Shown: positions 1 to 57,271, counted from the first letter of the stretch. The stretch: 57,271 nt of DNA from Lysobacterales bacterium (GCA_022844165.1 JALHMH010000030.1:1-57271); one strand, 5' to 3'. The notes: generated by a model from the letters alone, not told the origin. Program-made: numbers and translations.

Positions 1-253
1 ACCCGCAGCTTCAACAGCATCAGCACCTCAGTGCCCACACCATCTCTTCCGCCTTTCCAACCAACCCAACATCTCGTCAGGTGAGCCGCGCATCATAACT
101 GGGAAATGATGGCTGTCAACACCGTCTTGCGTTTTTTTTTGAGTTTTCACTCAAGGGCAGAGCATCTGGGTAGATCCAGCGTTGTATTGGAGGCCCACGA
201 TCGCACAGCGCATATGACAGCGACGCCAGTGGCGCGCCCGGGAACCGGCTCTC

Positions 254-727
254 TCAATGATGGCCGTGCTCGTGATCATGTGCCTCAGGCGAGTGAACCG
301 CGGAGGCACCGTCAGCAACGACAAAACGCACGACCTGCTGCTTTTCTTCGCACAATTTCAGTGCGACATTAATGGTATCGCCAGGGGCATAGGTTTTGTC
401 TGGACCTATCAGCATCAAGTGATTGCCGCCGGGAGTAAGGCTCTGGGATTGACCGACCTTCACTTCGATCATGTCGAGCTCGCGCATCTTCATCACCCCG
501 TTTTCGTCGACCGTCATACTGTGCAATTCGACGGCGTCGAATCCAGCAGCGCTGGCGCCCTGGATCAGGACGGATTGTTCGTGCGGGTTGTGGAATGTGG
601 CGTAGCCGGCCATCACTTTCGCGCCCGGCGGTGCGGTTCGGATCCAGGCGACCTGCACCGCCAGCTCACCACATGCATCAACTGGACTTGCCATTGTGAG
701 TACCAACATTGCTGCGACAGTTCTCAT
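254..727 (-). CDS. Periplasmic copper chaperone, PCu(A)C family
   Basis: Family motifs VELHSM...GVMKMRE and LTPGGNHLMLIG; hydrophobic N-terminus; His-rich tail HDHEHGHH. Start moved to ATG 727 because the longer ORF-track start overlaps the divergent gene. Confidence 0.88.
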   Translation of the reverse strand: MRTVAAMLVLTMASPVDACGELAVQVAWIRTAPPGAKVMAGYATFHNPHEQSVLIQGASAAGFDAVELHSMTVDENGVMKMRELDMIEVKVGQSQSLTPGGNHLMLIGPDKTYAPGDTINVALKLCEEKQQVVRFVVADGASAVHSPEAHDHEHGHH

Positions 728-794
728 CTTCGTTCTCTGGAGTAGATTGTTGGCAATGATATGGTGTCGACCATGCGTTTTTCGGAGATGAATC

Positions 795-1544
795 ATGCTG
801 ACCCAGATACGCCATGAAGATGTACTCGAATTGCGCCTCAGTCGACCACCAGTTAACGCATTGTCGCCGGAGCTGATCGCCACGCTACGAAAAGCCGTTG
901 ACGACGCCCCTGCGAATGCCGAGGCGTTGGTGATCAGCGCAGGCCCAGGGCTTTTCAGTGCTGGTCTTGATGTCCCGACACTGTTGACACTTGATCGCGA
1001 CGGCATGTCTCAGGTGTGGAGCGATTTTTTCGCGCTCTTGAGCGGCATCGCCGCCTCACCCATTCCAACCGTTGCAGCAATCACCGGGCATAGCCCAGCC
1101 GGCGGCACGGTAATCGCGCTCAACTGCGACTATCGCGTGATGGCCGAAGGTCCGTTCAAGCTCGGTTTGAACGAAACTCAAGTTGGATTGGCGCTGCCGC
1201 CTGCCATCCTGGGTTCGCTGCAACGTCTCATCGGTCGCCACGCGGCGGAACGACATATCGTCGCCGGCAACATGATCGATGCGGCACAAGCTAGAGCTGT
1301 TGGCCTGGTAGATGAATTGGTGGCACCGGAAAGCGTCATCGAACGCGCCGTGCAGTGGTGCCAATTCCACCTCTCATTGCCCCGCCGAGCAATGACACTC
1401 AATCGCGCAGCCGCCAGAGCCGACTTGGTTGCACTGTATTCTGGGAGCCAGGGGCACATTCACGAATTCGTCAACGGCTGGTTCCATCCCGAAACCCAGT
1501 CGGTGCTGAAGCAATTGGTCGCTCGCCTCAAGGCTCGCAGTTGA
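795..1544 (+). CDS. Enoyl-CoA hydratase/isomerase (crotonase) family, delta-isomerase-like
   Basis: RPPVNAL, FSAGLD, AAITGHSPAGG, CDYRVM, GLNETQVGL; RBS GGAG upstream. Confidence 0.9.
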   Translation: MLTQIRHEDVLELRLSRPPVNALSPELIATLRKAVDDAPANAEALVISAGPGLFSAGLDVPTLLTLDRDGMSQVWSDFFALLSGIAASPIPTVAAITGHSPAGGTVIALNCDYRVMAEGPFKLGLNETQVGLALPPAILGSLQRLIGRHAAERHIVAGNMIDAAQARAVGLVDELVAPESVIERAVQWCQFHLSLPRRAMTLNRAAARADLVALYSGSQGHIHEFVNGWFHPETQSVLKQLVARLKARS

Positions 1545-1671
1545 GTCGCCTGTGCGGCTTCGCCTCAGACCGCCGAACACACCACACCAGCGCAGGTGTT
1601 GGCAAACTTTAATTCCGCAAACGTCGCGCTTGGGTGTACCCTGTGTTAATTGAAGACTATCGGAGCCCGAT

Positions 1672-2145
1672 ATGCGATCACTGCTTGTTTTGACGCTCTT
1701 CGCCGCCTCGTCAGCCACAGCAGGCGTTACTGTTACTTTCGTCGCACCCGAGAAATTTACCGATGTGCGCGATCGCCAGTTCGCCTCGAAACCAGATAAG
1801 AACCCGCACTTGGCCGCCATTCGTCGGTACACCGAAAAGCGGGCGAAACGCTACCTCACTAAAGGCCAGTCGCTTGAGATCCGATTCCTTGATATCGATC
1901 TTGCTGGCGATCTGCGTCCTCAGTTCCATCCTGAGCTTGTCGACGTGCGCATCGTCAAGAGCATCTACCCACCGCGGATGACGTTCGAGTACGAACTTAA
2001 AGACGACGCTGGTGTGGTGATCAAGAATGAACGTGTCGAACTCAAGGACATTGGATTCGACATGAACCGCACGGGATTGGGAAACGACGCACTGCGCTTT
2101 GAGAAGCGCATGCTCGATCAATGGCTGCGGCACAATCTGCCTTGA
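1672..2145 (+). CDS. Exported protein, DUF3016-like
   Basis: Signal peptide; PEKFTDV, LEIRFLDIDLAGD, RIVKSIYPPRM and LRFEKRMLDQW match the family pattern as I recall it. Confidence 0.75.
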   Translation: MRSLLVLTLFAASSATAGVTVTFVAPEKFTDVRDRQFASKPDKNPHLAAIRRYTEKRAKRYLTKGQSLEIRFLDIDLAGDLRPQFHPELVDVRIVKSIYPPRMTFEYELKDDAGVVIKNERVELKDIGFDMNRTGLGNDALRFEKRMLDQWLRHNLP

Positions 2146-2335
2146 CGCCGGTCGGCGCGGCCGTTCGCTGCACACTTCCGCGTCTTTGATACAACAAGCA
2201 ACGTTGCTCATCCGTACAGTTGCATCGGTTTGCCTGTCGCTCAACGCAGCGTGACTGCTTGCCTGAACTTGGCAGTAGTCGACAACGGTCAACGCAGGTA
2301 GCCTGTGTGCCTTGTCCGTTGATTCGAGCCGACCG

Positions 2336-3121
2336 GTGAGTTCACCTCCAAACGCACCACCGAAGATTGCGTTCGTCGCGAGCAAAGCGGAACCGGCACA
2401 GGCTGCGCTCAACTCGCTGCTTGCTCGGTATCCATCGGTACCGGTCAAAGAGGCGGATGTTATTGTCGCGCTTGGCGGCGACGGATTTATGCTCCAGTCA
2501 CTGCATCGGCATGCCGCCGAACGCAAAACACCGGTGTTTGGAATGAAGCTCGGAACGGTGGGGTTCCTGATGAACCTGTACCGGGAGGATGGTTTGCTGG
2601 CGCGCCTCGCCGTCGCCCAAAAGGCCGTACTCAATCCGCTGAGAATGCGTGCAATCGGCGAATCGGGCGGCGTGCATACGGCACATGCCATCAACGAAGT
2701 CTCGCTGCTGCGCCAAACCAAACAGGCCGCAAAACTGCGCATTTGGATTGATGGAATATCGCGCGTCGAAGAGTTGATCTGCGACGGGGCGTTGTTGGCC
2801 ACCGCTGCAGGCAGTACTGCCTACAATCTTTCGGCCTATGGCCCGATCTTACCGCTCGGCTCGGACGTGTTGGCATTGACACCAATTAGTCCATTCCGCC
2901 CCCGACGCTGGAGGGGCGCTGTGGTCAAGCGCACCGCGGTAGTGAAGTTCGAAGTATTGGATCACTACAAGCGCCCGGTTAGTGCCACCGCCGACGCCAC
3001 TGAGGTCCGCGATGTCGTCGAGGTCGAAGTGGCCGAGGCGCCAGAAGAAGCACTGACGGTACTTTTCGATCCGGAGCACAGTTTGGAAGAGCGGATTCTT
3101 GCCGAACAGTTTGCGATGTAG
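2336..3121 (+). CDS. nadK: NAD kinase
   Basis: ALGGDG motif, [32 protein letters not shown]. Start is GTG 2336 or TTG 2312. Confidence 0.93.
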
Positions 3122-3437
3122 GCCCAGGGCGCTCAGTCACTTCGAGTGAGCAACATCCTGGTGCTGTTGTCTCCGGTGATTAACACGCGCCCGTTTTCGA
3201 CGTAGTAGCGTCCAAGATCAACTGTCTGCGGCATTCCATTGTCATTGCCGAGGTTTTGTCTCGACCACACGATATCGCTCGCGGCACCGCCGTCGCCAGC
3301 GCTGCTGGCAATCACGCATCGAACCCGGTACCCGTTCCGTCACGCTCGAAGCTGGTCTCAACCGCATCGCCATAGGTTTCGGCCGAAGTACGGAGCACCG
3401 AAACCACAACCAAGAATCGCACCTGTCCCCCAGCCGT

Positions 3438-4754
3438 TCAACGCCAGAAAACGATGCGCCAGGGTTCGACGGGCCGTTGCTCGTCAGGATCTTGCGGGCG
3501 AGCGACGCTGATCACATGGCGACCATGCGGCAATTTACGGACATCGATCATCACTTGATAACCGCGCAGCCCCCGTTGATCAGCTCCCAGGTCGAAGCCT
3601 GCGGAAATGGGCTCATGATTTAACGTCAACTTGTACACACGCTCGGCGCAATCCAGCAGTTCGCTGGTGTAACGAGCTTCTTGCTCACTGGCTATCGGAG
3701 CATCCTTGTCGAGTATTGGCTTCGCGAGCGCCGGACAAGCCCGAGCGATGTCGTCGCTGTTAGCCGACTCAATATGCGGTATGAAAAGATCCAGATACGG
3801 CCCAAGTACGAGTGGATCGGGAATACTGGGTACCGGCCGCAATTGCGCCTGGTCCGCGGATCGACTCCGATAGTGCGCCGAGTCCAGCTGCCGGTCGCGC
3901 CCATCCAGCGGCAACAGCGACTCTCCCGGCATCGCCAGACGTCCGGTGTGAAGCGACAATTCGACTAATACCCACGCCAGCAGCGTATAGACGACACCGA
4001 TAAAAACGATGTTGCTCTTCACCGTGCCAAGACGACTGGAAATCGTCTGCATCAAATAACCAGTGATCCAGCCTGACGATATCAGTGCGTTAGCATAGTA
4101 GAACGCTCGCATGATTCTTGCTGTTTGGCTGTTCGGTGCAAGGCGCGAACCCCAATAGCGGTCAACAAGGCCAACCAGCATGATAGGCCCAAGCAGAATG
4201 CTGAATATCGTAAGAACAACCCAAGGCGGCGCCGAAACCCCGGTGATCGCGTGGGAAACGCTGTCGATGACCAGCATCGAAACCGAACTGAACACGGTAA
4301 TCGCGATCGACAACGTGGCGATCAGGATGCCTAACGCAAACACAAAACTAGCGTAGTTGTCTGCACGCTCGATCGCGTCGCCGGGCGCCGGAATCGTACT
4401 GCGTAGGTAATCGCGAAACACCGGCCTTCGCTTGAGCTTATCGAAGTCGATCCCTTGCGGGTACACCGAATACAAACCTAACATCGCGACCCAGATCGCG
4501 CGCAACGCGAGATGCAAACCGAAGGTGAGGATCAACGCATACGCGACCACCTTCGCGTACAAAAACAGAATCGAGGATGCGACCAGAGACGAGCCGCCTG
4601 CACGAGGTGTCCATTCGAAGTACATCTGGTCGATTGCAGCCGGCGCCTGGGTCGTCGCAAACACCAGAGCACCAGAAAGCAAGAGTTCGACTTCCCAGGT
4701 TGGTGTTGTGTTCTTGGGCAGAACAACCGGTTCTTCGCGATCGGAGGGACTCAT
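3438..4754 (-). CDS. Hypothetical polytopic membrane protein (about 5-6 TM helices plus C-terminal soluble domain)
   Basis: 438-aa ORF with several hydrophobic segments; N-terminal PTWEVELLLSG and HLALRAIWVAMLGL blocks; function unknown. Confidence 0.75.
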   Translation of the reverse strand: MSPSDREEPVVLPKNTTPTWEVELLLSGALVFATTQAPAAIDQMYFEWTPRAGGSSLVASSILFLYAKVVAYALILTFGLHLALRAIWVAMLGLYSVYPQGIDFDKLKRRPVFRDYLRSTIPAPGDAIERADNYASFVFALGILIATLSIAITVFSSVSMLVIDSVSHAITGVSAPPWVVLTIFSILLGPIMLVGLVDRYWGSRLAPNSQTARIMRAFYYANALISSGWITGYLMQTISSRLGTVKSNIVFIGVVYTLLAWVLVELSLHTGRLAMPGESLLPLDGRDRQLDSAHYRSRSADQAQLRPVPSIPDPLVLGPYLDLFIPHIESANSDDIARACPALAKPILDKDAPIASEQEARYTSELLDCAERVYKLTLNHEPISAGFDLGADQRGLRGYQVMIDVRKLPHGRHVISVARPQDPDEQRPVEPWRIVFWR

Positions 4755-5013
4755 GGGTTTCGGACCCTTATGGTGGCCCCAACGGCAGCGTATCGCCCTC
4801 GTGGGACATGCATCTAAGACACAAAAATGCGCCTTCTTGCTCCAGGGCAGAGTTGCAAATCCCCGCCATACACTATGGCTACGGTTTGAAACGCTGCCCT
4901 GACCAAAAATCAGACGGCCCTACACGTCTCGTCAAGCGCAAAACACCACCACATTTGTCAGCGGCTCGCCGAAGGACGGCCGTTGGGCTCCAATGCGGTT
5001 GGAATGCGACGGC

Positions 5014-6897
5014 TCAATCCAGGTCGAGGAAGCTTCGCAGTTGCTCGCTGCGGGAAGGATGACGCAGCTTGCGCAGGGCTTTAGCTTCAATCTGCCGGAT
5101 GCGCTCGCGCGTCACATCGAACTGTTTGCCGACTTCTTCCAGCGTGTGGTCGGTGTTGAGATCGATGCCGAATCGCATGCGCAGGACCTTTGCTTCGCGC
5201 GGCGTCAGACCTGACAGCACATCTTTGACCGTCTCCGACAACCCCAGGTTCGTCGCTTCTTCGACCGGCGAGACGATGGAAATATCTTCTATAAAATCGC
5301 CCAGGTGCGAGTCTTCGTCATCGCCAATCGGGGTCTCCATTGAGATCGGCTCTTTGGCGATTTTGAGGACCTTGCGAATCTTGTCCTCTGGCATGTCCAT
5401 CTTGACCGCCAACTCTTCTGGTGTGGGCTCGCGGCCCATCTCCTGAAGCATTTGACGGCTGATGCGATTGAGCTTGTTGATCGTCTCGATCATGTGCACG
5501 GGGATGCGAATGGTGCGCGCCTGATCGGCAATGGAGCGTGTAATCGCCTGACGAATCCACCAGGTGGCGTAGGTCGAGAACTTATACCCACGGCGATACT
5601 CGAACTTGTCAACTGCCTTCATCAGGCCGATGTTGCCTTCTTGAATCAGGTCAAGGAACTGCAGGCCACGATTCGTATACTTTTTGGCAATCGAGATGAC
5701 GAGACGCAAGTTGGCCTCGACCATTTCTTTTTTCGCTTTGCGCGCTTTGGCTTCGCCGATGGCCACCGCGCGATTAATTTCTTTGATCTCGCCACTCGAC
5801 AAGTTCAGCGAGCTCTCCAGCGAAATGCGCTTTGCTTGTTCCGTCAATACATTGTCGCGAACCGACTTCAGTCCCGCTGTCCATTTCTGCTTGACAACGA
5901 GCTGGTCATCGATCCAGGTAAGATTGGTTTCGTTACCGACAAAGCTGCGCACGAAATGGGCCTGCGGCATCTTGGCGCGATGCACGCAAAGATCGCGAAT
6001 AGCACGCTCGTGCTGCCGAATCGTCGCCACCACTTCGCGCAGCTTGCGCGTGAAGCTCTCGATGATCGACTGCGGCAGTTTCAGCTTCAAAAACTCCGCG
6101 CCCATCTCTTCGCGCACAACCAGCGTGTTTTGATGGTGCGGACCGTGTTTGCCGTGCGCCGTCTGAAAGCGCGCGTACATCTCGCGCAGCAGCGTCATGC
6201 GCCGGGCAACTTCCTCCGGATCGGGGCCGGTCTCCGGCGTCGTCGCTTCTTCATCGCTCTCGCCATCACCGGCAACGGGGGGCGTGTCAATGACCTCTTC
6301 GTCGAGCTCAGCATCCTCGTCCAGAACTTCTTCGCCGATTTCTTCGTCGCTGGATTGCTCCATATCGGCAAAACCGATGACGATCTCCGCCAGTCGCTTA
6401 CCACCTTCGAGATGCACATCGTAGTCGTCGAGAAGAATCTGCACCGACCAGGGAAAACTGGCCAGCGCATGTTGCACTTGAACCAATCCCTCTTCGATGC
6501 GTTTGGCGATCGCAATCTCGCCCTCTCGGGTCAAGAGTTCTACGGTACCCATCTCGCGCATGTACATGCGCACGGGATCGGTCGTTCGGCCAACATCGCC
6601 GTCGAGCGCCTGCAATGCGGCGACCGCTTCTTCGGTGGTGTCTTCCTCGGGCGCCGGCGCCGGCGTCTCAGGTACGATCAACGTCTCAGTGTCGGGCGCA
6701 GTCTCATGCACCTCGATACCCATGTCATTGATCATGTTGATGATGTCTTCGATCTGCTCCGGATCGACGATGTCGTCGGGAAGAATATCGTTGACTTCGG
6801 AATAGGTCAGGAAGCCCTGTTCCTTGCCCTTGGTGATCAGCTGCTTTAATTGCGACTGCTGATCGGCAGGCGGTGTAATCTGCTCCGGGTTTTCCAT
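5014..6897 (-). CDS. rpoD: RNA polymerase primary sigma factor RpoD (sigma70)
   Basis: Region 1.1, [58 protein letters not shown], region 4 [20 protein letters not shown]. Confidence 0.99.
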
Positions 6898-6929
6898 GCG
6901 CGGGACCTAGGCCTTCATCTTTGATCGAC

Positions 6930-7028
6930 CACATTGCGGCGCGAAGGCGCAATCGCAATGTGAGTTCGGCGGGTAATGTTCCAAGCGGTTCGGGAGCATT
7001 CAGGCTTGGATAAGAACCGAGCAGTATA
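6930..7028 (-). promoter_or_regulatory. Structured rpoD leader with candidate -10 box
   Basis: 9-bp inverted repeat CACATTGCG/CGCAATGTG (6930-6962) enclosing GCGC-GAAG-GCGC; second stem TCCAAGC/GCTTGGA (6980-7010); TATACT on the minus strand at 7023-7028; no convincing -35. Confidence 0.4.
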
Positions 7029-7080
7029 ACCAAAGACGCGGAATCCGCCTGAAGAATTTCTTAACGGATGCTCAAATTTG

Positions 7081-7097
7081 GCGAGGCAATGCCTCGC
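7081..7097 (-). terminator. Hairpin downstream of the isoaspartyl peptidase gene
   Basis: GCGAGGC-AAT-GCCTCGC; no clear U tract. Confidence 0.3.
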
Positions 7098-7133
7098 TCG
7101 ATGGAGGCAAGCGCTTGGAAATTTCGCGACCTG

Positions 7134-8135
7134 CTAAGGAAAAATCGCTATGACGCGTTTCCCTCGCCCGTCGATCGCCGCCCGATACATGCCGCTGGTA
7201 TTGAACGGCATGCGCACACGGCCATCGGCACCAAGCGCGATCACGCCACCGTTGCCGCCCAACTCGGGGACCTTCTTGAGCACCACTTCATCGGCAGCAT
7301 TTGCGACACTGAACTTGCCGTAGGCGACGCGCGCACAGATATCGGCGGCAACGTTCAGACGGATGAAAAACTCACCCCAGCCGGTCGCAGATACGGCGCA
7401 ATTACGATCGGCGAAAGTGCCCGCGCCGATGATCGGCACATCGCCAACGCGGCCGTAGCGCTTCATCATCATGCCGCCGGTTGAGGTGGCTGCCGCCAGC
7501 TCGCCTTTGGCATCCAGCGCCACTGCCCCCACGGTGCCAAAGTAGTTGACCGCAGGAAGCATGGCACGAGGGCCTTCGGCTTGCGCTTTCGCACGCAGGT
7601 ACTGTTGCCAACGATCTTCGGTCTTGAAGTACTCGGGAGGCGCGAATTCAAGTTTCAGCTCAGCCGCGAACGCCTCGGCGCCGCCACCAATCAGCATCAC
7701 ATGCGGACTGCGCTCCATCACGCCCCGAGCCAGCAATATCGGGTTCTTGATACGAGTGACACCGGCCACAGCGCCAGCCCGCCGCGTCGCGCCATCCATG
7801 ATGGCTGCGTCCAACTCATTGCGGCCGTCGGCGGTAAAAACCGCGCCCCTGCCTGCATTGAAATGCGGCGAATCCTCAAGCAGAACAACTACGCGCGTCA
7901 CCGCGTCGAGCGCAGTGCCGCCCTCTTCCAGTATGGCGTAACCGGCATCCAGTGCTTTCGCCAGGTCGGCGCGAATCTCCGTCTCGCGAGCCTCACTTAT
8001 TTCGCTCTTCGATATCGTCCCCGCACCACCGTGAATGGCGATCGCGATCGGCGGATCGGCGTTGGTGCCGGAACTACCGCTAAAGAGCAGTGCGATGAAT
8101 ATCGCATTTCGGAGAAGTCGATCGAATTCAAGCAT
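7134..8135 (-). CDS. iaaA: Isoaspartyl peptidase / plant-type L-asparaginase (Ntn hydrolase), probably exported
   Basis: IAIHGGAG, LEDSPHFNAGRG, ELDAAIMDG, nucleophile motif GTVGAVA, ATSTGG, GRVGDVP, SATGWGE; signal-peptide-like N-terminus. Confidence 0.93.
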   Translation of the reverse strand: MLEFDRLLRNAIFIALLFSGSSGTNADPPIAIAIHGGAGTISKSEISEARETEIRADLAKALDAGYAILEEGGTALDAVTRVVVLLEDSPHFNAGRGAVFTADGRNELDAAIMDGATRRAGAVAGVTRIKNPILLARGVMERSPHVMLIGGGAEAFAAELKLEFAPPEYFKTEDRWQQYLRAKAQAEGPRAMLPAVNYFGTVGAVALDAKGELAAATSTGGMMMKRYGRVGDVPIIGAGTFADRNCAVSATGWGEFFIRLNVAADICARVAYGKFSVANAADEVVLKKVPELGGNGGVIALGADGRVRMPFNTSGMYRAAIDGRGKRVIAIFP

Positions 8136-8784
8136 TGGAGTTCACCAGCCGTCGAAGCCCATCGCGTAGCTTGCAAAAACTTGGAGAGTTGTTGCGGTCG
8201 ACGTCAAGCAAGGGGCCCAGTTTTCGGGCCCAGTCGAACTTGACCTGGCCAGGCAAGGGCCATCCTGCTTTCTTGACCGCCGCTGACCCGCCAGGATAGA
8301 TGGCATCCGCCAGGATCTCCCAAGTACCGCAGACACTGTCCTGAACATAGCGATTGAGAATCTCAGCTTTTGCTCGTGGATAGGCCCGCGTCAAGGCGTC
8401 ACGATCTCCAAAGTACCATGCTTCCATTTCTTCGATGGCCAGTCGAAAAAGCGTCCGGTCGCCGGCATCTACGGCATTGGCCACCTGTGTCAATTGCTGC
8501 AAGAACTCGACGCAGTTTCGGCGATCGGAGTCGAGAACAACCATCACGGCATCGATCGACGGCGTCTTCCTGAATCCCCTGAGCAATCTCGGAAGCTGGT
8601 CGAGCAAAATGCGGCCGGCGGCGTCTTGCCCAGACTTCAGGCCTTTGGGAATTCTGCCAATGCCCTTGTAGGCATGTAGTCTCCAGAAGTGCGTTTGGCC
8701 CGATTCGCCGATCAACTTTGGAATGAGCGATTCAAGCAGCGCCTTCCCGGACTGGTCCTCTACAAGGATCTCGATGTGCATCAT
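8128..8784 (-). CDS. DUF4276-like (TOPRIM-related) protein, partner of the upstream ATPase
   Basis: N-terminal ILVED, central VVLDSD, AIEEMEAWYFGD, C-terminal NNSPSF; ATGA overlap with the ATPase stop. Confidence 0.8.
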   Translation of the reverse strand: MMHIEILVEDQSGKALLESLIPKLIGESGQTHFWRLHAYKGIGRIPKGLKSGQDAAGRILLDQLPRLLRGFRKTPSIDAVMVVLDSDRRNCVEFLQQLTQVANAVDAGDRTLFRLAIEEMEAWYFGDRDALTRAYPRAKAEILNRYVQDSVCGTWEILADAIYPGGSAAVKKAGWPLPGQVKFDWARKLGPLLDVDRNNSPSFCKLRDGLRRLVNSNA

Positions 8785-10010
8785 AACCTCGCGTCGAGAT
8801 AGTCACTGTACCAAAGCCCGCCAAGCGGGAGGCCTTCGCCGACTAAATTTCGGACCTCCTCCAATTCGGATACGCGCCGAATGGTCGAGTATCCATCCGG
8901 CCCTTTTTCAAGAATCCACACTTCTTCTGGCGAAAGCGCATCAACGAAGTACGGCTGGTGGGTCGTCACGAAGATCTGTGGCGCATTCCTCCTGCCCGTC
9001 GCATGGGATCTGAATTCCTGCGCCAGCGACTCCAGGAGTTTGTGATAAAGACCATTTTCCGGCTCTTCGATACAGACGAAAGGCGGGGGATCCGGATCCT
9101 CAAGCAGCAACAGGTAGGCAAACACCTTGAGCGTGCCGTCCGACATTTGCTGAGAAAAGAAAGGGTCGGCAAACGCCCCATCATTGAATCTCAAGAGCAC
9201 TCGCTTATCGGATGTGACTTCGGTATCGATCTTGGTCACGCCTGGGATCTTGTCGGCGATCCGCTCTAGAATTCGATGGAAGCGTTCTTTGTGTTCGCGC
9301 TCCATGAACTGAACGACATTTCCGATGTTGTCGCCATGCGCATTCAAGTGTCGCTGTGGTCCGGCACTGGGCAAGCCACGAGCTGCGTCTGGATAGAAGT
9401 ACGACAGATACCACCCTTTCAAGAAGTCCCGAAACTTCTTGATTCGCGGGTGTTCCTTGAGAGTACCGAGTGTCGCGATTCCAAGACGGCGCGGATCGGT
9501 CAGTTCTACCGGCGCCTGAGTGCGCTCCTCCTCCGCAGCGCCCTCCACTGCCTCTTCGCCGGCCCAAACGCGGCCGACGCCACGTTCGAGTCGCAGAAAC
9601 GGAAATGGTCGACCGTACTTTTGCCCTTTGCGACGCTGCTTCAGCAACTCAGATTCGACGACAGGACGGCCGGAGTTGTCGGTACCGATAGAAAGTTCAT
9701 AGGTAATAGGACGTTCGTTTTGGGCTTCGCGGTAGTGAACCTCGAATCGGATCGGCTGATCGACGCCTCTAGATCGAAGCCGCTCGAATCCACCGCGCTG
9801 CTTCATATCACATGCCGTCTCTACATCCGTAGCGAGACAGTCGGCCACGAAACCAAACGCATCGAACAAGGAACTCTTACCGACGCCATTCTTTCCGATA
9901 ACAACAGTGAACGGCGTCAAAGGTTGAGCGCCCTGTCCCGACAGTTTCCCCAGCGTCACATCTCGAAGTGCACGGAAGTTCTGCACTCGAAAGCCCTCAA
10001 TCATCGCCAT
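8781..10010 (-). CDS. ABC-type (AAA_21/AAA_15-like) ATPase
   Basis: VQNFRAL, Walker A GKNGVGKS, signature MSDGT, Walker B CIEEPENGL, H-loop VTTH; no TM segments. Confidence 0.9.
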   Translation of the reverse strand: MAMIEGFRVQNFRALRDVTLGKLSGQGAQPLTPFTVVIGKNGVGKSSLFDAFGFVADCLATDVETACDMKQRGGFERLRSRGVDQPIRFEVHYREAQNERPITYELSIGTDNSGRPVVESELLKQRRKGQKYGRPFPFLRLERGVGRVWAGEEAVEGAAEEERTQAPVELTDPRRLGIATLGTLKEHPRIKKFRDFLKGWYLSYFYPDAARGLPSAGPQRHLNAHGDNIGNVVQFMEREHKERFHRILERIADKIPGVTKIDTEVTSDKRVLLRFNDGAFADPFFSQQMSDGTLKVFAYLLLLEDPDPPPFVCIEEPENGLYHKLLESLAQEFRSHATGRRNAPQIFVTTHQPYFVDALSPEEVWILEKGPDGYSTIRRVSELEEVRNLVGEGLPLGGLWYSDYLDARL

Positions 10011-10149
10011 TTCTTGCTCCCGGCACCAACGGCCTTGGCATTGACGAAACTGTCGTTATGTCCGACAGACCGAATCTATTCGAAGGCCGCATACTGCTCA
10101 ATAGCGCGAAACCGCGAGGCAACGCCAAAATCCCCTAAGTTTGACTGAT

Positions 10150-11043
10150 TCATCTTTGTAAGAACTCCCTTAGCTTGGGCAAGATCGTGTCTTTTGCATC
10201 TTCGAGCACGTAATGCCCGGCGTCGGCAAAACCGATCGCCTCGGCGCGTGGGAAGCGCCGGCAGAATTCGTTGAAATAGTCGCGGTCAAACACGAAATCC
10301 TTCAGGCCCCACAGGATCATGACCGGCTTGCCGGCCAGCAGCTCGAGCTTTTCGCCTGTTTCGACAACGGTGCGCCACGCGGCGTCGGAGGCATCGAGTG
10401 GAATGTCTTGTACGAACCGCAATACAGCGCGGCGCGCCAATGGCGTATCGTAGGGCGCAAGAAATCCCGCCTTCACAACCGGATCGAGTTTTTTGCCGGT
10501 ACCGATCATCGCTGTACCCAACGCGAACGCGTTCAAGCGTTCCACCAAAAAAGCGCCGACGCGCGACCGGCGCACGAATTTGAGAACGTTCGGCAAGGAC
10601 TTGCCAGCGAGCATCGGAAAGGCGGCCGTATTCAATACGACCAACCTTTTAACGCGATCGGGATGCTGTGTCGCCCAGGCACAACCGATGGCGCCACCCC
10701 AGTCGTGCACGATCAAGGTCACCGGTTGCTCGGGCACCATCTTGTCCATCCAGGCGCTGAAATCAGCGACGCGCGAATCCAGGGTATAGCGGTAGCGCGA
10801 TTCATCTGGACGATCCGACAGGCCCATGCCCATATGATCGAGCGCCAAACATCGATGCGTCGGTTTGAGCGCCGCTATGACATCGCGATACAGCCAACAC
10901 CAACTGGGGTTGCCGTGCACCATGACCACCGGTTCGCCAACGCCCTCATCGAGGTAGTGTTGCGACAGGCCATCGCGGGTAAAGAACTTTGGCGTAAACC
11001 CCATCGATTCGATGGCGGCGATGGCGGCAGGCGAGTGCGGCAC
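10150..11043 (-). CDS. Haloalkane-dehalogenase-like alpha/beta hydrolase, OleB (beta-lactone decarboxylase)-like
   Basis: HGNPSW, DHMGMGLSD, nucleophile VHDWGG, NTAAFP, RFVQDIP, WGLKDFVFD, GHYVLED. Start GTG 11043 is inferred. Confidence 0.85.
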   Translation of the reverse strand: MPHSPAAIAAIESMGFTPKFFTRDGLSQHYLDEGVGEPVVMVHGNPSWCWLYRDVIAALKPTHRCLALDHMGMGLSDRPDESRYRYTLDSRVADFSAWMDKMVPEQPVTLIVHDWGGAIGCAWATQHPDRVKRLVVLNTAAFPMLAGKSLPNVLKFVRRSRVGAFLVERLNAFALGTAMIGTGKKLDPVVKAGFLAPYDTPLARRAVLRFVQDIPLDASDAAWRTVVETGEKLELLAGKPVMILWGLKDFVFDRDYFNEFCRRFPRAEAIGFADAGHYVLEDAKDTILPKLREFLQR

Positions 11044-11212
11044 GGCATGTTCACAGTTCGAAAGCGGACCGCGGACGATAGCGGCTGTTCGAATTCGGAT
11101 GTTAAGTGCACTCGAAAAATCGAGCATGTAAGTAAGATCAACCACTTACGTTACATTGCCTCCTGGCCCGGCGTTTGCATTGCCACGTCGGTGCTCGATT
11201 CGGAGTGTTTCC

Positions 11213-13585
11213 ATGCGCTTTTCGCAGCTCATTCTGACCGCTCTGCAAGCACTGCTAAGGTCGCCACGCTTCTCGATCTCGGCGTTGGCGACACTGACGC
11301 TGGGTATCAGCGCGCTGACCCTCGTAGTAGCACTTGCATATTCGATACTGACGGCGCCGCTACCCATTCCGGAAAGCCAGCAAGTCGTTTCGATCACCCG
11401 CTTGGGGAAATCAGACGCGAACCTCAGCTTGCCGGACGCCATCACGCTTCGACCAAACTTGAGCGAATTCGAAGCTATCTCGGCGATCGATGTCGACTTT
11501 GCACTCGACTGGCTGACAACTGACGGTCCTCAGCGGCTACGCGGCAGTCTGATCGAAGCGGATTTCTTCCGTGTCCTGGGCATCGCTCCGTTACATGGGC
11601 GACTCACCCGCAGCAGCGACGATCTTCCGGGCGCGGCGCCTGTGGTTGTTCTTCGCGAGTCGTTCTGGCGGCGCGCCTTCGATGCCGACCCAGCGGCGAT
11701 CGGACGCATGCTCACGGTATCGGGCGTTCGAACCGAGATCATCGGCGTTATCGCCGATGAATCCGACATCTACGAGGTTTCCGTCGATCTGTACGCGCCG
11801 TTCCCACCATTCGTCCCGTGGGCTCTAAGCTCGCCAGGTTCCAACACGTTCGAAATGATCGGCCGCATTGCCCACGGCTCATCGCTCACTGCGGCACGCG
11901 CCCAGTTGCAGGCGATCAGTGCGGATTATGCAAAGGCAAACGGCAACGAGAAACACCTGGATGCCACGTCATTCGTCGAGCTGCTGACAGCGCCGGTGCG
12001 ACCGGCATTGCAGGTGCTGCTGGTGGCAGTCGGTCTGATGCTCTTGCTGGTCATGGCAAACGTTGTGGCACTGTTGCGCGTGCACTTCAGCCGTCGCGAA
12101 TCGGAGTGGGCCACTCGCGCCGCATTGGGCGCTTCTGACGGAACACTGCATGCGCAGCGGATTGTCGAGGTCTGCTGGTTGACACTGGGGGCGTCCATAT
12201 GCGGCGCGGCGATTGCGTCGATCCTCTTTGCCTTTGCACAGCTCGCCCTAAGTCCGGCCTTACCGCGTTTGGCGCAGTCTTCTTTTCCCACGTGGATTTT
12301 GCTGGCGCTGCCGTTGCTTGCGTTGCTTCTGGGACTGGCAGTGGGCACTGTCTCTGCGCATTCCAGCAGCAGCGTCCGGAGCGGCGTGGCTGGGAGTCGT
12401 CGCCACGTGCGCGCACTGCACAGGCTGATGGTTGCAGAAGTCGCAGTCGCCGGCGCTCTACTCGGTGCGGCACTGCTCCTGGCACAGAGCTTTGTGGCGC
12501 TTTCGGCGCTGCCCCTCGGGTTCGAACCCGCCCAAGTCATCGGCGCGACCATCGTTCTGCCGGAACGCGAGTTTTCTGCCAAGGACCGTCAATCACGCGC
12601 CTTTTCGACCATGGTCGAGACGCTGCAAAACAGCCCCGGCATTCGGCACGCTGCATTGGTGGTCGGTCCGCCACTGGTTTCCAACAGGATCAGCCACACT
12701 CTAATCTTCGAAAACGGTGAACAAGGATCGGCAACGTTTCGGCCGATCATCGGCGATTACTTCGCAGCGCTTGGCGTCCAGGTGCTGGCCGGACAGGGCA
12801 GCAACGGTACCGATGCCAACGGCGAGCGCATCGCCTGGATCAACCAGTCCTTCGCCAATGCGTTTTTCAAAGACATCAGCCCTTTGGGCGAACGCGTTTC
12901 GATTCCACCGGGAGAGGCGGGCCCAGGCAACGAACCCCGATGGATGCGCATTGTCGGCATCGTCGCGGACGTCCGCGGCGGTGGAATTCGCAACGATGAG
13001 GGTCCAGCACTTTATGCGCCGTACTTGCAACGAGAAGCCGACTGGATTCGATTCGGCACCTTGGTCGCTCGAACGAACGGCGACATGGCGAACTTCCGCG
13101 AGGTGCTGCAGGACGCCGCAAGCACTGGCGCCCCGAACGTTCCGATTGCCGAAGCAATCACAATGCAAGCGATGACCGATCACGCCTTTGCTCAGGATCG
13201 ACTCATACTGCAGCTGGTCGCGGCCTTCGCCGCGCTGGCCGTGTTTCTCGCTTTACAGGGCGTCTTTGGCGTGGTGTCCTTTGCGATTCGGCAACGGCGA
13301 GCAGAGTTGGGCTTGAGAATGGCGCTCGGTGCGGCGCCCGCACAGGCCTCCGGACTGCTGTTGAGCGAAAGCAGCCGAGCCATCGCGCTAGGGTGTGTAC
13401 TCGCACCAGGACTGCTTTTTCTGGCCGAAGATGTGCTCTCAAGCGTACTGTTTGGCATTAGCGCAACGGATCCACCCACCCTGGCTGCGGCACTGGCAAT
13501 GATCGCCGCGGCTGCGCTACTGGCCGTCTGGTGGCCATCGCGGCGCGCCGCAAAACTAGACGCAGCGGCGTTATTGCTGCACTGA
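11213..13585 (+). CDS. Duplicated MacB/FtsX-type ABC permease (ADOP-like), no adjacent ATPase
   Basis: Two periplasmic-domain + FtsX repeats: TLTLGISA, RRESEWATRAALGA, QRRAELGLRMALGA, PSRRAAKLD. Confidence 0.85.
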   Translation: MRFSQLILTALQALLRSPRFSISALATLTLGISALTLVVALAYSILTAPLPIPESQQVVSITRLGKSDANLSLPDAITLRPNLSEFEAISAIDVDFALDWLTTDGPQRLRGSLIEADFFRVLGIAPLHGRLTRSSDDLPGAAPVVVLRESFWRRAFDADPAAIGRMLTVSGVRTEIIGVIADESDIYEVSVDLYAPFPPFVPWALSSPGSNTFEMIGRIAHGSSLTAARAQLQAISADYAKANGNEKHLDATSFVELLTAPVRPALQVLLVAVGLMLLLVMANVVALLRVHFSRRESEWATRAALGASDGTLHAQRIVEVCWLTLGASICGAAIASILFAFAQLALSPALPRLAQSSFPTWILLALPLLALLLGLAVGTVSAHSSSSVRSGVAGSRRHVRALHRLMVAEVAVAGALLGAALLLAQSFVALSALPLGFEPAQVIGATIVLPEREFSAKDRQSRAFSTMVETLQNSPGIRHAALVVGPPLVSNRISHTLIFENGEQGSATFRPIIGDYFAALGVQVLAGQGSNGTDANGERIAWINQSFANAFFKDISPLGERVSIPPGEAGPGNEPRWMRIVGIVADVRGGGIRNDEGPALYAPYLQREADWIRFGTLVARTNGDMANFREVLQDAASTGAPNVPIAEAITMQAMTDHAFAQDRLILQLVAAFAALAVFLALQGVFGVVSFAIRQRRAELGLRMALGAAPAQASGLLLSESSRAIALGCVLAPGLLFLAEDVLSSVLFGISATDPPTLAAALAMIAAAALLAVWWPSRRAAKLDAAALLLH

Positions 13586-15445
13586 CGCGGACGAGTTCTT
13601 CGTCTCGTCGGTGGCACTCTCACTTGTTTCTGGCTCTGCAGCAATGGCGAGGCCGACGATTACAGGATCGTGGTCGGCACTGCGGAATGGATCGGAGCGA
13701 AACAACCTGGCGTCGCCACCGCGCGGCTTGTTGTCCTTGTTGTAGTCAAACTCGGGCAATTCATCGGCATTGATATGCCAGTGCGCAACGCCGCGGAGCT
13801 GCGTCCGAAGGCCGGCGCTCGCCAACACATGATCAAGCCTGCCAGCCGCGCCGCCCCAGTTGAACGAATACGCCAGCTCGTCGTCTGCAGGCAGATAGCC
13901 GCTTTCGCCCAACAGGCGAATTGGATCCTCTTTGGTGTAAGCGTTGAGATCTCCGACAATCAGCACATCGCCACCTGTATCGCCGGCAGGGTTGCTGGCC
14001 AGCCATGACGCCAATGCGCGCGCGGCATCGACCCGCACCGCGTTGTAGCAGCCTTGCCCATCGCCGCGATCACGATTCGCGCCCTCAGCGTTCTGACAAC
14101 TCTTGCTCTTGAAGTGATTGACCACGACAGTGAAGCGGCCACCATTCGTGGCATCTTCGAAGGTTTGTGCGAGCGGCGGGCGACTGCCATAGTCGAAAGG
14201 CGGCTCGGTGATGGAAACCGCCGACCCGATCGGCTTGACCTTACGCGGTCGGTACAAGAGCGCCACCGAAATCTCGTCGCTTCCAAGTTGCGCAGCCGGG
14301 AAACGCACATAGTCGTACTCCCCGCGGCGGCCCCGTGACTGGTTCAAACGGAACGCAAGTTCTTCGATCGCTGCGCGGCGCTCATACCCGTCATTCTCGA
14401 CCTCGCTCAATGCATAGATATCGGCATCCATCGCCTTTAGCGCGCTCATCAGTTTGGCGCGTTGACGCGTCAGTTCATCGGCGTTTTCAGCGCCACGCGA
14501 TGTTGGGAAATCGCCGCCCTTACCATCGCCGTTGAAGTAGTTCATGACGTTCATTGCGGCCAGCTTTAGCGTGCCCGCCACGTTTGGCGCACTTTCTGGT
14601 CGTTCGGCGTGGCGTACGTTGACTGGCTCCGAAACATGCAGTCGATATCGCCCGTCACGCTGATCAAGCACGCCGACGATCGCACTGAGCTCACTGCCGA
14701 TACGATAGGTATGATCGACGCTCGGCTGGCGCGGCAGCCACTCGATACGTTCGGGCGGTTCGGCAGCGACGCTGCCATCGTCCAAAGTGATGCGCGAACG
14801 CAAGTTATCGGCCGCGATTGTTGCCGCATCGCTTCCCGGTAACGCGACCTCAGTGGGCTGGAACTGCCGACCCATCAAACTGACGACCAATTCGCCGCGA
14901 CGCAGCAGGCTCTCGTTCGCAATCACGGTTGTAGCCGAGTCGATGGCCACCCGCATTCCCTCGAAAGCCTCCCAGTCTTCCGCCATCAAAGGAGCCTCTT
15001 CAATCAACGCAGCTTGCGGAAGTTCGTCGACCTTATCGCAAACTCTCAGTTGATTCAGATCCACAAGGGCGGTCAGCGAAGCGCGTTCGTCGCCAACCTC
15101 AGCAATCCGGCCATGGACGCGAACCACGTCGCCGACCGCAACGTTTGGCTTGGCTCCTTCGATCTGCACAAACAGACCTTCGCTGGTCATCGGATCGCCG
15201 TCTCGATCGGCCTGTTCTTCCTGGAGGAAAATCCCGCCCAGACCCTGGGTGTAAACACCGACGACCACCGCCTCGACTGTGGCTGTTTGCGCCACGCGCG
15301 GACTCGTGAGTGACGCGCCCTGAATCGAGCTGATCAGGTCAGCAGGTGAACCGCAAATGCCCGAGTCAATGCCGCTTTGATCGCCACCACGGTGGCACGC
15401 AGCGAGCGCGAACGAGACAGCAATGGCCAGCATTTTTCTCAGCAT
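13571..15445 (-). CDS. ExeM/NucH-family extracellular endonuclease, lipoprotein
   Basis: Lipobox ALAAC; OB-like domain (ISSIQG, SEGLFV); EEP motifs NVMNYFN, LSEVEN, VNHFKSK, GDLNAY, LDHVL, SADHDPV. Overlaps the convergent permease stop by 15 nt. Confidence 0.92.
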   Translation of the reverse strand: MLRKMLAIAVSFALAACHRGGDQSGIDSGICGSPADLISSIQGASLTSPRVAQTATVEAVVVGVYTQGLGGIFLQEEQADRDGDPMTSEGLFVQIEGAKPNVAVGDVVRVHGRIAEVGDERASLTALVDLNQLRVCDKVDELPQAALIEEAPLMAEDWEAFEGMRVAIDSATTVIANESLLRRGELVVSLMGRQFQPTEVALPGSDAATIAADNLRSRITLDDGSVAAEPPERIEWLPRQPSVDHTYRIGSELSAIVGVLDQRDGRYRLHVSEPVNVRHAERPESAPNVAGTLKLAAMNVMNYFNGDGKGGDFPTSRGAENADELTRQRAKLMSALKAMDADIYALSEVENDGYERRAAIEELAFRLNQSRGRRGEYDYVRFPAAQLGSDEISVALLYRPRKVKPIGSAVSITEPPFDYGSRPPLAQTFEDATNGGRFTVVVNHFKSKSCQNAEGANRDRGDGQGCYNAVRVDAARALASWLASNPAGDTGGDVLIVGDLNAYTKEDPIRLLGESGYLPADDELAYSFNWGGAAGRLDHVLASAGLRTQLRGVAHWHINADELPEFDYNKDNKPRGGDARLFRSDPFRSADHDPVIVGLAIAAEPETSESATDETKNSSASVQQ

Positions 15446-15464
15446 GCGTCATTCCCCGATAGCA

Positions 15465-15489
15465 AGACGCCGCCCAACGGGCGGCGTCT
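15465..15489 (-). terminator. GC-rich hairpin after the cytochrome c5 gene
   Basis: Perfect 11-bp stem AGACGCCGCCC-AAC-GGGCGGCGTCT; short T runs on both sides. Confidence 0.55.
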
Positions 15490-15539
15490 CTTGAGTATCG
15501 CCGACTGTTGCCGAGGCAGCAGGTGGCATGGACCCCAGA

Positions 15540-16106
15540 CTATTTGTACTTGTCGACCATGTACTGGACGGAGGCACGCACCTGCTCGTCCGTGAGCGAA
15601 GGGTTCCCACCACGCGCCGGCATGATTCCGGCAGATCCTTGATAACCCTCGATTGCGTGCGTGACCAAAGTCTCGACACCCTGTGCTATGCGCGGCGCCC
15701 AGGCGTCCCTGGTCGGCAGTGGCGCACCGCCTGCGCCATTCTGATGACATGCGCCGCATAGTTGCTGGTAAATCACCGAACCGTCCAAGGTTCCGCCGTA
15801 AGCCACTTTGCCGGCCATCGCCTTCTTACGCGCCTCTTCGGCGGCAACGATTGCGGCGCGGCCGGTGTCGCCAGCGTTGACCTTGGCAATGGGCGCCAAT
15901 CGCGCCGAGATCTCAGCGTCACGGGCAGCCCGCCGCTCCCGCTGTGTGGCGTTCAGCTCTTCCGGTGGCGTGTTCTTATCCACCGAATAGCCGTAAAAGC
16001 GATCGTTGATGGCATGCGCGAGCACAATCAACAGGAACGCAAAAGCCATCAGCCCCAGTATCAACTGAGCGAAATGCTTCATGAAAACGGCATCGTACTT
16101 GGTCAC
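15540..16106 (-). CDS. Cytochrome c5 family protein
   Basis: N-terminal TM; CGACH haem motif; GAGGAP, WAPRIAQG, MPARGG. Start GTG 16106 is inferred. Confidence 0.9.
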   Translation of the reverse strand: MTKYDAVFMKHFAQLILGLMAFAFLLIVLAHAINDRFYGYSVDKNTPPEELNATQRERRAARDAEISARLAPIAKVNAGDTGRAAIVAAEEARKKAMAGKVAYGGTLDGSVIYQQLCGACHQNGAGGAPLPTRDAWAPRIAQGVETLVTHAIEGYQGSAGIMPARGGNPSLTDEQVRASVQYMVDKYK

Positions 16107-16221
16107 GGGCGCAACTCTGATGGCAGCAATGAGCGACGCAGTATAGCCAGCCACGATAGGGCCGTGAACCGCCCGCCGCTTGTGCGTAGCATGCACAGCC
16201 TTCGATTGCAGGAAATTGCCC

Positions 16222-17310
16222 ATGAATCGCCGTAAGTTCGTTGTCGCCACCACGCTCACCGCAGGCTCGTTGACGGCCTGCGGCAAACCAGAAGCAATCG
16301 GCACTGCTGTGGCGCCCGGCGCGAAACCGCTGCATTGGAAAATGGTCACCAGCTGGCCGGCGAACTTCCCGGGCCTGGGCGCCGGTGCGGCACGCCTGGC
16401 TGAAATGATCGGCCGCATGAGCGGCGGCCGACTGACCGTGAAGGTCTTTGGCGGCGGCGAGCTTGTGCCGCCCTTCGAGGTCTTCGATGCGGTCTCACAG
16501 GGCACCGCACAAATGGGCCACTCCGGCGCGTACTATTGGAAGGGCAAGGCCGAAGCCGCACAGTTCTTCTGCGCTGTTCCGTTCGGCATGAATGCCCAGG
16601 AGATGAATGGCTGGCTGTATCACGGTGGCGGGATGGAACTGTGGCGTGAGCTTTACGCGAAGTTCAATCTCGTGCCCTTCGCTGCGGGTAACACGGGCGT
16701 CCAGTGCGCAGGGTGGTTTCGCAAGGAAATCCGCTCGGTAGGGGACTTGAAAGGCCTGAAAATGCGGATTCCGGGTCTGGGTGGTGAAGTGTTGCAACGC
16801 CTGGGTGGCTCGCCAGTCAACATCCCTGGCGCCGAGCTGTTCACGGCGCTGCAGACTGGGGCAATCGATGCGACCGAATGGGTCGGTCCTTACAACGACC
16901 TGGCTTTCGGTCTGCATACCGTTGCGCAGCACTGTTACTACCCTGGTTGGCAGGAACCCGGGCCAACCCTCGAATGCATGGTCAACAAGACGGCGTTCGA
17001 TGCGCTGCCGGATGACTTGAAGGCGATCGTCGAAGCTGCCGCGCGCGCAATCAACGACGACATGCTGGCCGACTACACGACGCAAAATCAACGCGCGCTC
17101 GATACCTTGGAGAAAGAGCATGGCGTCGCGCTAAAGCCGTTGCCCCCCGATGTGCTCGCAGCGCTGCGTTCGACCAGTGCGCAGGTTGTTGAAGAAATTG
17201 CCAATAAGGATCCGTTTTCTGCCCGCGTTTACGCCTCTTACCGCACGTATCTCGATGGTGCCAGGCGATGGCACGAGGTATCAGAGGCAGCGTATTACGC
17301 AGCGCGTTGA
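16222..17310 (+). CDS. TRAP transporter substrate-binding protein (DctP family, TakP-like), Tat lipoprotein signal
   Basis: MNRRKF..LTAC; WKMVTSWP, GELVPPFEVFDAV, LKMRIPG, IDATEWVGP, YYPGWQEP. Confidence 0.92.
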   Translation: MNRRKFVVATTLTAGSLTACGKPEAIGTAVAPGAKPLHWKMVTSWPANFPGLGAGAARLAEMIGRMSGGRLTVKVFGGGELVPPFEVFDAVSQGTAQMGHSGAYYWKGKAEAAQFFCAVPFGMNAQEMNGWLYHGGGMELWRELYAKFNLVPFAAGNTGVQCAGWFRKEIRSVGDLKGLKMRIPGLGGEVLQRLGGSPVNIPGAELFTALQTGAIDATEWVGPYNDLAFGLHTVAQHCYYPGWQEPGPTLECMVNKTAFDALPDDLKAIVEAAARAINDDMLADYTTQNQRALDTLEKEHGVALKPLPPDVLAALRSTSAQVVEEIANKDPFSARVYASYRTYLDGARRWHEVSEAAYYAAR

Positions 17311-17355
17311 ATGGGCGCGTGCCTTATGATTGCGCGAATCTGAGGGGAGGCAGTC

Positions 17356-18024
17356 ATGGACTTGATCAAGCTCTACAGCTACTGGCGATCGAGTGCGGCA
17401 TATCGCGTTCGGATTGCGCTGAACCTGAAGGAACTCAAGTACGACTACCATGCCGTGCACCTGGTCGATGGCGGCGGCCAGCAACACCAGACCCAGTTCC
17501 ACCAACTGAATCCTCAAGAACTGGTGCCGGTACTGGTCGATGGCGAACGCGTCATTCGTCAATCGATGGCCATCATCGAATATCTGGAAGACACTTACCC
17601 GGATCGCGGCTTTGCGCTGATGCCGCCGACGCCTCGCGAGCGAGCGCGTGTACGCGCAATTTCGCAACTGATCGCGTGCGATATTCACCCGATCAACAAT
17701 CTGCGCGTACTCGATTACATGAAGGAGAAGTTCTTCGTCACGGACGCGCAACGAGAGGCCTGGGTGCAGCACTGGATCGCAACTGGATTTCTGGCGCTCG
17801 AAGACTTGTTGGCCAGCAATCCCGTCACGGGCGAGTTCTGCGATGGCGATGTGCCGACAATGGCCGATTGCTGTTTGGTACCGCAGGTCTATAACGCGCG
17901 TCGATTCGGTGTCGACATGCAGCCGTTCCCAACGATCTTGCGCATCTACGAGCGCTGCCTGGACCTTCCGAAATTCAAAACCGCTGCGCCAGAACTGCAA
18001 CCGGATGCGCCTGTGGCACGTTGA
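17356..18024 (+). CDS. maiA: Maleylacetoacetate isomerase (zeta-class GST)
   Basis: LYSYWRSSAAYRVRIALNLK, QSMAIIEYLE, CDIHPINNLRVL, ADCCLVPQVYNARRF, PELQPDA; strong RBS. Confidence 0.95.
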   Translation: MDLIKLYSYWRSSAAYRVRIALNLKELKYDYHAVHLVDGGGQQHQTQFHQLNPQELVPVLVDGERVIRQSMAIIEYLEDTYPDRGFALMPPTPRERARVRAISQLIACDIHPINNLRVLDYMKEKFFVTDAQREAWVQHWIATGFLALEDLLASNPVTGEFCDGDVPTMADCCLVPQVYNARRFGVDMQPFPTILRIYERCLDLPKFKTAAPELQPDAPVAR

Positions 18025-18119
18025 TCTGGTTGGCGGAAAATTCTGTCGTCATCGCTGGCAAAAAGCCAAGGGTTAACGACCGTGCCTTCAACTTTCGGGC
18101 TGCACGTTGGACTTTTCAT

Positions 18120-18353
18120 GCACATTTTTTTGCGCTGAAATTCTCGCAAATTCTCACTGATCACATTGCCGAAATATAAGTGATTGATAGTTCGTGCGTC
18201 GCGTCTTTCATGACGCGCAATGCCGCGTTGCGAAACAAGACAATTGCGACCAGACTGGTCACTACGCCAGCAGTTCATTGCGTGACATTCGACATCGGAT
18301 GTCAATCGATCTCGACGTTCCATTCTTGCGCGGGTCACTTTGGGGAGGGCGCT
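18120..18353 (+). promoter_or_regulatory. Upstream control region of the four-gene operon
   Basis: AT-richer intergenic stretch; direct repeat AAATTCTC x2 with 10-bp period (18138-18155); palindromes CGCGTC-N6-GACGCG (18200-18217), GACCAG-A-CTGGTC (18248-18260), TGACAT-N10-ATGTCA (18283-18304); RBS GGGGAGG before ATG 18354. Confidence 0.45.
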
Positions 18354-21230
18354 ATGCGATCAACGGTGGTTCAATCGACGCCGAAATTGTTCACGGCGGT
18401 CTACGATGGAAGCGCGGTTGTAATGGCGTGGACACCGTCTCTTGCAGCGAGCAACGGCTATACGCTGGCGATCGCGCAAAACAACAAACCGCAACAACCC
18501 ATCGCCTCGACCAAGACGTCCGATCCAACGAATGGCGATGGCGCATTGCAGTTCACGCAGTCGGATGCCGATGCCAATCCGGGCAACTGGAACCTGACTG
18601 TGGCCTCGGGAAACCTGGTCTCCGACCCGATCACGTTGCCGCAATGGGCAGTTGGTCAGGCAAGTGCGCAACTGCCGCAGCTAGTGTCAGCGATTCGCCA
18701 TCCCGACGGCTCGATCAGTGCGACCTGGCAACCGGCAACAGCGGTCGATCCGCAGCCGCAGTTTCAGATCAACCGTTACCGGATCGCGTTATGGGTCACG
18801 TCCGGCAGCTTCGCCCATGTCGAGGTTACTGGGGCTGGCGCCAATCAGGCGCTCTTAGCACCCGGAACGGGACTGTTCGCTGTCGCGGGTGCGCAGCTGC
18901 GGATCATGGGCTTGAACTCGGTCCAAGGCGGCGTCGCGACGCCTGCCATCGGCCTTGTATACGAACCGGCCACAATCCTGGCGGCGAACATCGCCAACGG
19001 CACCGCGACCGTAGTCTGGCAGCAAAGTCGCGACTCGCAAGTGACCAGCTACGTCCCCGCGATTTATGCGCTCGAGGACGGCTTCGCGACTGCAACGCTT
19101 GGCACCAGTACGCCCGGCACAAGCGGCCTGGTCACACTACCGACGCTCGATCCGAACAAGCACTATGTGACCACAGTGATTGCCAATGGCAGCAACCCCA
19201 GTATCACCGCCAGTTATCGCAGCAACGATGTGCCGATACTGACGCAGACGGCCGCGACAACGCTGTTGACGCTGGATGCCGACAGGCTATCGATCGGGTG
19301 GTCCTATGCATCGAACGCAGAAGACGCAACGCGTCTGGCCACACGGATCGAACTCGTGGCGCCCGATGGTCTTGTTGTCTACGCAACCAATAGCGCCAGC
19401 AATGGCGGCGTGTTTTCCATCCCGCGTATCGAAGGGCTCTTCGACATCCGCCTGACACCACTCGCGCAATCAGGCACCGGCCCGTCAACAACAATTCCGG
19501 CGCCGATTGCGCAAGTGCAATCGCTCTCCATCGTCACCGACGCGATTGCATGCACGAGCGCACTGACGTGGGCTCCGCTGGCGAATGTCAGCTTCGAGTT
19601 GCGATGGCGCCCGGATCAAAACGCCATCTCACTGCCGGCCGGCACCACGAGCATCAACTTGACCAGCGACCAGCAGAACGATGCCCAATTAGCGCCCTCG
19701 ATTCGCGCGGTCACGACGATTGGTTCGATCCAGGCCCGCGGTCCAGCCGTCACCGTCTCCGCGATGCCACCGACCTCTTCCGATGTCGAATGCGACTTCG
19801 ATGGCACAACGCTCAGCGCGGCCTGGACACCCGTACTCGGCGCCACGGGCTATCGACTCACGGTGCATCAAAACGACCAGACTCAAAGCGGCTGGCCGAT
19901 TGACGTCTCGGCAGCCACACTGACCTGGCAGGGCGACTTTGCCCCCAGCAGCGCGGGCGACTATCAGTTGGCCGTGCAGGCATTGCTTGGAAACACACAG
20001 AGCCTGCCGCAAAGCACGCATTTGTTCGCTGGCGGATGGTTCATTGGTAGCGCCACCAGTGGTGCCGCAACTGGCTACAACTATCCCGCTTCGACGATGG
20101 CAGCCACCGCGCAGACGACGAACGGACCGGCTGGCGAAGATATCGAGCTGTGGCTACCGCCGATTTGTGCGACGTCGATTCCGCTGAATGTCGACGTACC
20201 GCCCTTCCTGTTGGAGAACAATCCGAACGGCGGCAATGCCTTCCCCTATCGGCTGACGATCGCAGCCGGCAGCGCAGCATGGCAGTTCGATGGCAGCAGC
20301 ATTCGCACGGCCTTGCAACTGAGTTATCAGAACTTCCTGATTGCAGCCGAGAATGCCAAGGTATCGGCCTACGGCATTGCCGTACTGCAAGATGCCATCG
20401 CGCGGCACATGCCGCAGACCTTCGCCGAGAGTTTGTACTACGCCTACGGCTTCACGGTGCCGAACGCAACACTGCCGGTCAAGCAGACGCGCTACGAAGT
20501 GCGGCCCGGCATGGTGCTGTCGGTGTCGTCCGCCAGCTATCAGCGGCCTGCCGCCAGCGGCTCGGACCCGCTGGTGAATGGTTATGCGCTGACGGCTGTT
20601 ACGCACTTCGACGTACAAGTGTATGCGGGCGCGAATTTCCTGCCCGGCATCGATAGCTTCATCAGTCAACTCGCCGCACTGGGCGCTATCACCGTCAATC
20701 CGCCGACGCAGAAGGGCGCCGGCTCAGCGGGAATCGCCGCCGCAGCGGATGTGTATTACTCGCAATTTGCGCAGAGTTTCTGGAGTGTGTTGGTACCCAA
20801 GGCCTTGCAGTCGGCGAGCGATGTCGAGTCCAGCCAATGGGTGCAGCAATTCGTGCTCGCCAGCAGCGCCAGCTACAGCGATCTGGTCAACACCGTCACC
20901 CCACCCGGCGCCACGCCGGCCGTGTATTTCCGCGGCCGGAGCGTGCTCACGCCTGGGTTGCGGATCAGCGTCAACGGCAGCGAGCGCATCGTCAGCGTCG
21001 GCACCACTGTCGGCAATGTACTGACCAGCATCGGTCGTCGCCCCGGCGCCGCAGCGCAGCCGACCACCGTGCAACTGCTACGCGGCTCGGGTGCGGCGCG
21101 ACGCGGCGATGCGCTGAGCGTATCGGCGCAAGCGGTGCGCTTCGATTGGCGCGGCATCGGCAGTTGGGGCCTGGCGCAAGACAGCTTCGACTTGCCGCTG
21201 CTGCCGGGCGATGCAATCGATGTGGTTTAG
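18354..21230 (+). CDS. Operon gene A: about six FN3-like beta-sandwich repeats, unknown core domain, C-terminal beta-grasp-like domain (958 aa)
   Basis: Recurrent ~90-aa units with W in strand B and usually Y in strand C (VMAWTP..GYTL, SATWQP..RYRI, VVWQQ..SYVP, SIGWSY, LTWAP..FEL, SAAWTP..GYRL); no signal peptide; strong RBS at 18354. Confidence 0.8.
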   Translation: MRSTVVQSTPKLFTAVYDGSAVVMAWTPSLAASNGYTLAIAQNNKPQQPIASTKTSDPTNGDGALQFTQSDADANPGNWNLTVASGNLVSDPITLPQWAVGQASAQLPQLVSAIRHPDGSISATWQPATAVDPQPQFQINRYRIALWVTSGSFAHVEVTGAGANQALLAPGTGLFAVAGAQLRIMGLNSVQGGVATPAIGLVYEPATILAANIANGTATVVWQQSRDSQVTSYVPAIYALEDGFATATLGTSTPGTSGLVTLPTLDPNKHYVTTVIANGSNPSITASYRSNDVPILTQTAATTLLTLDADRLSIGWSYASNAEDATRLATRIELVAPDGLVVYATNSASNGGVFSIPRIEGLFDIRLTPLAQSGTGPSTTIPAPIAQVQSLSIVTDAIACTSALTWAPLANVSFELRWRPDQNAISLPAGTTSINLTSDQQNDAQLAPSIRAVTTIGSIQARGPAVTVSAMPPTSSDVECDFDGTTLSAAWTPVLGATGYRLTVHQNDQTQSGWPIDVSAATLTWQGDFAPSSAGDYQLAVQALLGNTQSLPQSTHLFAGGWFIGSATSGAATGYNYPASTMAATAQTTNGPAGEDIELWLPPICATSIPLNVDVPPFLLENNPNGGNAFPYRLTIAAGSAAWQFDGSSIRTALQLSYQNFLIAAENAKVSAYGIAVLQDAIARHMPQTFAESLYYAYGFTVPNATLPVKQTRYEVRPGMVLSVSSASYQRPAASGSDPLVNGYALTAVTHFDVQVYAGANFLPGIDSFISQLAALGAITVNPPTQKGAGSAGIAAAADVYYSQFAQSFWSVLVPKALQSASDVESSQWVQQFVLASSASYSDLVNTVTPPGATPAVYFRGRSVLTPGLRISVNGSERIVSVGTTVGNVLTSIGRRPGAAAQPTTVQLLRGSGAARRGDALSVSAQAVRFDWRGIGSWGLAQDSFDLPLLPGDAIDVV

Positions 21231-21318
21231 CAGCACCGGGCTCGCGACTTGAGAAGCGCGCAGGACGTGCGTTTCTCGAAGATGTGTTAGCGCTCTGACA
21301 CCCGTTGAGGATGGCGAC

Positions 21319-24300
21319 ATGGCAGGTATTCCCGTTTACACGCGATTGGATAACACAGGGCTCTACATCGCCGATACGCCACCGCCGCCGGGCATGGCTT
21401 ACTGGCAGGGCTATTACGCCACGGATCCCACCGGGCTTCCCGACCAGCCAACGCTGGCGCAGTTATGGGCGCACACGCAGGGTGCGTTTTTGCTGATCAA
21501 CAGTGGGCCCAGCGATCCGGTCGCCTTTGCGGTAACGCTTGCGCAGAGTTGGCAGCGCCTGGCGCCGCAACACGATTTGCGCCTGCTGTGGTTGCTTGAT
21601 CCAAACAGCGACTTTGCGGTGTGGCGCTTTCATCGATTGCGCGCCACCTTCAACGGGCAATGGACCACCAGCGGCGCTGCAGAGTTCCGGCTCGGCGACT
21701 ATGCCTACACCGTCTCTGTCGGCACCACGCTAACCCTGACCGACACGTTGATCACGCTGGCCGGCGAATTGAGCTTCGAGGCCACCAACGGCAGTTACCC
21801 CGCGACCAGCGGCAAACTCGATTTCGCAGGCGCCAGCGCTGGCGTACTGAGCTTGCGCATCGTCGCTCAGGACCTCGACGATATGCAGCGCCTGGGCGTG
21901 ATGCTGCGCTACGCGACGCCCGATCCAGACGATCCCGAGTACTTGGTCGCGCACGTCAACATGCCGATACTCGGCGCTTCGACGGCAAGCGACTATGCGC
22001 TGGATGTTGCCTTCGATCCGCTCAATCCGCTGCTGCCGGCGCGTACTGCGCTGAGCTTCGCCAGTCCACCGACGTTCAGCAGCCTGCTTGCAACAACACT
22101 GGGCCATGGCGTCGACCTGGCGCCGGGCAACGACGGCGTATTGCCCTCTGGCCAGCTAGTATTCGCCTACAGCCCAACCGAGTTACCGGGGTCAGCGTCG
22201 CCCGATCGCGTGCGCTATCACCTGGTGCCATACGGTCAGTTTGTCTTGAGCGTGGCGCCAACGGCGCGTGCCGTTGTGGGTACCGAACGGGTCATGCTTG
22301 GGCTCTCGGCCACCGAGTATTTCGCGCTGCCCGATCAGGCCGCGCGCATCGGTTTTGATGTCGGCGCGGCGTACGCCCCAACAACCAATAACGGGCCGTT
22401 GCTCACCGATGCTGCGAGCACCGCTTACGCCAAGTTCTACCCGGCCGCGCCGGCGGCTGCCGGGCTTTTGTACTACGCGCAACCACAGTCTTCGCCATTG
22501 TACGCGCCGCTCAAGCAGGCTTTTTTGTCGTATCACGAAATGCCCGCTGCGCAAGGTCCGGCACTACCCGGCAGCGATGCGCTGGGCGCCAGCGACGCAC
22601 AGTTTTTGCCGATGGGTGCGTACCTCGGCGTCGATCCCGCTCAAAACGCACTCGCGGCGATGCTGGAGAGCGCTGCTTTGGCGCCCTTGCGGCGTTCTTT
22701 GCTCGGGCTGGCGCCCACGGCGTTGCCTATAGCCGCAGATCCGCCGCCACCGCTGGCCGTGACACCACGTGGACTACTGGCAGGCCTGTCGCCAGATGGA
22801 ATTCATTTTGCCAACGTCCTGTTGAGCAGCCTGCCCGGCACCGTGTATCCCGACACGCGTCTGGCGCCAGTCAACGACGTGATGCAGGCGGCACTCCAGG
22901 CCAATCAGTTGTTTTTCGTAGCCGCCGATGTGACTGTGTTGATGGGCGCCACCTCCGTGCCGTATCGCTTGCAAGAGAGCGATCGCGGCTTGCTGCTCTC
23001 CGCTGGCGTATCGCAAGCCGGAACCGATCAGGTCATGGCGGCCGTCAAGGCGCAGGGATATCCGACATATCCGACCGAAGCTGCCTTCACGGCGGCCATT
23101 GGCGCGCTCTCGCCAGACGATCTGGCGGGCGTGCTCAGCGTCGCAGGCGTGCTGCGCGTTAACGTCGATGGCTGGACATTCCAACTCTCGCCGCGCACCT
23201 GGCGCGGCGGTGATCGCCCGACGCTGATGCTGTTCAAGTACGCCTCGCGCAGCATTATCGAACTGGCCGGCGACACCAGCGCCTGGGGCTGGCCGGCGGT
23301 CGCCGGCACGCCTTTGCAAACACAGAAGGTGCTGCTCGATTTCATCGCGGGCGCGAAGAGTGCGCCGGCGGGATCGCCCAAGGCTGATCTTTACGCCAAC
23401 GTGCTGAGCGATGCCAATTGGAACGGTGTGCTGTTTATCAACGCACCGGTGTCGATTGCAGAACTCGATCCGCAACTTGCCTTCCTGTCGGCAGGCATCA
23501 AGCCAGATCAGTTTTTTGCTGACCATGTCGGCTTCGCCCTGACCCCTTTCGATGTCGATGCCGGCACGATTACGCCCAAGCGCACGGCGGTGTTCGGCCT
23601 GATCGACTACCAGGATCCGAGCGATCTGTTGCTCAGCGCCACGGTGCCGTTCGCGTTCAAGACCTTATCGCTCACGGCGATATTTTCCAACTCTTCGCTC
23701 ACCGGCTTTCATGCCAACGTCGAGCTGATGACCAATCGGCTGTTCGGCAGCACGCTGACCAAGGTACAGCCCGAGCGCGGCAATAACCTGGTTCTCGACG
23801 GCAGCTATCACCTTGTGGATGGCGCGCCCGCATACGCGTTTTCGCTGATCGGTCAGAACCGCTATGCCGTCCAGAGTTCGATGCTCGGCAGCGTCGAAGT
23901 ACTGGCCGTGCAGCTGCAGACGCTGCAAGACAAACCGGGCAGCAGCGAGTACCTGACCCGTTTTGTGCTTAACGGCAATCTGCGCTTTTTGGACCTGCCG
24001 GATTTCGATCCGTTTTGCTACGGCACGGCACTCGGGGAACTCAGTTCCAATGCCTCCGACAGCAAACTGCGCTTCAACGGCCTCGCCGTCGATATGCGCT
24101 ACGACCTGGACAATCCGGGTAACGCGAGCTTTTCCTCGAACGAGACAGGCCTCGCTTTCGATCTCGCCAGCAGCGTCCCCAGACCGCAGTCGCTCGCCGC
24201 ACGTTTTCCGCTCACGCTCACGGGCATCGTCGGTTTCGGCGCGGATGCAGATGCCGCGAATACGCCCGAATCCCTGAGTTTCGTTTCGATCGCCGCGCCC

Positions 24301-24831
24301 CTGCAGCAGCAGCCAATGACGCCGCCATGGTACGGTCTGGTTTACACGCTACAACTTGGCACGCTCGGCGCACTCGCCGGCAGCGTTGGTTTATCGATCA
24401 AGCTGATCGCCGCCTTCGCGCCTGGACAAAGCGGCAGCCGCCCCGCGTACATTGGTCTTGAGTTGCCCAACGCCAAATCCATGGGACTGAATCTGCCTTT
24501 GCAGGGCGTGCTCCAGCTGGGCTTCCGCAGCTTCGAGATGCAAAGCTACCCGCACAAAGACGACCCCACGCAGCGCGGTTACTTGCTGCGCCTGCATCGC
24601 TTCGCGCTGTCGGTACTCGGCTTCTCGTTCCCACCTGGCAACACCGATGTGCTGCTGTTCGGCGACACCGACGACAGCGGCAAAGTGGTGCTCGGCTGGT
24701 ACGCCGCCTACGCGCAGGACGCCAAGCCCGCAAACAAAACCAGCGCGCTGCGGCGCCGCCACTCACCGCACGCATTGGCCAGCCACCGCGAATCCCGATC
24801 GCGCCGCGATCTGACCACCGGAGAGCACTGA
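21319..24831 (+). CDS. Operon gene B: large beta-rich protein of unknown function (1170 aa)
   Basis: Long ORF with strong codon bias; C-terminal half made of amphipathic strands (FAFKTLSLTAIF, WYGLVYTLQLG, YLLRLHRFALSVLG, LGWYAAY); Arg/His-rich tail; no signal peptide. Confidence 0.8.
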   Translation: MAGIPVYTRLDNTGLYIADTPPPPGMAYWQGYYATDPTGLPDQPTLAQLWAHTQGAFLLINSGPSDPVAFAVTLAQSWQRLAPQHDLRLLWLLDPNSDFAVWRFHRLRATFNGQWTTSGAAEFRLGDYAYTVSVGTTLTLTDTLITLAGELSFEATNGSYPATSGKLDFAGASAGVLSLRIVAQDLDDMQRLGVMLRYATPDPDDPEYLVAHVNMPILGASTASDYALDVAFDPLNPLLPARTALSFASPPTFSSLLATTLGHGVDLAPGNDGVLPSGQLVFAYSPTELPGSASPDRVRYHLVPYGQFVLSVAPTARAVVGTERVMLGLSATEYFALPDQAARIGFDVGAAYAPTTNNGPLLTDAASTAYAKFYPAAPAAAGLLYYAQPQSSPLYAPLKQAFLSYHEMPAAQGPALPGSDALGASDAQFLPMGAYLGVDPAQNALAAMLESAALAPLRRSLLGLAPTALPIAADPPPPLAVTPRGLLAGLSPDGIHFANVLLSSLPGTVYPDTRLAPVNDVMQAALQANQLFFVAADVTVLMGATSVPYRLQESDRGLLLSAGVSQAGTDQVMAAVKAQGYPTYPTEAAFTAAIGALSPDDLAGVLSVAGVLRVNVDGWTFQLSPRTWRGGDRPTLMLFKYASRSIIELAGDTSAWGWPAVAGTPLQTQKVLLDFIAGAKSAPAGSPKADLYANVLSDANWNGVLFINAPVSIAELDPQLAFLSAGIKPDQFFADHVGFALTPFDVDAGTITPKRTAVFGLIDYQDPSDLLLSATVPFAFKTLSLTAIFSNSSLTGFHANVELMTNRLFGSTLTKVQPERGNNLVLDGSYHLVDGAPAYAFSLIGQNRYAVQSSMLGSVEVLAVQLQTLQDKPGSSEYLTRFVLNGNLRFLDLPDFDPFCYGTALGELSSNASDSKLRFNGLAVDMRYDLDNPGNASFSSNETGLAFDLASSVPRPQSLAARFPLTLTGIVGFGADADAANTPESLSFVSIAAPLQQQPMTPPWYGLVYTLQLGTLGALAGSVGLSIKLIAAFAPGQSGSRPAYIGLELPNAKSMGLNLPLQGVLQLGFRSFEMQSYPHKDDPTQRGYLLRLHRFALSVLGFSFPPGNTDVLLFGDTDDSGKVVLGWYAAYAQDAKPANKTSALRRRHSPHALASHRESRSRRDLTTGEH

Positions 24832-24832
24832 C

Positions 24833-26287
24833 ATGCCAACGCCTTGCATCAAGTTTCATGTGCTCAATGTTGGCGTCGGCAGCGGCAACTTCATTGAGGT
24901 GTTCGAAGACAGCACGAAGACCGCCAAACCAAGTACCACGTTGCTCATCGACCTGGGCTGCCAGGGAGCGAACAGGGATAGCCCGGGTCCGTCGGTGGAG
25001 TTCGTCGTCAAACGGCTAAAGACCATGGGCGACAAGGCGGAGATCGACTGCCTGATCCTCACGCATAGCGACGCCGATCACGTTAACCTGATCAAACAGC
25101 TTCTTGCCGAGTTCGAAGACGATGAGCTGACCATCAACGACGCCTTTTTCGGCGGCGCACCGGGCAAATACAAGAAGAACAAAACTCAGATCCTCAACCT
25201 GGTCGGCGAATACATGACCGACGGCGAGGAGCCGGAAGGCCACTCGATTGGCTATTCCAGCTACGACAAACCAACCAAGCCGGTCGCCATCTACCAGCAC
25301 GCGACGCTGGACCTCAAGATTTACGCGCTAATGGCGAACGCGCTACAACCCAACGCCACGTCACTGCCTACCGGCAAGAACGCGGTGGCCTTGAACACCG
25401 TCAGTTACATCGTGGTCGTTGAGTTTTACGGCGAACGCTACCTGATCACTGGCGACGCCACTGGCACCACAATGCTGAAAGCGAACCAAGTGATGCGCAA
25501 AGGCGCTTCGCCCTTCTTCGATAGCATGGTAATGCAGACAGTCCCGCATCACGGCAGCATCGTCACGGCATTGGATGTCCGCGATGTCGTGCCCAAGGAC
25601 AACGTGGTCGAGTTCGCTCGACGGGTGAATGCGGAAACGCTCACGGTCAGCTCCTATCGCAAGCACGACCACCCGTCGGCGCTCCTGCTGAGCTGGTTTT
25701 GGCCGTTCACGAAAACGGTGCCGAGTTGGAGAGATCCCAACGCATCGGTTGGGCATTTCTTTGTTGCCTATTACAGCGCCGATTCCAAATTCAAGCTTGA
25801 TCTCGATGGCACGGCGACGGCTTGGCCGCCAAACGTCTACAGCGACGAGTTCTATACAGCGCAAACCTCTGCGCTGGTCTACTCAACGGACTACTTTTCG
25901 GCCGGGCTGCTACAAGCCTTCAAGAACGATACCGTGCCAATCAAGGGCGACGTGAAACGGCGAACCACGTTGAGAAAACGCACTGCCGTCTTTCCGACCA
26001 GTCTGGCATCGCCGCCTGCCACGGGTTCTTTGGTCGATTACCCAGCAGCGTCGCCAATTGCCGGTCGCGGATGGACGTACACGACCACCAAGACTGACAC
26101 AGGCACAAGCACCAACCTCGCGCCGCTCGATCCCACGGGCGCATTGCGAGCGCTCCGCGAGGCCATCATCGAGCGCTCTGGCGCCGGACTTCCTACGCGC
26201 GTACGCAATCGTCCATCGCGCCACACCAGTTTCAGCGGGCCACCGGGCCCAACGCCGAGCGAACTCCGTCCTCGTCATCGCCGTTAA
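24833..26287 (+). CDS. Operon gene C: ComEC/Rec2-type metallo-beta-lactamase-fold hydrolase (putative nuclease/phosphodiesterase), soluble
   Basis: LNVGVG, LLIDLG, LTHSDADH, ITGDA, VPHHGS and HDHP in canonical order; no TM domain; starts 1 nt after the gene B stop, with RBS GGAG. Confidence 0.88.
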   Translation: MPTPCIKFHVLNVGVGSGNFIEVFEDSTKTAKPSTTLLIDLGCQGANRDSPGPSVEFVVKRLKTMGDKAEIDCLILTHSDADHVNLIKQLLAEFEDDELTINDAFFGGAPGKYKKNKTQILNLVGEYMTDGEEPEGHSIGYSSYDKPTKPVAIYQHATLDLKIYALMANALQPNATSLPTGKNAVALNTVSYIVVVEFYGERYLITGDATGTTMLKANQVMRKGASPFFDSMVMQTVPHHGSIVTALDVRDVVPKDNVVEFARRVNAETLTVSSYRKHDHPSALLLSWFWPFTKTVPSWRDPNASVGHFFVAYYSADSKFKLDLDGTATAWPPNVYSDEFYTAQTSALVYSTDYFSAGLLQAFKNDTVPIKGDVKRRTTLRKRTAVFPTSLASPPATGSLVDYPAASPIAGRGWTYTTTKTDTGTSTNLAPLDPTGALRALREAIIERSGAGLPTRVRNRPSRHTSFSGPPGPTPSELRPRHRR

Positions 26288-26314
26288 CCGCTTTCTCGCG
26301 GAAGGATCACCGCC

Positions 26315-29300
26315 ATGTCGCTGAGTGACATCTACGCCGCCATTTCGAACGCCATCGTCGATCAGCGCATCGATTTGGCGAACCTCGCCGAGCAACCGAG
26401 GCAACCCGACCTGTTCGCAGGACTACGAACTGTCTTGGGCCTGTTTCAGCTCAGCAGCCGATTTCCGCTGACCGACGTCGTGCTGGATCCGCTGACCGAC
26501 AGGATCCACCTGCGCGGCAGTGGGTCCTTTGCCCCGATCGGCGTGGCCAACGCAATCGAGGCCTCACTGACCATTACGATGCCGGGAAGCGATCCGCTAT
26601 TCGCGCTTGAATTGCGATTCGCGAGTGCCGAAACGTCTCTCGCTTCGCTGGTTTCGACGTTCCCACCGTTTTCGGTCTTCGATGCCGATCGCGGGACAGT
26701 GGCTCAGCAGGCATCGTTTCTGTTTGGCGTGTCGGTTGGGTCGATGCTGCTTTCTGGCGCAAACGATGGCGTCGAGGCATTGAGTTTGTCCGGCACGCTG
26801 GCCGATTCTGAGGCGACCATCCAACGCTTCTCGTACCTCCTCAACGGCTGGCCACTGGCCGTTCGGGGCAGCCTTGTATTGCCTGCCTCCGCAAGTGACA
26901 TCGCGCAACTGGATTTACGCGCGGTCGATCCGTCCAAAGAAATCCGCTTCTTCAGCAATGTCCTGACGCGCGTCGGGTTTCAGCTTTGGTCCGGTCCCGA
27001 TCCAGATGCCATTGGCAAAGTCTTGGGCGCGTCGTCTTTGAACTTGATTGGCGATCTCAAGTTCGACGACACCAGCGAACCGGCCACGATGTGGTTGCCG
27101 CTGGCCGCCTCCGATCAGCTTTGGCGCTTCATCGTTGAGTTTCCGGATGGCACGGTCAAGATCGGCAAGAGCGTGGGTGCGCTGGCTGGATTGCTCGGGC
27201 TCGCGCCGTCGGACTTATCGCTGCCGGAAGGCTTCGAAGCGCTCGATCCATTTTTCTTGAAGGAATTCGAACTTGGCTTGAGCGCCTTCGATGCTCCCAT
27301 ACCGGACCGAGGCGCGCCGGTACTCGATTGGCAGTGGAAACAGGATCTGGCTGCGCCATCGCTGCAGTCGCTGGGCGTCACCATCGGATCGACGATTCGC
27401 TGGCCGGCACCGATTCCGCAAGTCGTTATCACCGACGTCGGCATGCGCTGGGTCGTTGGTTCGAACGATTCAGCCTGGTTCATGAGCGGTGCGTTGTACG
27501 GCACGATCGTCATCGGCGATGCCGAGAAGCTCCCGAACTCAGTGCTGTTGTTCAGTTCCGATGCTCGCGCGCCGATAGCCGTCGACGCCTTCGCACTCGA
27601 AGTCACCGCGTACGTTCCCAACTTCATCATTACTGCCGAACTCAAACAGAACTACGCGCTGCCGATCGGCAAGGCGTTCCAGCATTTTTTCAATGCCGAT
27701 CCCAACATCGATGCCGAGCTCAGCCTGACCACGATGTCGGCGATGGCCGATTTCAAATCTCGTACCTTTAACGCCGAAGCAGAAGTGCAGGGCAATTGGC
27801 CGAGCATCAAAATCAACAACGTCACGCTGGCGATGACCGATCTTCGCTTCACGGTCGATGTCTCGCAATCGAGTTTCGATGCAACCATCGATGGTGAGAT
27901 CGAACTGACAACCAAGACCAGCCCGGGGCCGGCGATCATCCATCTGGGCACCGAGTATTCCCACGCGAGCGACGGCAACAACTGGTCGTTCAACGGTAGC
28001 CTCGCGCCGTACAACGCGCTCAGCGTCAACGACCTCGTCAGCAACCTGCTCGGCGTCGATCCGCCCGCCGGCATCCCGCAACTCGTGATCGATGCGATGG
28101 GCTTCCGTTACAGCACCGGCACGGGGGCGTACAGCGCTTACGGAACGGTCTCGCTGACGTGGCGACCGACGGTGCTCGGCGACATCACGATTGCCACCAG
28201 CGCCAGCGCAACGGTCAATCGCGATAGCAAGACAGCGCCGATTACCGGCAGCGTCAGCGGCGATTTTTCGGTCAATCAGTTGAACCTGAGCCTGTCGGCC
28301 GACATCGGCGTTGCCAATCCCACTTACACCTTCAAGATCCAGTTCGGCGATCCGTACATCGAGCTGATTTCGGGCTGGACGCAGACCACGCCCAAACAGC
28401 GATTGCTGACCGCGCATCTCGGCGGCATGACTGTGGGCGGCGTGCTCGAGTATCTGGTCAATCTTGCGGCGCCGACGATCGGCTACAAGCTCGATCCGCC
28501 GTGGGACGTGCTCAATCGCATCGATCTGTCCAACTTCGAATTGGCAGCCAATCTCGATACCAGCACGTTGACGTTGGGCTACAAGACCAGCATCGATCTG
28601 GGGGTCATCAAGATCAGCAATCTGGGCGTGTCCTACACGCGCGGCCAGGGCATGTCGGGCGTCAATCTGGTACTGGAAGGCAACTTCTTCGGCCAGGATT
28701 ACACCGGCCCGAAAGCGCTCGCCTGGGACGTCATCAAAGACCCGCCGCCGGCGGTGCCGGGCGGCGGCAATGGCACGCTCGACATCTACTACCTGGGCCT
28801 CGGCCAGCGCGTTCGCCTGACCGATCTCAAACCCAATAGCGTGCGCCAGTTACTGGATGCGATGGAAAAAGCGATGCAGCCGGTGTCGCAGGACCCGAAC
28901 GCAAAGCCGGCGCCGCCGCCGATCAATAACGGCATCGAGTTCAATGCCAACAGCCAGTGGTTGATTGGCCTCGACATCACCGTCGGTGGCGTGGCGCGAC
29001 TGGGTCTGATCTTCAACGATCCGGTGATCTACGGCTTGTCGGTATCGCTCGGCGGACCAAAATCCGGATCGATGTCCGGGCTTAACTTCGAACTGCTGTA
29101 CAAGAAGATCTCCGACAACGTCGGCATGTTCCGAATCGACTTGACGCTGCCCGTTGCGCTGCGAACGATCAACCTCGGGCAGGTGTCGATCACGCTCGGC
29201 GTGATCGTCGTCGAGATCTTCACCAACGGCAATTTCTCGGTCGACTTAGGCTTCCCCTGGAAGCGCGATTTCTCGCGCTCGTTCACGCTGCAGTACCTGC

Positions 29301-32300
29301 CATTCATTGGCCGCGGCGGCATCTACTTCGCGCTGCTCGACGGCACGACGTCGACGCGCGTGCCCAAGATCACCAACGGCGAGTTCTCGCCGGTGATCGA
29401 ACTTGGCATCGGTCTTGCGGTCGGCGTGGGCACCGATCAGGTGATCGGTCCGCTGTCGATAGGCGCGTACATCCAGGTCGAGGCGGTGTTCCTCGGCGTG
29501 CTGGGGTGGTTCAACCCCAGAAACCACGATCAGTCCAAGGCGATTTACTTCTGGTGCCAGGCCACCGCCGCGATCGTCGGCAAGGTGTACGGCACGGTCG
29601 ATTTCAAAATCATCTCCGTGTCGATCACGCTGATGGTGGAGGCCGAGGCGCAGGTCACCTACGAGGTGTATCGGCCGGCGGTGTTCTTGCTTGCCGTGCG
29701 CGTGCGCGCTGAAGCCAAAATCAAGATTCTCTTTATCAAAATCAGCTTCTCGTTCTCGATTGGCCTCAGTTTCTCGTTCACCGTAGGCAGCGTGCAGCAA
29801 ACGCCGTGGACGATCGCCAGCGATGGCGGATCGGTCAACGCGCGCCTTGCGGGCCGGAGCTTGCCGGCGCTGGCGCGGCAACCGGCCATGCGCGCCTTCC
29901 ACCAGCAGCGGGCGCACTTGCGCGCACTGCATGCGCGGCGTCGCCTGGCGATGCTGACGTCGGTTGCGCAGGCGCCGTATCTGCTGGAGTTCGATCCCGA
30001 TCGCGTGGTGCTGCCGGGCGGCAAATCGACACTGTCGTTGCATGCGCTGCCGGCTTTCAGCATCGATGCGATGCCCTACTCGTGGTCTGGCAGCGCGCCG
30101 ACCAATGGCAACCCGCAGTATCGCTGCGCCATGGTGTTGACCGCCGACGACGGCGTGCCCGTGGACGCAACAACGCCCACGCAGCGTCGCCAGCGCAGCG
30201 CGGCGCTCTCGTTGCAAGCGCAGAACGACAACGACCTGCCCGCCGACCGCTTGTGCCAGGCGCTGTTGCGCTGGGCGATCTCTGCTGTCGTATCGCCAGC
30301 CTCGCCGGATCCAACGCTGATCACCAACGGACAATTGCAGTTGCTGGCCACACAATTGCAATGGCCGGAAGCCGCCGATCAGAGTTTTTCGCTGGACAAC
30401 CTCAAGCGCTTCTTTGCCCACAACCTGAGCTTCGAAATCGCGGGCGATCCGGGCGCCACGCAGGTCAAGGGCGGCATGCTGGTGCCGATGCCGCCACTGC
30501 TGACGCTGGGGTTCGGCCCCACCGGCCAGACGCCGTCGTCCAACAATTTCGCACAAGTCAACAAGGTCGGCTCGCTCTACGAATGGGGCGTGAAGCAGTA
30601 CGTGGCGACCTTCGTGACACGAGCACCTGCCGCAGGCGACAAGCCACACGACGATCCGACGAAATACGAGTCGTTGGCCAGTTTCGTTTTCCGCGATTAC
30701 ATGCTGATGTTGACGCGCACGCTGGTGGAAGCCGCGCAATCGCAGCTCGACAAGGCCAGCATCACACTGACGGCGCCCGCCAGCCTGAGCCAGATCGCCG
30801 CGATGTTTCCGACCACGACGCTCGACTACATCGTGCAACCGGGCGACACCGTTGCCAACGCCGCCGCTACGCTCGGCCTGGGTGTGGTCGAGTTGGAGGC
30901 GCTGAATCCTGGATTCGCCGCAGCCCTGGCTGCGGCAACGCCGGGCGATCCGATTGCCGTCGTACTCGGCGTCGCACCCGCGCTGGTTGCCGTGGATAAC
31001 CCGAGCGCCACGCTGACGCCCGGCGTGTACCCACTGGGATCGGTGCCGGCATCGATTCGATCTGGCGACACCTTGAGCGCCATCGCGACGCGCTTTGGTG
31101 TTGCTGCTGGCGCGTTGGGATTGCTCGACGTCGACAGCGGCGCGGCCGCGATTCTGCAATCCGGCGCCACGCTCGCCACGCCGGTGTTCAAGTACATTCC
31201 GACAACCGCGATGACTACAGTGCAGGTCGCCGCGCGATTCTTCGCGCGCCTGGCGCTGCCAGCGATTCCGGAGCAGCCCTGGTTCTCGGAGACCATCGCC
31301 AACTGGAATGCCGCCACGCTGCAAGGCGTGAACAGCAACGGCGAGTTGCCCGCCGGCACGTCGCTCATCGTGCCGGTCGCATTCAACGACAGCAACAGCT
31401 TGAACGGCACCGCGTACACGAGCGTTCCGGGCGATACGTTGATGCGCATCGGCAATCAATTGGCCCTGGCGCTGTGTTACGCAACCGGCACGTCGTTGCC
31501 GGATTGGGCCACGTTCCGCGATGCCGTGATCAGCAGCGGCGGCAGCTTCGCGTTGCCAGCGAGCCAGCTCAAACTGCAAGACGGCGAGACGCTCGCAGAA
31601 CTGGCACGCCGCGTGTTGCTCACCGACGCCAGCGGCACCCCGAACTGGCCGGAACTCGCGCCCTGGATTGCCAACGCGAAAATCCTGCAGCCGCTGGCGG
31701 TTCTGACCGTCGCCGCGGCGCGCGTCGACACCCACACATACACGACGTTCTCGGCCATGGCCGATGCCTTCGACTTGCCGCTGCTCGCCATCGGCACGGC
31801 GCTGGCCTCGGCACCGGATTTGATCGCCGCAAGCGCCAACACACCGCAAAGCGTGACCATCGCGCACCTGCCGGTGCAGGTAATCGATACCCTGGTCGAC
31901 AGCAGTATTGCCGAGCACTTACCCGATATCGTCGGGCGCGCCTCGCGACAGTTGCTGGCCGGTATGCGCATTCCGAGTCCGCAGTACGATGGCAACGGGA
32001 CGGCCTCGGCCAGCGGTCCGCTCGGCAGCCTGTTGACGCTGACCGGACAGCAGTTCCCGTCGGTGGCGCCTTCGAGTCAACCCGATGCACCCGGGCTGGA
32101 GATGAAGCTCACGGTGAATGCGGATGCGCAGTTCATCACGCTGGTGTCGTCCGGCACCACCGCGCCTGGGCACGCGGCGAATGCGACGCGCAACCCGGGA
32201 CTGCTGTCGGAGCGTGCATTGGGACTGGTCTACTTCGGCGATCCGGTGCCGGAATTGGATTTCTTGTACAGCGCCAGCGACCTTGCATCCCGTTACCCGG

Positions 32301-35300
32301 CCGCCAGTTTTGCGCTGGCGCCGATTGTTCAGCCGGAAGCTTTGCCACTGGCCAGCTTCTCGCCGGTGCGCTATGGACTCGATCACGAGATCCCGCTGCA
32401 AACGCCGATACAACTGGCCATTCCCGGCAGCGCCAACGCGCCCAACAGCGCGCCGAGCGCATGGCGCTTCCCCGAGTCCTTGCGCGCGCTGGCACTCGCG
32501 CGCAGCACCGAGCTTTTCGAGATCGAGCTTTCGCCGCCACGCGGCTCGGCCAGCGACGAAGCGACGATGGTCACTGCATCGACTTTCGGCGCGCTGGTCA
32601 ATTTCAAGATCCGCAGGACCGATGGACCCACCACTTACGAACTGATCGGCGCCAATGGCGATGATCGCCAAGTGCTTCTGGACATTTTCCAGTCGCTGGG
32701 CGTCGACGGCCCGGCCAACGCCTACCTGTTGCTCGCGCCCAGCGTGCAAGCAGGCGACCGCGGCGGTTTGGGCGTACTCAATCCCGCCACCGCGTTCCTG
32801 CTGCGGACGAACTTGTCGGTGGCATCGGTGCCGGAAACAGTCGATAGCGCCGGTCTTCGCGCGGAAGCCGCCGATCCTATCGTCGATGGCGCCACGCTGG
32901 CGCAAGCGGTGCGCTTTGCGCTGCTGCTATGGGAAGGCAGCACCGTCGGCGGCACCGGGTACTTCCTGCAGTTGATCGGCGCCGACGGCCAGGGACTGCC
33001 GGGCAGTGCTTTCGACCAGGACGGTACAACGCAGTTGTCGCTGCTGGTCATCGCCGCGTCGCAGCAACAGCCGGCGCCGGGCGGGCGCGGCTTGCTGCCG
33101 TTCAACAACTGTGCGCTGATCGCGAGCGCCATCGATGCCTCGGCCAGTCAACTCAGCGTGGTCGACAGCAACGATGCGCTCGGCCGCCACATCGCCAACG
33201 TGGCGCCCGGCCACATCGGCTATCGATTCACGCTGCCCAACGCCAGCGCGAGCGCCAACGATAGCGCCGGAGATCCGCCCAACGTCCTCGAACTTTTCAA
33301 CCTGAGTGCCTGGCGCCTCAACGGCACCACGTTCTCCACCAGTGAAGCAGCACCGCCGTTGCAGCCGCTGGAAAAACCCGTCAGCACATGGCGCACTGCG
33401 CGGCTACATTCGCGGCTGCGCGCTCTGGGCCAAAAGCCGGTGCTCGAAGAAGCGCCTGCCGGCCCGTGGTACTACGAACAGGTGCTGCCGATTTTCCGCT
33501 TCGCGCCCGCCTCGAAGGCCGCCGGCGGCCCCGGCCTGCCGCCGCCGGAGAATGATCCTTACCGCGGCATCGGCGGCGCCACCGCGCTGCCCAGCGCATC
33601 CTTCGCAATGAGCTTTGCCGATGTACAGGGCAACGCCACGCAAGAGAACACGCCTCCCGGTCTGGCCCAGGTAGCCGTCGGCTATACCGATGCGTTGCGC
33701 CCGCCGCTCAGTTGGCCGGCCACGCGCATCGGCTACTCGGTGGTTGGTACCACCAGCGCACCTGGAATCGACATCGACGTTCGCGCGCAAGCGGCCGCCG
33801 TGCAAGCCAGCCTGACGCAACCCGAATCGCAAACACTGGCAACTGCCAATACGCAGGTCGGCGACCTCGATGCGGTGCACTACCAGCTGGCCCAGCCGGC
33901 GCTCGAGGTTTATGCGCTTACCTCGCTCGCACCCTCCGTGCCCGACGGCATCGCGCTTGATGGCGCGGGGCTACAGTTCTGGCAGTACATCGCCGGGCTG
34001 CGCATGTACTCGGCCGCCGCCGCGGCGCTGCGCGCGGTGCGACCCGCCGCGCTCGCACCCATCACGCTCGTCGAGATCGCGAACCAGTACGGCGTCAGCC
34101 TCGGCGCCATGGCGACGGTCAATGGCGGACTCAACGCTTTCGCGCTGCTCGGCTCGGCACCGGTGCCAATGCCCGCGTACGTGGGTTGGGCGCAGGGCGA
34201 CAGCATCGTCACCTTGCTCTTGCGCGCACCCAAAGGCGTGAACCTGTTGAGCGCCGTCGACGCCCTCAGCGATCCGCGCAATGCCGCCACGCTGCCGCTG
34301 GCGCCCGGCGTGCTCCTCGCCATCGACCCACGCAGTGCAACTGTGCCGGTCATCGTGCCGACGGCAACGCTGTCAGATATCGCGAACATCAGTCGTACGA
34401 CCGTCCAGCAACTGCTCATCGACAATGGCGATAACGCGACATTGTTCGCCGACGGCGCGCAGATCGAGCTGACCGACGCCACGATTACCATCGGCGAAGT
34501 CGTCCAGATTCGCGGCGTCGACGTCAAGGTACAAACGCCGAACCAGGTGGTCGCCGCCTTTGCCACCTTGGGCGAACACTTGAGCGTAGCCGAGCTGGCG
34601 CAAGCGATTGCCGATCAGCACGATTTGCTGGTGGCCGGCGCCACCTATAGCAACGCACATTACGAGGTGCCATCGCCAAGCGCCGACGATCCCTTCGAGA
34701 CCCTGGCCAACAACGGCTCCGGCGAAACGCTGGCGCGTCTGGCCGCGTTGAACACCGGCACGGCGTTGTTCGACGCCGGCGCCATGGTCTATGTGGGTGC
34801 TTATTCGACCGCGCCGATCCTGAGCCCCGACAACGAAGCCACGCTCGATCAGTTCGCCGCGCAGTACGGCATCAGTTCGGCCCTGTTGCTGGCCGAACTG
34901 GCGCGCGCGGCGCGACCGCTACCGGCGCAGTCGATATTCGAAGTGCCCGGCTTGATGCGCCCCGTCGATGCCAACGCGCTACGCGTGCCGGCGCATGTCG
35001 ATTCCTCGCAAACGCTGACCGAAAACCTGCGGCGCTTCGCCGCCAGCAGCGCCGCGCAATTCGTCGCCGACAATCTGACGATGCCGGGCCAGTTGATCGC
35101 CGGCCAGACGATCAAAGTCGAGTTCCAGGGCACGCCGTACCAAACCCAAACGCAGGCCGACGACCGTCTGCTCGATGTATTGCAGCGCCTGCAGCAACAG
35201 CAGTCGCAGATTGGCAGCGCCGACCTCGGCAACGCCATTGCCGATCAGTCCGGCCTGCTGCAGCCGGCGTTGGCGCAGTGGCTGCCCGCCCTGATCGCCG

Positions 35301-37984
35301 AGCAAAGTAGCTCGCTGTCCGGCAGCGCCGCACGTTATGGCTTGAGCGCCATCGAGTTCGCCAGCGCCAATCTCGGTGTCGATGCATTGATCGTGAGCAA
35401 CGTGCCGATCGCGTTGCCCAGCGCCAGCACCATCACCGTTGCCGCCGACAGCTTGAACGCCATCCTCGGTCGCTTGAATGTGCAGGACGCTGATCTGAGC
35501 CTGGAGACGCTCGTCGAGGCCATCGCCGATCTGCCGCTGCTGCGCGCCCAGGCGCTCGCCCTGTTGCCGCCACAGAGCTTGACCTTGACCGTGCCCTTGC
35601 CGGCCGCGTTCCAGGCGCCAGCACCCTTCTTTGCGCTGAGCGTTGCCCTGCGCATGCAACGTCCTGCGGCACTGATCGATCCCAACTTCGAGGCCACCGG
35701 CCCAGTCGCTCAGGTCAGCAGTGCGCTCAGCCCAATCAACACCGGCCAGCAAATTTTCGCCGGCGATCAGGGCGTGCTCGCGCTCTCGGCCGATATCCGC
35801 GCGCGTTTCCCGAACCTGCGCCTCGCCACCGGCAGCGTATCCGGCGAGAGCGGCCAGTTGTGGCTCGTGGATTTCGATCGTAATGGCATCCAATCGGTGT
35901 CCATCGCACCCGACGCACCGGGTCTGCACGGCGAGAAATGGCCGCGTTTCTTCGCACTACGGCCGCTCTACGGGAGTTTGATCAGCCGCCCAGGCATCGT
36001 GCTGCAAATCGTGCAGACCGACGGCACGCTGCAGCCTGCGCCGCAGCCCAGCGATTTTGTCGGCGTCGATGTGGAACTGTGGGCGTTGCAGTACCTGGCC
36101 GATCTCGATCGCGTGCTGAGCCCGCCGTTCTCCACCGCGCTCTATGGCAATGCCAGCGCGCAGCCTGCCATCACCCAAATGCTGGCCGCCAAACGCAAGC
36201 TCGCCCAGGGCCTGTTCGACGACAAAGGTCACGTCATCGCCGGCAGCGGCATCGCTGGCGCCTTGTGGCCGGTGCTCGCACTGCAGCAGGCGGTCGGCTC
36301 CGATGCGCTGGCAACCGCGCGCCAGAGCATCAGCGATGCACTCGGCATCTCGTTGGTCAGCGGCTACAGCACTGGCGCTTTGCTGCAATACGCCAGCAAC
36401 GTGCGCTCGGTGTGGCAAGCGCCATCGCCGCCGGCCCCGGCGCGCCTGTATGGCGCTGCCACCACGCCAAACGATCCGGGTAAACCGCCGTACAGTCTGA
36501 CCGCCGCCAAGACCGATCTCGCCACCGCGAACGGCCAGGTGAACTTCCTGCTCACCGTGTCCGATCCGCGCCAGCAGCGCAACATCGATCTCAATCTCGG
36601 TTACGACATCACTCACCTCGAATGCAATATTCGTCCAGTCGATGTCGACCCCAACACAAGCTACGATGCGTCCAACTGGCTGAACTTCGCGCCACCGCTG
36701 AGCGGCGCGGTGCTGCCCTCGGCCATCACCTTAGCGCTGGGTCAAACGTTGGCACCGCTGCCGCTGCGCACCTATCCGGCACTGCCATCGGTACGCTCAC
36801 AAAACGCGCAGCAAAGCGTGCAAGACGACGGCTCGCCGCCGGTGCTCGGCGATTTGGCGTTGTGGGACTACCAGATGTCCTACAGCCACGAACACGCAGC
36901 GCAGGACGAAGTCATCATCGGGATTCGATTCAATCAGCCGATCGTTCGCAGAAATGGCCGGTTTGCCGCTGCGCCAGATCTTGCGGCAGCGCTCGCCGTG
37001 TACGTGAGTGCCGCGCCGGCGTTGTTCTCGTTGATGTTGCCGCTGGGCGATGCCAAAGCCACGCCCGCAGCCCTGACAATCGCCGGCACCGCCGCCGGCA
37101 GTCTGGCGACGCTGTCGACGTCGGTCGCCGATGCCTGGTCGCAGCACTTTATGGGCAACGGCAACACGGCCAACGCGGCCGACACCGTCGACTCGATCTG
37201 GCTCAGCGCAAGCCTGAGTTACCAGAACGGCGACATCGCCGCCGTCACGTTGACCCGAATCGCCGACCCCGACGTACCAGACGGCGCGCCCGGCCCGGCC
37301 GGCCCGAATGGCGCGTGGCCGGATCTTGTGCTCACCGATCCGAATGGCAATGCCATCCCGCTCGGCAATGGCACGGGCGATGAGCTCACGCGAACCTATG
37401 TACTTCCCGACCCGCTGCCCGCACAGCCGTGGATCGAACTCAGCGTGACCTACACTAAGCTCAACATCGCCGCATACCAGAACGCCCGCGCGCAGTTGAG
37501 CGTCGTACGCAATCGCGAGCTGATTCCCGGTGCGCTGACGATGACCAGTTTCGTCTTCGCCTCCGCGCCAGTGCAAGCACCCGCCGCTGCGACACCGCTC
37601 AATCAGTGGTCGAGCACCGTCGACATCAGCGACGCCGGCGCCAGCCCCACCGCAGCCCTCGGCGCCGCACTGCAAACGATCTTCGTCGGCACACAACTGC
37701 CAGTGACGATCACCGTGTCGTATGGCTATGAGCTAACCCCGCCAAGCGGCGGCGCCTCCCGCGGGCTGACCACCTACCTGCCCGTATACCTCGTCCCCAA
37801 CCAGGTCTGGACCGAACAACTCGCCGCCGAACTCGCCAAACAAATGGACCAATGGCACAAAGACAACCTGCCCAATCCCAAAGGCGGCGAATGGAGCTTC
37901 GGCATCACCGCCCACTCCACCCTCGACCCCTCGGGAACGCTCGCGGTGCTGGATGTTGAGCGGATGCGGTATGGGTTGGGGTGA
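26315..37984 (+). CDS. Operon gene D: giant 3889-aa protein with N-terminal amphipathic beta-sheet region and two LysM-like arrays
   Basis: Uninterrupted 11.67-kb ORF, RBS GAAGGA; aa ~1-1165 beta-strand rich; LysM-like units such as YIVQPGDTVANAAATLGLGVVELEALNP and IRSGDTLSAIATRFGV; no signal peptide. Confidence 0.9.
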   Translation: MSLSDIYAAISNAIVDQRIDLANLAEQPRQPDLFAGLRTVLGLFQLSSRFPLTDVVLDPLTDRIHLRGSGSFAPIGVANAIEASLTITMPGSDPLFALELRFASAETSLASLVSTFPPFSVFDADRGTVAQQASFLFGVSVGSMLLSGANDGVEALSLSGTLADSEATIQRFSYLLNGWPLAVRGSLVLPASASDIAQLDLRAVDPSKEIRFFSNVLTRVGFQLWSGPDPDAIGKVLGASSLNLIGDLKFDDTSEPATMWLPLAASDQLWRFIVEFPDGTVKIGKSVGALAGLLGLAPSDLSLPEGFEALDPFFLKEFELGLSAFDAPIPDRGAPVLDWQWKQDLAAPSLQSLGVTIGSTIRWPAPIPQVVITDVGMRWVVGSNDSAWFMSGALYGTIVIGDAEKLPNSVLLFSSDARAPIAVDAFALEVTAYVPNFIITAELKQNYALPIGKAFQHFFNADPNIDAELSLTTMSAMADFKSRTFNAEAEVQGNWPSIKINNVTLAMTDLRFTVDVSQSSFDATIDGEIELTTKTSPGPAIIHLGTEYSHASDGNNWSFNGSLAPYNALSVNDLVSNLLGVDPPAGIPQLVIDAMGFRYSTGTGAYSAYGTVSLTWRPTVLGDITIATSASATVNRDSKTAPITGSVSGDFSVNQLNLSLSADIGVANPTYTFKIQFGDPYIELISGWTQTTPKQRLLTAHLGGMTVGGVLEYLVNLAAPTIGYKLDPPWDVLNRIDLSNFELAANLDTSTLTLGYKTSIDLGVIKISNLGVSYTRGQGMSGVNLVLEGNFFGQDYTGPKALAWDVIKDPPPAVPGGGNGTLDIYYLGLGQRVRLTDLKPNSVRQLLDAMEKAMQPVSQDPNAKPAPPPINNGIEFNANSQWLIGLDITVGGVARLGLIFNDPVIYGLSVSLGGPKSGSMSGLNFELLYKKISDNVGMFRIDLTLPVALRTINLGQVSITLGVIVVEIFTNGNFSVDLGFPWKRDFSRSFTLQYLPFIGRGGIYFALLDGTTSTRVPKITNGEFSPVIELGIGLAVGVGTDQVIGPLSIGAYIQVEAVFLGVLGWFNPRNHDQSKAIYFWCQATAAIVGKVYGTVDFKIISVSITLMVEAEAQVTYEVYRPAVFLLAVRVRAEAKIKILFIKISFSFSIGLSFSFTVGSVQQTPWTIASDGGSVNARLAGRSLPALARQPAMRAFHQQRAHLRALHARRRLAMLTSVAQAPYLLEFDPDRVVLPGGKSTLSLHALPAFSIDAMPYSWSGSAPTNGNPQYRCAMVLTADDGVPVDATTPTQRRQRSAALSLQAQNDNDLPADRLCQALLRWAISAVVSPASPDPTLITNGQLQLLATQLQWPEAADQSFSLDNLKRFFAHNLSFEIAGDPGATQVKGGMLVPMPPLLTLGFGPTGQTPSSNNFAQVNKVGSLYEWGVKQYVATFVTRAPAAGDKPHDDPTKYESLASFVFRDYMLMLTRTLVEAAQSQLDKASITLTAPASLSQIAAMFPTTTLDYIVQPGDTVANAAATLGLGVVELEALNPGFAAALAAATPGDPIAVVLGVAPALVAVDNPSATLTPGVYPLGSVPASIRSGDTLSAIATRFGVAAGALGLLDVDSGAAAILQSGATLATPVFKYIPTTAMTTVQVAARFFARLALPAIPEQPWFSETIANWNAATLQGVNSNGELPAGTSLIVPVAFNDSNSLNGTAYTSVPGDTLMRIGNQLALALCYATGTSLPDWATFRDAVISSGGSFALPASQLKLQDGETLAELARRVLLTDASGTPNWPELAPWIANAKILQPLAVLTVAAARVDTHTYTTFSAMADAFDLPLLAIGTALASAPDLIAASANTPQSVTIAHLPVQVIDTLVDSSIAEHLPDIVGRASRQLLAGMRIPSPQYDGNGTASASGPLGSLLTLTGQQFPSVAPSSQPDAPGLEMKLTVNADAQFITLVSSGTTAPGHAANATRNPGLLSERALGLVYFGDPVPELDFLYSASDLASRYPAASFALAPIVQPEALPLASFSPVRYGLDHEIPLQTPIQLAIPGSANAPNSAPSAWRFPESLRALALARSTELFEIELSPPRGSASDEATMVTASTFGALVNFKIRRTDGPTTYELIGANGDDRQVLLDIFQSLGVDGPANAYLLLAPSVQAGDRGGLGVLNPATAFLLRTNLSVASVPETVDSAGLRAEAADPIVDGATLAQAVRFALLLWEGSTVGGTGYFLQLIGADGQGLPGSAFDQDGTTQLSLLVIAASQQQPAPGGRGLLPFNNCALIASAIDASASQLSVVDSNDALGRHIANVAPGHIGYRFTLPNASASANDSAGDPPNVLELFNLSAWRLNGTTFSTSEAAPPLQPLEKPVSTWRTARLHSRLRALGQKPVLEEAPAGPWYYEQVLPIFRFAPASKAAGGPGLPPPENDPYRGIGGATALPSASFAMSFADVQGNATQENTPPGLAQVAVGYTDALRPPLSWPATRIGYSVVGTTSAPGIDIDVRAQAAAVQASLTQPESQTLATANTQVGDLDAVHYQLAQPALEVYALTSLAPSVPDGIALDGAGLQFWQYIAGLRMYSAAAAALRAVRPAALAPITLVEIANQYGVSLGAMATVNGGLNAFALLGSAPVPMPAYVGWAQGDSIVTLLLRAPKGVNLLSAVDALSDPRNAATLPLAPGVLLAIDPRSATVPVIVPTATLSDIANISRTTVQQLLIDNGDNATLFADGAQIELTDATITIGEVVQIRGVDVKVQTPNQVVAAFATLGEHLSVAELAQAIADQHDLLVAGATYSNAHYEVPSPSADDPFETLANNGSGETLARLAALNTGTALFDAGAMVYVGAYSTAPILSPDNEATLDQFAAQYGISSALLLAELARAARPLPAQSIFEVPGLMRPVDANALRVPAHVDSSQTLTENLRRFAASSAAQFVADNLTMPGQLIAGQTIKVEFQGTPYQTQTQADDRLLDVLQRLQQQQSQIGSADLGNAIADQSGLLQPALAQWLPALIAEQSSSLSGSAARYGLSAIEFASANLGVDALIVSNVPIALPSASTITVAADSLNAILGRLNVQDADLSLETLVEAIADLPLLRAQALALLPPQSLTLTVPLPAAFQAPAPFFALSVALRMQRPAALIDPNFEATGPVAQVSSALSPINTGQQIFAGDQGVLALSADIRARFPNLRLATGSVSGESGQLWLVDFDRNGIQSVSIAPDAPGLHGEKWPRFFALRPLYGSLISRPGIVLQIVQTDGTLQPAPQPSDFVGVDVELWALQYLADLDRVLSPPFSTALYGNASAQPAITQMLAAKRKLAQGLFDDKGHVIAGSGIAGALWPVLALQQAVGSDALATARQSISDALGISLVSGYSTGALLQYASNVRSVWQAPSPPAPARLYGAATTPNDPGKPPYSLTAAKTDLATANGQVNFLLTVSDPRQQRNIDLNLGYDITHLECNIRPVDVDPNTSYDASNWLNFAPPLSGAVLPSAITLALGQTLAPLPLRTYPALPSVRSQNAQQSVQDDGSPPVLGDLALWDYQMSYSHEHAAQDEVIIGIRFNQPIVRRNGRFAAAPDLAAALAVYVSAAPALFSLMLPLGDAKATPAALTIAGTAAGSLATLSTSVADAWSQHFMGNGNTANAADTVDSIWLSASLSYQNGDIAAVTLTRIADPDVPDGAPGPAGPNGAWPDLVLTDPNGNAIPLGNGTGDELTRTYVLPDPLPAQPWIELSVTYTKLNIAAYQNARAQLSVVRNRELIPGALTMTSFVFASAPVQAPAAATPLNQWSSTVDISDAGASPTAALGAALQTIFVGTQLPVTITVSYGYELTPPSGGASRGLTTYLPVYLVPNQVWTEQLAAELAKQMDQWHKDNLPNPKGGEWSFGITAHSTLDPSGTLAVLDVERMRYGLG
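30760..31900 (+). repeat. First array of degenerate LysM-like protein repeats in gene D
   Basis: SLSQIAAMF, YIVQPGDTV, IRSGDTLSAIA, YTSVPGDTLMRIG, LQDGETLAELAR, TFSAMADAF; not conserved at DNA level. Confidence 0.7.
34060..35570 (+). repeat. Second array of degenerate LysM-like protein repeats in gene D
   Basis: TLVEIANQYGVS...N, WAQGDSIVTL, TLSDIANISRTTVQQL..DN, TLDQFAAQYGIS, QADDRLLDVLQRL, SLSGSAARYGLS...AN, VAADSLNAILGRL. Confidence 0.65.
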
Positions 37985-38033
37985 GCGGTCACGTTGACGA
38001 CTTTGAGCCATAGACACCAAACACGGCTAGCGC

Positions 38034-39704
38034 ATGACACACGACGTTTTCATCAGCCACTCGAACCAGGACAAGCACATCGCGCTCGCAATCTGCGCAC
38101 GATTGGAGGCAGATCGGATCCGATGTTGGATTGCGCCACGCGATGTTCCGGTAGGAAAGTCCTGGCCGGCGGCGATTCTCGATGCAATCGATCAGTGTCG
38201 CGTGATGGTGCTGGTTCTGTCATCGGCATCCAACGCATCGAAAGACGTCGGGCGCGAAGTCCAGTCTGCCGCTCAGTCCGGAAAGATGATCGTTCCCTTT
38301 AAGATCGACGATGTCATTCCGAGAAAGGAACTCGACTACTTTTTGAAGGACGTCCATTGGCTGGACGCAGTCACTCCACCAATGGCAGCCCACATCGAAG
38401 TGTTGGCGGCGCAACTTAAGGCCGCTCTCGAAATTGCCGCGCGGCGGACTGCTGAAGAACCTGCGTTACCCACGACACCCTCTTTGCCTTCCAATAAGTC
38501 CGGAAGTGCGACCTCGAACTCGAAGTCGACGAAGTTTAAGCGCAGTCTAGCCATCGCTGCGACCATTACCGCATTGGCGATTGGTTGGATCTATTTCTTT
38601 CGCTACGTGGACAAGCCAACAGCCGACGGCAAAGTCGCGGCGAGCGATAAAGTCACTGACCCATCGAGCAGACGATTTAGGGACACAATGGACGATGGCA
38701 CTAAAGGCCCGGAAATGCTCGCGCTGACCGGTGGAACGCATACCTTTGGTTCGCCCCCAAGCTCGTCCCTTGCCCAGCCAAACGAGAAACCGCAGGTAAC
38801 CATCCAGCTAAAGCCGTTCGCTGTCGCAGTGACCGAGGTCACGCGCGATGAATTTGCAGCCTTCGTGCAAGACACCGGTTACGTGACGCACGCCGAACGT
38901 CCAGGCGCCAAAGGCTGCGGCGTCTACATCGAGACCGGCTCGGGAACCGAGAAGAAATGGGCCTGGGTTGAGAGCCCAGATCACGATTGGAAGCGCCCCG
39001 GGATTCAACAGGAAGGCGATCACCCGGTGGTTTGCGTAAACCATGACGACGCAATGGCGTACGTCAATTGGATGCGCAAACGCTCAGGCAAACAGTATCG
39101 GCTGCCCAGCGAGTTTGAGGCCGAGTACTACATGCGGAGTGGTCGCTTTGACACCGAATACCCTTGGGGAGACACGATTGATGGCGGATGCGGTCAGATC
39201 AACGGCCAGATCGGCGAATGCCATGAAACTGATCCTCCGGGCAACCACAGCATGTCCGTCTACCAGTTGGATCCGAACACGCTTGGGCTCAAGCACGCGC
39301 TTGGCAATGTGCATGAGTGGACGAGCACTACTTACACCACCGCACTAGGAGACCCGAAAACCGCAACTCCTGGGAGCTACGTCATTCGCGGTGGTAGTTT
39401 CTTCAACCTGGCGGACACCATGCGCGGCGCCGCTCGCTGGGGTTGGCCGCAAGGAGCAATGCACTCGTTTATTGGGTTTCGGCTGGCACGGGATTTAGCT
39501 TCAGATGAGATTGCTTTAGCGCGAACGCAGCGCTCGCCGGATTCTCGCCACACATCCGGCCTGTCCGATAGCAAGCCACTTGAAGCCGACTCAGGATCGG
39601 AAGGCAGGAGGGTGGAAGGGCGATCCGGATTTGACCGCGCTCAAGAACCCCTACTCGCTCTCAGGCCAACATCCCGTCGTATGCGTCTCATGGCAAGCTG
39701 CTGA
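38034..39704 (+). CDS. TIR domain - single TM - FGE-sulfatase (C-type-lectin fold) protein; 3' tail probably out of frame
   Basis: TIR: HDVFISHS, CWIAPRDVPVG, SKDVGREV, IVPFKID. TM LAIAATITALAIGWIYFF after KSTKFKR. FGE: EVTRDEFAAFV, HPVVCVN, YRLPSEFE, GNVHEW, VIRGGSF, IGFRLAR. Confidence 0.88.
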   Translation: MTHDVFISHSNQDKHIALAICARLEADRIRCWIAPRDVPVGKSWPAAILDAIDQCRVMVLVLSSASNASKDVGREVQSAAQSGKMIVPFKIDDVIPRKELDYFLKDVHWLDAVTPPMAAHIEVLAAQLKAALEIAARRTAEEPALPTTPSLPSNKSGSATSNSKSTKFKRSLAIAATITALAIGWIYFFRYVDKPTADGKVAASDKVTDPSSRRFRDTMDDGTKGPEMLALTGGTHTFGSPPSSSLAQPNEKPQVTIQLKPFAVAVTEVTRDEFAAFVQDTGYVTHAERPGAKGCGVYIETGSGTEKKWAWVESPDHDWKRPGIQQEGDHPVVCVNHDDAMAYVNWMRKRSGKQYRLPSEFEAEYYMRSGRFDTEYPWGDTIDGGCGQINGQIGECHETDPPGNHSMSVYQLDPNTLGLKHALGNVHEWTSTTYTTALGDPKTATPGSYVIRGGSFFNLADTMRGAARWGWPQGAMHSFIGFRLARDLASDEIALARTQRSPDSRHTSGLSDSKPLEADSGSEGRRVEGRSGFDRAQEPLLALRPTSRRMRLMASC

Positions 39705-40185
39705 CGCCTTCGCATCGTGGCTTTCAGCGGAAACAGGGCATCGATACCGACTGCCAACGGAGCAAGAGCAGGAATACTTCATTCGCGCCGGTCAAGAAGG
39801 AACAGTTTTCCCTTGGGGCGACTCGTTTGCACCTGAAGGATGCAAGTATGTGAACGGGCTAAGAACTGACGCAGTCAACGCTGGAACCCCGTGCACAAAT
39901 GACGCATATGGATATCAGTTGTTGGCCGTGGGAAGCCTTAGCGCAAACGCATTCGGGCTGCACGACACGCTCGGGAATGCAGCAGAGTTCTCCTTAAGCT
40001 GCATGCGATCTGCGCCCGGCGCCGTCGGCGATTGTGCGCACCGAGTTGTCAAAGGAGGAAGTGCTTACGATGGAGTTTCTAAGCTGCGCGCCTCTTGGAT
40101 ATGGAGCTGGACCCCAGAACACATCACTCCTTGGATCGGATTCAGAATTGTCCGCGAACTGGAAAATGCCGATCCAAACCAGTAA
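39520..40185 (+). pseudogene. Second, N-terminally truncated FGE-sulfatase domain in the +1 frame
   Basis: HPVVCVSW, YRLPTEQE, FPWG, NAFGLHDTLGNAAEF, KGGS, IGFRIVRE. Frame is open from 39520, the TTG at 39580 has no RBS, and the first ~70 aa of the domain are missing. Confidence 0.7.
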
Positions 40186-40230
40186 TCCGGCGACCGGCGG
40201 GAAGCACACTTTCGAACTCGATCTTAGTTC

Positions 40231-41934
40231 ATGACCACGACCACATCAGCCCCAAATAGTCGCCTTCCGCTAGTCGTTCATGTCGCTTTCGCTGGCAAGC
40301 GCCGATTGCTGCCTGCCATCACAGTTCCATCAGTCGACGAGGGCAAATTTCACGCCGAGCTTGAGGCTGAACTTACGGAACGACTGCGCTGCCTGCCGGA
40401 CGAGCTGGGCCTGATGCCTGGCGATCAGATTTGCGCTATGTCCTCTCTCGCCAGGGGAGGCGATCTTGTCTTCACACGCGCATGCAGGGCGCTGGGGTGG
40501 CGTCAGCGCATCCTGCTGCCGCAGGCCCGTGAAGATTTTTTGCGTGCCAGCGAGGAGTCGAGTAGTGAATTGGGGGACTTCACTGCGGCCGAAGCAAACG
40601 AAGTGCGTACGTTGCTCAAGGGCAAGATGGTTGTCGAAGGTCCGAGCGTAAATACCACGGCTTGCCCTTCCTCGAACAATCCAACGGGTACTCAACTCCA
40701 CCTCATCGAGGAACGCGTGGTCAGCACGTCGGGCGATCGGGATACGCGCTTCGAAGACGTAAACCTAGAGATGTTGCGCGCCTGCGATGTGTTGATCGGT
40801 CTGTTGCCCGCCGAACCCGGTGAGAGCAAGCCTGCCGGCACTGAGGCGACGATGGCGCTGGCACAGCGCCGTTCGATTCCAGTGCTGGAACTGCGCGTCG
40901 CCGTGTCCGCAATCGGTAACCCCATGCTCAGTGAGAAGTGGCAGGGGTTGAAAGACCCGGAAACGGCTCAACCGCCTAAGTTGACTCCCACACTGCCTGA
41001 ACCGCTCAACGCCATCGATTGCGTAACTTGCGGACTAAACGATACGAGAGGGTATCGGCGAACACTACTCGACTTTGCGGATAAGACCGCCAACCACCGC
41101 CAAACCGTATTTCGTTGGGCGGCGCTCGCCATCGTCGGGGCGCATGTGATGGCCACTGCGCTGGCATTGCTTGCGCTGAAGGCCGACACCAAGCCTCTGC
41201 TGATTTGGCTATTGAGCGCGGAACTCATGTTCCTGGCAGCTGGCTTGAGTTACCACTGGTGGCTGCACCACTCCCATGCGGTCAGGCATTGGGCGATGGC
41301 ACGTCTGAGCGCGCAGATCGCAAGCTCGGTGAGCGCGCTTGCGCAGGCGCGTTGCACACTTGAGTACCTCCTGGATTTGCCGATGCCGCTGAGCCTGCGC
41401 CCGCTGCTGCGCACACTCAACGTGCTGCATTTGCAGGATTTGCGGATGCCGCAGCAGCCTTGGCAAGATCGCAGAACCGCCTACGTGCAGTCGCGCTTGC
41501 GCAATCCCGATCAAGGGCAGCTTGCCTACTACCAAGCCAAGTTGAAGCAAGCCCGCCGCTGGCTCAGCCTTGCACGCTGGGGCTTTTACTTGAGTTCAAT
41601 CGGCGCGTTTACCGCGACCGGACTTAAGTTGTCGATGAAGTTCAGCACCTGGCACTTGGCGGCGACCTTCGATCCTGCCGTGTCGCTCGGTTTCTTGGCA
41701 GTGTTGCTGCCCGTGATCGCGGTTGCGGGACTGTCGCTGGCCGCAGCGTTCGATCTTGAAGCGCGCGAACACATTTACGATGAAACGCTCAAGTTCCTGG
41801 AACAACAAACACGGTTGCTGGACGCAGCCGTCAGCGAAAACGAGTTCTCCACACTGGCCGTGGAAACCGAGCGACGATTGCTTGGAGAAACTGCAAATTG
41901 GTACGCGAGGCGCGCGTTCACCGGCATCGCCTAA
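40231..41934 (+). CDS. SLOG-like nucleotide-binding domain fused to two SLATT-like 2TM units (paralogue 1)
   Basis: VAFAGKRRL, SSLARGGD, LRACDVLIGL, AGTEATMALA..IPV; four TMs; HWAMARLSAQ, QLAYY, ERRLLGETANW. Confidence 0.75.
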   Translation: MTTTTSAPNSRLPLVVHVAFAGKRRLLPAITVPSVDEGKFHAELEAELTERLRCLPDELGLMPGDQICAMSSLARGGDLVFTRACRALGWRQRILLPQAREDFLRASEESSSELGDFTAAEANEVRTLLKGKMVVEGPSVNTTACPSSNNPTGTQLHLIEERVVSTSGDRDTRFEDVNLEMLRACDVLIGLLPAEPGESKPAGTEATMALAQRRSIPVLELRVAVSAIGNPMLSEKWQGLKDPETAQPPKLTPTLPEPLNAIDCVTCGLNDTRGYRRTLLDFADKTANHRQTVFRWAALAIVGAHVMATALALLALKADTKPLLIWLLSAELMFLAAGLSYHWWLHHSHAVRHWAMARLSAQIASSVSALAQARCTLEYLLDLPMPLSLRPLLRTLNVLHLQDLRMPQQPWQDRRTAYVQSRLRNPDQGQLAYYQAKLKQARRWLSLARWGFYLSSIGAFTATGLKLSMKFSTWHLAATFDPAVSLGFLAVLLPVIAVAGLSLAAAFDLEAREHIYDETLKFLEQQTRLLDAAVSENEFSTLAVETERRLLGETANWYARRAFTGIA

Positions 41935-42033
41935 CCGGGTTTGCAACGCATCCAGTCCGTCGCGATTTCGCGATTTCGCGCCGTTCGCTCCCTATCGACT
42001 GACCGATTGTAAGACAATCGCACGCATTGGAAG

Positions 42034-45000
42034 ATGCCGAGAATCATGACGCCAGCGTTCGACATCTTCATCTGCTATCGCCAATCCCTTTCCGCTTGGC
42101 CGGCGGTGCTTTTGTACAACCGCTACTTCGAGGCCTTCGGCGATACGGTCTTCATCGACCATGAGTGCCTACGTGCTGGAAAACACTGGCGTGACGATAT
42201 CGATGCGGTGATTGCCGACACATCCGTGATGGTGGTTCTTTTGAGCCCCGGCTGGATCGACGTGATCGAAAGGAAACGCGCCAGCAACGAAGCCGACGAG
42301 GTCATTCGCGAAGTTTGCGTCGCTCTCAAGTTCGACAAGCCTCTGCTACCCGTTTATCTCGACGACTCAGCAAGCGCATCGGCGGCGCGCGACAAGTTTT
42401 CGGATGGAACGGACCAGCATCGCGCAATCCAAGCGCTCGCTGACGCACATAGCGTCAGGTGTCGCTCCTCAACGAGCGATATCGATCTCGGCACACTGAT
42501 CGAAGAGACAACGGCGTACTTGCCACGCTTTCCCAAACGGTTTGCGCATCGTTGTCGGGAGCGACTGGAGCGGCAGCTTTCTGGCCATCCCATCGCTGGC
42601 GCGTGGGACGAGAAGTTCGAGTCATTTTTGTCGGCCTTGCGCCGGCCGGAGCTTGACAAAGCGATCAGCGATGCGTCGTTCCTAGAGCACCGGCTGCTGG
42701 TTATCAAAGGCGAAGAGGGCATGGGAAAGACCTATGCCCTGGGTTGGGCGATGCGGATGTTTGGCGACGGACCCGTGTTGCTCGTTGAGGCGCGCGACGC
42801 CATTTGGACCGCAGGTTTTGTGGCGGGCGTGGAGGCGGTTTTGCTCGCTGGCGATGCTCAAGCATCGTGCGCGTCCGGGCAACGATGTCTGGCCAGCACG
42901 GCGGAACTGAATCTCGCGATGGCGCAGCCATTGCTGATCGCCATCGACGGTCTCAATGAATATCCAACTCGGGACTGGTGTGAGCTTCTCAACGAAGGTC
43001 TCGCATCGATTGCGAGTGGTCGTCCGTGGAGGATCGTCGTCAGTGTTCGGACCGATGCCTGGGCTGATCGATTTGAGCGCCGACTGCGCCGACAACATGG
43101 GTCGTTGGAAGTACCCAAACTCACGCTCGGCGAATGCAAATTGCTCGCTGAGCGACTGAGCTTTCGATGGGAAGACGTTGACTCCGAGGTGCGCGAACAA
43201 CTTCGCAGGCCGCGAATGCTCATGGCGGTCGCGGGAATACCGCCGGACCGATTGACCGGCTTTGAGTTGAGCTATCCGCTGGTCATGCTGCTGCATCTTC
43301 AGCAGTCGGGCGACGACGCGATGCTGAACTTCGACACCATCTGCGACACGCTCCGCGAAATCGGTCGCGTCACGAATCAGAAGCTGGCCTTGACGCGAGA
43401 CGTGCTGCGCGAGCAACTGAGCGGCTTGTCCGAATCGAACTTCGAACTCGGTCTTGAGCAGCTATGCGATTTTGGCGTGTTGCATCGCCGCAATGGCAAG
43501 CTACGAGCGCATCCGAAAGCGACTTGCGTTGCACTTGGGCTCTATCTGCTCGGCGAATTGAACTCCCAAGAAAAGCCGGACTTCGTCGCGCTGCGTGAGC
43601 ATATCGCTCGTTTCATCTGCGACAGCGACCACGAATCCGTTTCGGAGGTGTTGAGTCACGCAATTGTTGCGCGACTCCTGCCGCGGATCGACGGCTCGCC
43701 AACTCCGTTGGATGAGTACGATCCGATGCTGGCGGCACTTTTTGTTGAATGGGATCGCCGCTTCAATCGCGACTACGCGCCAGCGCGACTCGCGCGCTGG
43801 CTGCTGCCCGAGTTTCTCTGGCTCTCTGAGAACAAGTTGCTTTCCGACCGCCTGGACTGGCTTCAAAGCGCCATCGACGGCGGCCCGCGAAGCGAGTGGG
43901 CTCCCGTGTTTGCGAAGCGGCTCGACCGTTGGTTCAGCGGCGTCAACTTGGAAAACGACGGACACACAGGCCCAGGACCGGCGGACGAAGCAGAAATCGC
44001 GAAACGTCATGACCAGTTTCAGCAAGCCAGGGCACTGGGCAACCTTATAGAGGTGGGAGAGCAAGAGTCCCGTTTACGTCGCCTTGGGCTCGAACTTGCG
44101 GCCCGCTGTTCTATCGATCCGCGGTCGGTGAACCTACTAGCGCTGGTTCTCTCCGTGACGGTGCAGCCAGCGGGCGGCTGGGATGAACTGGGGAAATGGG
44201 TGCGCACATACCGAGTTGATTGGTGGCCGATTTTGGAACCGATATGGCAACGGGTCCACAGCGCACAAATCGACAATGAACTCAGAGCGGATGTCGCGAA
44301 GTTGTTGTTCTTGTTGTGGCCCACGGATGGTTGCCGGCAGCTCGTTCAACCTCCGGATCCGCAGCATCATCGACCAAAGTTTGCGGAACCCATCGACTAC
44401 ACTCGCCTCGTCGACGCAATGCAATTGCCGGACGGCGACGCTGAGATGCGCCTCCGCCGCAAGCTGGACAGCAATGGGTTGTATGCGCGGGACCCGGAGC
44501 TGGCTGCGGCTGCACTTTGGCTGCCAACGCGTCTGCAGCAGTATTGCGCCGAGCTTGTCGATCGCGTCAGCGACAGCAGCAAATCTATCGATTTCTTTGG
44601 AACGAAGCTGGCGGCGCAGGCACCGCTACTGACTCCCGAACAAACGCGCCGATTGCGAAAACTCGTGCGCGAACGTACCGACATCGAACGCGCACAAAGT
44701 GGGCACTTGGGTTTTGCGGGATGGTTCAATCTGCCAGATGCCCGCCGGGCTAGCGCTGTGTTGTCGCAAATGCGCGAAAACAACCTCGCAAAGGATGCGC
44801 TGCGGGGCGCGTGGCTTTCAGTGAGAACAGCCGCCGCCGTAACTCGGCGTCTCTCGTCGAAGCGCTGGCAATCTGTTCAAGGGCGAATCGCGCAATGGCT
44901 ATTGGGAGTGTTCGACGCGACCAACGAATTCGCGATTCGCGATGCGCTAGTGCAGGTGCTGCCGCTGCTTCACGCGAGTGAGTTCTCGGATTCTGCTGAG

Positions 45001-46059
45001 TACTGGCTACTGCTGCTTTGCCTGGCGTTCGAACTTGAATCGGACGCGACCCATTTGATTCCGAGTGGGTGGCGGTACGTATCGGACGAGCAGTCGCACA
45101 ACAAGATCGACCTCGCGAGAAGTGCGATTCTGGCGGAGTCCGGCTCGCTGGCGCCCGATGAAATTCGGCAACTCTGTCATCGCGATCATTGGCATCTGGT
45201 CGCCGAGCCGGAACGCACGCAGTTCCTGGCTGAGCGCATTTCGATCAATCGAGCAAAGTTCTTTTCGCGAACGTCGATGCCGATGGACGACACACATCGG
45301 ATACGGGAAATCGTCGACAGCGATCCGGACTTCGTCGCTGAGGTGATAGCCGACCCCGGGCCACTGCGTGTCAATCGAGCCGAAGATGTCGCGGCTGCGA
45401 TTAAGCCAGGTTCATCGCCGCATTGGCTCGACCTAGTCACCCTGGTGTGTGCCCAGCCCTCGCTGATTCGCACGACCGTCAATGGAATAGGCCAAAAGTT
45501 CATTGTTGCATTCAAGGCAGCCGATTCTGAGCAAATGCGGCGATCTTGGGATGGCCTGCTCGACGGCGTTGAGCATGATGCAGACTTACTTCAGCTGGTG
45601 ATCGCTGCGAAACGAGGGCATCGTGCGCAATGGCTGGCCGACCGAGCGCAGATCGCAACTTCGGCGATTCCACACCGGCAACTGCGCGCCGCAACCATCG
45701 CCGCGATGATCGGCTCGGAGCGAGCGCCGATGGACATCGAACGCGCGAAAGTCGGCAACGACGGGTGGATTGCTAAAGGCTTTGAGAACGCGCTGGCCAT
45801 GTATCAGACCGACCAGTTGGCCCAAGCTTGGTATCGCCGTTTCAGAGCGTCAACCAATTGGTTCGAGGCTGTGGGTAGCTGGAGCATGCACTGCCAGTTA
45901 CTCGACTTGCGCCACCTCCTTTGGGACCGAGACTCGCTTCCACAGTTCGCGCTCGCAGAAAGCGCACGCTTCGAATACGCTCGGCGAAACGACATCAATC
46001 ACGCTTGCGAGAATCGAGCCAAGGAGCTTCGGAAAACACGGTTTGGGATCGTGATCTGA
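42034..46059 (+). CDS. TIR - STAND/NACHT-like NTPase with long helical C-terminal region (Avs/bNACHT-like)
   Basis: TIR: IFICYR, VFID, LRAGKHW, VVLLSPGW, VIREVCVAL. Walker A GEEGMGKT, Walker B LIAIDGLNE, sensor-1 IVVSVR, LRRPRML; about 800 aa helical tail. Confidence 0.85.
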   Translation: MPRIMTPAFDIFICYRQSLSAWPAVLLYNRYFEAFGDTVFIDHECLRAGKHWRDDIDAVIADTSVMVVLLSPGWIDVIERKRASNEADEVIREVCVALKFDKPLLPVYLDDSASASAARDKFSDGTDQHRAIQALADAHSVRCRSSTSDIDLGTLIEETTAYLPRFPKRFAHRCRERLERQLSGHPIAGAWDEKFESFLSALRRPELDKAISDASFLEHRLLVIKGEEGMGKTYALGWAMRMFGDGPVLLVEARDAIWTAGFVAGVEAVLLAGDAQASCASGQRCLASTAELNLAMAQPLLIAIDGLNEYPTRDWCELLNEGLASIASGRPWRIVVSVRTDAWADRFERRLRRQHGSLEVPKLTLGECKLLAERLSFRWEDVDSEVREQLRRPRMLMAVAGIPPDRLTGFELSYPLVMLLHLQQSGDDAMLNFDTICDTLREIGRVTNQKLALTRDVLREQLSGLSESNFELGLEQLCDFGVLHRRNGKLRAHPKATCVALGLYLLGELNSQEKPDFVALREHIARFICDSDHESVSEVLSHAIVARLLPRIDGSPTPLDEYDPMLAALFVEWDRRFNRDYAPARLARWLLPEFLWLSENKLLSDRLDWLQSAIDGGPRSEWAPVFAKRLDRWFSGVNLENDGHTGPGPADEAEIAKRHDQFQQARALGNLIEVGEQESRLRRLGLELAARCSIDPRSVNLLALVLSVTVQPAGGWDELGKWVRTYRVDWWPILEPIWQRVHSAQIDNELRADVAKLLFLLWPTDGCRQLVQPPDPQHHRPKFAEPIDYTRLVDAMQLPDGDAEMRLRRKLDSNGLYARDPELAAAALWLPTRLQQYCAELVDRVSDSSKSIDFFGTKLAAQAPLLTPEQTRRLRKLVRERTDIERAQSGHLGFAGWFNLPDARRASAVLSQMRENNLAKDALRGAWLSVRTAAAVTRRLSSKRWQSVQGRIAQWLLGVFDATNEFAIRDALVQVLPLLHASEFSDSAEYWLLLLCLAFELESDATHLIPSGWRYVSDEQSHNKIDLARSAILAESGSLAPDEIRQLCHRDHWHLVAEPERTQFLAERISINRAKFFSRTSMPMDDTHRIREIVDSDPDFVAEVIADPGPLRVNRAEDVAAAIKPGSSPHWLDLVTLVCAQPSLIRTTVNGIGQKFIVAFKAADSEQMRRSWDGLLDGVEHDADLLQLVIAAKRGHRAQWLADRAQIATSAIPHRQLRAATIAAMIGSERAPMDIERAKVGNDGWIAKGFENALAMYQTDQLAQAWYRRFRASTNWFEAVGSWSMHCQLLDLRHLLWDRDSLPQFALAESARFEYARRNDINHACENRAKELRKTRFGIVI

Positions 46060-46121
46060 AAGCAGTCGGGACGAGAATCCTATGGCTAGTTACACAGGCG
46101 AGTTGGACTGAGGCGCAAAGA

Positions 46122-46140
46122 CGTTCGGCAAAGCCGAATG
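46122..46140. terminator. Hairpin between convergent genes
   Basis: TTCGGC-AAA-GCCGAA; no strong U tract. Confidence 0.3.
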
Positions 46141-46142
46141 CG

Positions 46143-47741
46143 CTACTTCGTGGCCGGCGCTGGATTGCGGCCTTTCGTCAGCGCGTCGAAATCGTAGTAG
46201 AACAACAAGCCAGTTCGGACTTCTGAACGTCCTTTACGGTCCTGCGGTGCATCGACATAAAGTCTCGCGGCCAACTTGAAGGCACCTATGCCGAGTCCTG
46301 GAAAGCGCAACTGACCGTCAATCACCCAACGATCATCGTCCGACGATGCGAAGGGCAAAGCGCGGTCGCGATCGCGCGGAATGTCGTCCCAAAAGTTGTC
46401 GTGCGCGGCGCCGATAAAGAACTGTCCCTGTGCGCCGTCCAGAAAAGGCGTTTGCGTGTGCAGCCCGAGAAACATCCTTGAGTCCGCATTCAACTCGCTC
46501 TCGCTGCCATCCGACGCAGCGGTCATACCGACACCGAATTGCATGCCCATGGTCTCGTTCCAGTGCATCTGCATACCGGTGTTGACGCGAAACACGCCAT
46601 CAATCTCGCCCAATGGATCGCCTGGGGATGTCGTGTTGCGCCCTGGCAATCCGCTATCGGAGACATACGACACTTCGGCGAATGTGCGGCACCAGGCAAA
46701 AAACTTTGCGCAGTTGCGGCGCTCTCGAATCGGCGTCTGATCATCCATCAAGTTGGAAACAAAACGTGTAAACGGAAACCCACGGAACGCATCGGACTCG
46801 GTCCGAAACAGAAACTCGCCGCCGGATTTCCATCCATTGTCGGCGCGCAGCGAATACGAGGGCCCGCTGAAGATCGCATAGTTGCGTAGGTTGGAGTAGG
46901 TCAGCCCCTGCGCTCTGGCGAAAAGCCGATCGACCTGCGAGCGCCTTGCGACGATCTGTTTGGTGCGCGCATCGCCAGCATCCAAAGCCACCAGTTTGGT
47001 CTCGGCGTCGACGAACTGCCGGTAGTACATGGCTGCTTGATCGATACCGAACTCCACGCACCGCGAAAACGACAGCTCGCGCTCGGTGCAAGCGGGTGGC
47101 TGCTGCCCAAGATCGAGGTAGGACGCAGCAGCGTCCAGTACCGCGCCCAAGCTGCTCGCCGACACCGAGGCCAACTTGAACGAATCAGCAATGAGCGCTT
47201 CTTTCTCTGCTGCCGCATCTGCTTTGACGGCGTCGGCAACTTTTGCGATTTCGCGCTCGGTTCTTGTCGCCTCCAAGACCCTGCCGGCAAGCACTGATTG
47301 CCGGACCAGCAACTGCTCCGTTCCCTCGATCGTTTCGATCGCAGCACCGGCGCCCTTCCTCGCTCCGTCACCAGCAGGCGGCGCTGACGTGGCTGGCCGC
47401 GCAGCTTCGGCGACACAAAGTGCGTCCAAGGCTTCGTACATCTCAACCACGAAGGCGTCGGCGTTCAATCTGCCCGCGCGCGTGGCGCGGCTCAGGGCCT
47501 GCGGCAATAAATACTCAATCAAGACGGTATCGTAGGCCGCCGGCCATTGACGATCCGCCAGTAACGCAACCACACGATCGAACTGTGGCGTTGCACCGCT
47601 GGACACTCGCCAGCGTACGGCATCCTCTGCGGCGGCGCTGAGATGCACTGCCTTTCCGTCTTTCCCGCAAGGTTCGGCTGCGGCTGTGGACGCCCAGAGC
47701 ACACCAACGGATGCCAGTATCCACCCTTTGCGAAGCAACAT
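46143..47741 (-). CDS. Exported protein: helical N-terminal half plus putative C-terminal outer-membrane beta-barrel
   Basis: Signal peptide ending TAAA-EP; about ten alternating strands (GGEFLFRTE, TFAEVSYVS, FRVNTGMQMHW, MQFGVGMT, MFLGLHTQ, WVIDGQLRF, LAARLYVD, VRTGLLFYYDF). Confidence 0.7.
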   Translation of the reverse strand: MLLRKGWILASVGVLWASTAAAEPCGKDGKAVHLSAAAEDAVRWRVSSGATPQFDRVVALLADRQWPAAYDTVLIEYLLPQALSRATRAGRLNADAFVVEMYEALDALCVAEAARPATSAPPAGDGARKGAGAAIETIEGTEQLLVRQSVLAGRVLEATRTEREIAKVADAVKADAAAEKEALIADSFKLASVSASSLGAVLDAAASYLDLGQQPPACTERELSFSRCVEFGIDQAAMYYRQFVDAETKLVALDAGDARTKQIVARRSQVDRLFARAQGLTYSNLRNYAIFSGPSYSLRADNGWKSGGEFLFRTESDAFRGFPFTRFVSNLMDDQTPIRERRNCAKFFAWCRTFAEVSYVSDSGLPGRNTTSPGDPLGEIDGVFRVNTGMQMHWNETMGMQFGVGMTAASDGSESELNADSRMFLGLHTQTPFLDGAQGQFFIGAAHDNFWDDIPRDRDRALPFASSDDDRWVIDGQLRFPGLGIGAFKLAARLYVDAPQDRKGRSEVRTGLLFYYDFDALTKGRNPAPATK

Positions 47742-47930
47742 CGCCGTTTCCCCATCCTGGTTGTTACCTCTCCAGGATTGGCGGACGGGGAAAATGTCTC
47801 ACCTCGGGCGACGATGATCAACGAACGTTCGCCGCCTGCTTGCGGCTGGCCCGGACTTTTGAAGACAGCTCATTGATCGGATCGATTTGGCGCGTCACCA
47901 CGCACAGCACCATGCGCATCGGCACTCAAG

Positions 47931-50006
47931 TCACGTCTCCCGCAACCCCTGGCTATACATCGTCGCCCACTCGCCCACTTCCTCCGCCATCAGTCGATAG
48001 GTGCGTTCGCTTAAGTTGAGTACGGCGTGGCTGGCGCTGATGCCGAAGGTGGGCGCGTGGGTTTGCAATTGCCTGGCTTCGACGAGCAGAAGGGACAGGG
48101 CGCCGGCCATGGCGCCGTGGCGGTCGGCGAGCTGTTCGGCTTGGGATTGGAATAGGATGCCGTTGAGCGTGGCCATCAGCGCTGGCAGCAGCGCCGTGAT
48201 GAACACCAATGCGACGCCGACGATCGATAGCACTTTGCCGATGGGTACGATCCAGGCTTCGGCGACGAGGCAAGTCGCAAGCTGCGAATTCAGTATGAGT
48301 TTGGCAATGATCACGACGATGTCGATACCGACAATCCAGATCACTAACCCGCCGCAGGTGGCGATGCCGCGTTCGAGCATGCGGTGGACGGCGCTCATCT
48401 TGGCGTGGGTGCTGGCGTGATGCGCGATTTGATCGTTGATCAACTGAATCAGCCCAACGATCGCCAACCGGCTATCGCCTCGCCGCGCGGCGCTATTGCC
48501 GGGAGCCATGGCGTCGGCGCGGCCGATCGGCAGGCTGTCCTCCAGCGGCAAACGCCGCACGAAGTCCTCGGTGACGTGGTGCGCCGGACCCTGTCGCGAT
48601 GTTTGGTGTACCAGATCGACGCGCGCACTGCCGATGCCAATCAGATTCGGCATGACACGCAACCGCTCGGCGATGTAGCGCAGCTCGACCGACAGTTTCC
48701 CGGCCTTGGTCTCTTCGGCACGCTGCGTGTTGTCGCTGATCTTCCACACGATTCCGAACTTCGCCACCGCGAGCGAGAACAAAGCGACAAGCGACCATGG
48801 CCCAGGTTTGCCCATCGCCAAAATCGACAGTGAAACCAACGCAAGAACCACAGCAAGCAAGCCCAGCCAGTAGTTGCTGATGAAGAGACTGCGGTATTCG
48901 GCCATGCGACCCGTCTGCGAGGTGCCTACTTGACGGCGCCAGTGAGCGACCGTCAGCACTTCCTCTTTGATTTCCGGAAGCGTTGGGCCCGCGAAGAAAA
49001 GGCCAGCAACGCCGAGCGTCAATGCGCTCAACGATTGCCAGGGCGATGGCTCAGATAACTTCAGTTGCGCTGGTTTCTTCTCGCTGCTGCTGGTATTCGT
49101 TTCGCTCGCGGGAATCAGCACCGCAAGCAGCTCGGCCTCGTAGGTTTGAGCGTAAACTCTGAACGGCCGCTCAAACGCGTCCCATCGTGTCGACTGCTTT
49201 TGCCCAGGCTGCGGATCGCAGGCGCTTCGAAGCGAGTGCTTCGCATCGGATATCAAGGATGGCGCAGAAAGCGCGGACTTCAGAACCGCTCGCCACACAT
49301 CCCGCCAGTCGTCGCTCGGCACGTAGTCCGCACGCAACTCTTCGATATAGCGCAACACGAACACGTCTTGACTGGCTGGATCGATCACCAACACCGGCGT
49401 GTCCAAACTCATCCCGCGCTGAATGGTCTCTCGCGTGCCGCCTGCCTCGCCCTCTTGCTCGCGATCGATCACGGCAACGAGGAACTCGCACTGGCGAATC
49501 AGTACCTCGGACTGATAGCAATGTGCGGCGGCGCGGATGCGCTTTTCGCGCTTCATTTGCTCGTCGTTGATCGCCTTGCCGGCTGCAGGGTCGGGTCGAC
49601 TGCGCGGCATCTCGCCATCGAGCACGAGTTCGAACGTGTTGGGTTTGGCGATGACGGCGGTGCGACGTGCATCGAACCCCGCGATCTCCGTCTCTTCACT
49701 GCGCAGCTTGAAGTCGTTCACCGCACAGGGATAGATCAGCAGCAACTCATGCGGCTGCGCCGAGTGGCTGTCGCGCCAGTCGCAATAGCTCGTTACCGCC
49801 AGGCTGTCCGCGCCATTCGCCATGCCACTGGCCAGACGCGATAACTCGACCGACTCGGGCGCGGACCAAGTCGCGCTCGTTGCCCAGACCTCCGTCAGCC
49901 GCTCAACCAGCCAAGCCGTCTCTTCCGGCAAGCTGCGCGCACCCACGAACCCCATGCGCACTCGCGGCGGCGATGACACGATGCTCGGAAAACTGCGCTC
50001 TGACAT
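47931..50006 (-). CDS. SLOG-like domain fused to two SLATT-like 2TM units (paralogue 2)
   Basis: RMGFVGARSL, ASGMANGAD, LIRQCEFLVAVID, AGGTRETIQR..PVLVID; four TMs; LRYIAERLR, DQIAHH, RLMAEEVGEW. Confidence 0.75.
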   Translation of the reverse strand: MSERSFPSIVSSPPRVRMGFVGARSLPEETAWLVERLTEVWATSATWSAPESVELSRLASGMANGADSLAVTSYCDWRDSHSAQPHELLLIYPCAVNDFKLRSEETEIAGFDARRTAVIAKPNTFELVLDGEMPRSRPDPAAGKAINDEQMKREKRIRAAAHCYQSEVLIRQCEFLVAVIDREQEGEAGGTRETIQRGMSLDTPVLVIDPASQDVFVLRYIEELRADYVPSDDWRDVWRAVLKSALSAPSLISDAKHSLRSACDPQPGQKQSTRWDAFERPFRVYAQTYEAELLAVLIPASETNTSSSEKKPAQLKLSEPSPWQSLSALTLGVAGLFFAGPTLPEIKEEVLTVAHWRRQVGTSQTGRMAEYRSLFISNYWLGLLAVVLALVSLSILAMGKPGPWSLVALFSLAVAKFGIVWKISDNTQRAEETKAGKLSVELRYIAERLRVMPNLIGIGSARVDLVHQTSRQGPAHHVTEDFVRRLPLEDSLPIGRADAMAPGNSAARRGDSRLAIVGLIQLINDQIAHHASTHAKMSAVHRMLERGIATCGGLVIWIVGIDIVVIIAKLILNSQLATCLVAEAWIVPIGKVLSIVGVALVFITALLPALMATLNGILFQSQAEQLADRHGAMAGALSLLLVEARQLQTHAPTFGISASHAVLNLSERTYRLMAEEVGEWATMYSQGLRET

Positions 50007-50455
50007 ACACGCCCCCCAATCGATGGTCGCTCGATTCGAATCTGCCGCGCACGCCTCACGAGGTCAATGGGCGGTCAGATTTTGCGAGATTTCGTTGCGG
50101 TGGAACCTGCGCACTTCGCTACCTGATTGAGGTAGCTTTCCCAAAATCGATCGCGGCACATGTGAAAACAAGAAATATAGGATGGCGATGACTCAATTCC
50201 TGGAACGCTACTTAGGACGACGCTCGCTCGCCGCGCGAGGATGGTGAGACCTTACGCGCCGAGACGACTCCTTCGGGGGAATGGCGCACGCATCCAATTG
50301 GCGACCGCAGAATGCGATTCGCGGATTCTAGATGCGAAGCACCTACGTCGAGGGTCCGCTTTTGGTTGCCGATAGCATCGTCGGGCCAGTCACTGCAGCG
50401 TCGATAGCGGAGTCTGTCCGTTTCAGGTTCGATTAGATTGAGAATTGAGGAGCAC

Positions 50456-51664
50456 ATGAGCGCGACAAAAAAAAACCAACTTCTGTTCTTTTCGCGATCC
50501 TTCGACCAGACAGATGCTGTTGTAAACGACTTCTTCGCCGCGATCGCTGCGGGACTCGAAATAAATCTAAGCGATATCGGATACGGTTCGCCACAAGCAC
50601 CAATCGAAAAGTGCCGTGACCTAATCGCCAGTGCTGGCGGTGTTTTCGTAGTTGCGGTCCGGCGAACCCCACTAAAAAACGGCCGGTTCGCAATGCCGGA
50701 CGCATGCCGTGACGAAATTGGGATGGCCTACGGCCTCAGAAAACCAATAGTAATATTTTGCGAGGATGGCGTAGAGGTGGAGGGTTTTGCAAAACACTAC
50801 GGGACACGTCAGACATTCTCACGGATTGATCTCCATAAACCGAATCATATTAGAGATACGATCCGAGCGATCAGAGAACTATATTTGAAAGTAATTGGCG
50901 ACTTTCCCATTCAAACGGATATGATGAGAGCGGATATATACTCTGAAGGAACAAAACTGCTTGCAGATCTTCGCCGTGATTCCAAGGGCTGGTTTTGGGA
51001 ACTCATTGTGAAAAAGAGACTGATATTCAATGAAGACTTGAATCAGCCGCTGACGGATGGAACCTGGGCATCTTCTGCAATTGCGGTACCGGAAAGTGCA
51101 CCACGCATTCTCTTCTCGATAAATCCCTTAGAATCGAGTCGAAAATTTAAGCTCACACCCAGCCTCAGGCGTCACACGGCATTATTGGTCGACTGCGTTA
51201 CAAGCGTTTCTCCCAAGCCCAAGAAAGGTGACTGGCTAGAGTATGAAGCCAAGTCTCAGTCGCGGTACCTTAATCCACTCGTTATGGAGGACCTTTTATC
51301 CCGTGACTCTCCGTACGTTATAGGCGGAAAGCAATATTTTTGCTTAGAAGGCTTAGTGCCAGTTCAACTTACAGAAAAATTGGAGATTGAATTGAGATTT
51401 GAAAGAGGATATCCAATTCACAAATCAAGCCCTTGCATGGTATCGGGACCCCATTCAAACTCGCTTGACCGATTGGATACGGAGGAGACTGCCCGAATGG
51501 TCTGTACCGAGCGCGATACGATCGGGGGCGAGACTAGAGTTAGAACGCTCGTTCATAAGCCCCGACAAAATTACCTCTATGGAATAGCTTGGAATCCCTT
51601 GCCAACGGACAGCCTCGATAAAGCACATGCCTCTGGAACGGGGAATGCGGAGGCACGTTCCTGA
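50456..51664 (+). CDS. TIR-like domain plus C-terminal beta-sandwich domain(s); low-GC gene
   Basis: LFFSRSF, IEKCRDLIASAGGVFVVA, CRDEIGMAYGLRKPIVIFCE; C-terminal strand pattern ending TEKLEIELRF...KPRQNYLYGIAW; RBS GAGGAG; visibly AT-richer than neighbours. Confidence 0.75.
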   Translation: MSATKKNQLLFFSRSFDQTDAVVNDFFAAIAAGLEINLSDIGYGSPQAPIEKCRDLIASAGGVFVVAVRRTPLKNGRFAMPDACRDEIGMAYGLRKPIVIFCEDGVEVEGFAKHYGTRQTFSRIDLHKPNHIRDTIRAIRELYLKVIGDFPIQTDMMRADIYSEGTKLLADLRRDSKGWFWELIVKKRLIFNEDLNQPLTDGTWASSAIAVPESAPRILFSINPLESSRKFKLTPSLRRHTALLVDCVTSVSPKPKKGDWLEYEAKSQSRYLNPLVMEDLLSRDSPYVIGGKQYFCLEGLVPVQLTEKLEIELRFERGYPIHKSSPCMVSGPHSNSLDRLDTEETARMVCTERDTIGGETRVRTLVHKPRQNYLYGIAWNPLPTDSLDKAHASGTGNAEARS

Positions 51665-51874
51665 CCTCATCCGTAAGCAGGCATCTAGCACCTATTGATC
51701 GTATTGACTTGTGTTTTTCAAAATTGGCACTCATTGGTGTTTGCGGTGGACATTTGGCGCCGAGCTCCTGGAGATCGCTTCTTTCTCTCGGGCTCTACTC
51801 GGCCGATGGCGGTGAGGGAGTCGACGCCAAATTTGGCGCGCCTCGCTGCCCAAAAGCCCCTGTCGCGTCAACCG

Positions 51875-52438
51875 CTACAACTGCCAGAGCAACGCCAACT
51901 CCAACGGCGCATCAGCAAACGGCTTGATGGCTGCAACATCGTCGCCGCCGTGGGTTGCCAGCAGCAGCCATTGGCCGGACGGCGAGCGCTCGTAGGCTTC
52001 GAGCGTCTGCGGGTCGGGGTCGATGAGCCACAAATGATCGACACCAGCAAGGGCGTAGGTGCTCATTTTGATGCGTCGATCGAAACGCGCGGTGCTCGGC
52101 GACAGCACTTCGCAAATCCAGTTTGGAACGATGTCGATATAGGCGTCTTTGGTCGGTACGACCGGCATCCGTTCGCGCCGCCAGCCGGCGAGATCGGGTA
52201 CGACGACGGCGCCGGCGATGTGTAGCTCGGGTTCATTCATCAGTACCCATCCGCCGGGCCCACCGCGGCCAAACCGAAATGGCATGCTCAACTGCCCGGA
52301 CAAACCCATGGACGTGACGGCGTGCCTGGGCGCAGGCCGTGGGCTGGTATGCAAAACACCTTGCACCAACTCGGCCACCAGGTGTTCCGGTGCGTTCAGC
52401 ACATCCTCGTAGGTCGCCAGTTTGCGCGCGGCGGTCAT
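51875..52438 (-). CDS. Uma2/DUF820-family PD-(D/E)xK-like protein
   Basis: ATYEDV, AELVQG, PAPRH, VVPDLAGWR, WICEVLSPST..DR..K..YA..GV.HLWLIDP. Confidence 0.9.
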   Translation of the reverse strand: MTAARKLATYEDVLNAPEHLVAELVQGVLHTSPRPAPRHAVTSMGLSGQLSMPFRFGRGGPGGWVLMNEPELHIAGAVVVPDLAGWRRERMPVVPTKDAYIDIVPNWICEVLSPSTARFDRRIKMSTYALAGVDHLWLIDPDPQTLEAYERSPSGQWLLLATHGGDDVAAIKPFADAPLELALLWQL

Positions 52439-52657
52439 GGCAATCATCCGACAATCAATGCGCGCCAATGTAGCGCGAGCGGTCCAGGGGCGCAACGCCA
52501 GCGTGGCTGCAACGATCGAGAGGTTCATTGGCGGCCTATCTGTGCGCGACTGGCCGCTCGATGCAGCTTCGCACTACGCGGCGCTGCGGGCGTCGGGTGC
52601 GCTTAGGCGTTTGACGAAACGGGCTCCCAGGTCTTTGCGACAGAACCCAACGCCGTC

Positions 52658-53638
52658 TCAATCAGCGCCGATACCGGTGATCCGCGCCACCACGGCATCC
52701 AACAATTCAGTGTCGATTTGCGTCGCGGTCGACATGCGCCAGCCGGGTGTGCCGGGCGTGAGTTTGACGGCGTCTTTTTCGGTGTAGATGCGGGGCAGAT
52801 CGTCGTCGAAGACGATGCGAGCCAGTTGTTCGGCGCTGGCATGGTCGGGCAAGGGATGTTCGATGACCTCAATGCCGCGGTCGCGACAGGCGTCGAAGAT
52901 GCGTCTGGGATTGCCAACACCGGCAATGATGTGCGCGGATTGACGGGCAAAGTGGCTTGCAGCGACACGCCTGCTGCCATCGAGTGCGTGGAATCCATCG
53001 ATCACTACGTGCATCGCGAACTCGCCGGCGCACGGTTCGCCGCCGTTGCGGACGATCGCGTCAACGCGGCTCAGGCGGCTCAAGGGGGTGCGCAAGGGGC
53101 CGGCGGGCAACATCCAACCATTGCCAAAACCACGGGTGCCGTCGATCACTGCAATCTCGAACATGCGCCCGAGCCGCCAGTGATCCAGGCCATCGTCGGC
53201 GATCACCACGTGCAATGGAACGGCATCGGTCAGGCGGCGCAGTGCGGCGACACGATCGACTCCCACCGCAACCGGCGCACCCGTACGCTGGACGATCATC
53301 AGCGGCTCGTCACCGACCTCGGTCGCGACGGCGTGCCGATCGACGAGTCGTACATCATGCGTGGTTCGACCGTAGCCGCGACTAATCACGCCCACCGCAA
53401 ACCCGCGTGCGCGAAGCCCTTCCACGAGCGCGATGACCAGCGGCGTTTTTCCGCTGCCGCCCACAGTAACATTGCCGACGACGACCACCGGCACCGGCGT
53501 GGCCGCTGGACGCGACATCGCCGCTGGCATGATCGACAACACCCGCAAGCCGCGATACACCAGACTCAACGCGCGCCATGGCCATGCCGGCGGCCCGCCC
53601 CCATACCAGCGGCGCAACCACACCTCTTCAGGCGTCAT
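52658..53638 (-). CDS. lpxK: Tetraacyldisaccharide 4'-kinase
   Basis: PVVVVGNVTVGGSGKTP, ISRGYG, GDEP, IADDGL, PAGPLR, PDH, TEKDAVK; overlaps the msbA stop. Confidence 0.95.
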   Translation of the reverse strand: MTPEEVWLRRWYGGGPPAWPWRALSLVYRGLRVLSIMPAAMSRPAATPVPVVVVGNVTVGGSGKTPLVIALVEGLRARGFAVGVISRGYGRTTHDVRLVDRHAVATEVGDEPLMIVQRTGAPVAVGVDRVAALRRLTDAVPLHVVIADDGLDHWRLGRMFEIAVIDGTRGFGNGWMLPAGPLRTPLSRLSRVDAIVRNGGEPCAGEFAMHVVIDGFHALDGSRRVAASHFARQSAHIIAGVGNPRRIFDACRDRGIEVIEHPLPDHASAEQLARIVFDDDLPRIYTEKDAVKLTPGTPGWRMSTATQIDTELLDAVVARITGIGAD

Positions 53639-55469
53639 GGCTAAGCTCGGTTTGCGCCAGCGCCGCGTAGTGCCCACCGCGGGCGAGCAGCTCGGCATGT
53701 GTGCCACTTTCGACGATCCGGCCACGGTCCATCACGACAATGCGATCGGCGCGTTCCACGGTCGACAAACGATGCGCGATGACCAGGGTCGTGCGGCCAC
53801 GCATGGCCTCGCTGAGGGCTTGTTGCACGAGGCGTTCGGAGCGATTGTCGAGTGCCGATGTGGCCTCGTCCAGAATCAGAATTGGCGCATTCTTGAGTAG
53901 CGCGCGCGCCAGCGCCAGGCGTTGCCGTTGTCCGCCGGACAATGCCGCACCGCGCTCGCCGATCGGCGTGTCCAAACCGTGTGGCAGGCTTTCGATGAAT
54001 TCCATCGCATGCGCAGCGACAGCCGCTTCGATCACTTTTTCGCGCGGCGCGCTGCGCAGAGCGCCATAGGCGATGTTGTGCGCGACGGTGTCGTTGAACA
54101 GCACCACTTGTTGGCTGACGAACGCGATCTGCGCACGTAGCGATAACAACGCAAACTCCGTAACAGGCACACCATCGATGCGCACCGAGCCACTATCGGG
54201 TTCATAGAGGCGTGCGAGCAATGAGACCAGCGACGATTTGCCGCTACCCGAACGCCCCACCAACGCGACCGTTTCGCCGGCAGCGACGCTGAGTGTCAAC
54301 GCATCCAGCGCCGACTCGTCACGACCCGGATAACGCAGACTCACCTGATCGAAACAGATCGCACCTTGCACGCGCTCCGGGCGATGTTGACCGGCATCTT
54401 TCTCCGGTGGTTCGTCGAGCACTTCGAAGACCGATTCGGCGGCAGCCAGACCGCGCTGGATCAGGGCCTGAGCCTGCGTCAGCCGTTTCAGCGATGGCAA
54501 GATCGCCAGCATCGCCGTCATGAAGGCGGTGAAGCCGCCCGGCGTCAGGCGTTCCAGTTCACCTGGACGCGTGGCGAGGAAAACCACGAGCGCCAGCGCG
54601 CTTGCGGCGAGTATTTGCACAGTGGCCGAACTCAGCGCGTTGGTCGCCGTGATCTTTAGATGTTGGCGGCGGTTGTGTTCGTTGACCTTCGCAAAGCGCT
54701 CGCGTTCTTCTGACTGCCCGCCGTAAATCTTGATCTCACGCTCGCCGAGGATCGCGTCCTGGCCCATTTGCGTGACATCGGACAGCGAAGCCTGAATGCG
54801 CCGGCTGATCGCCCGATAGCGCTTACTGACAATGCGTACAACAAGCGCGATGGCCGGCCCGGCGATCAGCACCGATGCGGCAAGCAGGGGGCTCTGCCAG
54901 AACATCACACCGAGCAGCGCCAGAATAATCAGCGTATCGAGCACTGCAATCTTGACACCTTCAGTGCTCGACTGCCCGATTTGTTCAACCTGCATGGACA
55001 GACGCGTCAATGCATCGCCGCTCGGCCGCTCCGAAAAGTAGCGCGATGGCAGCGCCAGATAACGATCGAACACTTCGGCGCGCAAGTCGGCGATCATTCG
55101 GCGCGAGATCAACGCCATTCCGTAGTCGCCCAGATACACGCCAATGCCGCGCACGACGAACAGCGCAATGATCGCCAGCGGCAACCACGCAATCACGATG
55201 GAGTTACGCGCACCGAGTGCATCGTCGAGCAGCGGCTGCATCAGAGACGTAAATCCCGCCGCGACGAGCGCTTCCAGCAACATGCCCAGAAACGCCACCA
55301 GCGCGATCTTCCCGTGCGGTCGGGCATAAGGCAGCAGGCGGCGATAGAGGATGCGATCTTGCAAGGACAATGGCCGTGGGGCGGGCGCGCGATGATCGCG
55401 GTTGCGCGAGTGTGCGCCAAGTGGGTAGCTTGGCGGTATTGGGCGTTGGTTCCCGAGAATTTTCGACAT
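53628..55469 (-). CDS. msbA: Lipid A export ABC transporter
   Basis: Six-TM ABC membrane domain plus NBD (GRSGSGKS, LSGGQRQR, ILDEATSALD, IAHRLST); immediately upstream of lpxK. Exact start uncertain. Confidence 0.93.
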   Translation of the reverse strand: MSKILGNQRPIPPSYPLGAHSRNRDHRAPAPRPLSLQDRILYRRLLPYARPHGKIALVAFLGMLLEALVAAGFTSLMQPLLDDALGARNSIVIAWLPLAIIALFVVRGIGVYLGDYGMALISRRMIADLRAEVFDRYLALPSRYFSERPSGDALTRLSMQVEQIGQSSTEGVKIAVLDTLIILALLGVMFWQSPLLAASVLIAGPAIALVVRIVSKRYRAISRRIQASLSDVTQMGQDAILGEREIKIYGGQSEERERFAKVNEHNRRQHLKITATNALSSATVQILAASALALVVFLATRPGELERLTPGGFTAFMTAMLAILPSLKRLTQAQALIQRGLAAAESVFEVLDEPPEKDAGQHRPERVQGAICFDQVSLRYPGRDESALDALTLSVAAGETVALVGRSGSGKSSLVSLLARLYEPDSGSVRIDGVPVTEFALLSLRAQIAFVSQQVVLFNDTVAHNIAYGALRSAPREKVIEAAVAAHAMEFIESLPHGLDTPIGERGAALSGGQRQRLALARALLKNAPILILDEATSALDNRSERLVQQALSEAMRGRTTLVIAHRLSTVERADRIVVMDRGRIVESGTHAELLARGGHYAALAQTELSHDA

Positions 55470-55579
55470 ATTGCCGCGCTTCGCGCGCCCCCTGACTCAA
55501 AAGGGCCTTCAAGAGCCAAACCTGCTTTGTAGAAAATTCGACTTCATCGTCCAGATCGCCTTCCATCGAGGACTTTAGT

Positions 55580-57271
55580 GTGAGCACGCCATATTTGATC
55601 GACACGCGGCGTTTGACGGGGCGGACGATTCTGCTCGACGCACCGGGTGCGGTGCTGGAAACGCGTCCGCCACCGGCCATTGCGGTTCACCTGGGTGCAC
55701 GCTGGCGCCGCGAGGCGCGCTACATCGGCAGGGCACTGGGTTGGCACGATGTCGAGGTAGCCAGCCGCTGGTTTGAGCCCACCTTGCATCTGGCGCTGTC
55801 GGCGCCGCTCGATCAACTGATGATTGCCACGCATGTGGCGGAATGGGCATGGGAGCTGGCGTTGCACGGCATCACCGAACACATCGCGCCGCGGCGCTCG
55901 CGCATCGTGGCGCGGATGCAGCGCCGCTCCGATGCAGCGGCGATGCCCGCCCTGCGCGCCTTTCACGCAGCGGCGCTGAAGGCGCGTGCGCAACTTCTGA
56001 TCGGCGATGGCGATCTCAGCGTCGGTGAGGGCAAAGACGCCAGCGTCTACGCGTTCGCCGAAGTGCCGGACCCGGCCAGCGTCGATTGGCCGAGCAAACG
56101 CCATCGATTGCCCGTGGCGCTGGTCACCGGCACCAACGGCAAGACCACGACGACACGTTTGCTTGCACGCATGGCCAAGGCGGCTGGATTTGTCGCCGGG
56201 CATTGTTGTACCGACGCGGTCGAGGTCGGCGACGAGGTGCTCGACCGCGACGATTACTCCGGCCCGGGCGGCAGCCGGCGTGTGCTGCGCCATCCCGATT
56301 GCGAATTCGCTGTATTGGAGGTTGCGCGCGGCGGTCTGTTGCGTCGTGGCCTCGCGGTGCGCACAGCGGATGCGGCGATCGTCACCAACATTGGCGACGA
56401 TCATTTGAACGACATGGGAATCCACAGCAAACGCCAACTTGCCGAGGTCAAATTCCTCGTGGCGAAAGCGCTTCGGCCGGGCGGCGTGTTGGTCACCAAT
56501 GCCGACAACGAGTATTGCCGCGAGCAGGCACGGCGCCTGGGCAAACCCACGGCGTGGTTCTCGCTGGCGCCGCCGACGCGCTCGCTGTTTCGTGGTGTCA
56601 ACACCCGCGGTGTGGCTTTTGTCGAAGCTGGTGTGATGACCTACCAGCTTGGCGCACGCACCATCCGCGTGTTACCCACGGACGACTTGGGCATGCCTGG
56701 CGGTGGCGCGGCGCGGCACAACGTCGCCAACGCACTGGCGGCGATGGCCGCCGCCATCCATCTGAAACTGCCACTGAACGCGATCCGCAGCACATTGCGC
56801 GAATTCGGTCGCGACCGCAACGACAACCGTGGTCGCAGCAATCTCTATCGGCTGCGCAGCGGCGCGCAGGTGCTCGCCGATTTTGGCCACAATCCGGAGA
56901 GCCTGTCGGCGGTCTTCGCAACGGCCAGGGCGTTGCCGCATCGGCGCCTGCTGGTGTCGATCGGACAAGCCGGCGATCGCGACGATGACGCCATCGTCGC
57001 GCTCGGGCGCATGGCAGGCGAGGCCAACCCAGATCGATTGTTGATCAAGGATATGGAGAAGTACCTGCGTGGTCGCCAACCGGGTGAGATTCCCGCGCTG
57101 CTTGCGCAGGGAGCGCACGCAGCAGGCTTCCCGGACGACCGCGTCGAATTTGTCGCTGGCGATCTGGCGGCGTGGCACAGCGCCGAAAACTGGCTGCAAG
57201 AAGGCGATTTGGCGGTACTGTTCGTGCACAGCGAAAACGAGGCTGTGTTTGCAGCCATCGAAGCGGCATCG
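55580..57271 (+). CDS. Mur-ligase-family protein resembling the C-terminal half of cyanophycin synthetase (runs off the window)
   Basis: Not in the ORF track because it has no stop in the window. Manual translation from GTG 55580 (RBS GAGGA): IDTRRLTG, VALVTGTNGKTTTTRL, DYSGPGG, LEVARGGLLRRGL, VTNIGDDHL, HNVANALAA, DFGHNPES, AGDRDD. Confidence 0.85.
   Translation, partial: MSTPYLIDTRRLTGRTILLDAPGAVLETRPPPAIAVHLGARWRREARYIGRALGWHDVEVASRWFEPTLHLALSAPLDQLMIATHVAEWAWELALHGITEHIAPRRSRIVARMQRRSDAAAMPALRAFHAAALKARAQLLIGDGDLSVGEGKDASVYAFAEVPDPASVDWPSKRHRLPVALVTGTNGKTTTTRLLARMAKAAGFVAGHCCTDAVEVGDEVLDRDDYSGPGGSRRVLRHPDCEFAVLEVARGGLLRRGLAVRTADAAIVTNIGDDHLNDMGIHSKRQLAEVKFLVAKALRPGGVLVTNADNEYCREQARRLGKPTAWFSLAPPTRSLFRGVNTRGVAFVEAGVMTYQLGARTIRVLPTDDLGMPGGGAARHNVANALAAMAAAIHLKLPLNAIRSTLREFGRDRNDNRGRSNLYRLRSGAQVLADFGHNPESLSAVFATARALPHRRLLVSIGQAGDRDDDAIVALGRMAGEANPDRLLIKDMEKYLRGRQPGEIPALLAQGAHAAGFPDDRVEFVAGDLAAWHSAENWLQEGDLAVLFVHSENEAVFAAIEAAS

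Follow-up and report, generated by a model that had tools for sequence, protein, structure and literature searches.

What do four tightly packed genes that together encode 6501 amino acids build, and does their product act outside the producing cell or within it? The genes, here called A to D, lie in a 57,271-nt stretch of DNA from a Lysobacterales bacterium (the window, i.e., the whole stretch that was analysed). As the first-pass annotation had described, they are co-oriented on the + strand, have intact frames (958, 1170, 484 and 3889 aa) and are separated by only 88 nt (A/B), 1 nt (B/C) and 27 nt (C/D). Its call of good ribosome binding sites was likewise borne out, with Shine-Dalgarno motifs before all four starts (GGGGAGGG for A, GAGGA for B, GGAGAG for C and AAGGA for D). 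The longest frame of A begins at GTG 18180; the ATG at 18354, which directly follows its Shine-Dalgarno motif, is preferred. The next gene after D, a TIR gene (E), has no Shine-Dalgarno motif. A sigma-70 consensus scan of 17200-21400 returned 0 sites, and neither Rfam families nor tRNAs were detected in the window.

Genes and domains of the locus

The features of the locus are as follows.

18120..18353, +, non-coding leader of A, ending in the Shine-Dalgarno motif GGGGAGGG (sequence inspection)
18354..21230, +, gene A, 958 aa: variable FN3 array, then a conserved C-terminal domain without assigned fold
18378..20033, +, FN3 array of A, residues ~9-560 (Pfam fn3, profile search, self-HMM)
20034..21227, +, conserved C-terminal domain of A, residues 561-958, without Pfam or PDB match
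21319..24831, +, gene B, 1170 aa: obligate partner of D without known domain (upstream of D in 61/61 loci)
24833..26287, +, gene C, 484 aa: soluble ComEC-type MBL-fold hydrolase (predicted DNase)
25064..25081, +, codons of the C metal motif H78-S-D80-A-D82-H83 (invariant in 34/34 aligned C-family proteins)
26315..37984, +, gene D, 3889 aa: chassis protein of the cassette
26315..28114, +, effector-specific N-terminal domain of D, residues 1-600 (exchanged with gene C)
28262..29824, +, Gly-rich invariant core of D, the family signature, residues ~650-1170 (conservation peak)
30827..31177, +, two LysM modules of D, residues 1505-1621 (1505-1550 and 1580-1621; Pfam, self-HMM, PDB)
34064..34135, +, third LysM module of D, in a second array, residues 2584-2607 (Pfam, NCBIfam)
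35582..37981, +, conserved C-terminal domain of D, residues 3090-3889, without assigned fold

The FN3, ComEC-type MBL and LysM assignments made at first inspection for A, C and D were recovered by Pfam or profile matches. In A, at least three FN3 modules were detected by Pfam or self-HMM (17-84, 215-277 and 482-543), with a Pfam fn3 score of 29.7 bits (cut-off 25), and the family profile matched titin/fibronectin at E 5.8e-21. The spacing of the modules suggests an array of about six. This array diverges faster than the other parts of A, and the number of FN3 modules in A homologues ranges from 1 to 13. By eye, the last ~90 aa of A look beta-grasp-like. Protein B consists of a variable N-terminal part of ~750 aa and a conserved C-terminal part of ~420 aa that ends in WYAAY and a basic tail; PDB sequence and profile searches with B gave no matches. 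Word-index searches with B returned 5 and 4 proteins, numbers that reflect the swamping of the index by low-complexity words and are not a sign of rarity.

The core of D had no Pfam or PDB match; at E<=0.001 it was recovered from 1445 representative clusters (1.84 billion searched). In sequence and profile searches of the PDB, D matched LysM proteins alone. The LysM assignment is well supported for residues 1505-1621 (Pfam E 7.2e-12; self-HMM 8.4e-15 and 1.2e-7; matches to LysM proteins in the PDB), and the Pfam LysM score of D is 39.1 bits against a cut-off of 20.9. The third module was recognised by Pfam (E 1.3e-6 on segment 34025-35581) and as a SafA-type LysM by NCBIfam. A by-eye count of ~13 LysM-like repeats in D was abandoned, as an iterated HMM backs two modules and Pfam one more; further LysM-like repeats can be seen by eye within D 2570-3090. 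A motif in the C-terminal domain, Y3523-S-H-E-H-A-x-Q-D3531 (36881-36907), does not vary among 17 D homologues and is nearly invariant in 45.

In the complete A-D proteins, and in 10 segments of them screened at E<=1, Pfam reported fn3, LysM and a sub-threshold Lactamase_B, and nothing more. Neither an ATPase nor any other NTP-binding domain was recognised in the ~6500 aa by Pfam, NCBIfam or the 10-segment Pfam scans, and no Pfam or NCBIfam model covered B, the D core or the C-terminal domain of A. The suggested labels DUF6603 and 'hemagglutinin' were not recovered. DUF6603 had no Pfam match in A-D (E<=0.01) or in the 10 segments (E<=1), and the term was absent from the full-text literature searched; no hemagglutinin-type Pfam match was obtained, nor does such a name occur among the 120 homologues listed. 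Transmembrane segments were absent from A-C, and D has one marginal candidate. In agreement with the reported lack of Sec/Tat signals, a simple hydropathy heuristic flagged signal-like hydrophobic N-termini in 1/46 D proteins and in none of the B (0/41), C (0/34), A (0/31) and X4 (0/14) proteins, X4 being a fifth gene that is described below. X4, A, B, C and D were compared with one another profile against profile and had no domain in common. Selection is purifying where dN/dS was computable (0.02-0.25), and no positive selection was seen there; dS was saturated in C and in B 302-451.

Conservation, spread and genomic neighbourhood

The cassette was found in 69 loci from at least eight phyla. 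According to the first-pass annotation, a genuine system should keep the order A-B-(variable enzyme)-D in distantly related taxa, and this is the order that was observed: B lies upstream of D in 61/61 loci with room for it, and A upstream of B in 49/52. Apparent A-B fusions in crude ORF calls were open-frame artefacts of GC-rich DNA, A and B being in different frames. Recurrence of this order in 69 loci and eight phyla puts the grouping of the genes far beyond chance. In the D-core tree, the phylum label changes 17 times (minimum 7), and nine records place the cassette on large plasmids. Thus, A-B-C-D is one horizontally mobile cassette. It was present in only 4/39 relatives and in 0/299 other genomes sampled in the class, and the D core was found in 0/50,697 phage records. 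No published description of the cassette was found in the full-text literature (main texts); it is rare and without a characterised member.

Among 910 called ORFs, the only recurrent families were X4, A, B, the slot nuclease and D. X4, a putative autoprocessing Hint protein, lies upstream of A in 21/25 loci with room for it. In these relatives it has the N-terminal Cys nucleophile and the T-x-x-H block of Hint/bacterial intein-like proteins (C325 and H392 invariant in 14/14), and it matched Pfam Hom_end_hint (4.6e-8) and, by profile, the Prp8 intein (5e-9) and the BIL domain 2lwy (1.7e-7). X4 is absent from the window's clade and was found neither in the window nor in its genome. The four genes described at first are a real unit; the canonical cassette, X4 - A - B - nuclease slot - D, has a fifth gene that was overlooked and that was lost in the window's clade.

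No secretion, phage, ATPase, lysis or immunity gene is conserved around the cassette loci, and at sequence level the reported lack of secretion, phage-tail and Tc/Rhs hallmarks holds. A small conserved ORF that could serve as an immunity candidate was not found across the 69 loci; the gaps of 1 and 27 nt around C leave no room for one. The MacB-like gene upstream of the window's cassette is not conserved beside other cassettes. The 128 flanking proteins scanned are mostly regulators or metabolic enzymes with few defence genes; Septu, PDC-M62 or type I MTase genes lie beside the cassette at a few loci. TIR-type genes adjoin the 3' end of D in the window and in its closest relative (G001), but as two different sets. 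The TIR/SLATT cluster does not belong to the system and was inserted separately: by tblastn it is absent from 69/69 other loci, and in the closest relative its place is taken by a different TIR-SLOG gene. In a biofilm metatranscriptome (X7), contigs of a relative were 90-95% alike to part of B and much of D, an observation on contigs only, for which DNA carry-over is possible.

Exchange of gene C and of the N-terminus of D

The position between B and D is a nuclease slot. In 61 loci, it is occupied by a ComEC-type MBL protein (54), an HNH nuclease (4), or an EEP-type enzyme or nothing (3), and the three enzyme types all have phosphodiesterase/nuclease folds. C is the exchangeable effector of the cassette. 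It has the H-x-[HD]-x-D-H motif and the downstream His/Asp ligands of ComEC-like MBL-fold hydrolases, and all metal ligands (H78, D80, D82, H83, D208, H239, H240, H280 and H308) are invariant in 34/34 proteins. Its score against Pfam Lactamase_B is just under the cut-off (20.6 vs 22.7 bits), and among solved structures the ComEC MBL domain is nearest to it (9vc6, E 4.5e-5). C also matched PADLOC MBL models of several different systems, partially and over residues 7-116 (LmuA 4.7e-12, DRT MBL 1.4e-11), as well as NCBIfam Avs1a (6.6e-7), and the MBL of one cassette matches LmuA/DRT/Avs1a-type defence models at 1e-64 to 1e-67. In addition, the C family matches the MBL domain within a PHROG 'tail protein' family (3.8e-10). 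The Pro/Ala/Arg-rich, flexible tail of C closes in a conserved terminal peptide. Its pattern, chosen post hoc, was present in 32/62 tails and in 1/128 unrelated tails (mean of 0.5 after shuffling). A different terminal motif is common to HNH and f7 proteins.

The N-terminus of D is exchanged together with C. dS amounts to 1.3-2.7 in D 1-600 and to 0.13-0.42 across the remaining D, and the breakpoint recurs in two Pseudomonas pairs; [C + D 1-600] is one recombination unit in two clades. Furthermore, the D N-terminal profile scored 88-141 bits in 7/7 out-of-sample MBL cassettes and 11-21 bits in 4/4 HNH cassettes, and in the single cassette without an effector gene it had no match, D beginning there at the core. 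As judged by these profiles, the D N-terminal domain tracks the predicted nuclease type and is missing where the nuclease gene is missing. All HNH cassettes belong to one clade, so the association between effector and domain does not come from independent events. The co-variation of C and the D N-terminus could be mere linkage of genes that are adjacent in the DNA. Taken together, the tail with its terminal peptide, the swap of C with D 1-600 and the tracking of the effector by the D N-terminus give indirect support to the idea that C may be carried by the large proteins.

Possible functions of the cassette

As far as can be read from sequence, the cassette appears to build a huge protein assembly with a swappable DNA-cutting enzyme, which probably serves microbes as a weapon or an immune device of a new type. 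We tentatively favour, with a probability of roughly 0.4, an ATPase-free complex that would work independently of secretion systems, bind wall glycans and carry a docked nuclease as a weapon between organisms. A, B, C and D would join in one large ATPase-free assembly, with C docking through its flexible tail and terminal peptide on the N-terminal domain of D. This domain may both carry C and keep it harmless, which would explain the absence of an immunity gene. Where X4 is present, its Hint domain might cut off or ligate the X4 N-terminal domain in maturation. The assembly would need no dedicated secretion system to leave the producer, for which lysis of part of the population or another route could suffice; its LysM modules would bind glycans of the target wall, peptidoglycan or chitin, the variable FN3 array of A may give reach or target choice, and the DNase would be brought to or into the target. 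With still less confidence, it is tempting to speculate that such cassettes form a new class of macromolecular weapons of ~6,500-7,200 aa, of which this one would be the first example: ATPase-free, independent of known secretion systems and latching on to bacterial or fungal wall glycans by LysM arrays, with swappable nucleases, each neutralised by its cognate D N-terminal domain, and thus with immunity residing in the carrier.

This reading is consistent with the order conserved over 69 loci and eight phyla, the nuclease folds of the slot enzymes, the complete metal site of C, its linker and terminal peptide, the exchange of [C + D 1-600] and the variation of the D N-terminus by effector type. 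The LysM, FN3 and BIL-type Hint modules are of extracellular type. In aerobic phyla, moreover, A, B and D are low in charge and poor in Cys (8-17% charged residues and 0.1-0.9% Cys; flanking genes 19.5-23% and 1.1-1.5%), unlike C, the composition of which is normal. The lack of NTP-binding domains, the absence of the D core from phages and the horizontal spread also fit. Several points argue against a weapon. Signal peptides, secretion genes and lysis genes are not conserved, which leaves the exit route speculative; the peptidoglycan of Gram-negative targets is not exposed; and just three LysM modules in the window's D are statistically solid. The linkage of C and D and the origin of all HNH cassettes in one clade weaken the argument from co-variation.

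The main rival, which we rate as somewhat less likely, is an intracellular abortive-infection complex, in which A, B and D would form a giant cytoplasmic sensor-scaffold and C would be held inactive on the D N-terminal domain until a phage, a plasmid, or wall damage perceived via LysM-bound muropeptides frees or activates it. Much of what counts against the weapon would be expected here: export signals were found in no family, in diderm and monoderm phyla alike, and the termini of the proteins align colinearly between phyla; the Firmicutes versions are near-normal in charge and Cys, fitting cytoplasmic life; the nucleases stand alone without immunity genes, as is typical of defence systems; and the closest profile matches of C are the MBL effectors of Lamassu-, DRT- and Avs1-type anti-phage models. 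A rare, patchy and horizontally spread cassette, the two TIR-type gene sets beside D in the window and its closest relative, and the Septu, PDC-M62 or type I MTase neighbours at a few loci point the same way. However, the ATPases, helicases, STAND proteins or other NTPases of known large defence complexes are missing from the cassette. Proteins with LysM, FN3 and BIL-Hint modules that are low in charge and poor in Cys are typically extracellular, few of the 128 flanking proteins are encoded by defence genes, and A, B and D are without PADLOC match.

Improbable, in our view, are two further readings. The genes might encode structural parts of a particle or mobile element that has so far escaped recognition (tail-less, bacteriocin- or virus-like), with C particle-associated and the other genes elsewhere. 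The proteins are very large and of constant length (D homologues mostly ~3,700-4,070 aa among the 120 matches listed), the C family resembles the MBL domain of the PHROG 'tail protein' family, and the spread includes large plasmids; but no conserved capsid, portal, terminase, tube, sheath or integrase gene lies nearby, PHROGs gave zero matches for A, B and D, no phage record contained the D core, and the cassette is self-contained in unrelated contexts. Little probability is likewise given to a non-conflict role in the envelope as a wall-anchored scaffold for processing or uptake of extracellular DNA, adhesion or biofilm formation. Such a role would suit the ComEC-type MBL domain, which acts on DNA in uptake, LysM and FN3 as adhesion or anchoring modules and, weakly, the biofilm contigs, whereas hypervariable recombining effectors and the replacement of MBL by HNH or EEP are signatures of conflict rather than housekeeping, and the cassette is very rare in its class and has no detected export signal. 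Chance juxtaposition or mis-calling of giant ORFs is refuted by the invariant B-D order, the dN/dS values and the Shine-Dalgarno motifs on all four genes.

As a weapon, the complex would have a delivery route independent of all known secretion systems, with the carrier itself conferring immunity. As an immune complex, it would be a giant sensor that is free of NTPases and equipped with LysM modules, and it might couple wall damage to DNA destruction. A cassette of ~20 kb with more than 1000 representative clusters, most of its mass without a family model, marks a blind spot in microbial conflict biology. The swap of nuclease and adaptor domain is a directly testable handle under either reading, and it can be approached experimentally in hosts that are culturable and non-pathogenic, among them Pseudomonas putida NBRC 14671, P. 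fluorescens P5A, Chitinophaga and Sphingomonas.

With respect to known systems, the proposed wall-binding nuclease carrier recalls the Tc (ABC) toxin complexes. TcA/TcB/TcC are very large and multi-subunit, lack signal peptides and ATPases, occur in Gram-negative and Gram-positive soil bacteria, carry an enzyme payload without an immunity gene, possess Ig/FN3-like receptor-binding modules and mature autoproteolytically. The cassette likewise occurs in soil bacteria of both Gram types and has very large proteins without signal peptide or ATPase, FN3 modules, no immunity gene and, with X4, a putative Hint step. It differs in that its payload is a separate gene and not the TcC C-terminus, in its nucleases and in its LysM arrays, and at sequence level the Tc models (VRP1, TcA_TcB_BD, SpvB, TcdB mid domains, RHS/YD) had no match in A-D. 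For polymorphic toxin systems (CDI, Rhs, MafB), passages of Zhang et al. (2012; PMC3482391) describe recombinational swapping of toxin and cognate partner, Hint-type processing domains, and LysM and other adhesion modules in the delivery proteins. In the cassette, by contrast, the toxin would be its own gene upstream of the giant D and not the C-terminus of D, and the co-swapped partner is the N-terminal domain of D itself and not a small immunity gene. Neither T5SS/CdiB, T6SS, T7SS or other secretion genes nor eCIS, tailocin or T6SS sheath, tube or baseplate genes are among the recurrent neighbours, and A, B and D had no PHROG match.

The MBL effectors of anti-phage systems (AVAST type 1 Avs1a, LmuA of MBL-type Lamassu, the RT-associated MBL of DRT, 6A-MBL) resemble C as nucleases without immunity gene and with patchy, horizontal occurrence. 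C differs by falling far below the family cut-offs (Avs1a 28.4 vs 420 bits) and by having no STAND, SMC or reverse-transcriptase partner; in PADLOC-DB 2.0 no system had all components matched, with matches for C only and 0 families for A, B and D. With ComEC/Rec2, C shares the MBL-fold nuclease domain and the H-x-D-x-D-H motif, but it lacks the membrane channel, the OB domain and transmembrane segments (TIGR00361 19.8 vs cut-off 190). Finally, cargo of encapsulins and of extracellular contractile injection systems bears loading peptides. The cassette has no shell, tube or sheath protein, and the docking site would be the D N-terminal domain; the likeness lies in C, an otherwise variable enzyme whose flexible linker leads into a short conserved peptide at its end.

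The four genes and their conserved cassette

The first-pass annotation had proposed an operon of four co-oriented genes with short gaps, good ribosome-binding sites and intact frames, and this was confirmed:

18354-21230, A, co-oriented with B, C and D: FN3-array protein, 958 aa, intact ORF
21319-24831, B, co-oriented with A, C and D: partner of D, 1170 aa, intact ORF
24833-26287, C, co-oriented with A, B and D: ComEC-type MBL hydrolase, 484 aa, intact ORF
26315-37984, D, co-oriented with A, B and C: LysM giant, 3889 aa, intact ORF

The gaps A/B, B/C and C/D are 88, 1 and 27 nt. All four starts are preceded by a Shine-Dalgarno motif; none was found in the start region of the gene directly 3' of D. 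The claimed lack of Sec/Tat signals also held, as no signal-like N-terminal hydrophobic stretch was found in A, B, C or D. No transmembrane segment was found in A, B or C, and D has one marginal segment. Pfam recognised fn3 in A, LysM in D and, below threshold, Lactamase_B in C; for B, searches of Pfam, NCBIfam, PADLOC, PHROGs and the PDB returned nothing. When ten separate A, B and D segments were searched against Pfam at E<=1, the sole addition was LysM, at D 1501-1829 and 2571-3089.

The FN3 array of A (profile against titin, E 5.8e-21) varies from 1 to 13 modules across homologues, with at least three detected in the window, and is accompanied by a conserved domain of ~400 aa for which no known relatives were found. 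C has a full, invariant set of MBL metal ligands (H78-x-D80-x-D82-H83, D208, H239-H240, H280, H308). Its nearest solved relative is the ComEC nuclease domain; among profiles it comes nearest to those of MBL effectors from defence systems, at scores far under the family cut-offs. D begins with a variable N-terminal part of ~600 aa, followed by a Gly-rich core (~650-1170) that is invariant. LysM modules occupy residues 1505-1550, 1580-1621 and ~2584-2607, and D also has a conserved C-terminal domain whose motif Y-S-H-E-H-A-x-Q-D is invariant in 17 D homologues and nearly so in 45. A further gene, X4, encodes a ~320-aa domain of no known kind and, C-terminal to it, a Hint domain whose Cys325 and His392 are invariant, so that self-cutting at Cys325 would be expected. 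X4 was found neither in the window nor, by six-frame HMM search, in its whole genome (99.97% complete), and the closest relatives likewise lack it; the window carries a genuine four-gene variant. No domain shared between any two of the five families was detectable.

An apparent near-uniqueness of B (five clusters in the first search) was rejected as an artefact of the word index. Of 1826 candidates scored against the N-terminal part of D, 213 clusters passed E<=0.001; among the matches listed, nearly all homologues carry the label 'hypothetical' or 'LysM' and have a length of ~3,900-4,000 aa. The D core profile matched 1,445 representative clusters at E<=0.001 (1,055 at <=1e-30) among 1.84 billion. 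Scanning one genome per species gave 69 loci with flanks, by record title from Pseudomonadota (33), Bacteroidota (11), Actinomycetota (9), Bacillota (7), Acidobacteriota (4), Chloroflexota (2), Gemmatimonadota (2) and Planctomycetota (1). By family HMMs, B is the immediate upstream neighbour of D in 61/61 loci with room (in the other eight a contig end cuts off this region), A upstream of B in 49/52 and X4 upstream of A in 21/25. The suggested order A-B-variable enzyme-D across distant taxa was therefore borne out, in 69 loci and eight phyla. Clustering of the 910 called ORFs returned just five recurrent families, X4, A, B, slot enzyme and D. No gene for secretion, no phage or ATPase gene and none that looks like an immunity gene recurred; of the 128 flanking proteins closest to the cassettes, most are regulators or metabolic enzymes.

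The cassette is present in 4 of 39 related genomes, the window's own included, in 0/299 other genomes of an even sample of the class, and in nine plasmid records; the D core was found in 0/50,697 phage records. The maximum-likelihood tree of the D core requires 17 phylum-label changes (minimum 7), and Alpha-, Gammaproteobacteria, Bacteroidota and Actinomycetota each formed a single clade in 0/200 bootstrap trees. On the upstream side, the flanks of the window already differ from those of its closest relative, G001. On Tistrella mobilis pTM1 (L082), RefSeq annotates Hint, three hypothetical proteins, LysM and hypothetical; D is split there into 2,521 and 1,487 aa, which explains the ~2,520-aa D variant. 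Tistrella carries several cassette copies per genome or plasmid. A reduced cassette (252, 1178, 1114 and 2614 aa, no nuclease gene annotated) lies on the conjugative plasmid pBRH02 of the endofungal symbiont Mycetohabitans rhizoxinica (L083).

The slot between B and D

According to sequence comparison, the B-D slot is occupied by an exchangeable predicted nuclease.

Gene(s) between B and D in 61 loci
Single MBL: 36/61
Two MBL: 10/61
Three MBL: 1/61
Long MBL form: 2/61
Partial or diverged MBL: 5/61
HNH nucleases and a diverged paralogue: 4/61
Other: 3/61 (EEP-family enzyme in L077; weakly EEP-like protein in L076; empty in L078)

In L072 (Lachnoclostridium; 664-2523), counted in the partial or diverged group, the MBL gene lies upstream of X4 instead. 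Matches to the PADLOC MBL models LmuA (1e-67) and Avs1a (1e-64) were assigned to it because no other MBL gene occurs among the flanks that were scanned. At their C-termini, MBL proteins carry a Pro/Ala-rich linker and then a short conserved peptide. Its core pattern, chosen post hoc, occurs in 32/62 MBL tails versus 1/128 unrelated tails (shuffled mean 0.5). In the window's clade, C ends in a basic R/K stretch in place of this peptide. HNH proteins share a terminal motif of their own, unlike the MBL peptide. Arg-rich, disordered-looking stretches are seen in the C-terminal tails of B (24700-24831) and C (26100-26287) and in the linker after the D core (residues ~1170-1210, 29825-29944); these may be related docking or nucleic-acid-binding segments. 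Three kb upstream of the cassette, 13571-15445 (- strand) encodes a 624-aa endonuclease/exonuclease/phosphatase-family protein; that it shares its family with the L077 effector is probably coincidence.

When the window is compared with G001, dS stays at 0.13-0.42 along D 603-3889, as in the flanking gene H532 (0.22), against 1.1-2.8 in A, B 1-750 and D 1-600; for C, divergence is too high for a dS estimate. Where computable (C and B 302-451 excluded), dN/dS is 0.02-0.25. Divergence is thus mosaic, with a border between 18354-28114 and 28115-37984: dS is saturated in A, the greater part of B, C and D 1-600 and at background level in the rest of D, which implies that half of the operon was recently replaced by recombination. 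In two Pseudomonas pairs, X4, A, B and the part of D past ~600 show background dS (0.28-0.68, mostly 0.3-0.55); C reaches 1.3-2.1 and D 1-600 reaches 0.9-1.3. The breakpoint at D ~600 is identical in the Pseudomonas pairs and in window/G001. A D N-terminal profile built from MBL-type cassettes scored 88-141 bits in 7/7 out-of-sample MBL cassettes, Firmicutes included, 11-21 bits in 4/4 HNH cassettes (one clade, together with L068, in the D core tree), and 38 and 4.5 bits in two EEP-type cassettes. It had no match in L078, which has no effector gene and whose D starts at the core; the D core profile gave 384-663 bits in all cassettes of this test set. We read D(1-600) as a putative cognate adaptor of the effector. 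Since the two elements adjoin, linkage alone could also explain their co-inheritance. A second caveat is that the four HNH cassettes share a single clade.

Released carrier or intracellular complex?

We favour the reading that the cassette product is a released, wall-binding nuclease carrier, to which we give a probability of roughly 0.4. LysM, FN3 and BIL-type Hint modules favour an extracellular role, as does the composition of A, B and D, which in aerobic phyla are of low charge (8-17%), strongly acidic and Cys-poor, whereas C is ordinary; the absence of any NTPase in the ~6,500 aa of the cassette was counted on the same side. An intracellular immune complex is kept as the main rival, at a somewhat lower probability. 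In its favour, export signals were found in neither diderm nor monoderm hosts, the nucleases lack immunity genes, the MBL effectors are defence-like, Firmicutes versions have normal Cys content and TIR genes adjoin D. If the adaptor domain also masked the nuclease, the missing immunity gene would no longer be an objection to a weapon.

No description of the cassette was found by full-text searches of the literature, and the LysM passages of a polymorphic-toxin survey (PMC3482391) do not describe it. B, the C-terminal domain of A, the N-terminal domain of X4 and all of D except its LysM modules lie outside every Pfam, NCBIfam, PADLOC and PHROG model. We would rate the cassette as categorically new; should its folds prove Tc-like or of other known architecture, it would be a variant of that architecture.

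The variable region 3' of D

Three genes follow D:

38034-39704, E, co-oriented: TIR and FGE-sulfatase
40231-41934, F, co-oriented: 567 aa, weak C-terminal SLATT_1 match
42034-46059, G, co-oriented: 1341 aa, N-terminal TIR like that of SARM1

This TIR/SLATT cluster, noted as abutting the operon, is not part of the cassette: tblastn found E, F and G in 0/69 loci and in none of the genomes G001, G002 and G008, and G001 carries an unrelated TIR-SLOG gene at the matching spot (L013:21787-24198). The site is a variable hot spot adjoining D in the window's lineage and not a conserved partner. Beyond it, 46143-50006 (- strand) holds a convergent pair of genes (532 and 691 aa) without Pfam or PDB match, kept beside the cassette in G001 only (94% and 68% identity); the 691-aa protein weakly matches a PADLOC '2TM effector' (9e-5). 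In the biofilm metatranscriptome X7, contigs match part of B (23878-24506) and a large share of D (within 28171-37984) at 90-95%. One of them leaves the window sequence exactly at the D stop codon and runs on into GC-rich sequence resembling a hairpin, which is what would be seen if that relative had no TIR insertion.

Follow-up and report, generated by a model that had tools for sequence, protein, structure and literature searches.

A Lysobacterales locus that places predicted SLOG-type membrane effectors among TIR receptors, suggestive of a Thoeris-like defence island

A published route from a TIR protein to a SLOG domain is that of type I Thoeris, in which the TIR protein ThsB signals to the SIR2-SLOG protein ThsA; according to the accounts consulted, the SLOG domain of BcThsA binds cADPR. 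Type III Thoeris is briefly described as several TIR proteins accompanied by a SLOG-domain effector. Two other systems, both reported to be experimentally anti-phage, employ SLATT effectors: type VII Thoeris joins a TIR protein to the SLATT effector ThsH, with canonical cADPR as the signal, and Shaseng joins two TIRs to a SLATT protein. The descriptions consulted give these SLATT proteins no SLOG or Macro domain, and the signal is thought to be bound between SLATT protomers. Conflict systems based on nucleotide signalling by SLOG, SLATT and TIR domains were reportedly predicted computationally by Burroughs et al. in 2015. Later papers from the same group, as far as consulted, cite its prediction that SLATT is a pore regulated by ADPR derivatives (PMC9503650, PMC7159879).

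The locus described here lies in a 57,271-nucleotide stretch of DNA from a Lysobacterales bacterium (the window). Between 38.0 and 52.5 kb the GC content, taken in windows along the sequence, is 0.52-0.59, compared with 0.62-0.67 in the flanks. We consider it fairly probable, the mechanism proposed below included, that this region is a horizontally acquired defence island with Thoeris-like signalling modules, in which TIR sensors pass an NAD-derived signal to SLOG-gated membrane effectors.

38.0-52.5 kb: candidate defence island, with genes A, A', B and C (+), D and E (-), F (+) and Uma2 (-)
38034..39704, + strand: gene A, 556 aa; TIR, one membrane helix and an FGE-sulfatase (C-type-lectin-like) domain
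39580..40185, + strand: A', second, truncated FGE domain, read in the +1 frame and sharing 125 nt with the end of A
40231..41934, + strand: gene B, 567 aa; YpsA-like SLOG domain and four-helix membrane region, the second half SLATT_1-like
42034..46059, + strand: gene C, 1341 aa; SARM1-like TIR, P-loop NTPase (STAND-like) and C-terminal region of ~900 aa
46143..47741, - strand: gene D, 532 aa; signal-like sequence at the N-terminus; follows E on the same strand after 190 nt
47931..50006, - strand: gene E, predicted second SLOG and four-helix membrane effector
50456..51664, + strand: gene F, 402 aa, rare; flavodoxin-like N-terminal domain and beta-rich C-terminal part
51875..52528, - strand: putative endonuclease of the Uma2 family, bordering the island (Pfam Uma2 E 4e-22; PADLOC candidate PDC-S03 E 4e-16)

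The order and strands of the genes agree with the original prediction, with A, B and C consecutive and co-oriented and E and F divergent; A' and gene D were absent from it. The PADLOC comparison that it had proposed was run, and no full-system model of PADLOC or NCBIfam matches the locus. Individual neighbouring genes are defence-like, namely one with an MBL domain resembling LmuA and the Uma2 gene, through its PDC-S03 match.

The predicted effector gene B can be divided into the following parts.

40270..40995, + strand: SLOG domain of B (residues 14-255), with the G76-x-D78 motif and the G203/T204 loop
41122..41253, + strand: membrane hairpin 1 of B, residues 298-341, with hydrophobic segments at 298-316 and 323-341
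41482..41901, + strand: SLATT_1-like module of B (residues 418-557), second membrane hairpin included

The N-terminal SLOG fold, on which the original prediction hinged, is confirmed for B by a confident AlphaFold2 model (pLDDT 90.4). Its best structural match in VIA-align is YpsA (Z 15.7 over 162 aa, rmsd 2.9), also the top match in Foldseek, followed by DprA (Z 12.7), ShosA (11.4), LOG (9.9) and the BcThsA SLOG domain (8.3). The G76-G-D78 motif is invariant in all 51 rows of the B-family alignment, and GxD/E is described, in the part of the source consulted, as the substrate-binding signature of the YpsA clade (PMC6459960). Around the first hairpin the model has helices at 272-317 and 321-347. 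The second half of B reaches 22.2 bits against Pfam SLATT_1, below the cut-off of 26.3, and E 9e-6 against NCBIfam SLATT_1; at E up to 0.01, 28 of the 51 family members match SLATT_1, the best with E 7.7e-10, and at the family level the SLATT assignment appears supported. Two SLATT modules had been proposed, yet only this second half matches SLATT_1, and no similarity was detected between the two halves of B (hhalign E 0.22). A sequence search returned 75 full-length homologs, B itself counted. The B family occurs in none of 400 further genomes sampled from the phylum, and B has no PADLOC match at all.

Gene E is homologous to B over its full length (hhalign, 497 columns, probability 98.9%, E 2e-17), and because of this homology its N-terminal domain is probably a YpsA-type SLOG fold as well. 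The start is likely Met18 at 49955, giving a protein of 674 aa. G48-A-D50, the equivalent GxD, does not vary across the 48 rows of the E-family alignment, nor do G172 and G173, and the family comprises 341 representative homologs. Hydropathy places membrane helices at 364-382, 388-406, 537-555 and 575-593, so that B and E each have two membrane hairpins, in keeping with the SLATT pattern of a membrane-helix pair and then a helical cytoplasmic part, and four membrane helices are retained in aligned members of both families. Profile matches of E to SLATT-type models stay below the cut-offs: NCBIfam SLATT_4 scores 27.7 bits against a cut-off of 55, a PADLOC 2TM match is weak and sub-threshold, and Pfam SLATT models match none of the 48 family members, E included. 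SLOG-type models of Pfam and NCBIfam match neither B nor E, those of Pfam not even when matches to the N-terminal parts were admitted up to an E-value of 10, and Pfam and PADLOC find no SIR2 domain in either. Of the two predicted SLOG proteins with doubled SLATT modules, then, the SLOG domains (from the model of B and the homology of E) and the four helices stand, and neither the doubling nor the SLATT name for E gains clear support from the profiles.

On the sensor side, the domains of A and the TIR domain of C are located as follows.

38046..38372, + strand: TIR domain of A (residues 5-113; Pfam TIR_2 E 6.8e-22)
38544..38600, + strand: residues 171-189 of A, predicted to form a membrane helix (mean Kyte-Doolittle hydropathy 1.86 across the 19 residues)
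38706..39491, + strand: FGE-sulfatase domain of A (residues 225-486; Pfam E 6e-46, 157.6 bits)
42064..42372, + strand: TIR domain of C (residues 11-113; TIR_2 31.6 bits, cut-off 28)

The reading of A as a TIR-FGE protein is borne out by both matches, TIR_2 scoring 78.7 bits against the curated Pfam cut-off of 28 bits and the FGE-sulfatase match spanning profile positions 2-255 of 255. Glu75 (38256-38258), within the string GREV at residues 73-76, lies opposite the Glu of WDEL in an alignment with the Cat1 TIR (9mud). The more basic side of the helix is its TIR-side flank, KSTKFKRS, and the FGE-sulfatase domain is probably outside the cytoplasm, a layout that looks receptor-like from sequence. 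The truncated frame A' (Pfam FGE-sulfatase E 7.5e-33) covers profile positions 84-255 only and has stop codons upstream in frame; it may be either a remnant or a separately made fragment, and with a broken FGE frame following A the locus could be decaying.

The TIR of C has the SARM1 TIR as its best solved-structure match (E 4e-6), and Glu93 (42310-42312), in the string IREV at residues 91-94, aligns with SARM1 position 642 as counted from the alignment. The positions with which Glu75 of A and Glu93 of C align are, we take it, catalytic in NADase-type TIRs. C had been called a TIR-STAND protein; the TIR holds, and the STAND part draws on a Walker A motif (GEEGMGKT, residues 226-233) and a weak Pfam NACHT match (15 bits against a cut-off of 26.7, E 0.023). 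The third proposed TIR, gene F, does contain its string RDEI at residues 85-88 with an invariant Glu87 (50714-50716), but none of the TIR models of Pfam, PADLOC or NCBIfam recognises it, and the N-terminal part has no TIR match even with E-values as high as 10 admitted, which leaves A and C of the three proteins said to keep the Glu as recognisable TIRs. The sole profile match of F is a weak one to Pfam Nuc_deoxyrib_tr (17.4 bits against 28.8, E 0.005). In its low-confidence model (pLDDT 52.6) the best structural match is the MilB CMP N-glycosidase (Z 12.1), with TIR domains at Z 10.2-10.5 and receiver domains at about Z 10.5. The N-terminal domain of F looks like a member of the TIR/deoxyribohydrolase class, and perhaps more like a CMP-hydrolase or deoxyribosyltransferase than a TIR; F may be an effector-type hydrolase, or unrelated to the system. 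Only two other homologs of F were found, and 0 of 400 other genomes had one. Gene D, whose product is predicted from sequence to be secreted, has no family match in Pfam, PADLOC or NCBIfam, and the atlas clusters that it matches are unnamed or outer-membrane-like only. C, D and F have no relative in any of the compared SLOG-SLATT loci, so it is by position alone that they would be counted as members.

Gene linkage in other genomes repeatedly brings the two SLOG families together with TIR genes. For the B family, a TIR_2, A-type TIR or DUF4062 gene (DUF4062 being reported, in the source consulted, as a TIR-like NADase) lies within three reading frames in 6 of 14 loci (L013, L017, L018, L019, L021 and L025). 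A-type TIRs of 38-49% identity adjoin B homologs in three other genomes; in L013 a stand-alone TIR 49% identical to the TIR part of A adjoins a B homolog 53% identical to B. The E family has a TIR neighbour in 4 of 9 scanned loci, and in one genome, G140, the sole TIR_2 match in 3.0 Mb is the neighbour of the E homolog. The usual partners of this family elsewhere are TIR-TM-TPR, TIR-TM-FGE, or SIR2-TIR plus STAND proteins, and the arrangement of TIR, one membrane helix and outside sensor seen in A recurs in L042, L046 and L049. No clear TIR neighbour is present in the remaining 8 of 14 B-family and 5 of 9 E-family loci, several of them on very short contigs. In L016 the only TIR-like sign is a sub-threshold DUF4062 match (17.2 against 24.7 bits) on a STAND-FGE protein, and three E-family loci have patatin and/or RyR-domain proteins instead of a TIR (TrkA_N-RyR in L043). 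A second locus in the same genome, assembled from two contigs via an exact 119-nt overlap, encodes TIR-NB-ARC-TPR and TIR-nSTAND1-WD40 proteins and then a B paralog, and is also followed by a Uma2 gene. Judged by such neighbourhoods, a functional link of SLOG-SLATT genes to TIR appears well supported.

From the domains, folds, conserved motifs and gene linkage observed, we infer signal production, SLOG binding, pore formation and an anti-phage function as follows. A would act as a receptor in the membrane, its TIR in the cytoplasm and its FGE/lectin-like domain outside, and C as a cytoplasmic NLR-like TIR-NTPase, each detecting infection through its own sensor part. Their TIR domains would turn NAD+ into an ADP-ribose-derived second messenger, which B and E would bind through their YpsA-type SLOG domains. 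Binding would cause the four-helix SLATT-type region to breach the inner membrane, and the infected cell would stop growing or die ahead of phage release. A and B are the best-supported candidates for a cognate pair; C may be a second, variable sensor and E a paralogous effector. The core of this scheme, a TIR signal read by SLOG, is supported by the SLOG fold, the invariant GxD and the way in which unrelated genomes repeatedly place members of both SLOG-SLATT families beside TIR or TIR-like genes, and to that extent the originally proposed logic fits, with F doubtful among its TIRs. A broader proposal, which we advance only tentatively and regard as rather doubtful, is that TLR-like receptors (A and related proteins whose ectodomains are TPR or FGE) and TIR-NLR-like receptors (C and the TIR-STANDs of the second locus) generate signals for a SLOG-gated pore and are not NAD+ drainers. 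If true, several receptors would converge on shared effectors, and prokaryotes would have an equivalent of the plant pathway in which a TIR-NLR acts via a small molecule on a helper-NLR channel.

The genes may instead be independent neighbours, A and C being self-contained Avs-like or SARM1-like NAD+ depleters and B and E answering another ligand or trigger, in which case adjacency would reflect island clustering and no shared pathway. The literature consulted usually treats TIR-STAND proteins as NADase effectors of this self-contained kind, and a systematic Thoeris survey set them aside for that reason. That no relative of C is found beside any other SLOG-SLATT gene in the compared loci, that more than half of the loci in both families have no clear TIR neighbour, and that some E-family genes sit beside patatin and RyR-domain genes would agree with independence. 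We nevertheless think it unlikely, given the A-type TIRs adjoining B homologs in three other genomes, the single TIR of G140 at its E homolog, the repetition of the TIR and SLOG-SLATT arrangement at the second locus, and a YpsA-type SLOG domain whose intact GxD pocket needs a nucleotide-type ligand.

Two further readings can be weighed. LOG-like N-glycosidase activity in the SLOG domains, making, trimming or destroying the TIR product, would turn B and E into regulators or signal terminators with the membrane part only an anchor. SLOG clades span enzymes to non-catalytic sensors according to the part consulted of a review from the Aravind group (PMC9503650), and LOG-type enzymes are among the structural matches at Z of about 9-10; YpsA, DprA and ShosA nonetheless match better, SLATT modules are described as membrane-disrupting effectors (PMC7159879, as consulted), and the fusion is kept over the 75 matches of B and 341 representatives of E, with four helices in aligned members. 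We regard this as improbable. No more credible is a role outside phage defence, in envelope surveillance or in cell-to-cell conflict with suicide, where cell-wall damage or competitor molecules would act through the extracytoplasmic FGE. The recurring TIR, helix and outside sensor, the predicted secretion of D, and the ligand-binding role described for FGE/FGS domains in the conflict systems that multicellular bacteria carry (PMC7159879, as consulted) would suit it, but the LmuA-like and PDC-S03 neighbours point to defence, and all characterised bacterial TIR-effector couplings in the consulted literature are anti-phage.

Returning to the TIR-to-SLOG scheme that we favour, the locus resembles type I Thoeris in having a TIR gene beside an effector with a SLOG domain, which in type I reads a TIR-made cyclic ADPR isomer. 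It differs in that the output of B and E is a four-helix membrane region and not SIR2, in that YpsA and DprA resemble the SLOG domain of B more closely than ThsA does, and in that its TIR proteins are large receptors and not a small ThsB, PADLOC ThsB matches reaching only E 0.006-0.009; with the SIR2-SLOG effector ThsA missing, membership of type I was rejected. Type III, compared by brief description, likewise has several TIR genes around a SLOG-containing effector. By NCBIfam component models membership of type III was also rejected, as only C matches ThcB4, far below the cut-off (18.4 against 220 bits), and B and E match no type III model.

Type VII Thoeris and Shaseng share with this locus, as far as the consulted accounts go, the coupling of a TIR to a SLATT-type membrane effector, and a TIR gene does lie beside a SLATT-type effector gene here, ThsH of type VII being compared by description only; B and E are unlike them in that each has its own SLOG domain at the N-terminus as well as two membrane hairpins. 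For gene F alone there is a likeness to ThsI, the type VIII Thoeris effector with a CMP-hydrolase domain, by way of the MilB match; TIR domains lie within 2 Z units in the low-confidence model, and ThsI was compared by description only. Operons containing both ThsI and SLATT effectors have been reported in rare cases. The computationally predicted SLOG/SLATT/TIR conflict systems are echoed in the Pfam name of SLATT, 'SMODS and SLOG-associating 2TM effector domain'. The earlier statement that no experimental description of this combination was known holds in part: TIR with SLATT has been validated in type VII Thoeris and Shaseng, and type III has been named, whereas in the literature consulted no experimental description was found of a fused SLOG-SLATT effector or of one partnered by TM-FGE or STAND TIR receptors. 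TIR proteins that signal to SLATT, and others that signal to SLOG, have already been published, and what looks new in this locus is the fused SLOG-SLATT effector together with its TM-FGE and STAND TIR receptor partners.

The island at 38.0-52.5 kb of the window is a real, non-random TIR-signalling unit that has been horizontally acquired. It holds the following genes, which are referred to below by letter.

Genes of the island
38034-39704 (+): A, TIR-TM-FGE protein, 556 aa
39580-40185 (+): A', a putative FGE fragment, its reading frame out of frame with A and overlapping it
40231-41934 (+): B, SLOG and SLATT-type membrane protein, 567 aa
42034-46059 (+): C, TIR-P-loop NTPase (STAND-like), 1341 aa
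46143-47741 (-): D, secreted-type protein, 532 aa
47931-50006 (-): E, four-helix membrane protein with a second putative SLOG domain
50438/50456-51664 (+): F, protein of 402 aa
51875-52528 (-): Uma2-family putative endonuclease, PADLOC candidate PDC-S03

GC content is 0.52-0.59 in windows inside the island compared to 0.62-0.67 on both flanks, and housekeeping genes (lpxK, an msbA-like ABC transporter and a Mur ligase) follow from 52.6 kb. The run from A to C is co-oriented with gaps of 45 and 99 nt; D and E are both on the minus strand, 190 nt apart, and E and F are divergent. No Rfam family and no tRNA gene was found in the window, the promoter scan returned 0 promoter-like sites, and the terminator scan gave 16 terminator-like sites against 15.2 expected. 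Four large, tightly packed and co-oriented genes (18180-37984, +) end 49 nt upstream of A. Their products are 1016 aa (with an fn3 domain), 1170 aa (without a family), 484 aa and 3889 aa long, the last being a giant with weak LysM-type matches only. The 484-aa product has a metallo-beta-lactamase N-terminus like those of PADLOC LmuA, RTasMBL and PDC-M48B (E 5e-12 to 2e-8). These four genes may constitute another conflict system, and are possibly co-transcribed with A to C.

Protein A combines a TIR_2 domain (residues 5-113, E 6.8e-22), a single hydrophobic helix (171-189) and a complete FGE-sulfatase domain (225-486, E 6e-46), both domains being Pfam matches. As the TIR-side flank of the helix is the more basic, A probably has its TIR in the cytoplasm and its FGE domain outside. 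Alignment places Glu75 of A, in the motif GREV, opposite the WDEL Glu of the Cat1 TIR structure. The TIR_2 match of C (11-113) scores 31.6 bits against a cut-off of 28; its closest solved relative is the SARM1 TIR (E 4e-6), and Glu93 corresponds, counted along the alignment, to SARM1 position 642, which we take to be the catalytic glutamate. Residues 226-233 of C form a Walker A motif. NACHT matches C weakly (E 0.023), and no family matched the approximately 900 C-terminal residues of the protein.

The A' frame encodes a second FGE domain covering profile positions 84-255 only. Because the profile is partial, the frame is +1 and stop codons lie upstream, A' appears to be a truncated remnant or fragment; a former TIR-TM-FGE-FGE gene may have lost an internal segment here, or the frame may be translated on its own. 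At another locus (L016, 2154-2513) a short FGE piece of this kind lies 3' of a B homolog. A diversity-generating retroelement acting on the FGE domains was considered and rejected, there being no template/variable repeat pair in 37900-52600.

Sequence search identified 75 full-length members of the B family, B included, and an AlphaFold2 model of B was built from a 51-homolog alignment (pLDDT 90.4, pTM 0.89). Residues 14-255 of this model matched YpsA best (Z 15.7 over 162 aa, rmsd 2.9), followed by DprA (Z 12.7), ShosA (Z 11.4), a Moco carrier protein (Z 10.5), LOG (Z 9.9) and the SLOG domain of BcThsA bound to 3'cADPR (Z 7.7-8.3); Foldseek likewise ranked YpsA first. The N-terminal SLOG fold originally predicted is thus borne out for B by the structural model, and curated SLOG sequence models in Pfam and NCBIfam match neither B nor E. 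According to published work (PMC6459960), the YpsA clade has a GxD/E motif as its predicted signature for substrate binding, and in B the corresponding G76-x-D78 is invariant in all 51 rows of the family alignment.

The C-terminal half of B forms two membrane hairpins, in the model and by hydropathy. SLATT_1 is matched by the second half of this region only, at 22.2 bits in B itself (below the cut-off of 26.3), by 28 of the 51 family members (best E-value 7.7e-10), and six members match SLATT_3. An internal SLATT duplication was not borne out, as hhalign of the two halves gave E 0.22, with no detectable similarity, so the predicted "2x SLATT" holds as a description of topology, with two hairpins, and not as a demonstrated repeat. 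Complex prediction with three copies of the membrane region (score 0.00, mark 0.42) gave no answer either way.

The E family has 341 representative homologs (50% identity; E up to 0.001); the E gene itself probably starts at Met18. A 48-sequence E profile aligned to the B family over 497 columns (probability 98.9%, E 2e-17), spanning the GFAGxR, GxD and GGT loops and continuing through the membrane region, and G48-A-D50, the GxD motif, is invariant in 48 of 48 rows. Four membrane helices are clear in E. Pfam SLATT models match 0 of the 48 family members, and since the SLATT-type matches of E are all sub-threshold, its SLOG and SLATT assignments rest on homology to B, which marks E as a putative SLOG and SLATT-type protein.

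Protein F had been predicted to be a third TIR protein, and here the prediction was not sustained: no TIR model matched. There is a weak Nuc_deoxyrib_tr match at residues 80-114 (E 0.005), within which lies the invariant Glu87 of the motif RDEI. Only two other homologs were found in a collection of 5.8 billion clusters, 400 other genomes of the phylum had none, and nothing useful came from comparing its profile with solved chains. The three-sequence alignment produced a poor model (pLDDT 52.6), in which the N-terminal domain has a flavodoxin-like fold that best matched the CMP N-glycosidase MilB (Z 12.1), followed by DNPH1 (10.9), deoxyribosyltransferases (10.7), TIR domains (10.2-10.5) and receiver domains (about 10.5). 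Protein-atlas leads were unnamed clusters, then TIR_2 and DUF4062 at 0.86-0.87. F thus probably belongs to the TIR/deoxyribohydrolase class and may lean toward its hydrolase side; the Thoeris preprint annotates the type VIII effector with a domain of that hydrolase kind. Protein D, encoded 3' of E on the same strand, has a signal-like N-terminus; no family matched it, and protein-atlas leads were limited to unnamed clusters, DUF3570 and outer-membrane-like clusters. It was rejected as a conserved partner, being unlike the 526-aa gene product that follows the TIR-FGE gene of an E-family locus (L042) and having no relative in the fetched loci.

For gene linkage, 14 B-family loci were taken from species-representative genomes, all MAGs (Verrucomicrobiota, Planctomycetota, Gemmatimonadota), using the 14 closer alignment rows as queries. 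Up to three frames per side (60 in total) were scanned, selected frames and N-terminal parts were rescanned at a relaxed threshold, and the window proteins were used in tblastn. Six of the 14 loci have a clear TIR or TIR-like neighbour: a stand-alone TIR immediately downstream of the B homolog (L013), A-type TIRs cut at contig ends with 42% and 38% identity to A (L017 and L025), SIR2-TIR plus nSTAND1 (L021), two DUF4062-AAA proteins (L018), and DUF4062-TPR with a deoxyribosyltransferase-like STING protein (L019). L016 is a weak case, with a weak DUF4062 match alongside nSTAND1 and FGE. DUF4062 is reported to be a TIR-like NADase in two preprints from 2026. No TIR neighbour was seen at the other seven, two of which (L014, L026) are contigs of <3 kb and one of which (L015) carries an IS200 transposase. 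In L013 the TIR is 49% identical to that of A (E 3e-52) and lies beside a homolog 53% identical to B, and therefore the TIR and B genes appear to travel together as a pair. The STING protein (L019:2331-3425), with its deoxyribosyltransferase-like N-terminus and prokaryotic STING domain, is immediately 3' of the B homolog, the DUF4062-TPR gene being next.

E-family matches were present in 12 of the 401 genomes sampled from the window's phylum, a count that takes in the window's own genome and one unpublished genome left out of the analysis; ten loci were fetched and nine scanned (54 reading frames), and a metagenome scan yielded two short contigs only. Neighbours were a TIR-TM-FGE protein (L042, genome G233), SIR2-TIR plus nSTAND1 (L044, G159) and TIR-TM-TPR proteins (L046, G311; L049, G140). 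Without a TIR were L043 and L048, with a patatin-like phospholipase and a large RyR-domain protein (TrkA_N-RyR in L043), and L047, with a RyR-domain protein only; L045 and L051 had nothing recognisable. The patatin and RyR-domain genes may be an alternative partner set for E-family effectors. Whole-genome TIR_2 matches number one in G140, which is the E-homolog neighbour itself, four in G311, eight in G233 and 13 in G159; G359 has five, the nearest about 9 kb off. By our own rough estimate a TIR gene would fall within 5 kb by chance in roughly 0.3-3.5% of cases per genome, a guide and not a test because related genomes are not independent.

The proteins at L042:10029-11792, L046:11845-14007 and L049:10263-12242 share with A a Toll-like-receptor-style topology: a TIR, a single membrane helix and, outside, an FGE or TPR region. 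SLOG-SLATT with a SIR2-TIR fusion and a separate nSTAND1 NTPase is found both in the B family (L021:8864-12966, a Gemmatimonas MAG) and in the E family (L044:1573-7718, an unrelated genome), and these three genes may thus form an arrangement that recurs.

Five TIR_2 matches occur in the window's genome. Two are on contig C49, where a TIR-NB-ARC-TPR gene (1006 aa) is followed by TIR-nSTAND1-WD40 (1326 aa) and directly by a B paralog (32-36% identity to B) that crosses the contig end into C19; the join is an exact 119-nt overlap, and this second locus comprises L010:8881-17227 and L011:1-1092. The paralog is followed on its 3' side by a 251-aa gene without known role and then a Uma2 gene. A Uma2 gene (PDC-S03 candidate) lies just past the SLOG-SLATT genes at both loci (51875-52528, -, and L011:2292-2867, -), which could be coincidence or a shared island edge. 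The fifth TIR gene, on contig C20 (L012:5552-6496; 314 aa, TIR_2 105 bits, with ThsB_TIR and PADLOC ThsB-type matches), adjoins a 268-aa gene without known role and a PIN-domain gene; it could represent a small Thoeris-like system of its own.

We consider it reasonably likely that the island encodes a Thoeris-like pathway, in which an ADPR-derived messenger would be produced by sensor-coupled TIR domains and bound by the YpsA-type SLOG domains of B and E, after which the SLATT-type region would breach the membrane. The direct basis is domains, folds, motifs and gene linkage, from which we infer all biochemical steps. On the main rival view, which we judge improbable, A and C would each deplete NAD+ on their own and B and E would be unrelated neighbours; the loci without a TIR would sit easily with this view, the TIR-plus-B pair and the TIR neighbours in both families less so. 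Lesser alternatives are that the SLOG domains have an enzymatic role and that the island serves in surveillance of the envelope or in cell-to-cell conflict rather than against phages. Overall, the original observation of three TIR proteins with two SLOG-SLATT proteins largely stands, and its interpretation as a Thoeris-like network with membrane effectors does so in part. A bolder version of the Thoeris-like pathway, with receptor-like and NLR-like TIR proteins feeding a separate SLOG-gated pore, is attractive and testable.

If the pathway is correct, large TIR receptors, both STAND proteins and those in which a membrane helix leads to an external FGE or TPR region, could be signal producers and not only NAD+ depleters. 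The effector families are sizeable, with 75 sequence-search matches in one and 341 representatives in the other. At about 3.9 kb, A plus B is a small pair that lends itself to direct testing, and a defined TIR partner could identify the ligand of YpsA-clade SLOG domains.

SLOG and SLATT have long been associated, as the name of the SLATT domain shows, and the link was reportedly noted by Burroughs et al. in 2015. Our literature search found no experiment on a fused SLOG-SLATT effector, an architecture that the 29 predicted effector types of a systematic Thoeris survey may already contain, and none that paired such an effector with TIR-TM-FGE or TIR-STAND proteins; that survey, by its own account, excluded TIRs in Avs/STAND proteins on principle. 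[quoted passage not shown] Beside these, the fusion of a YpsA-type SLOG sensor with a SLATT-type pore would be an additional effector class for TIR signalling.
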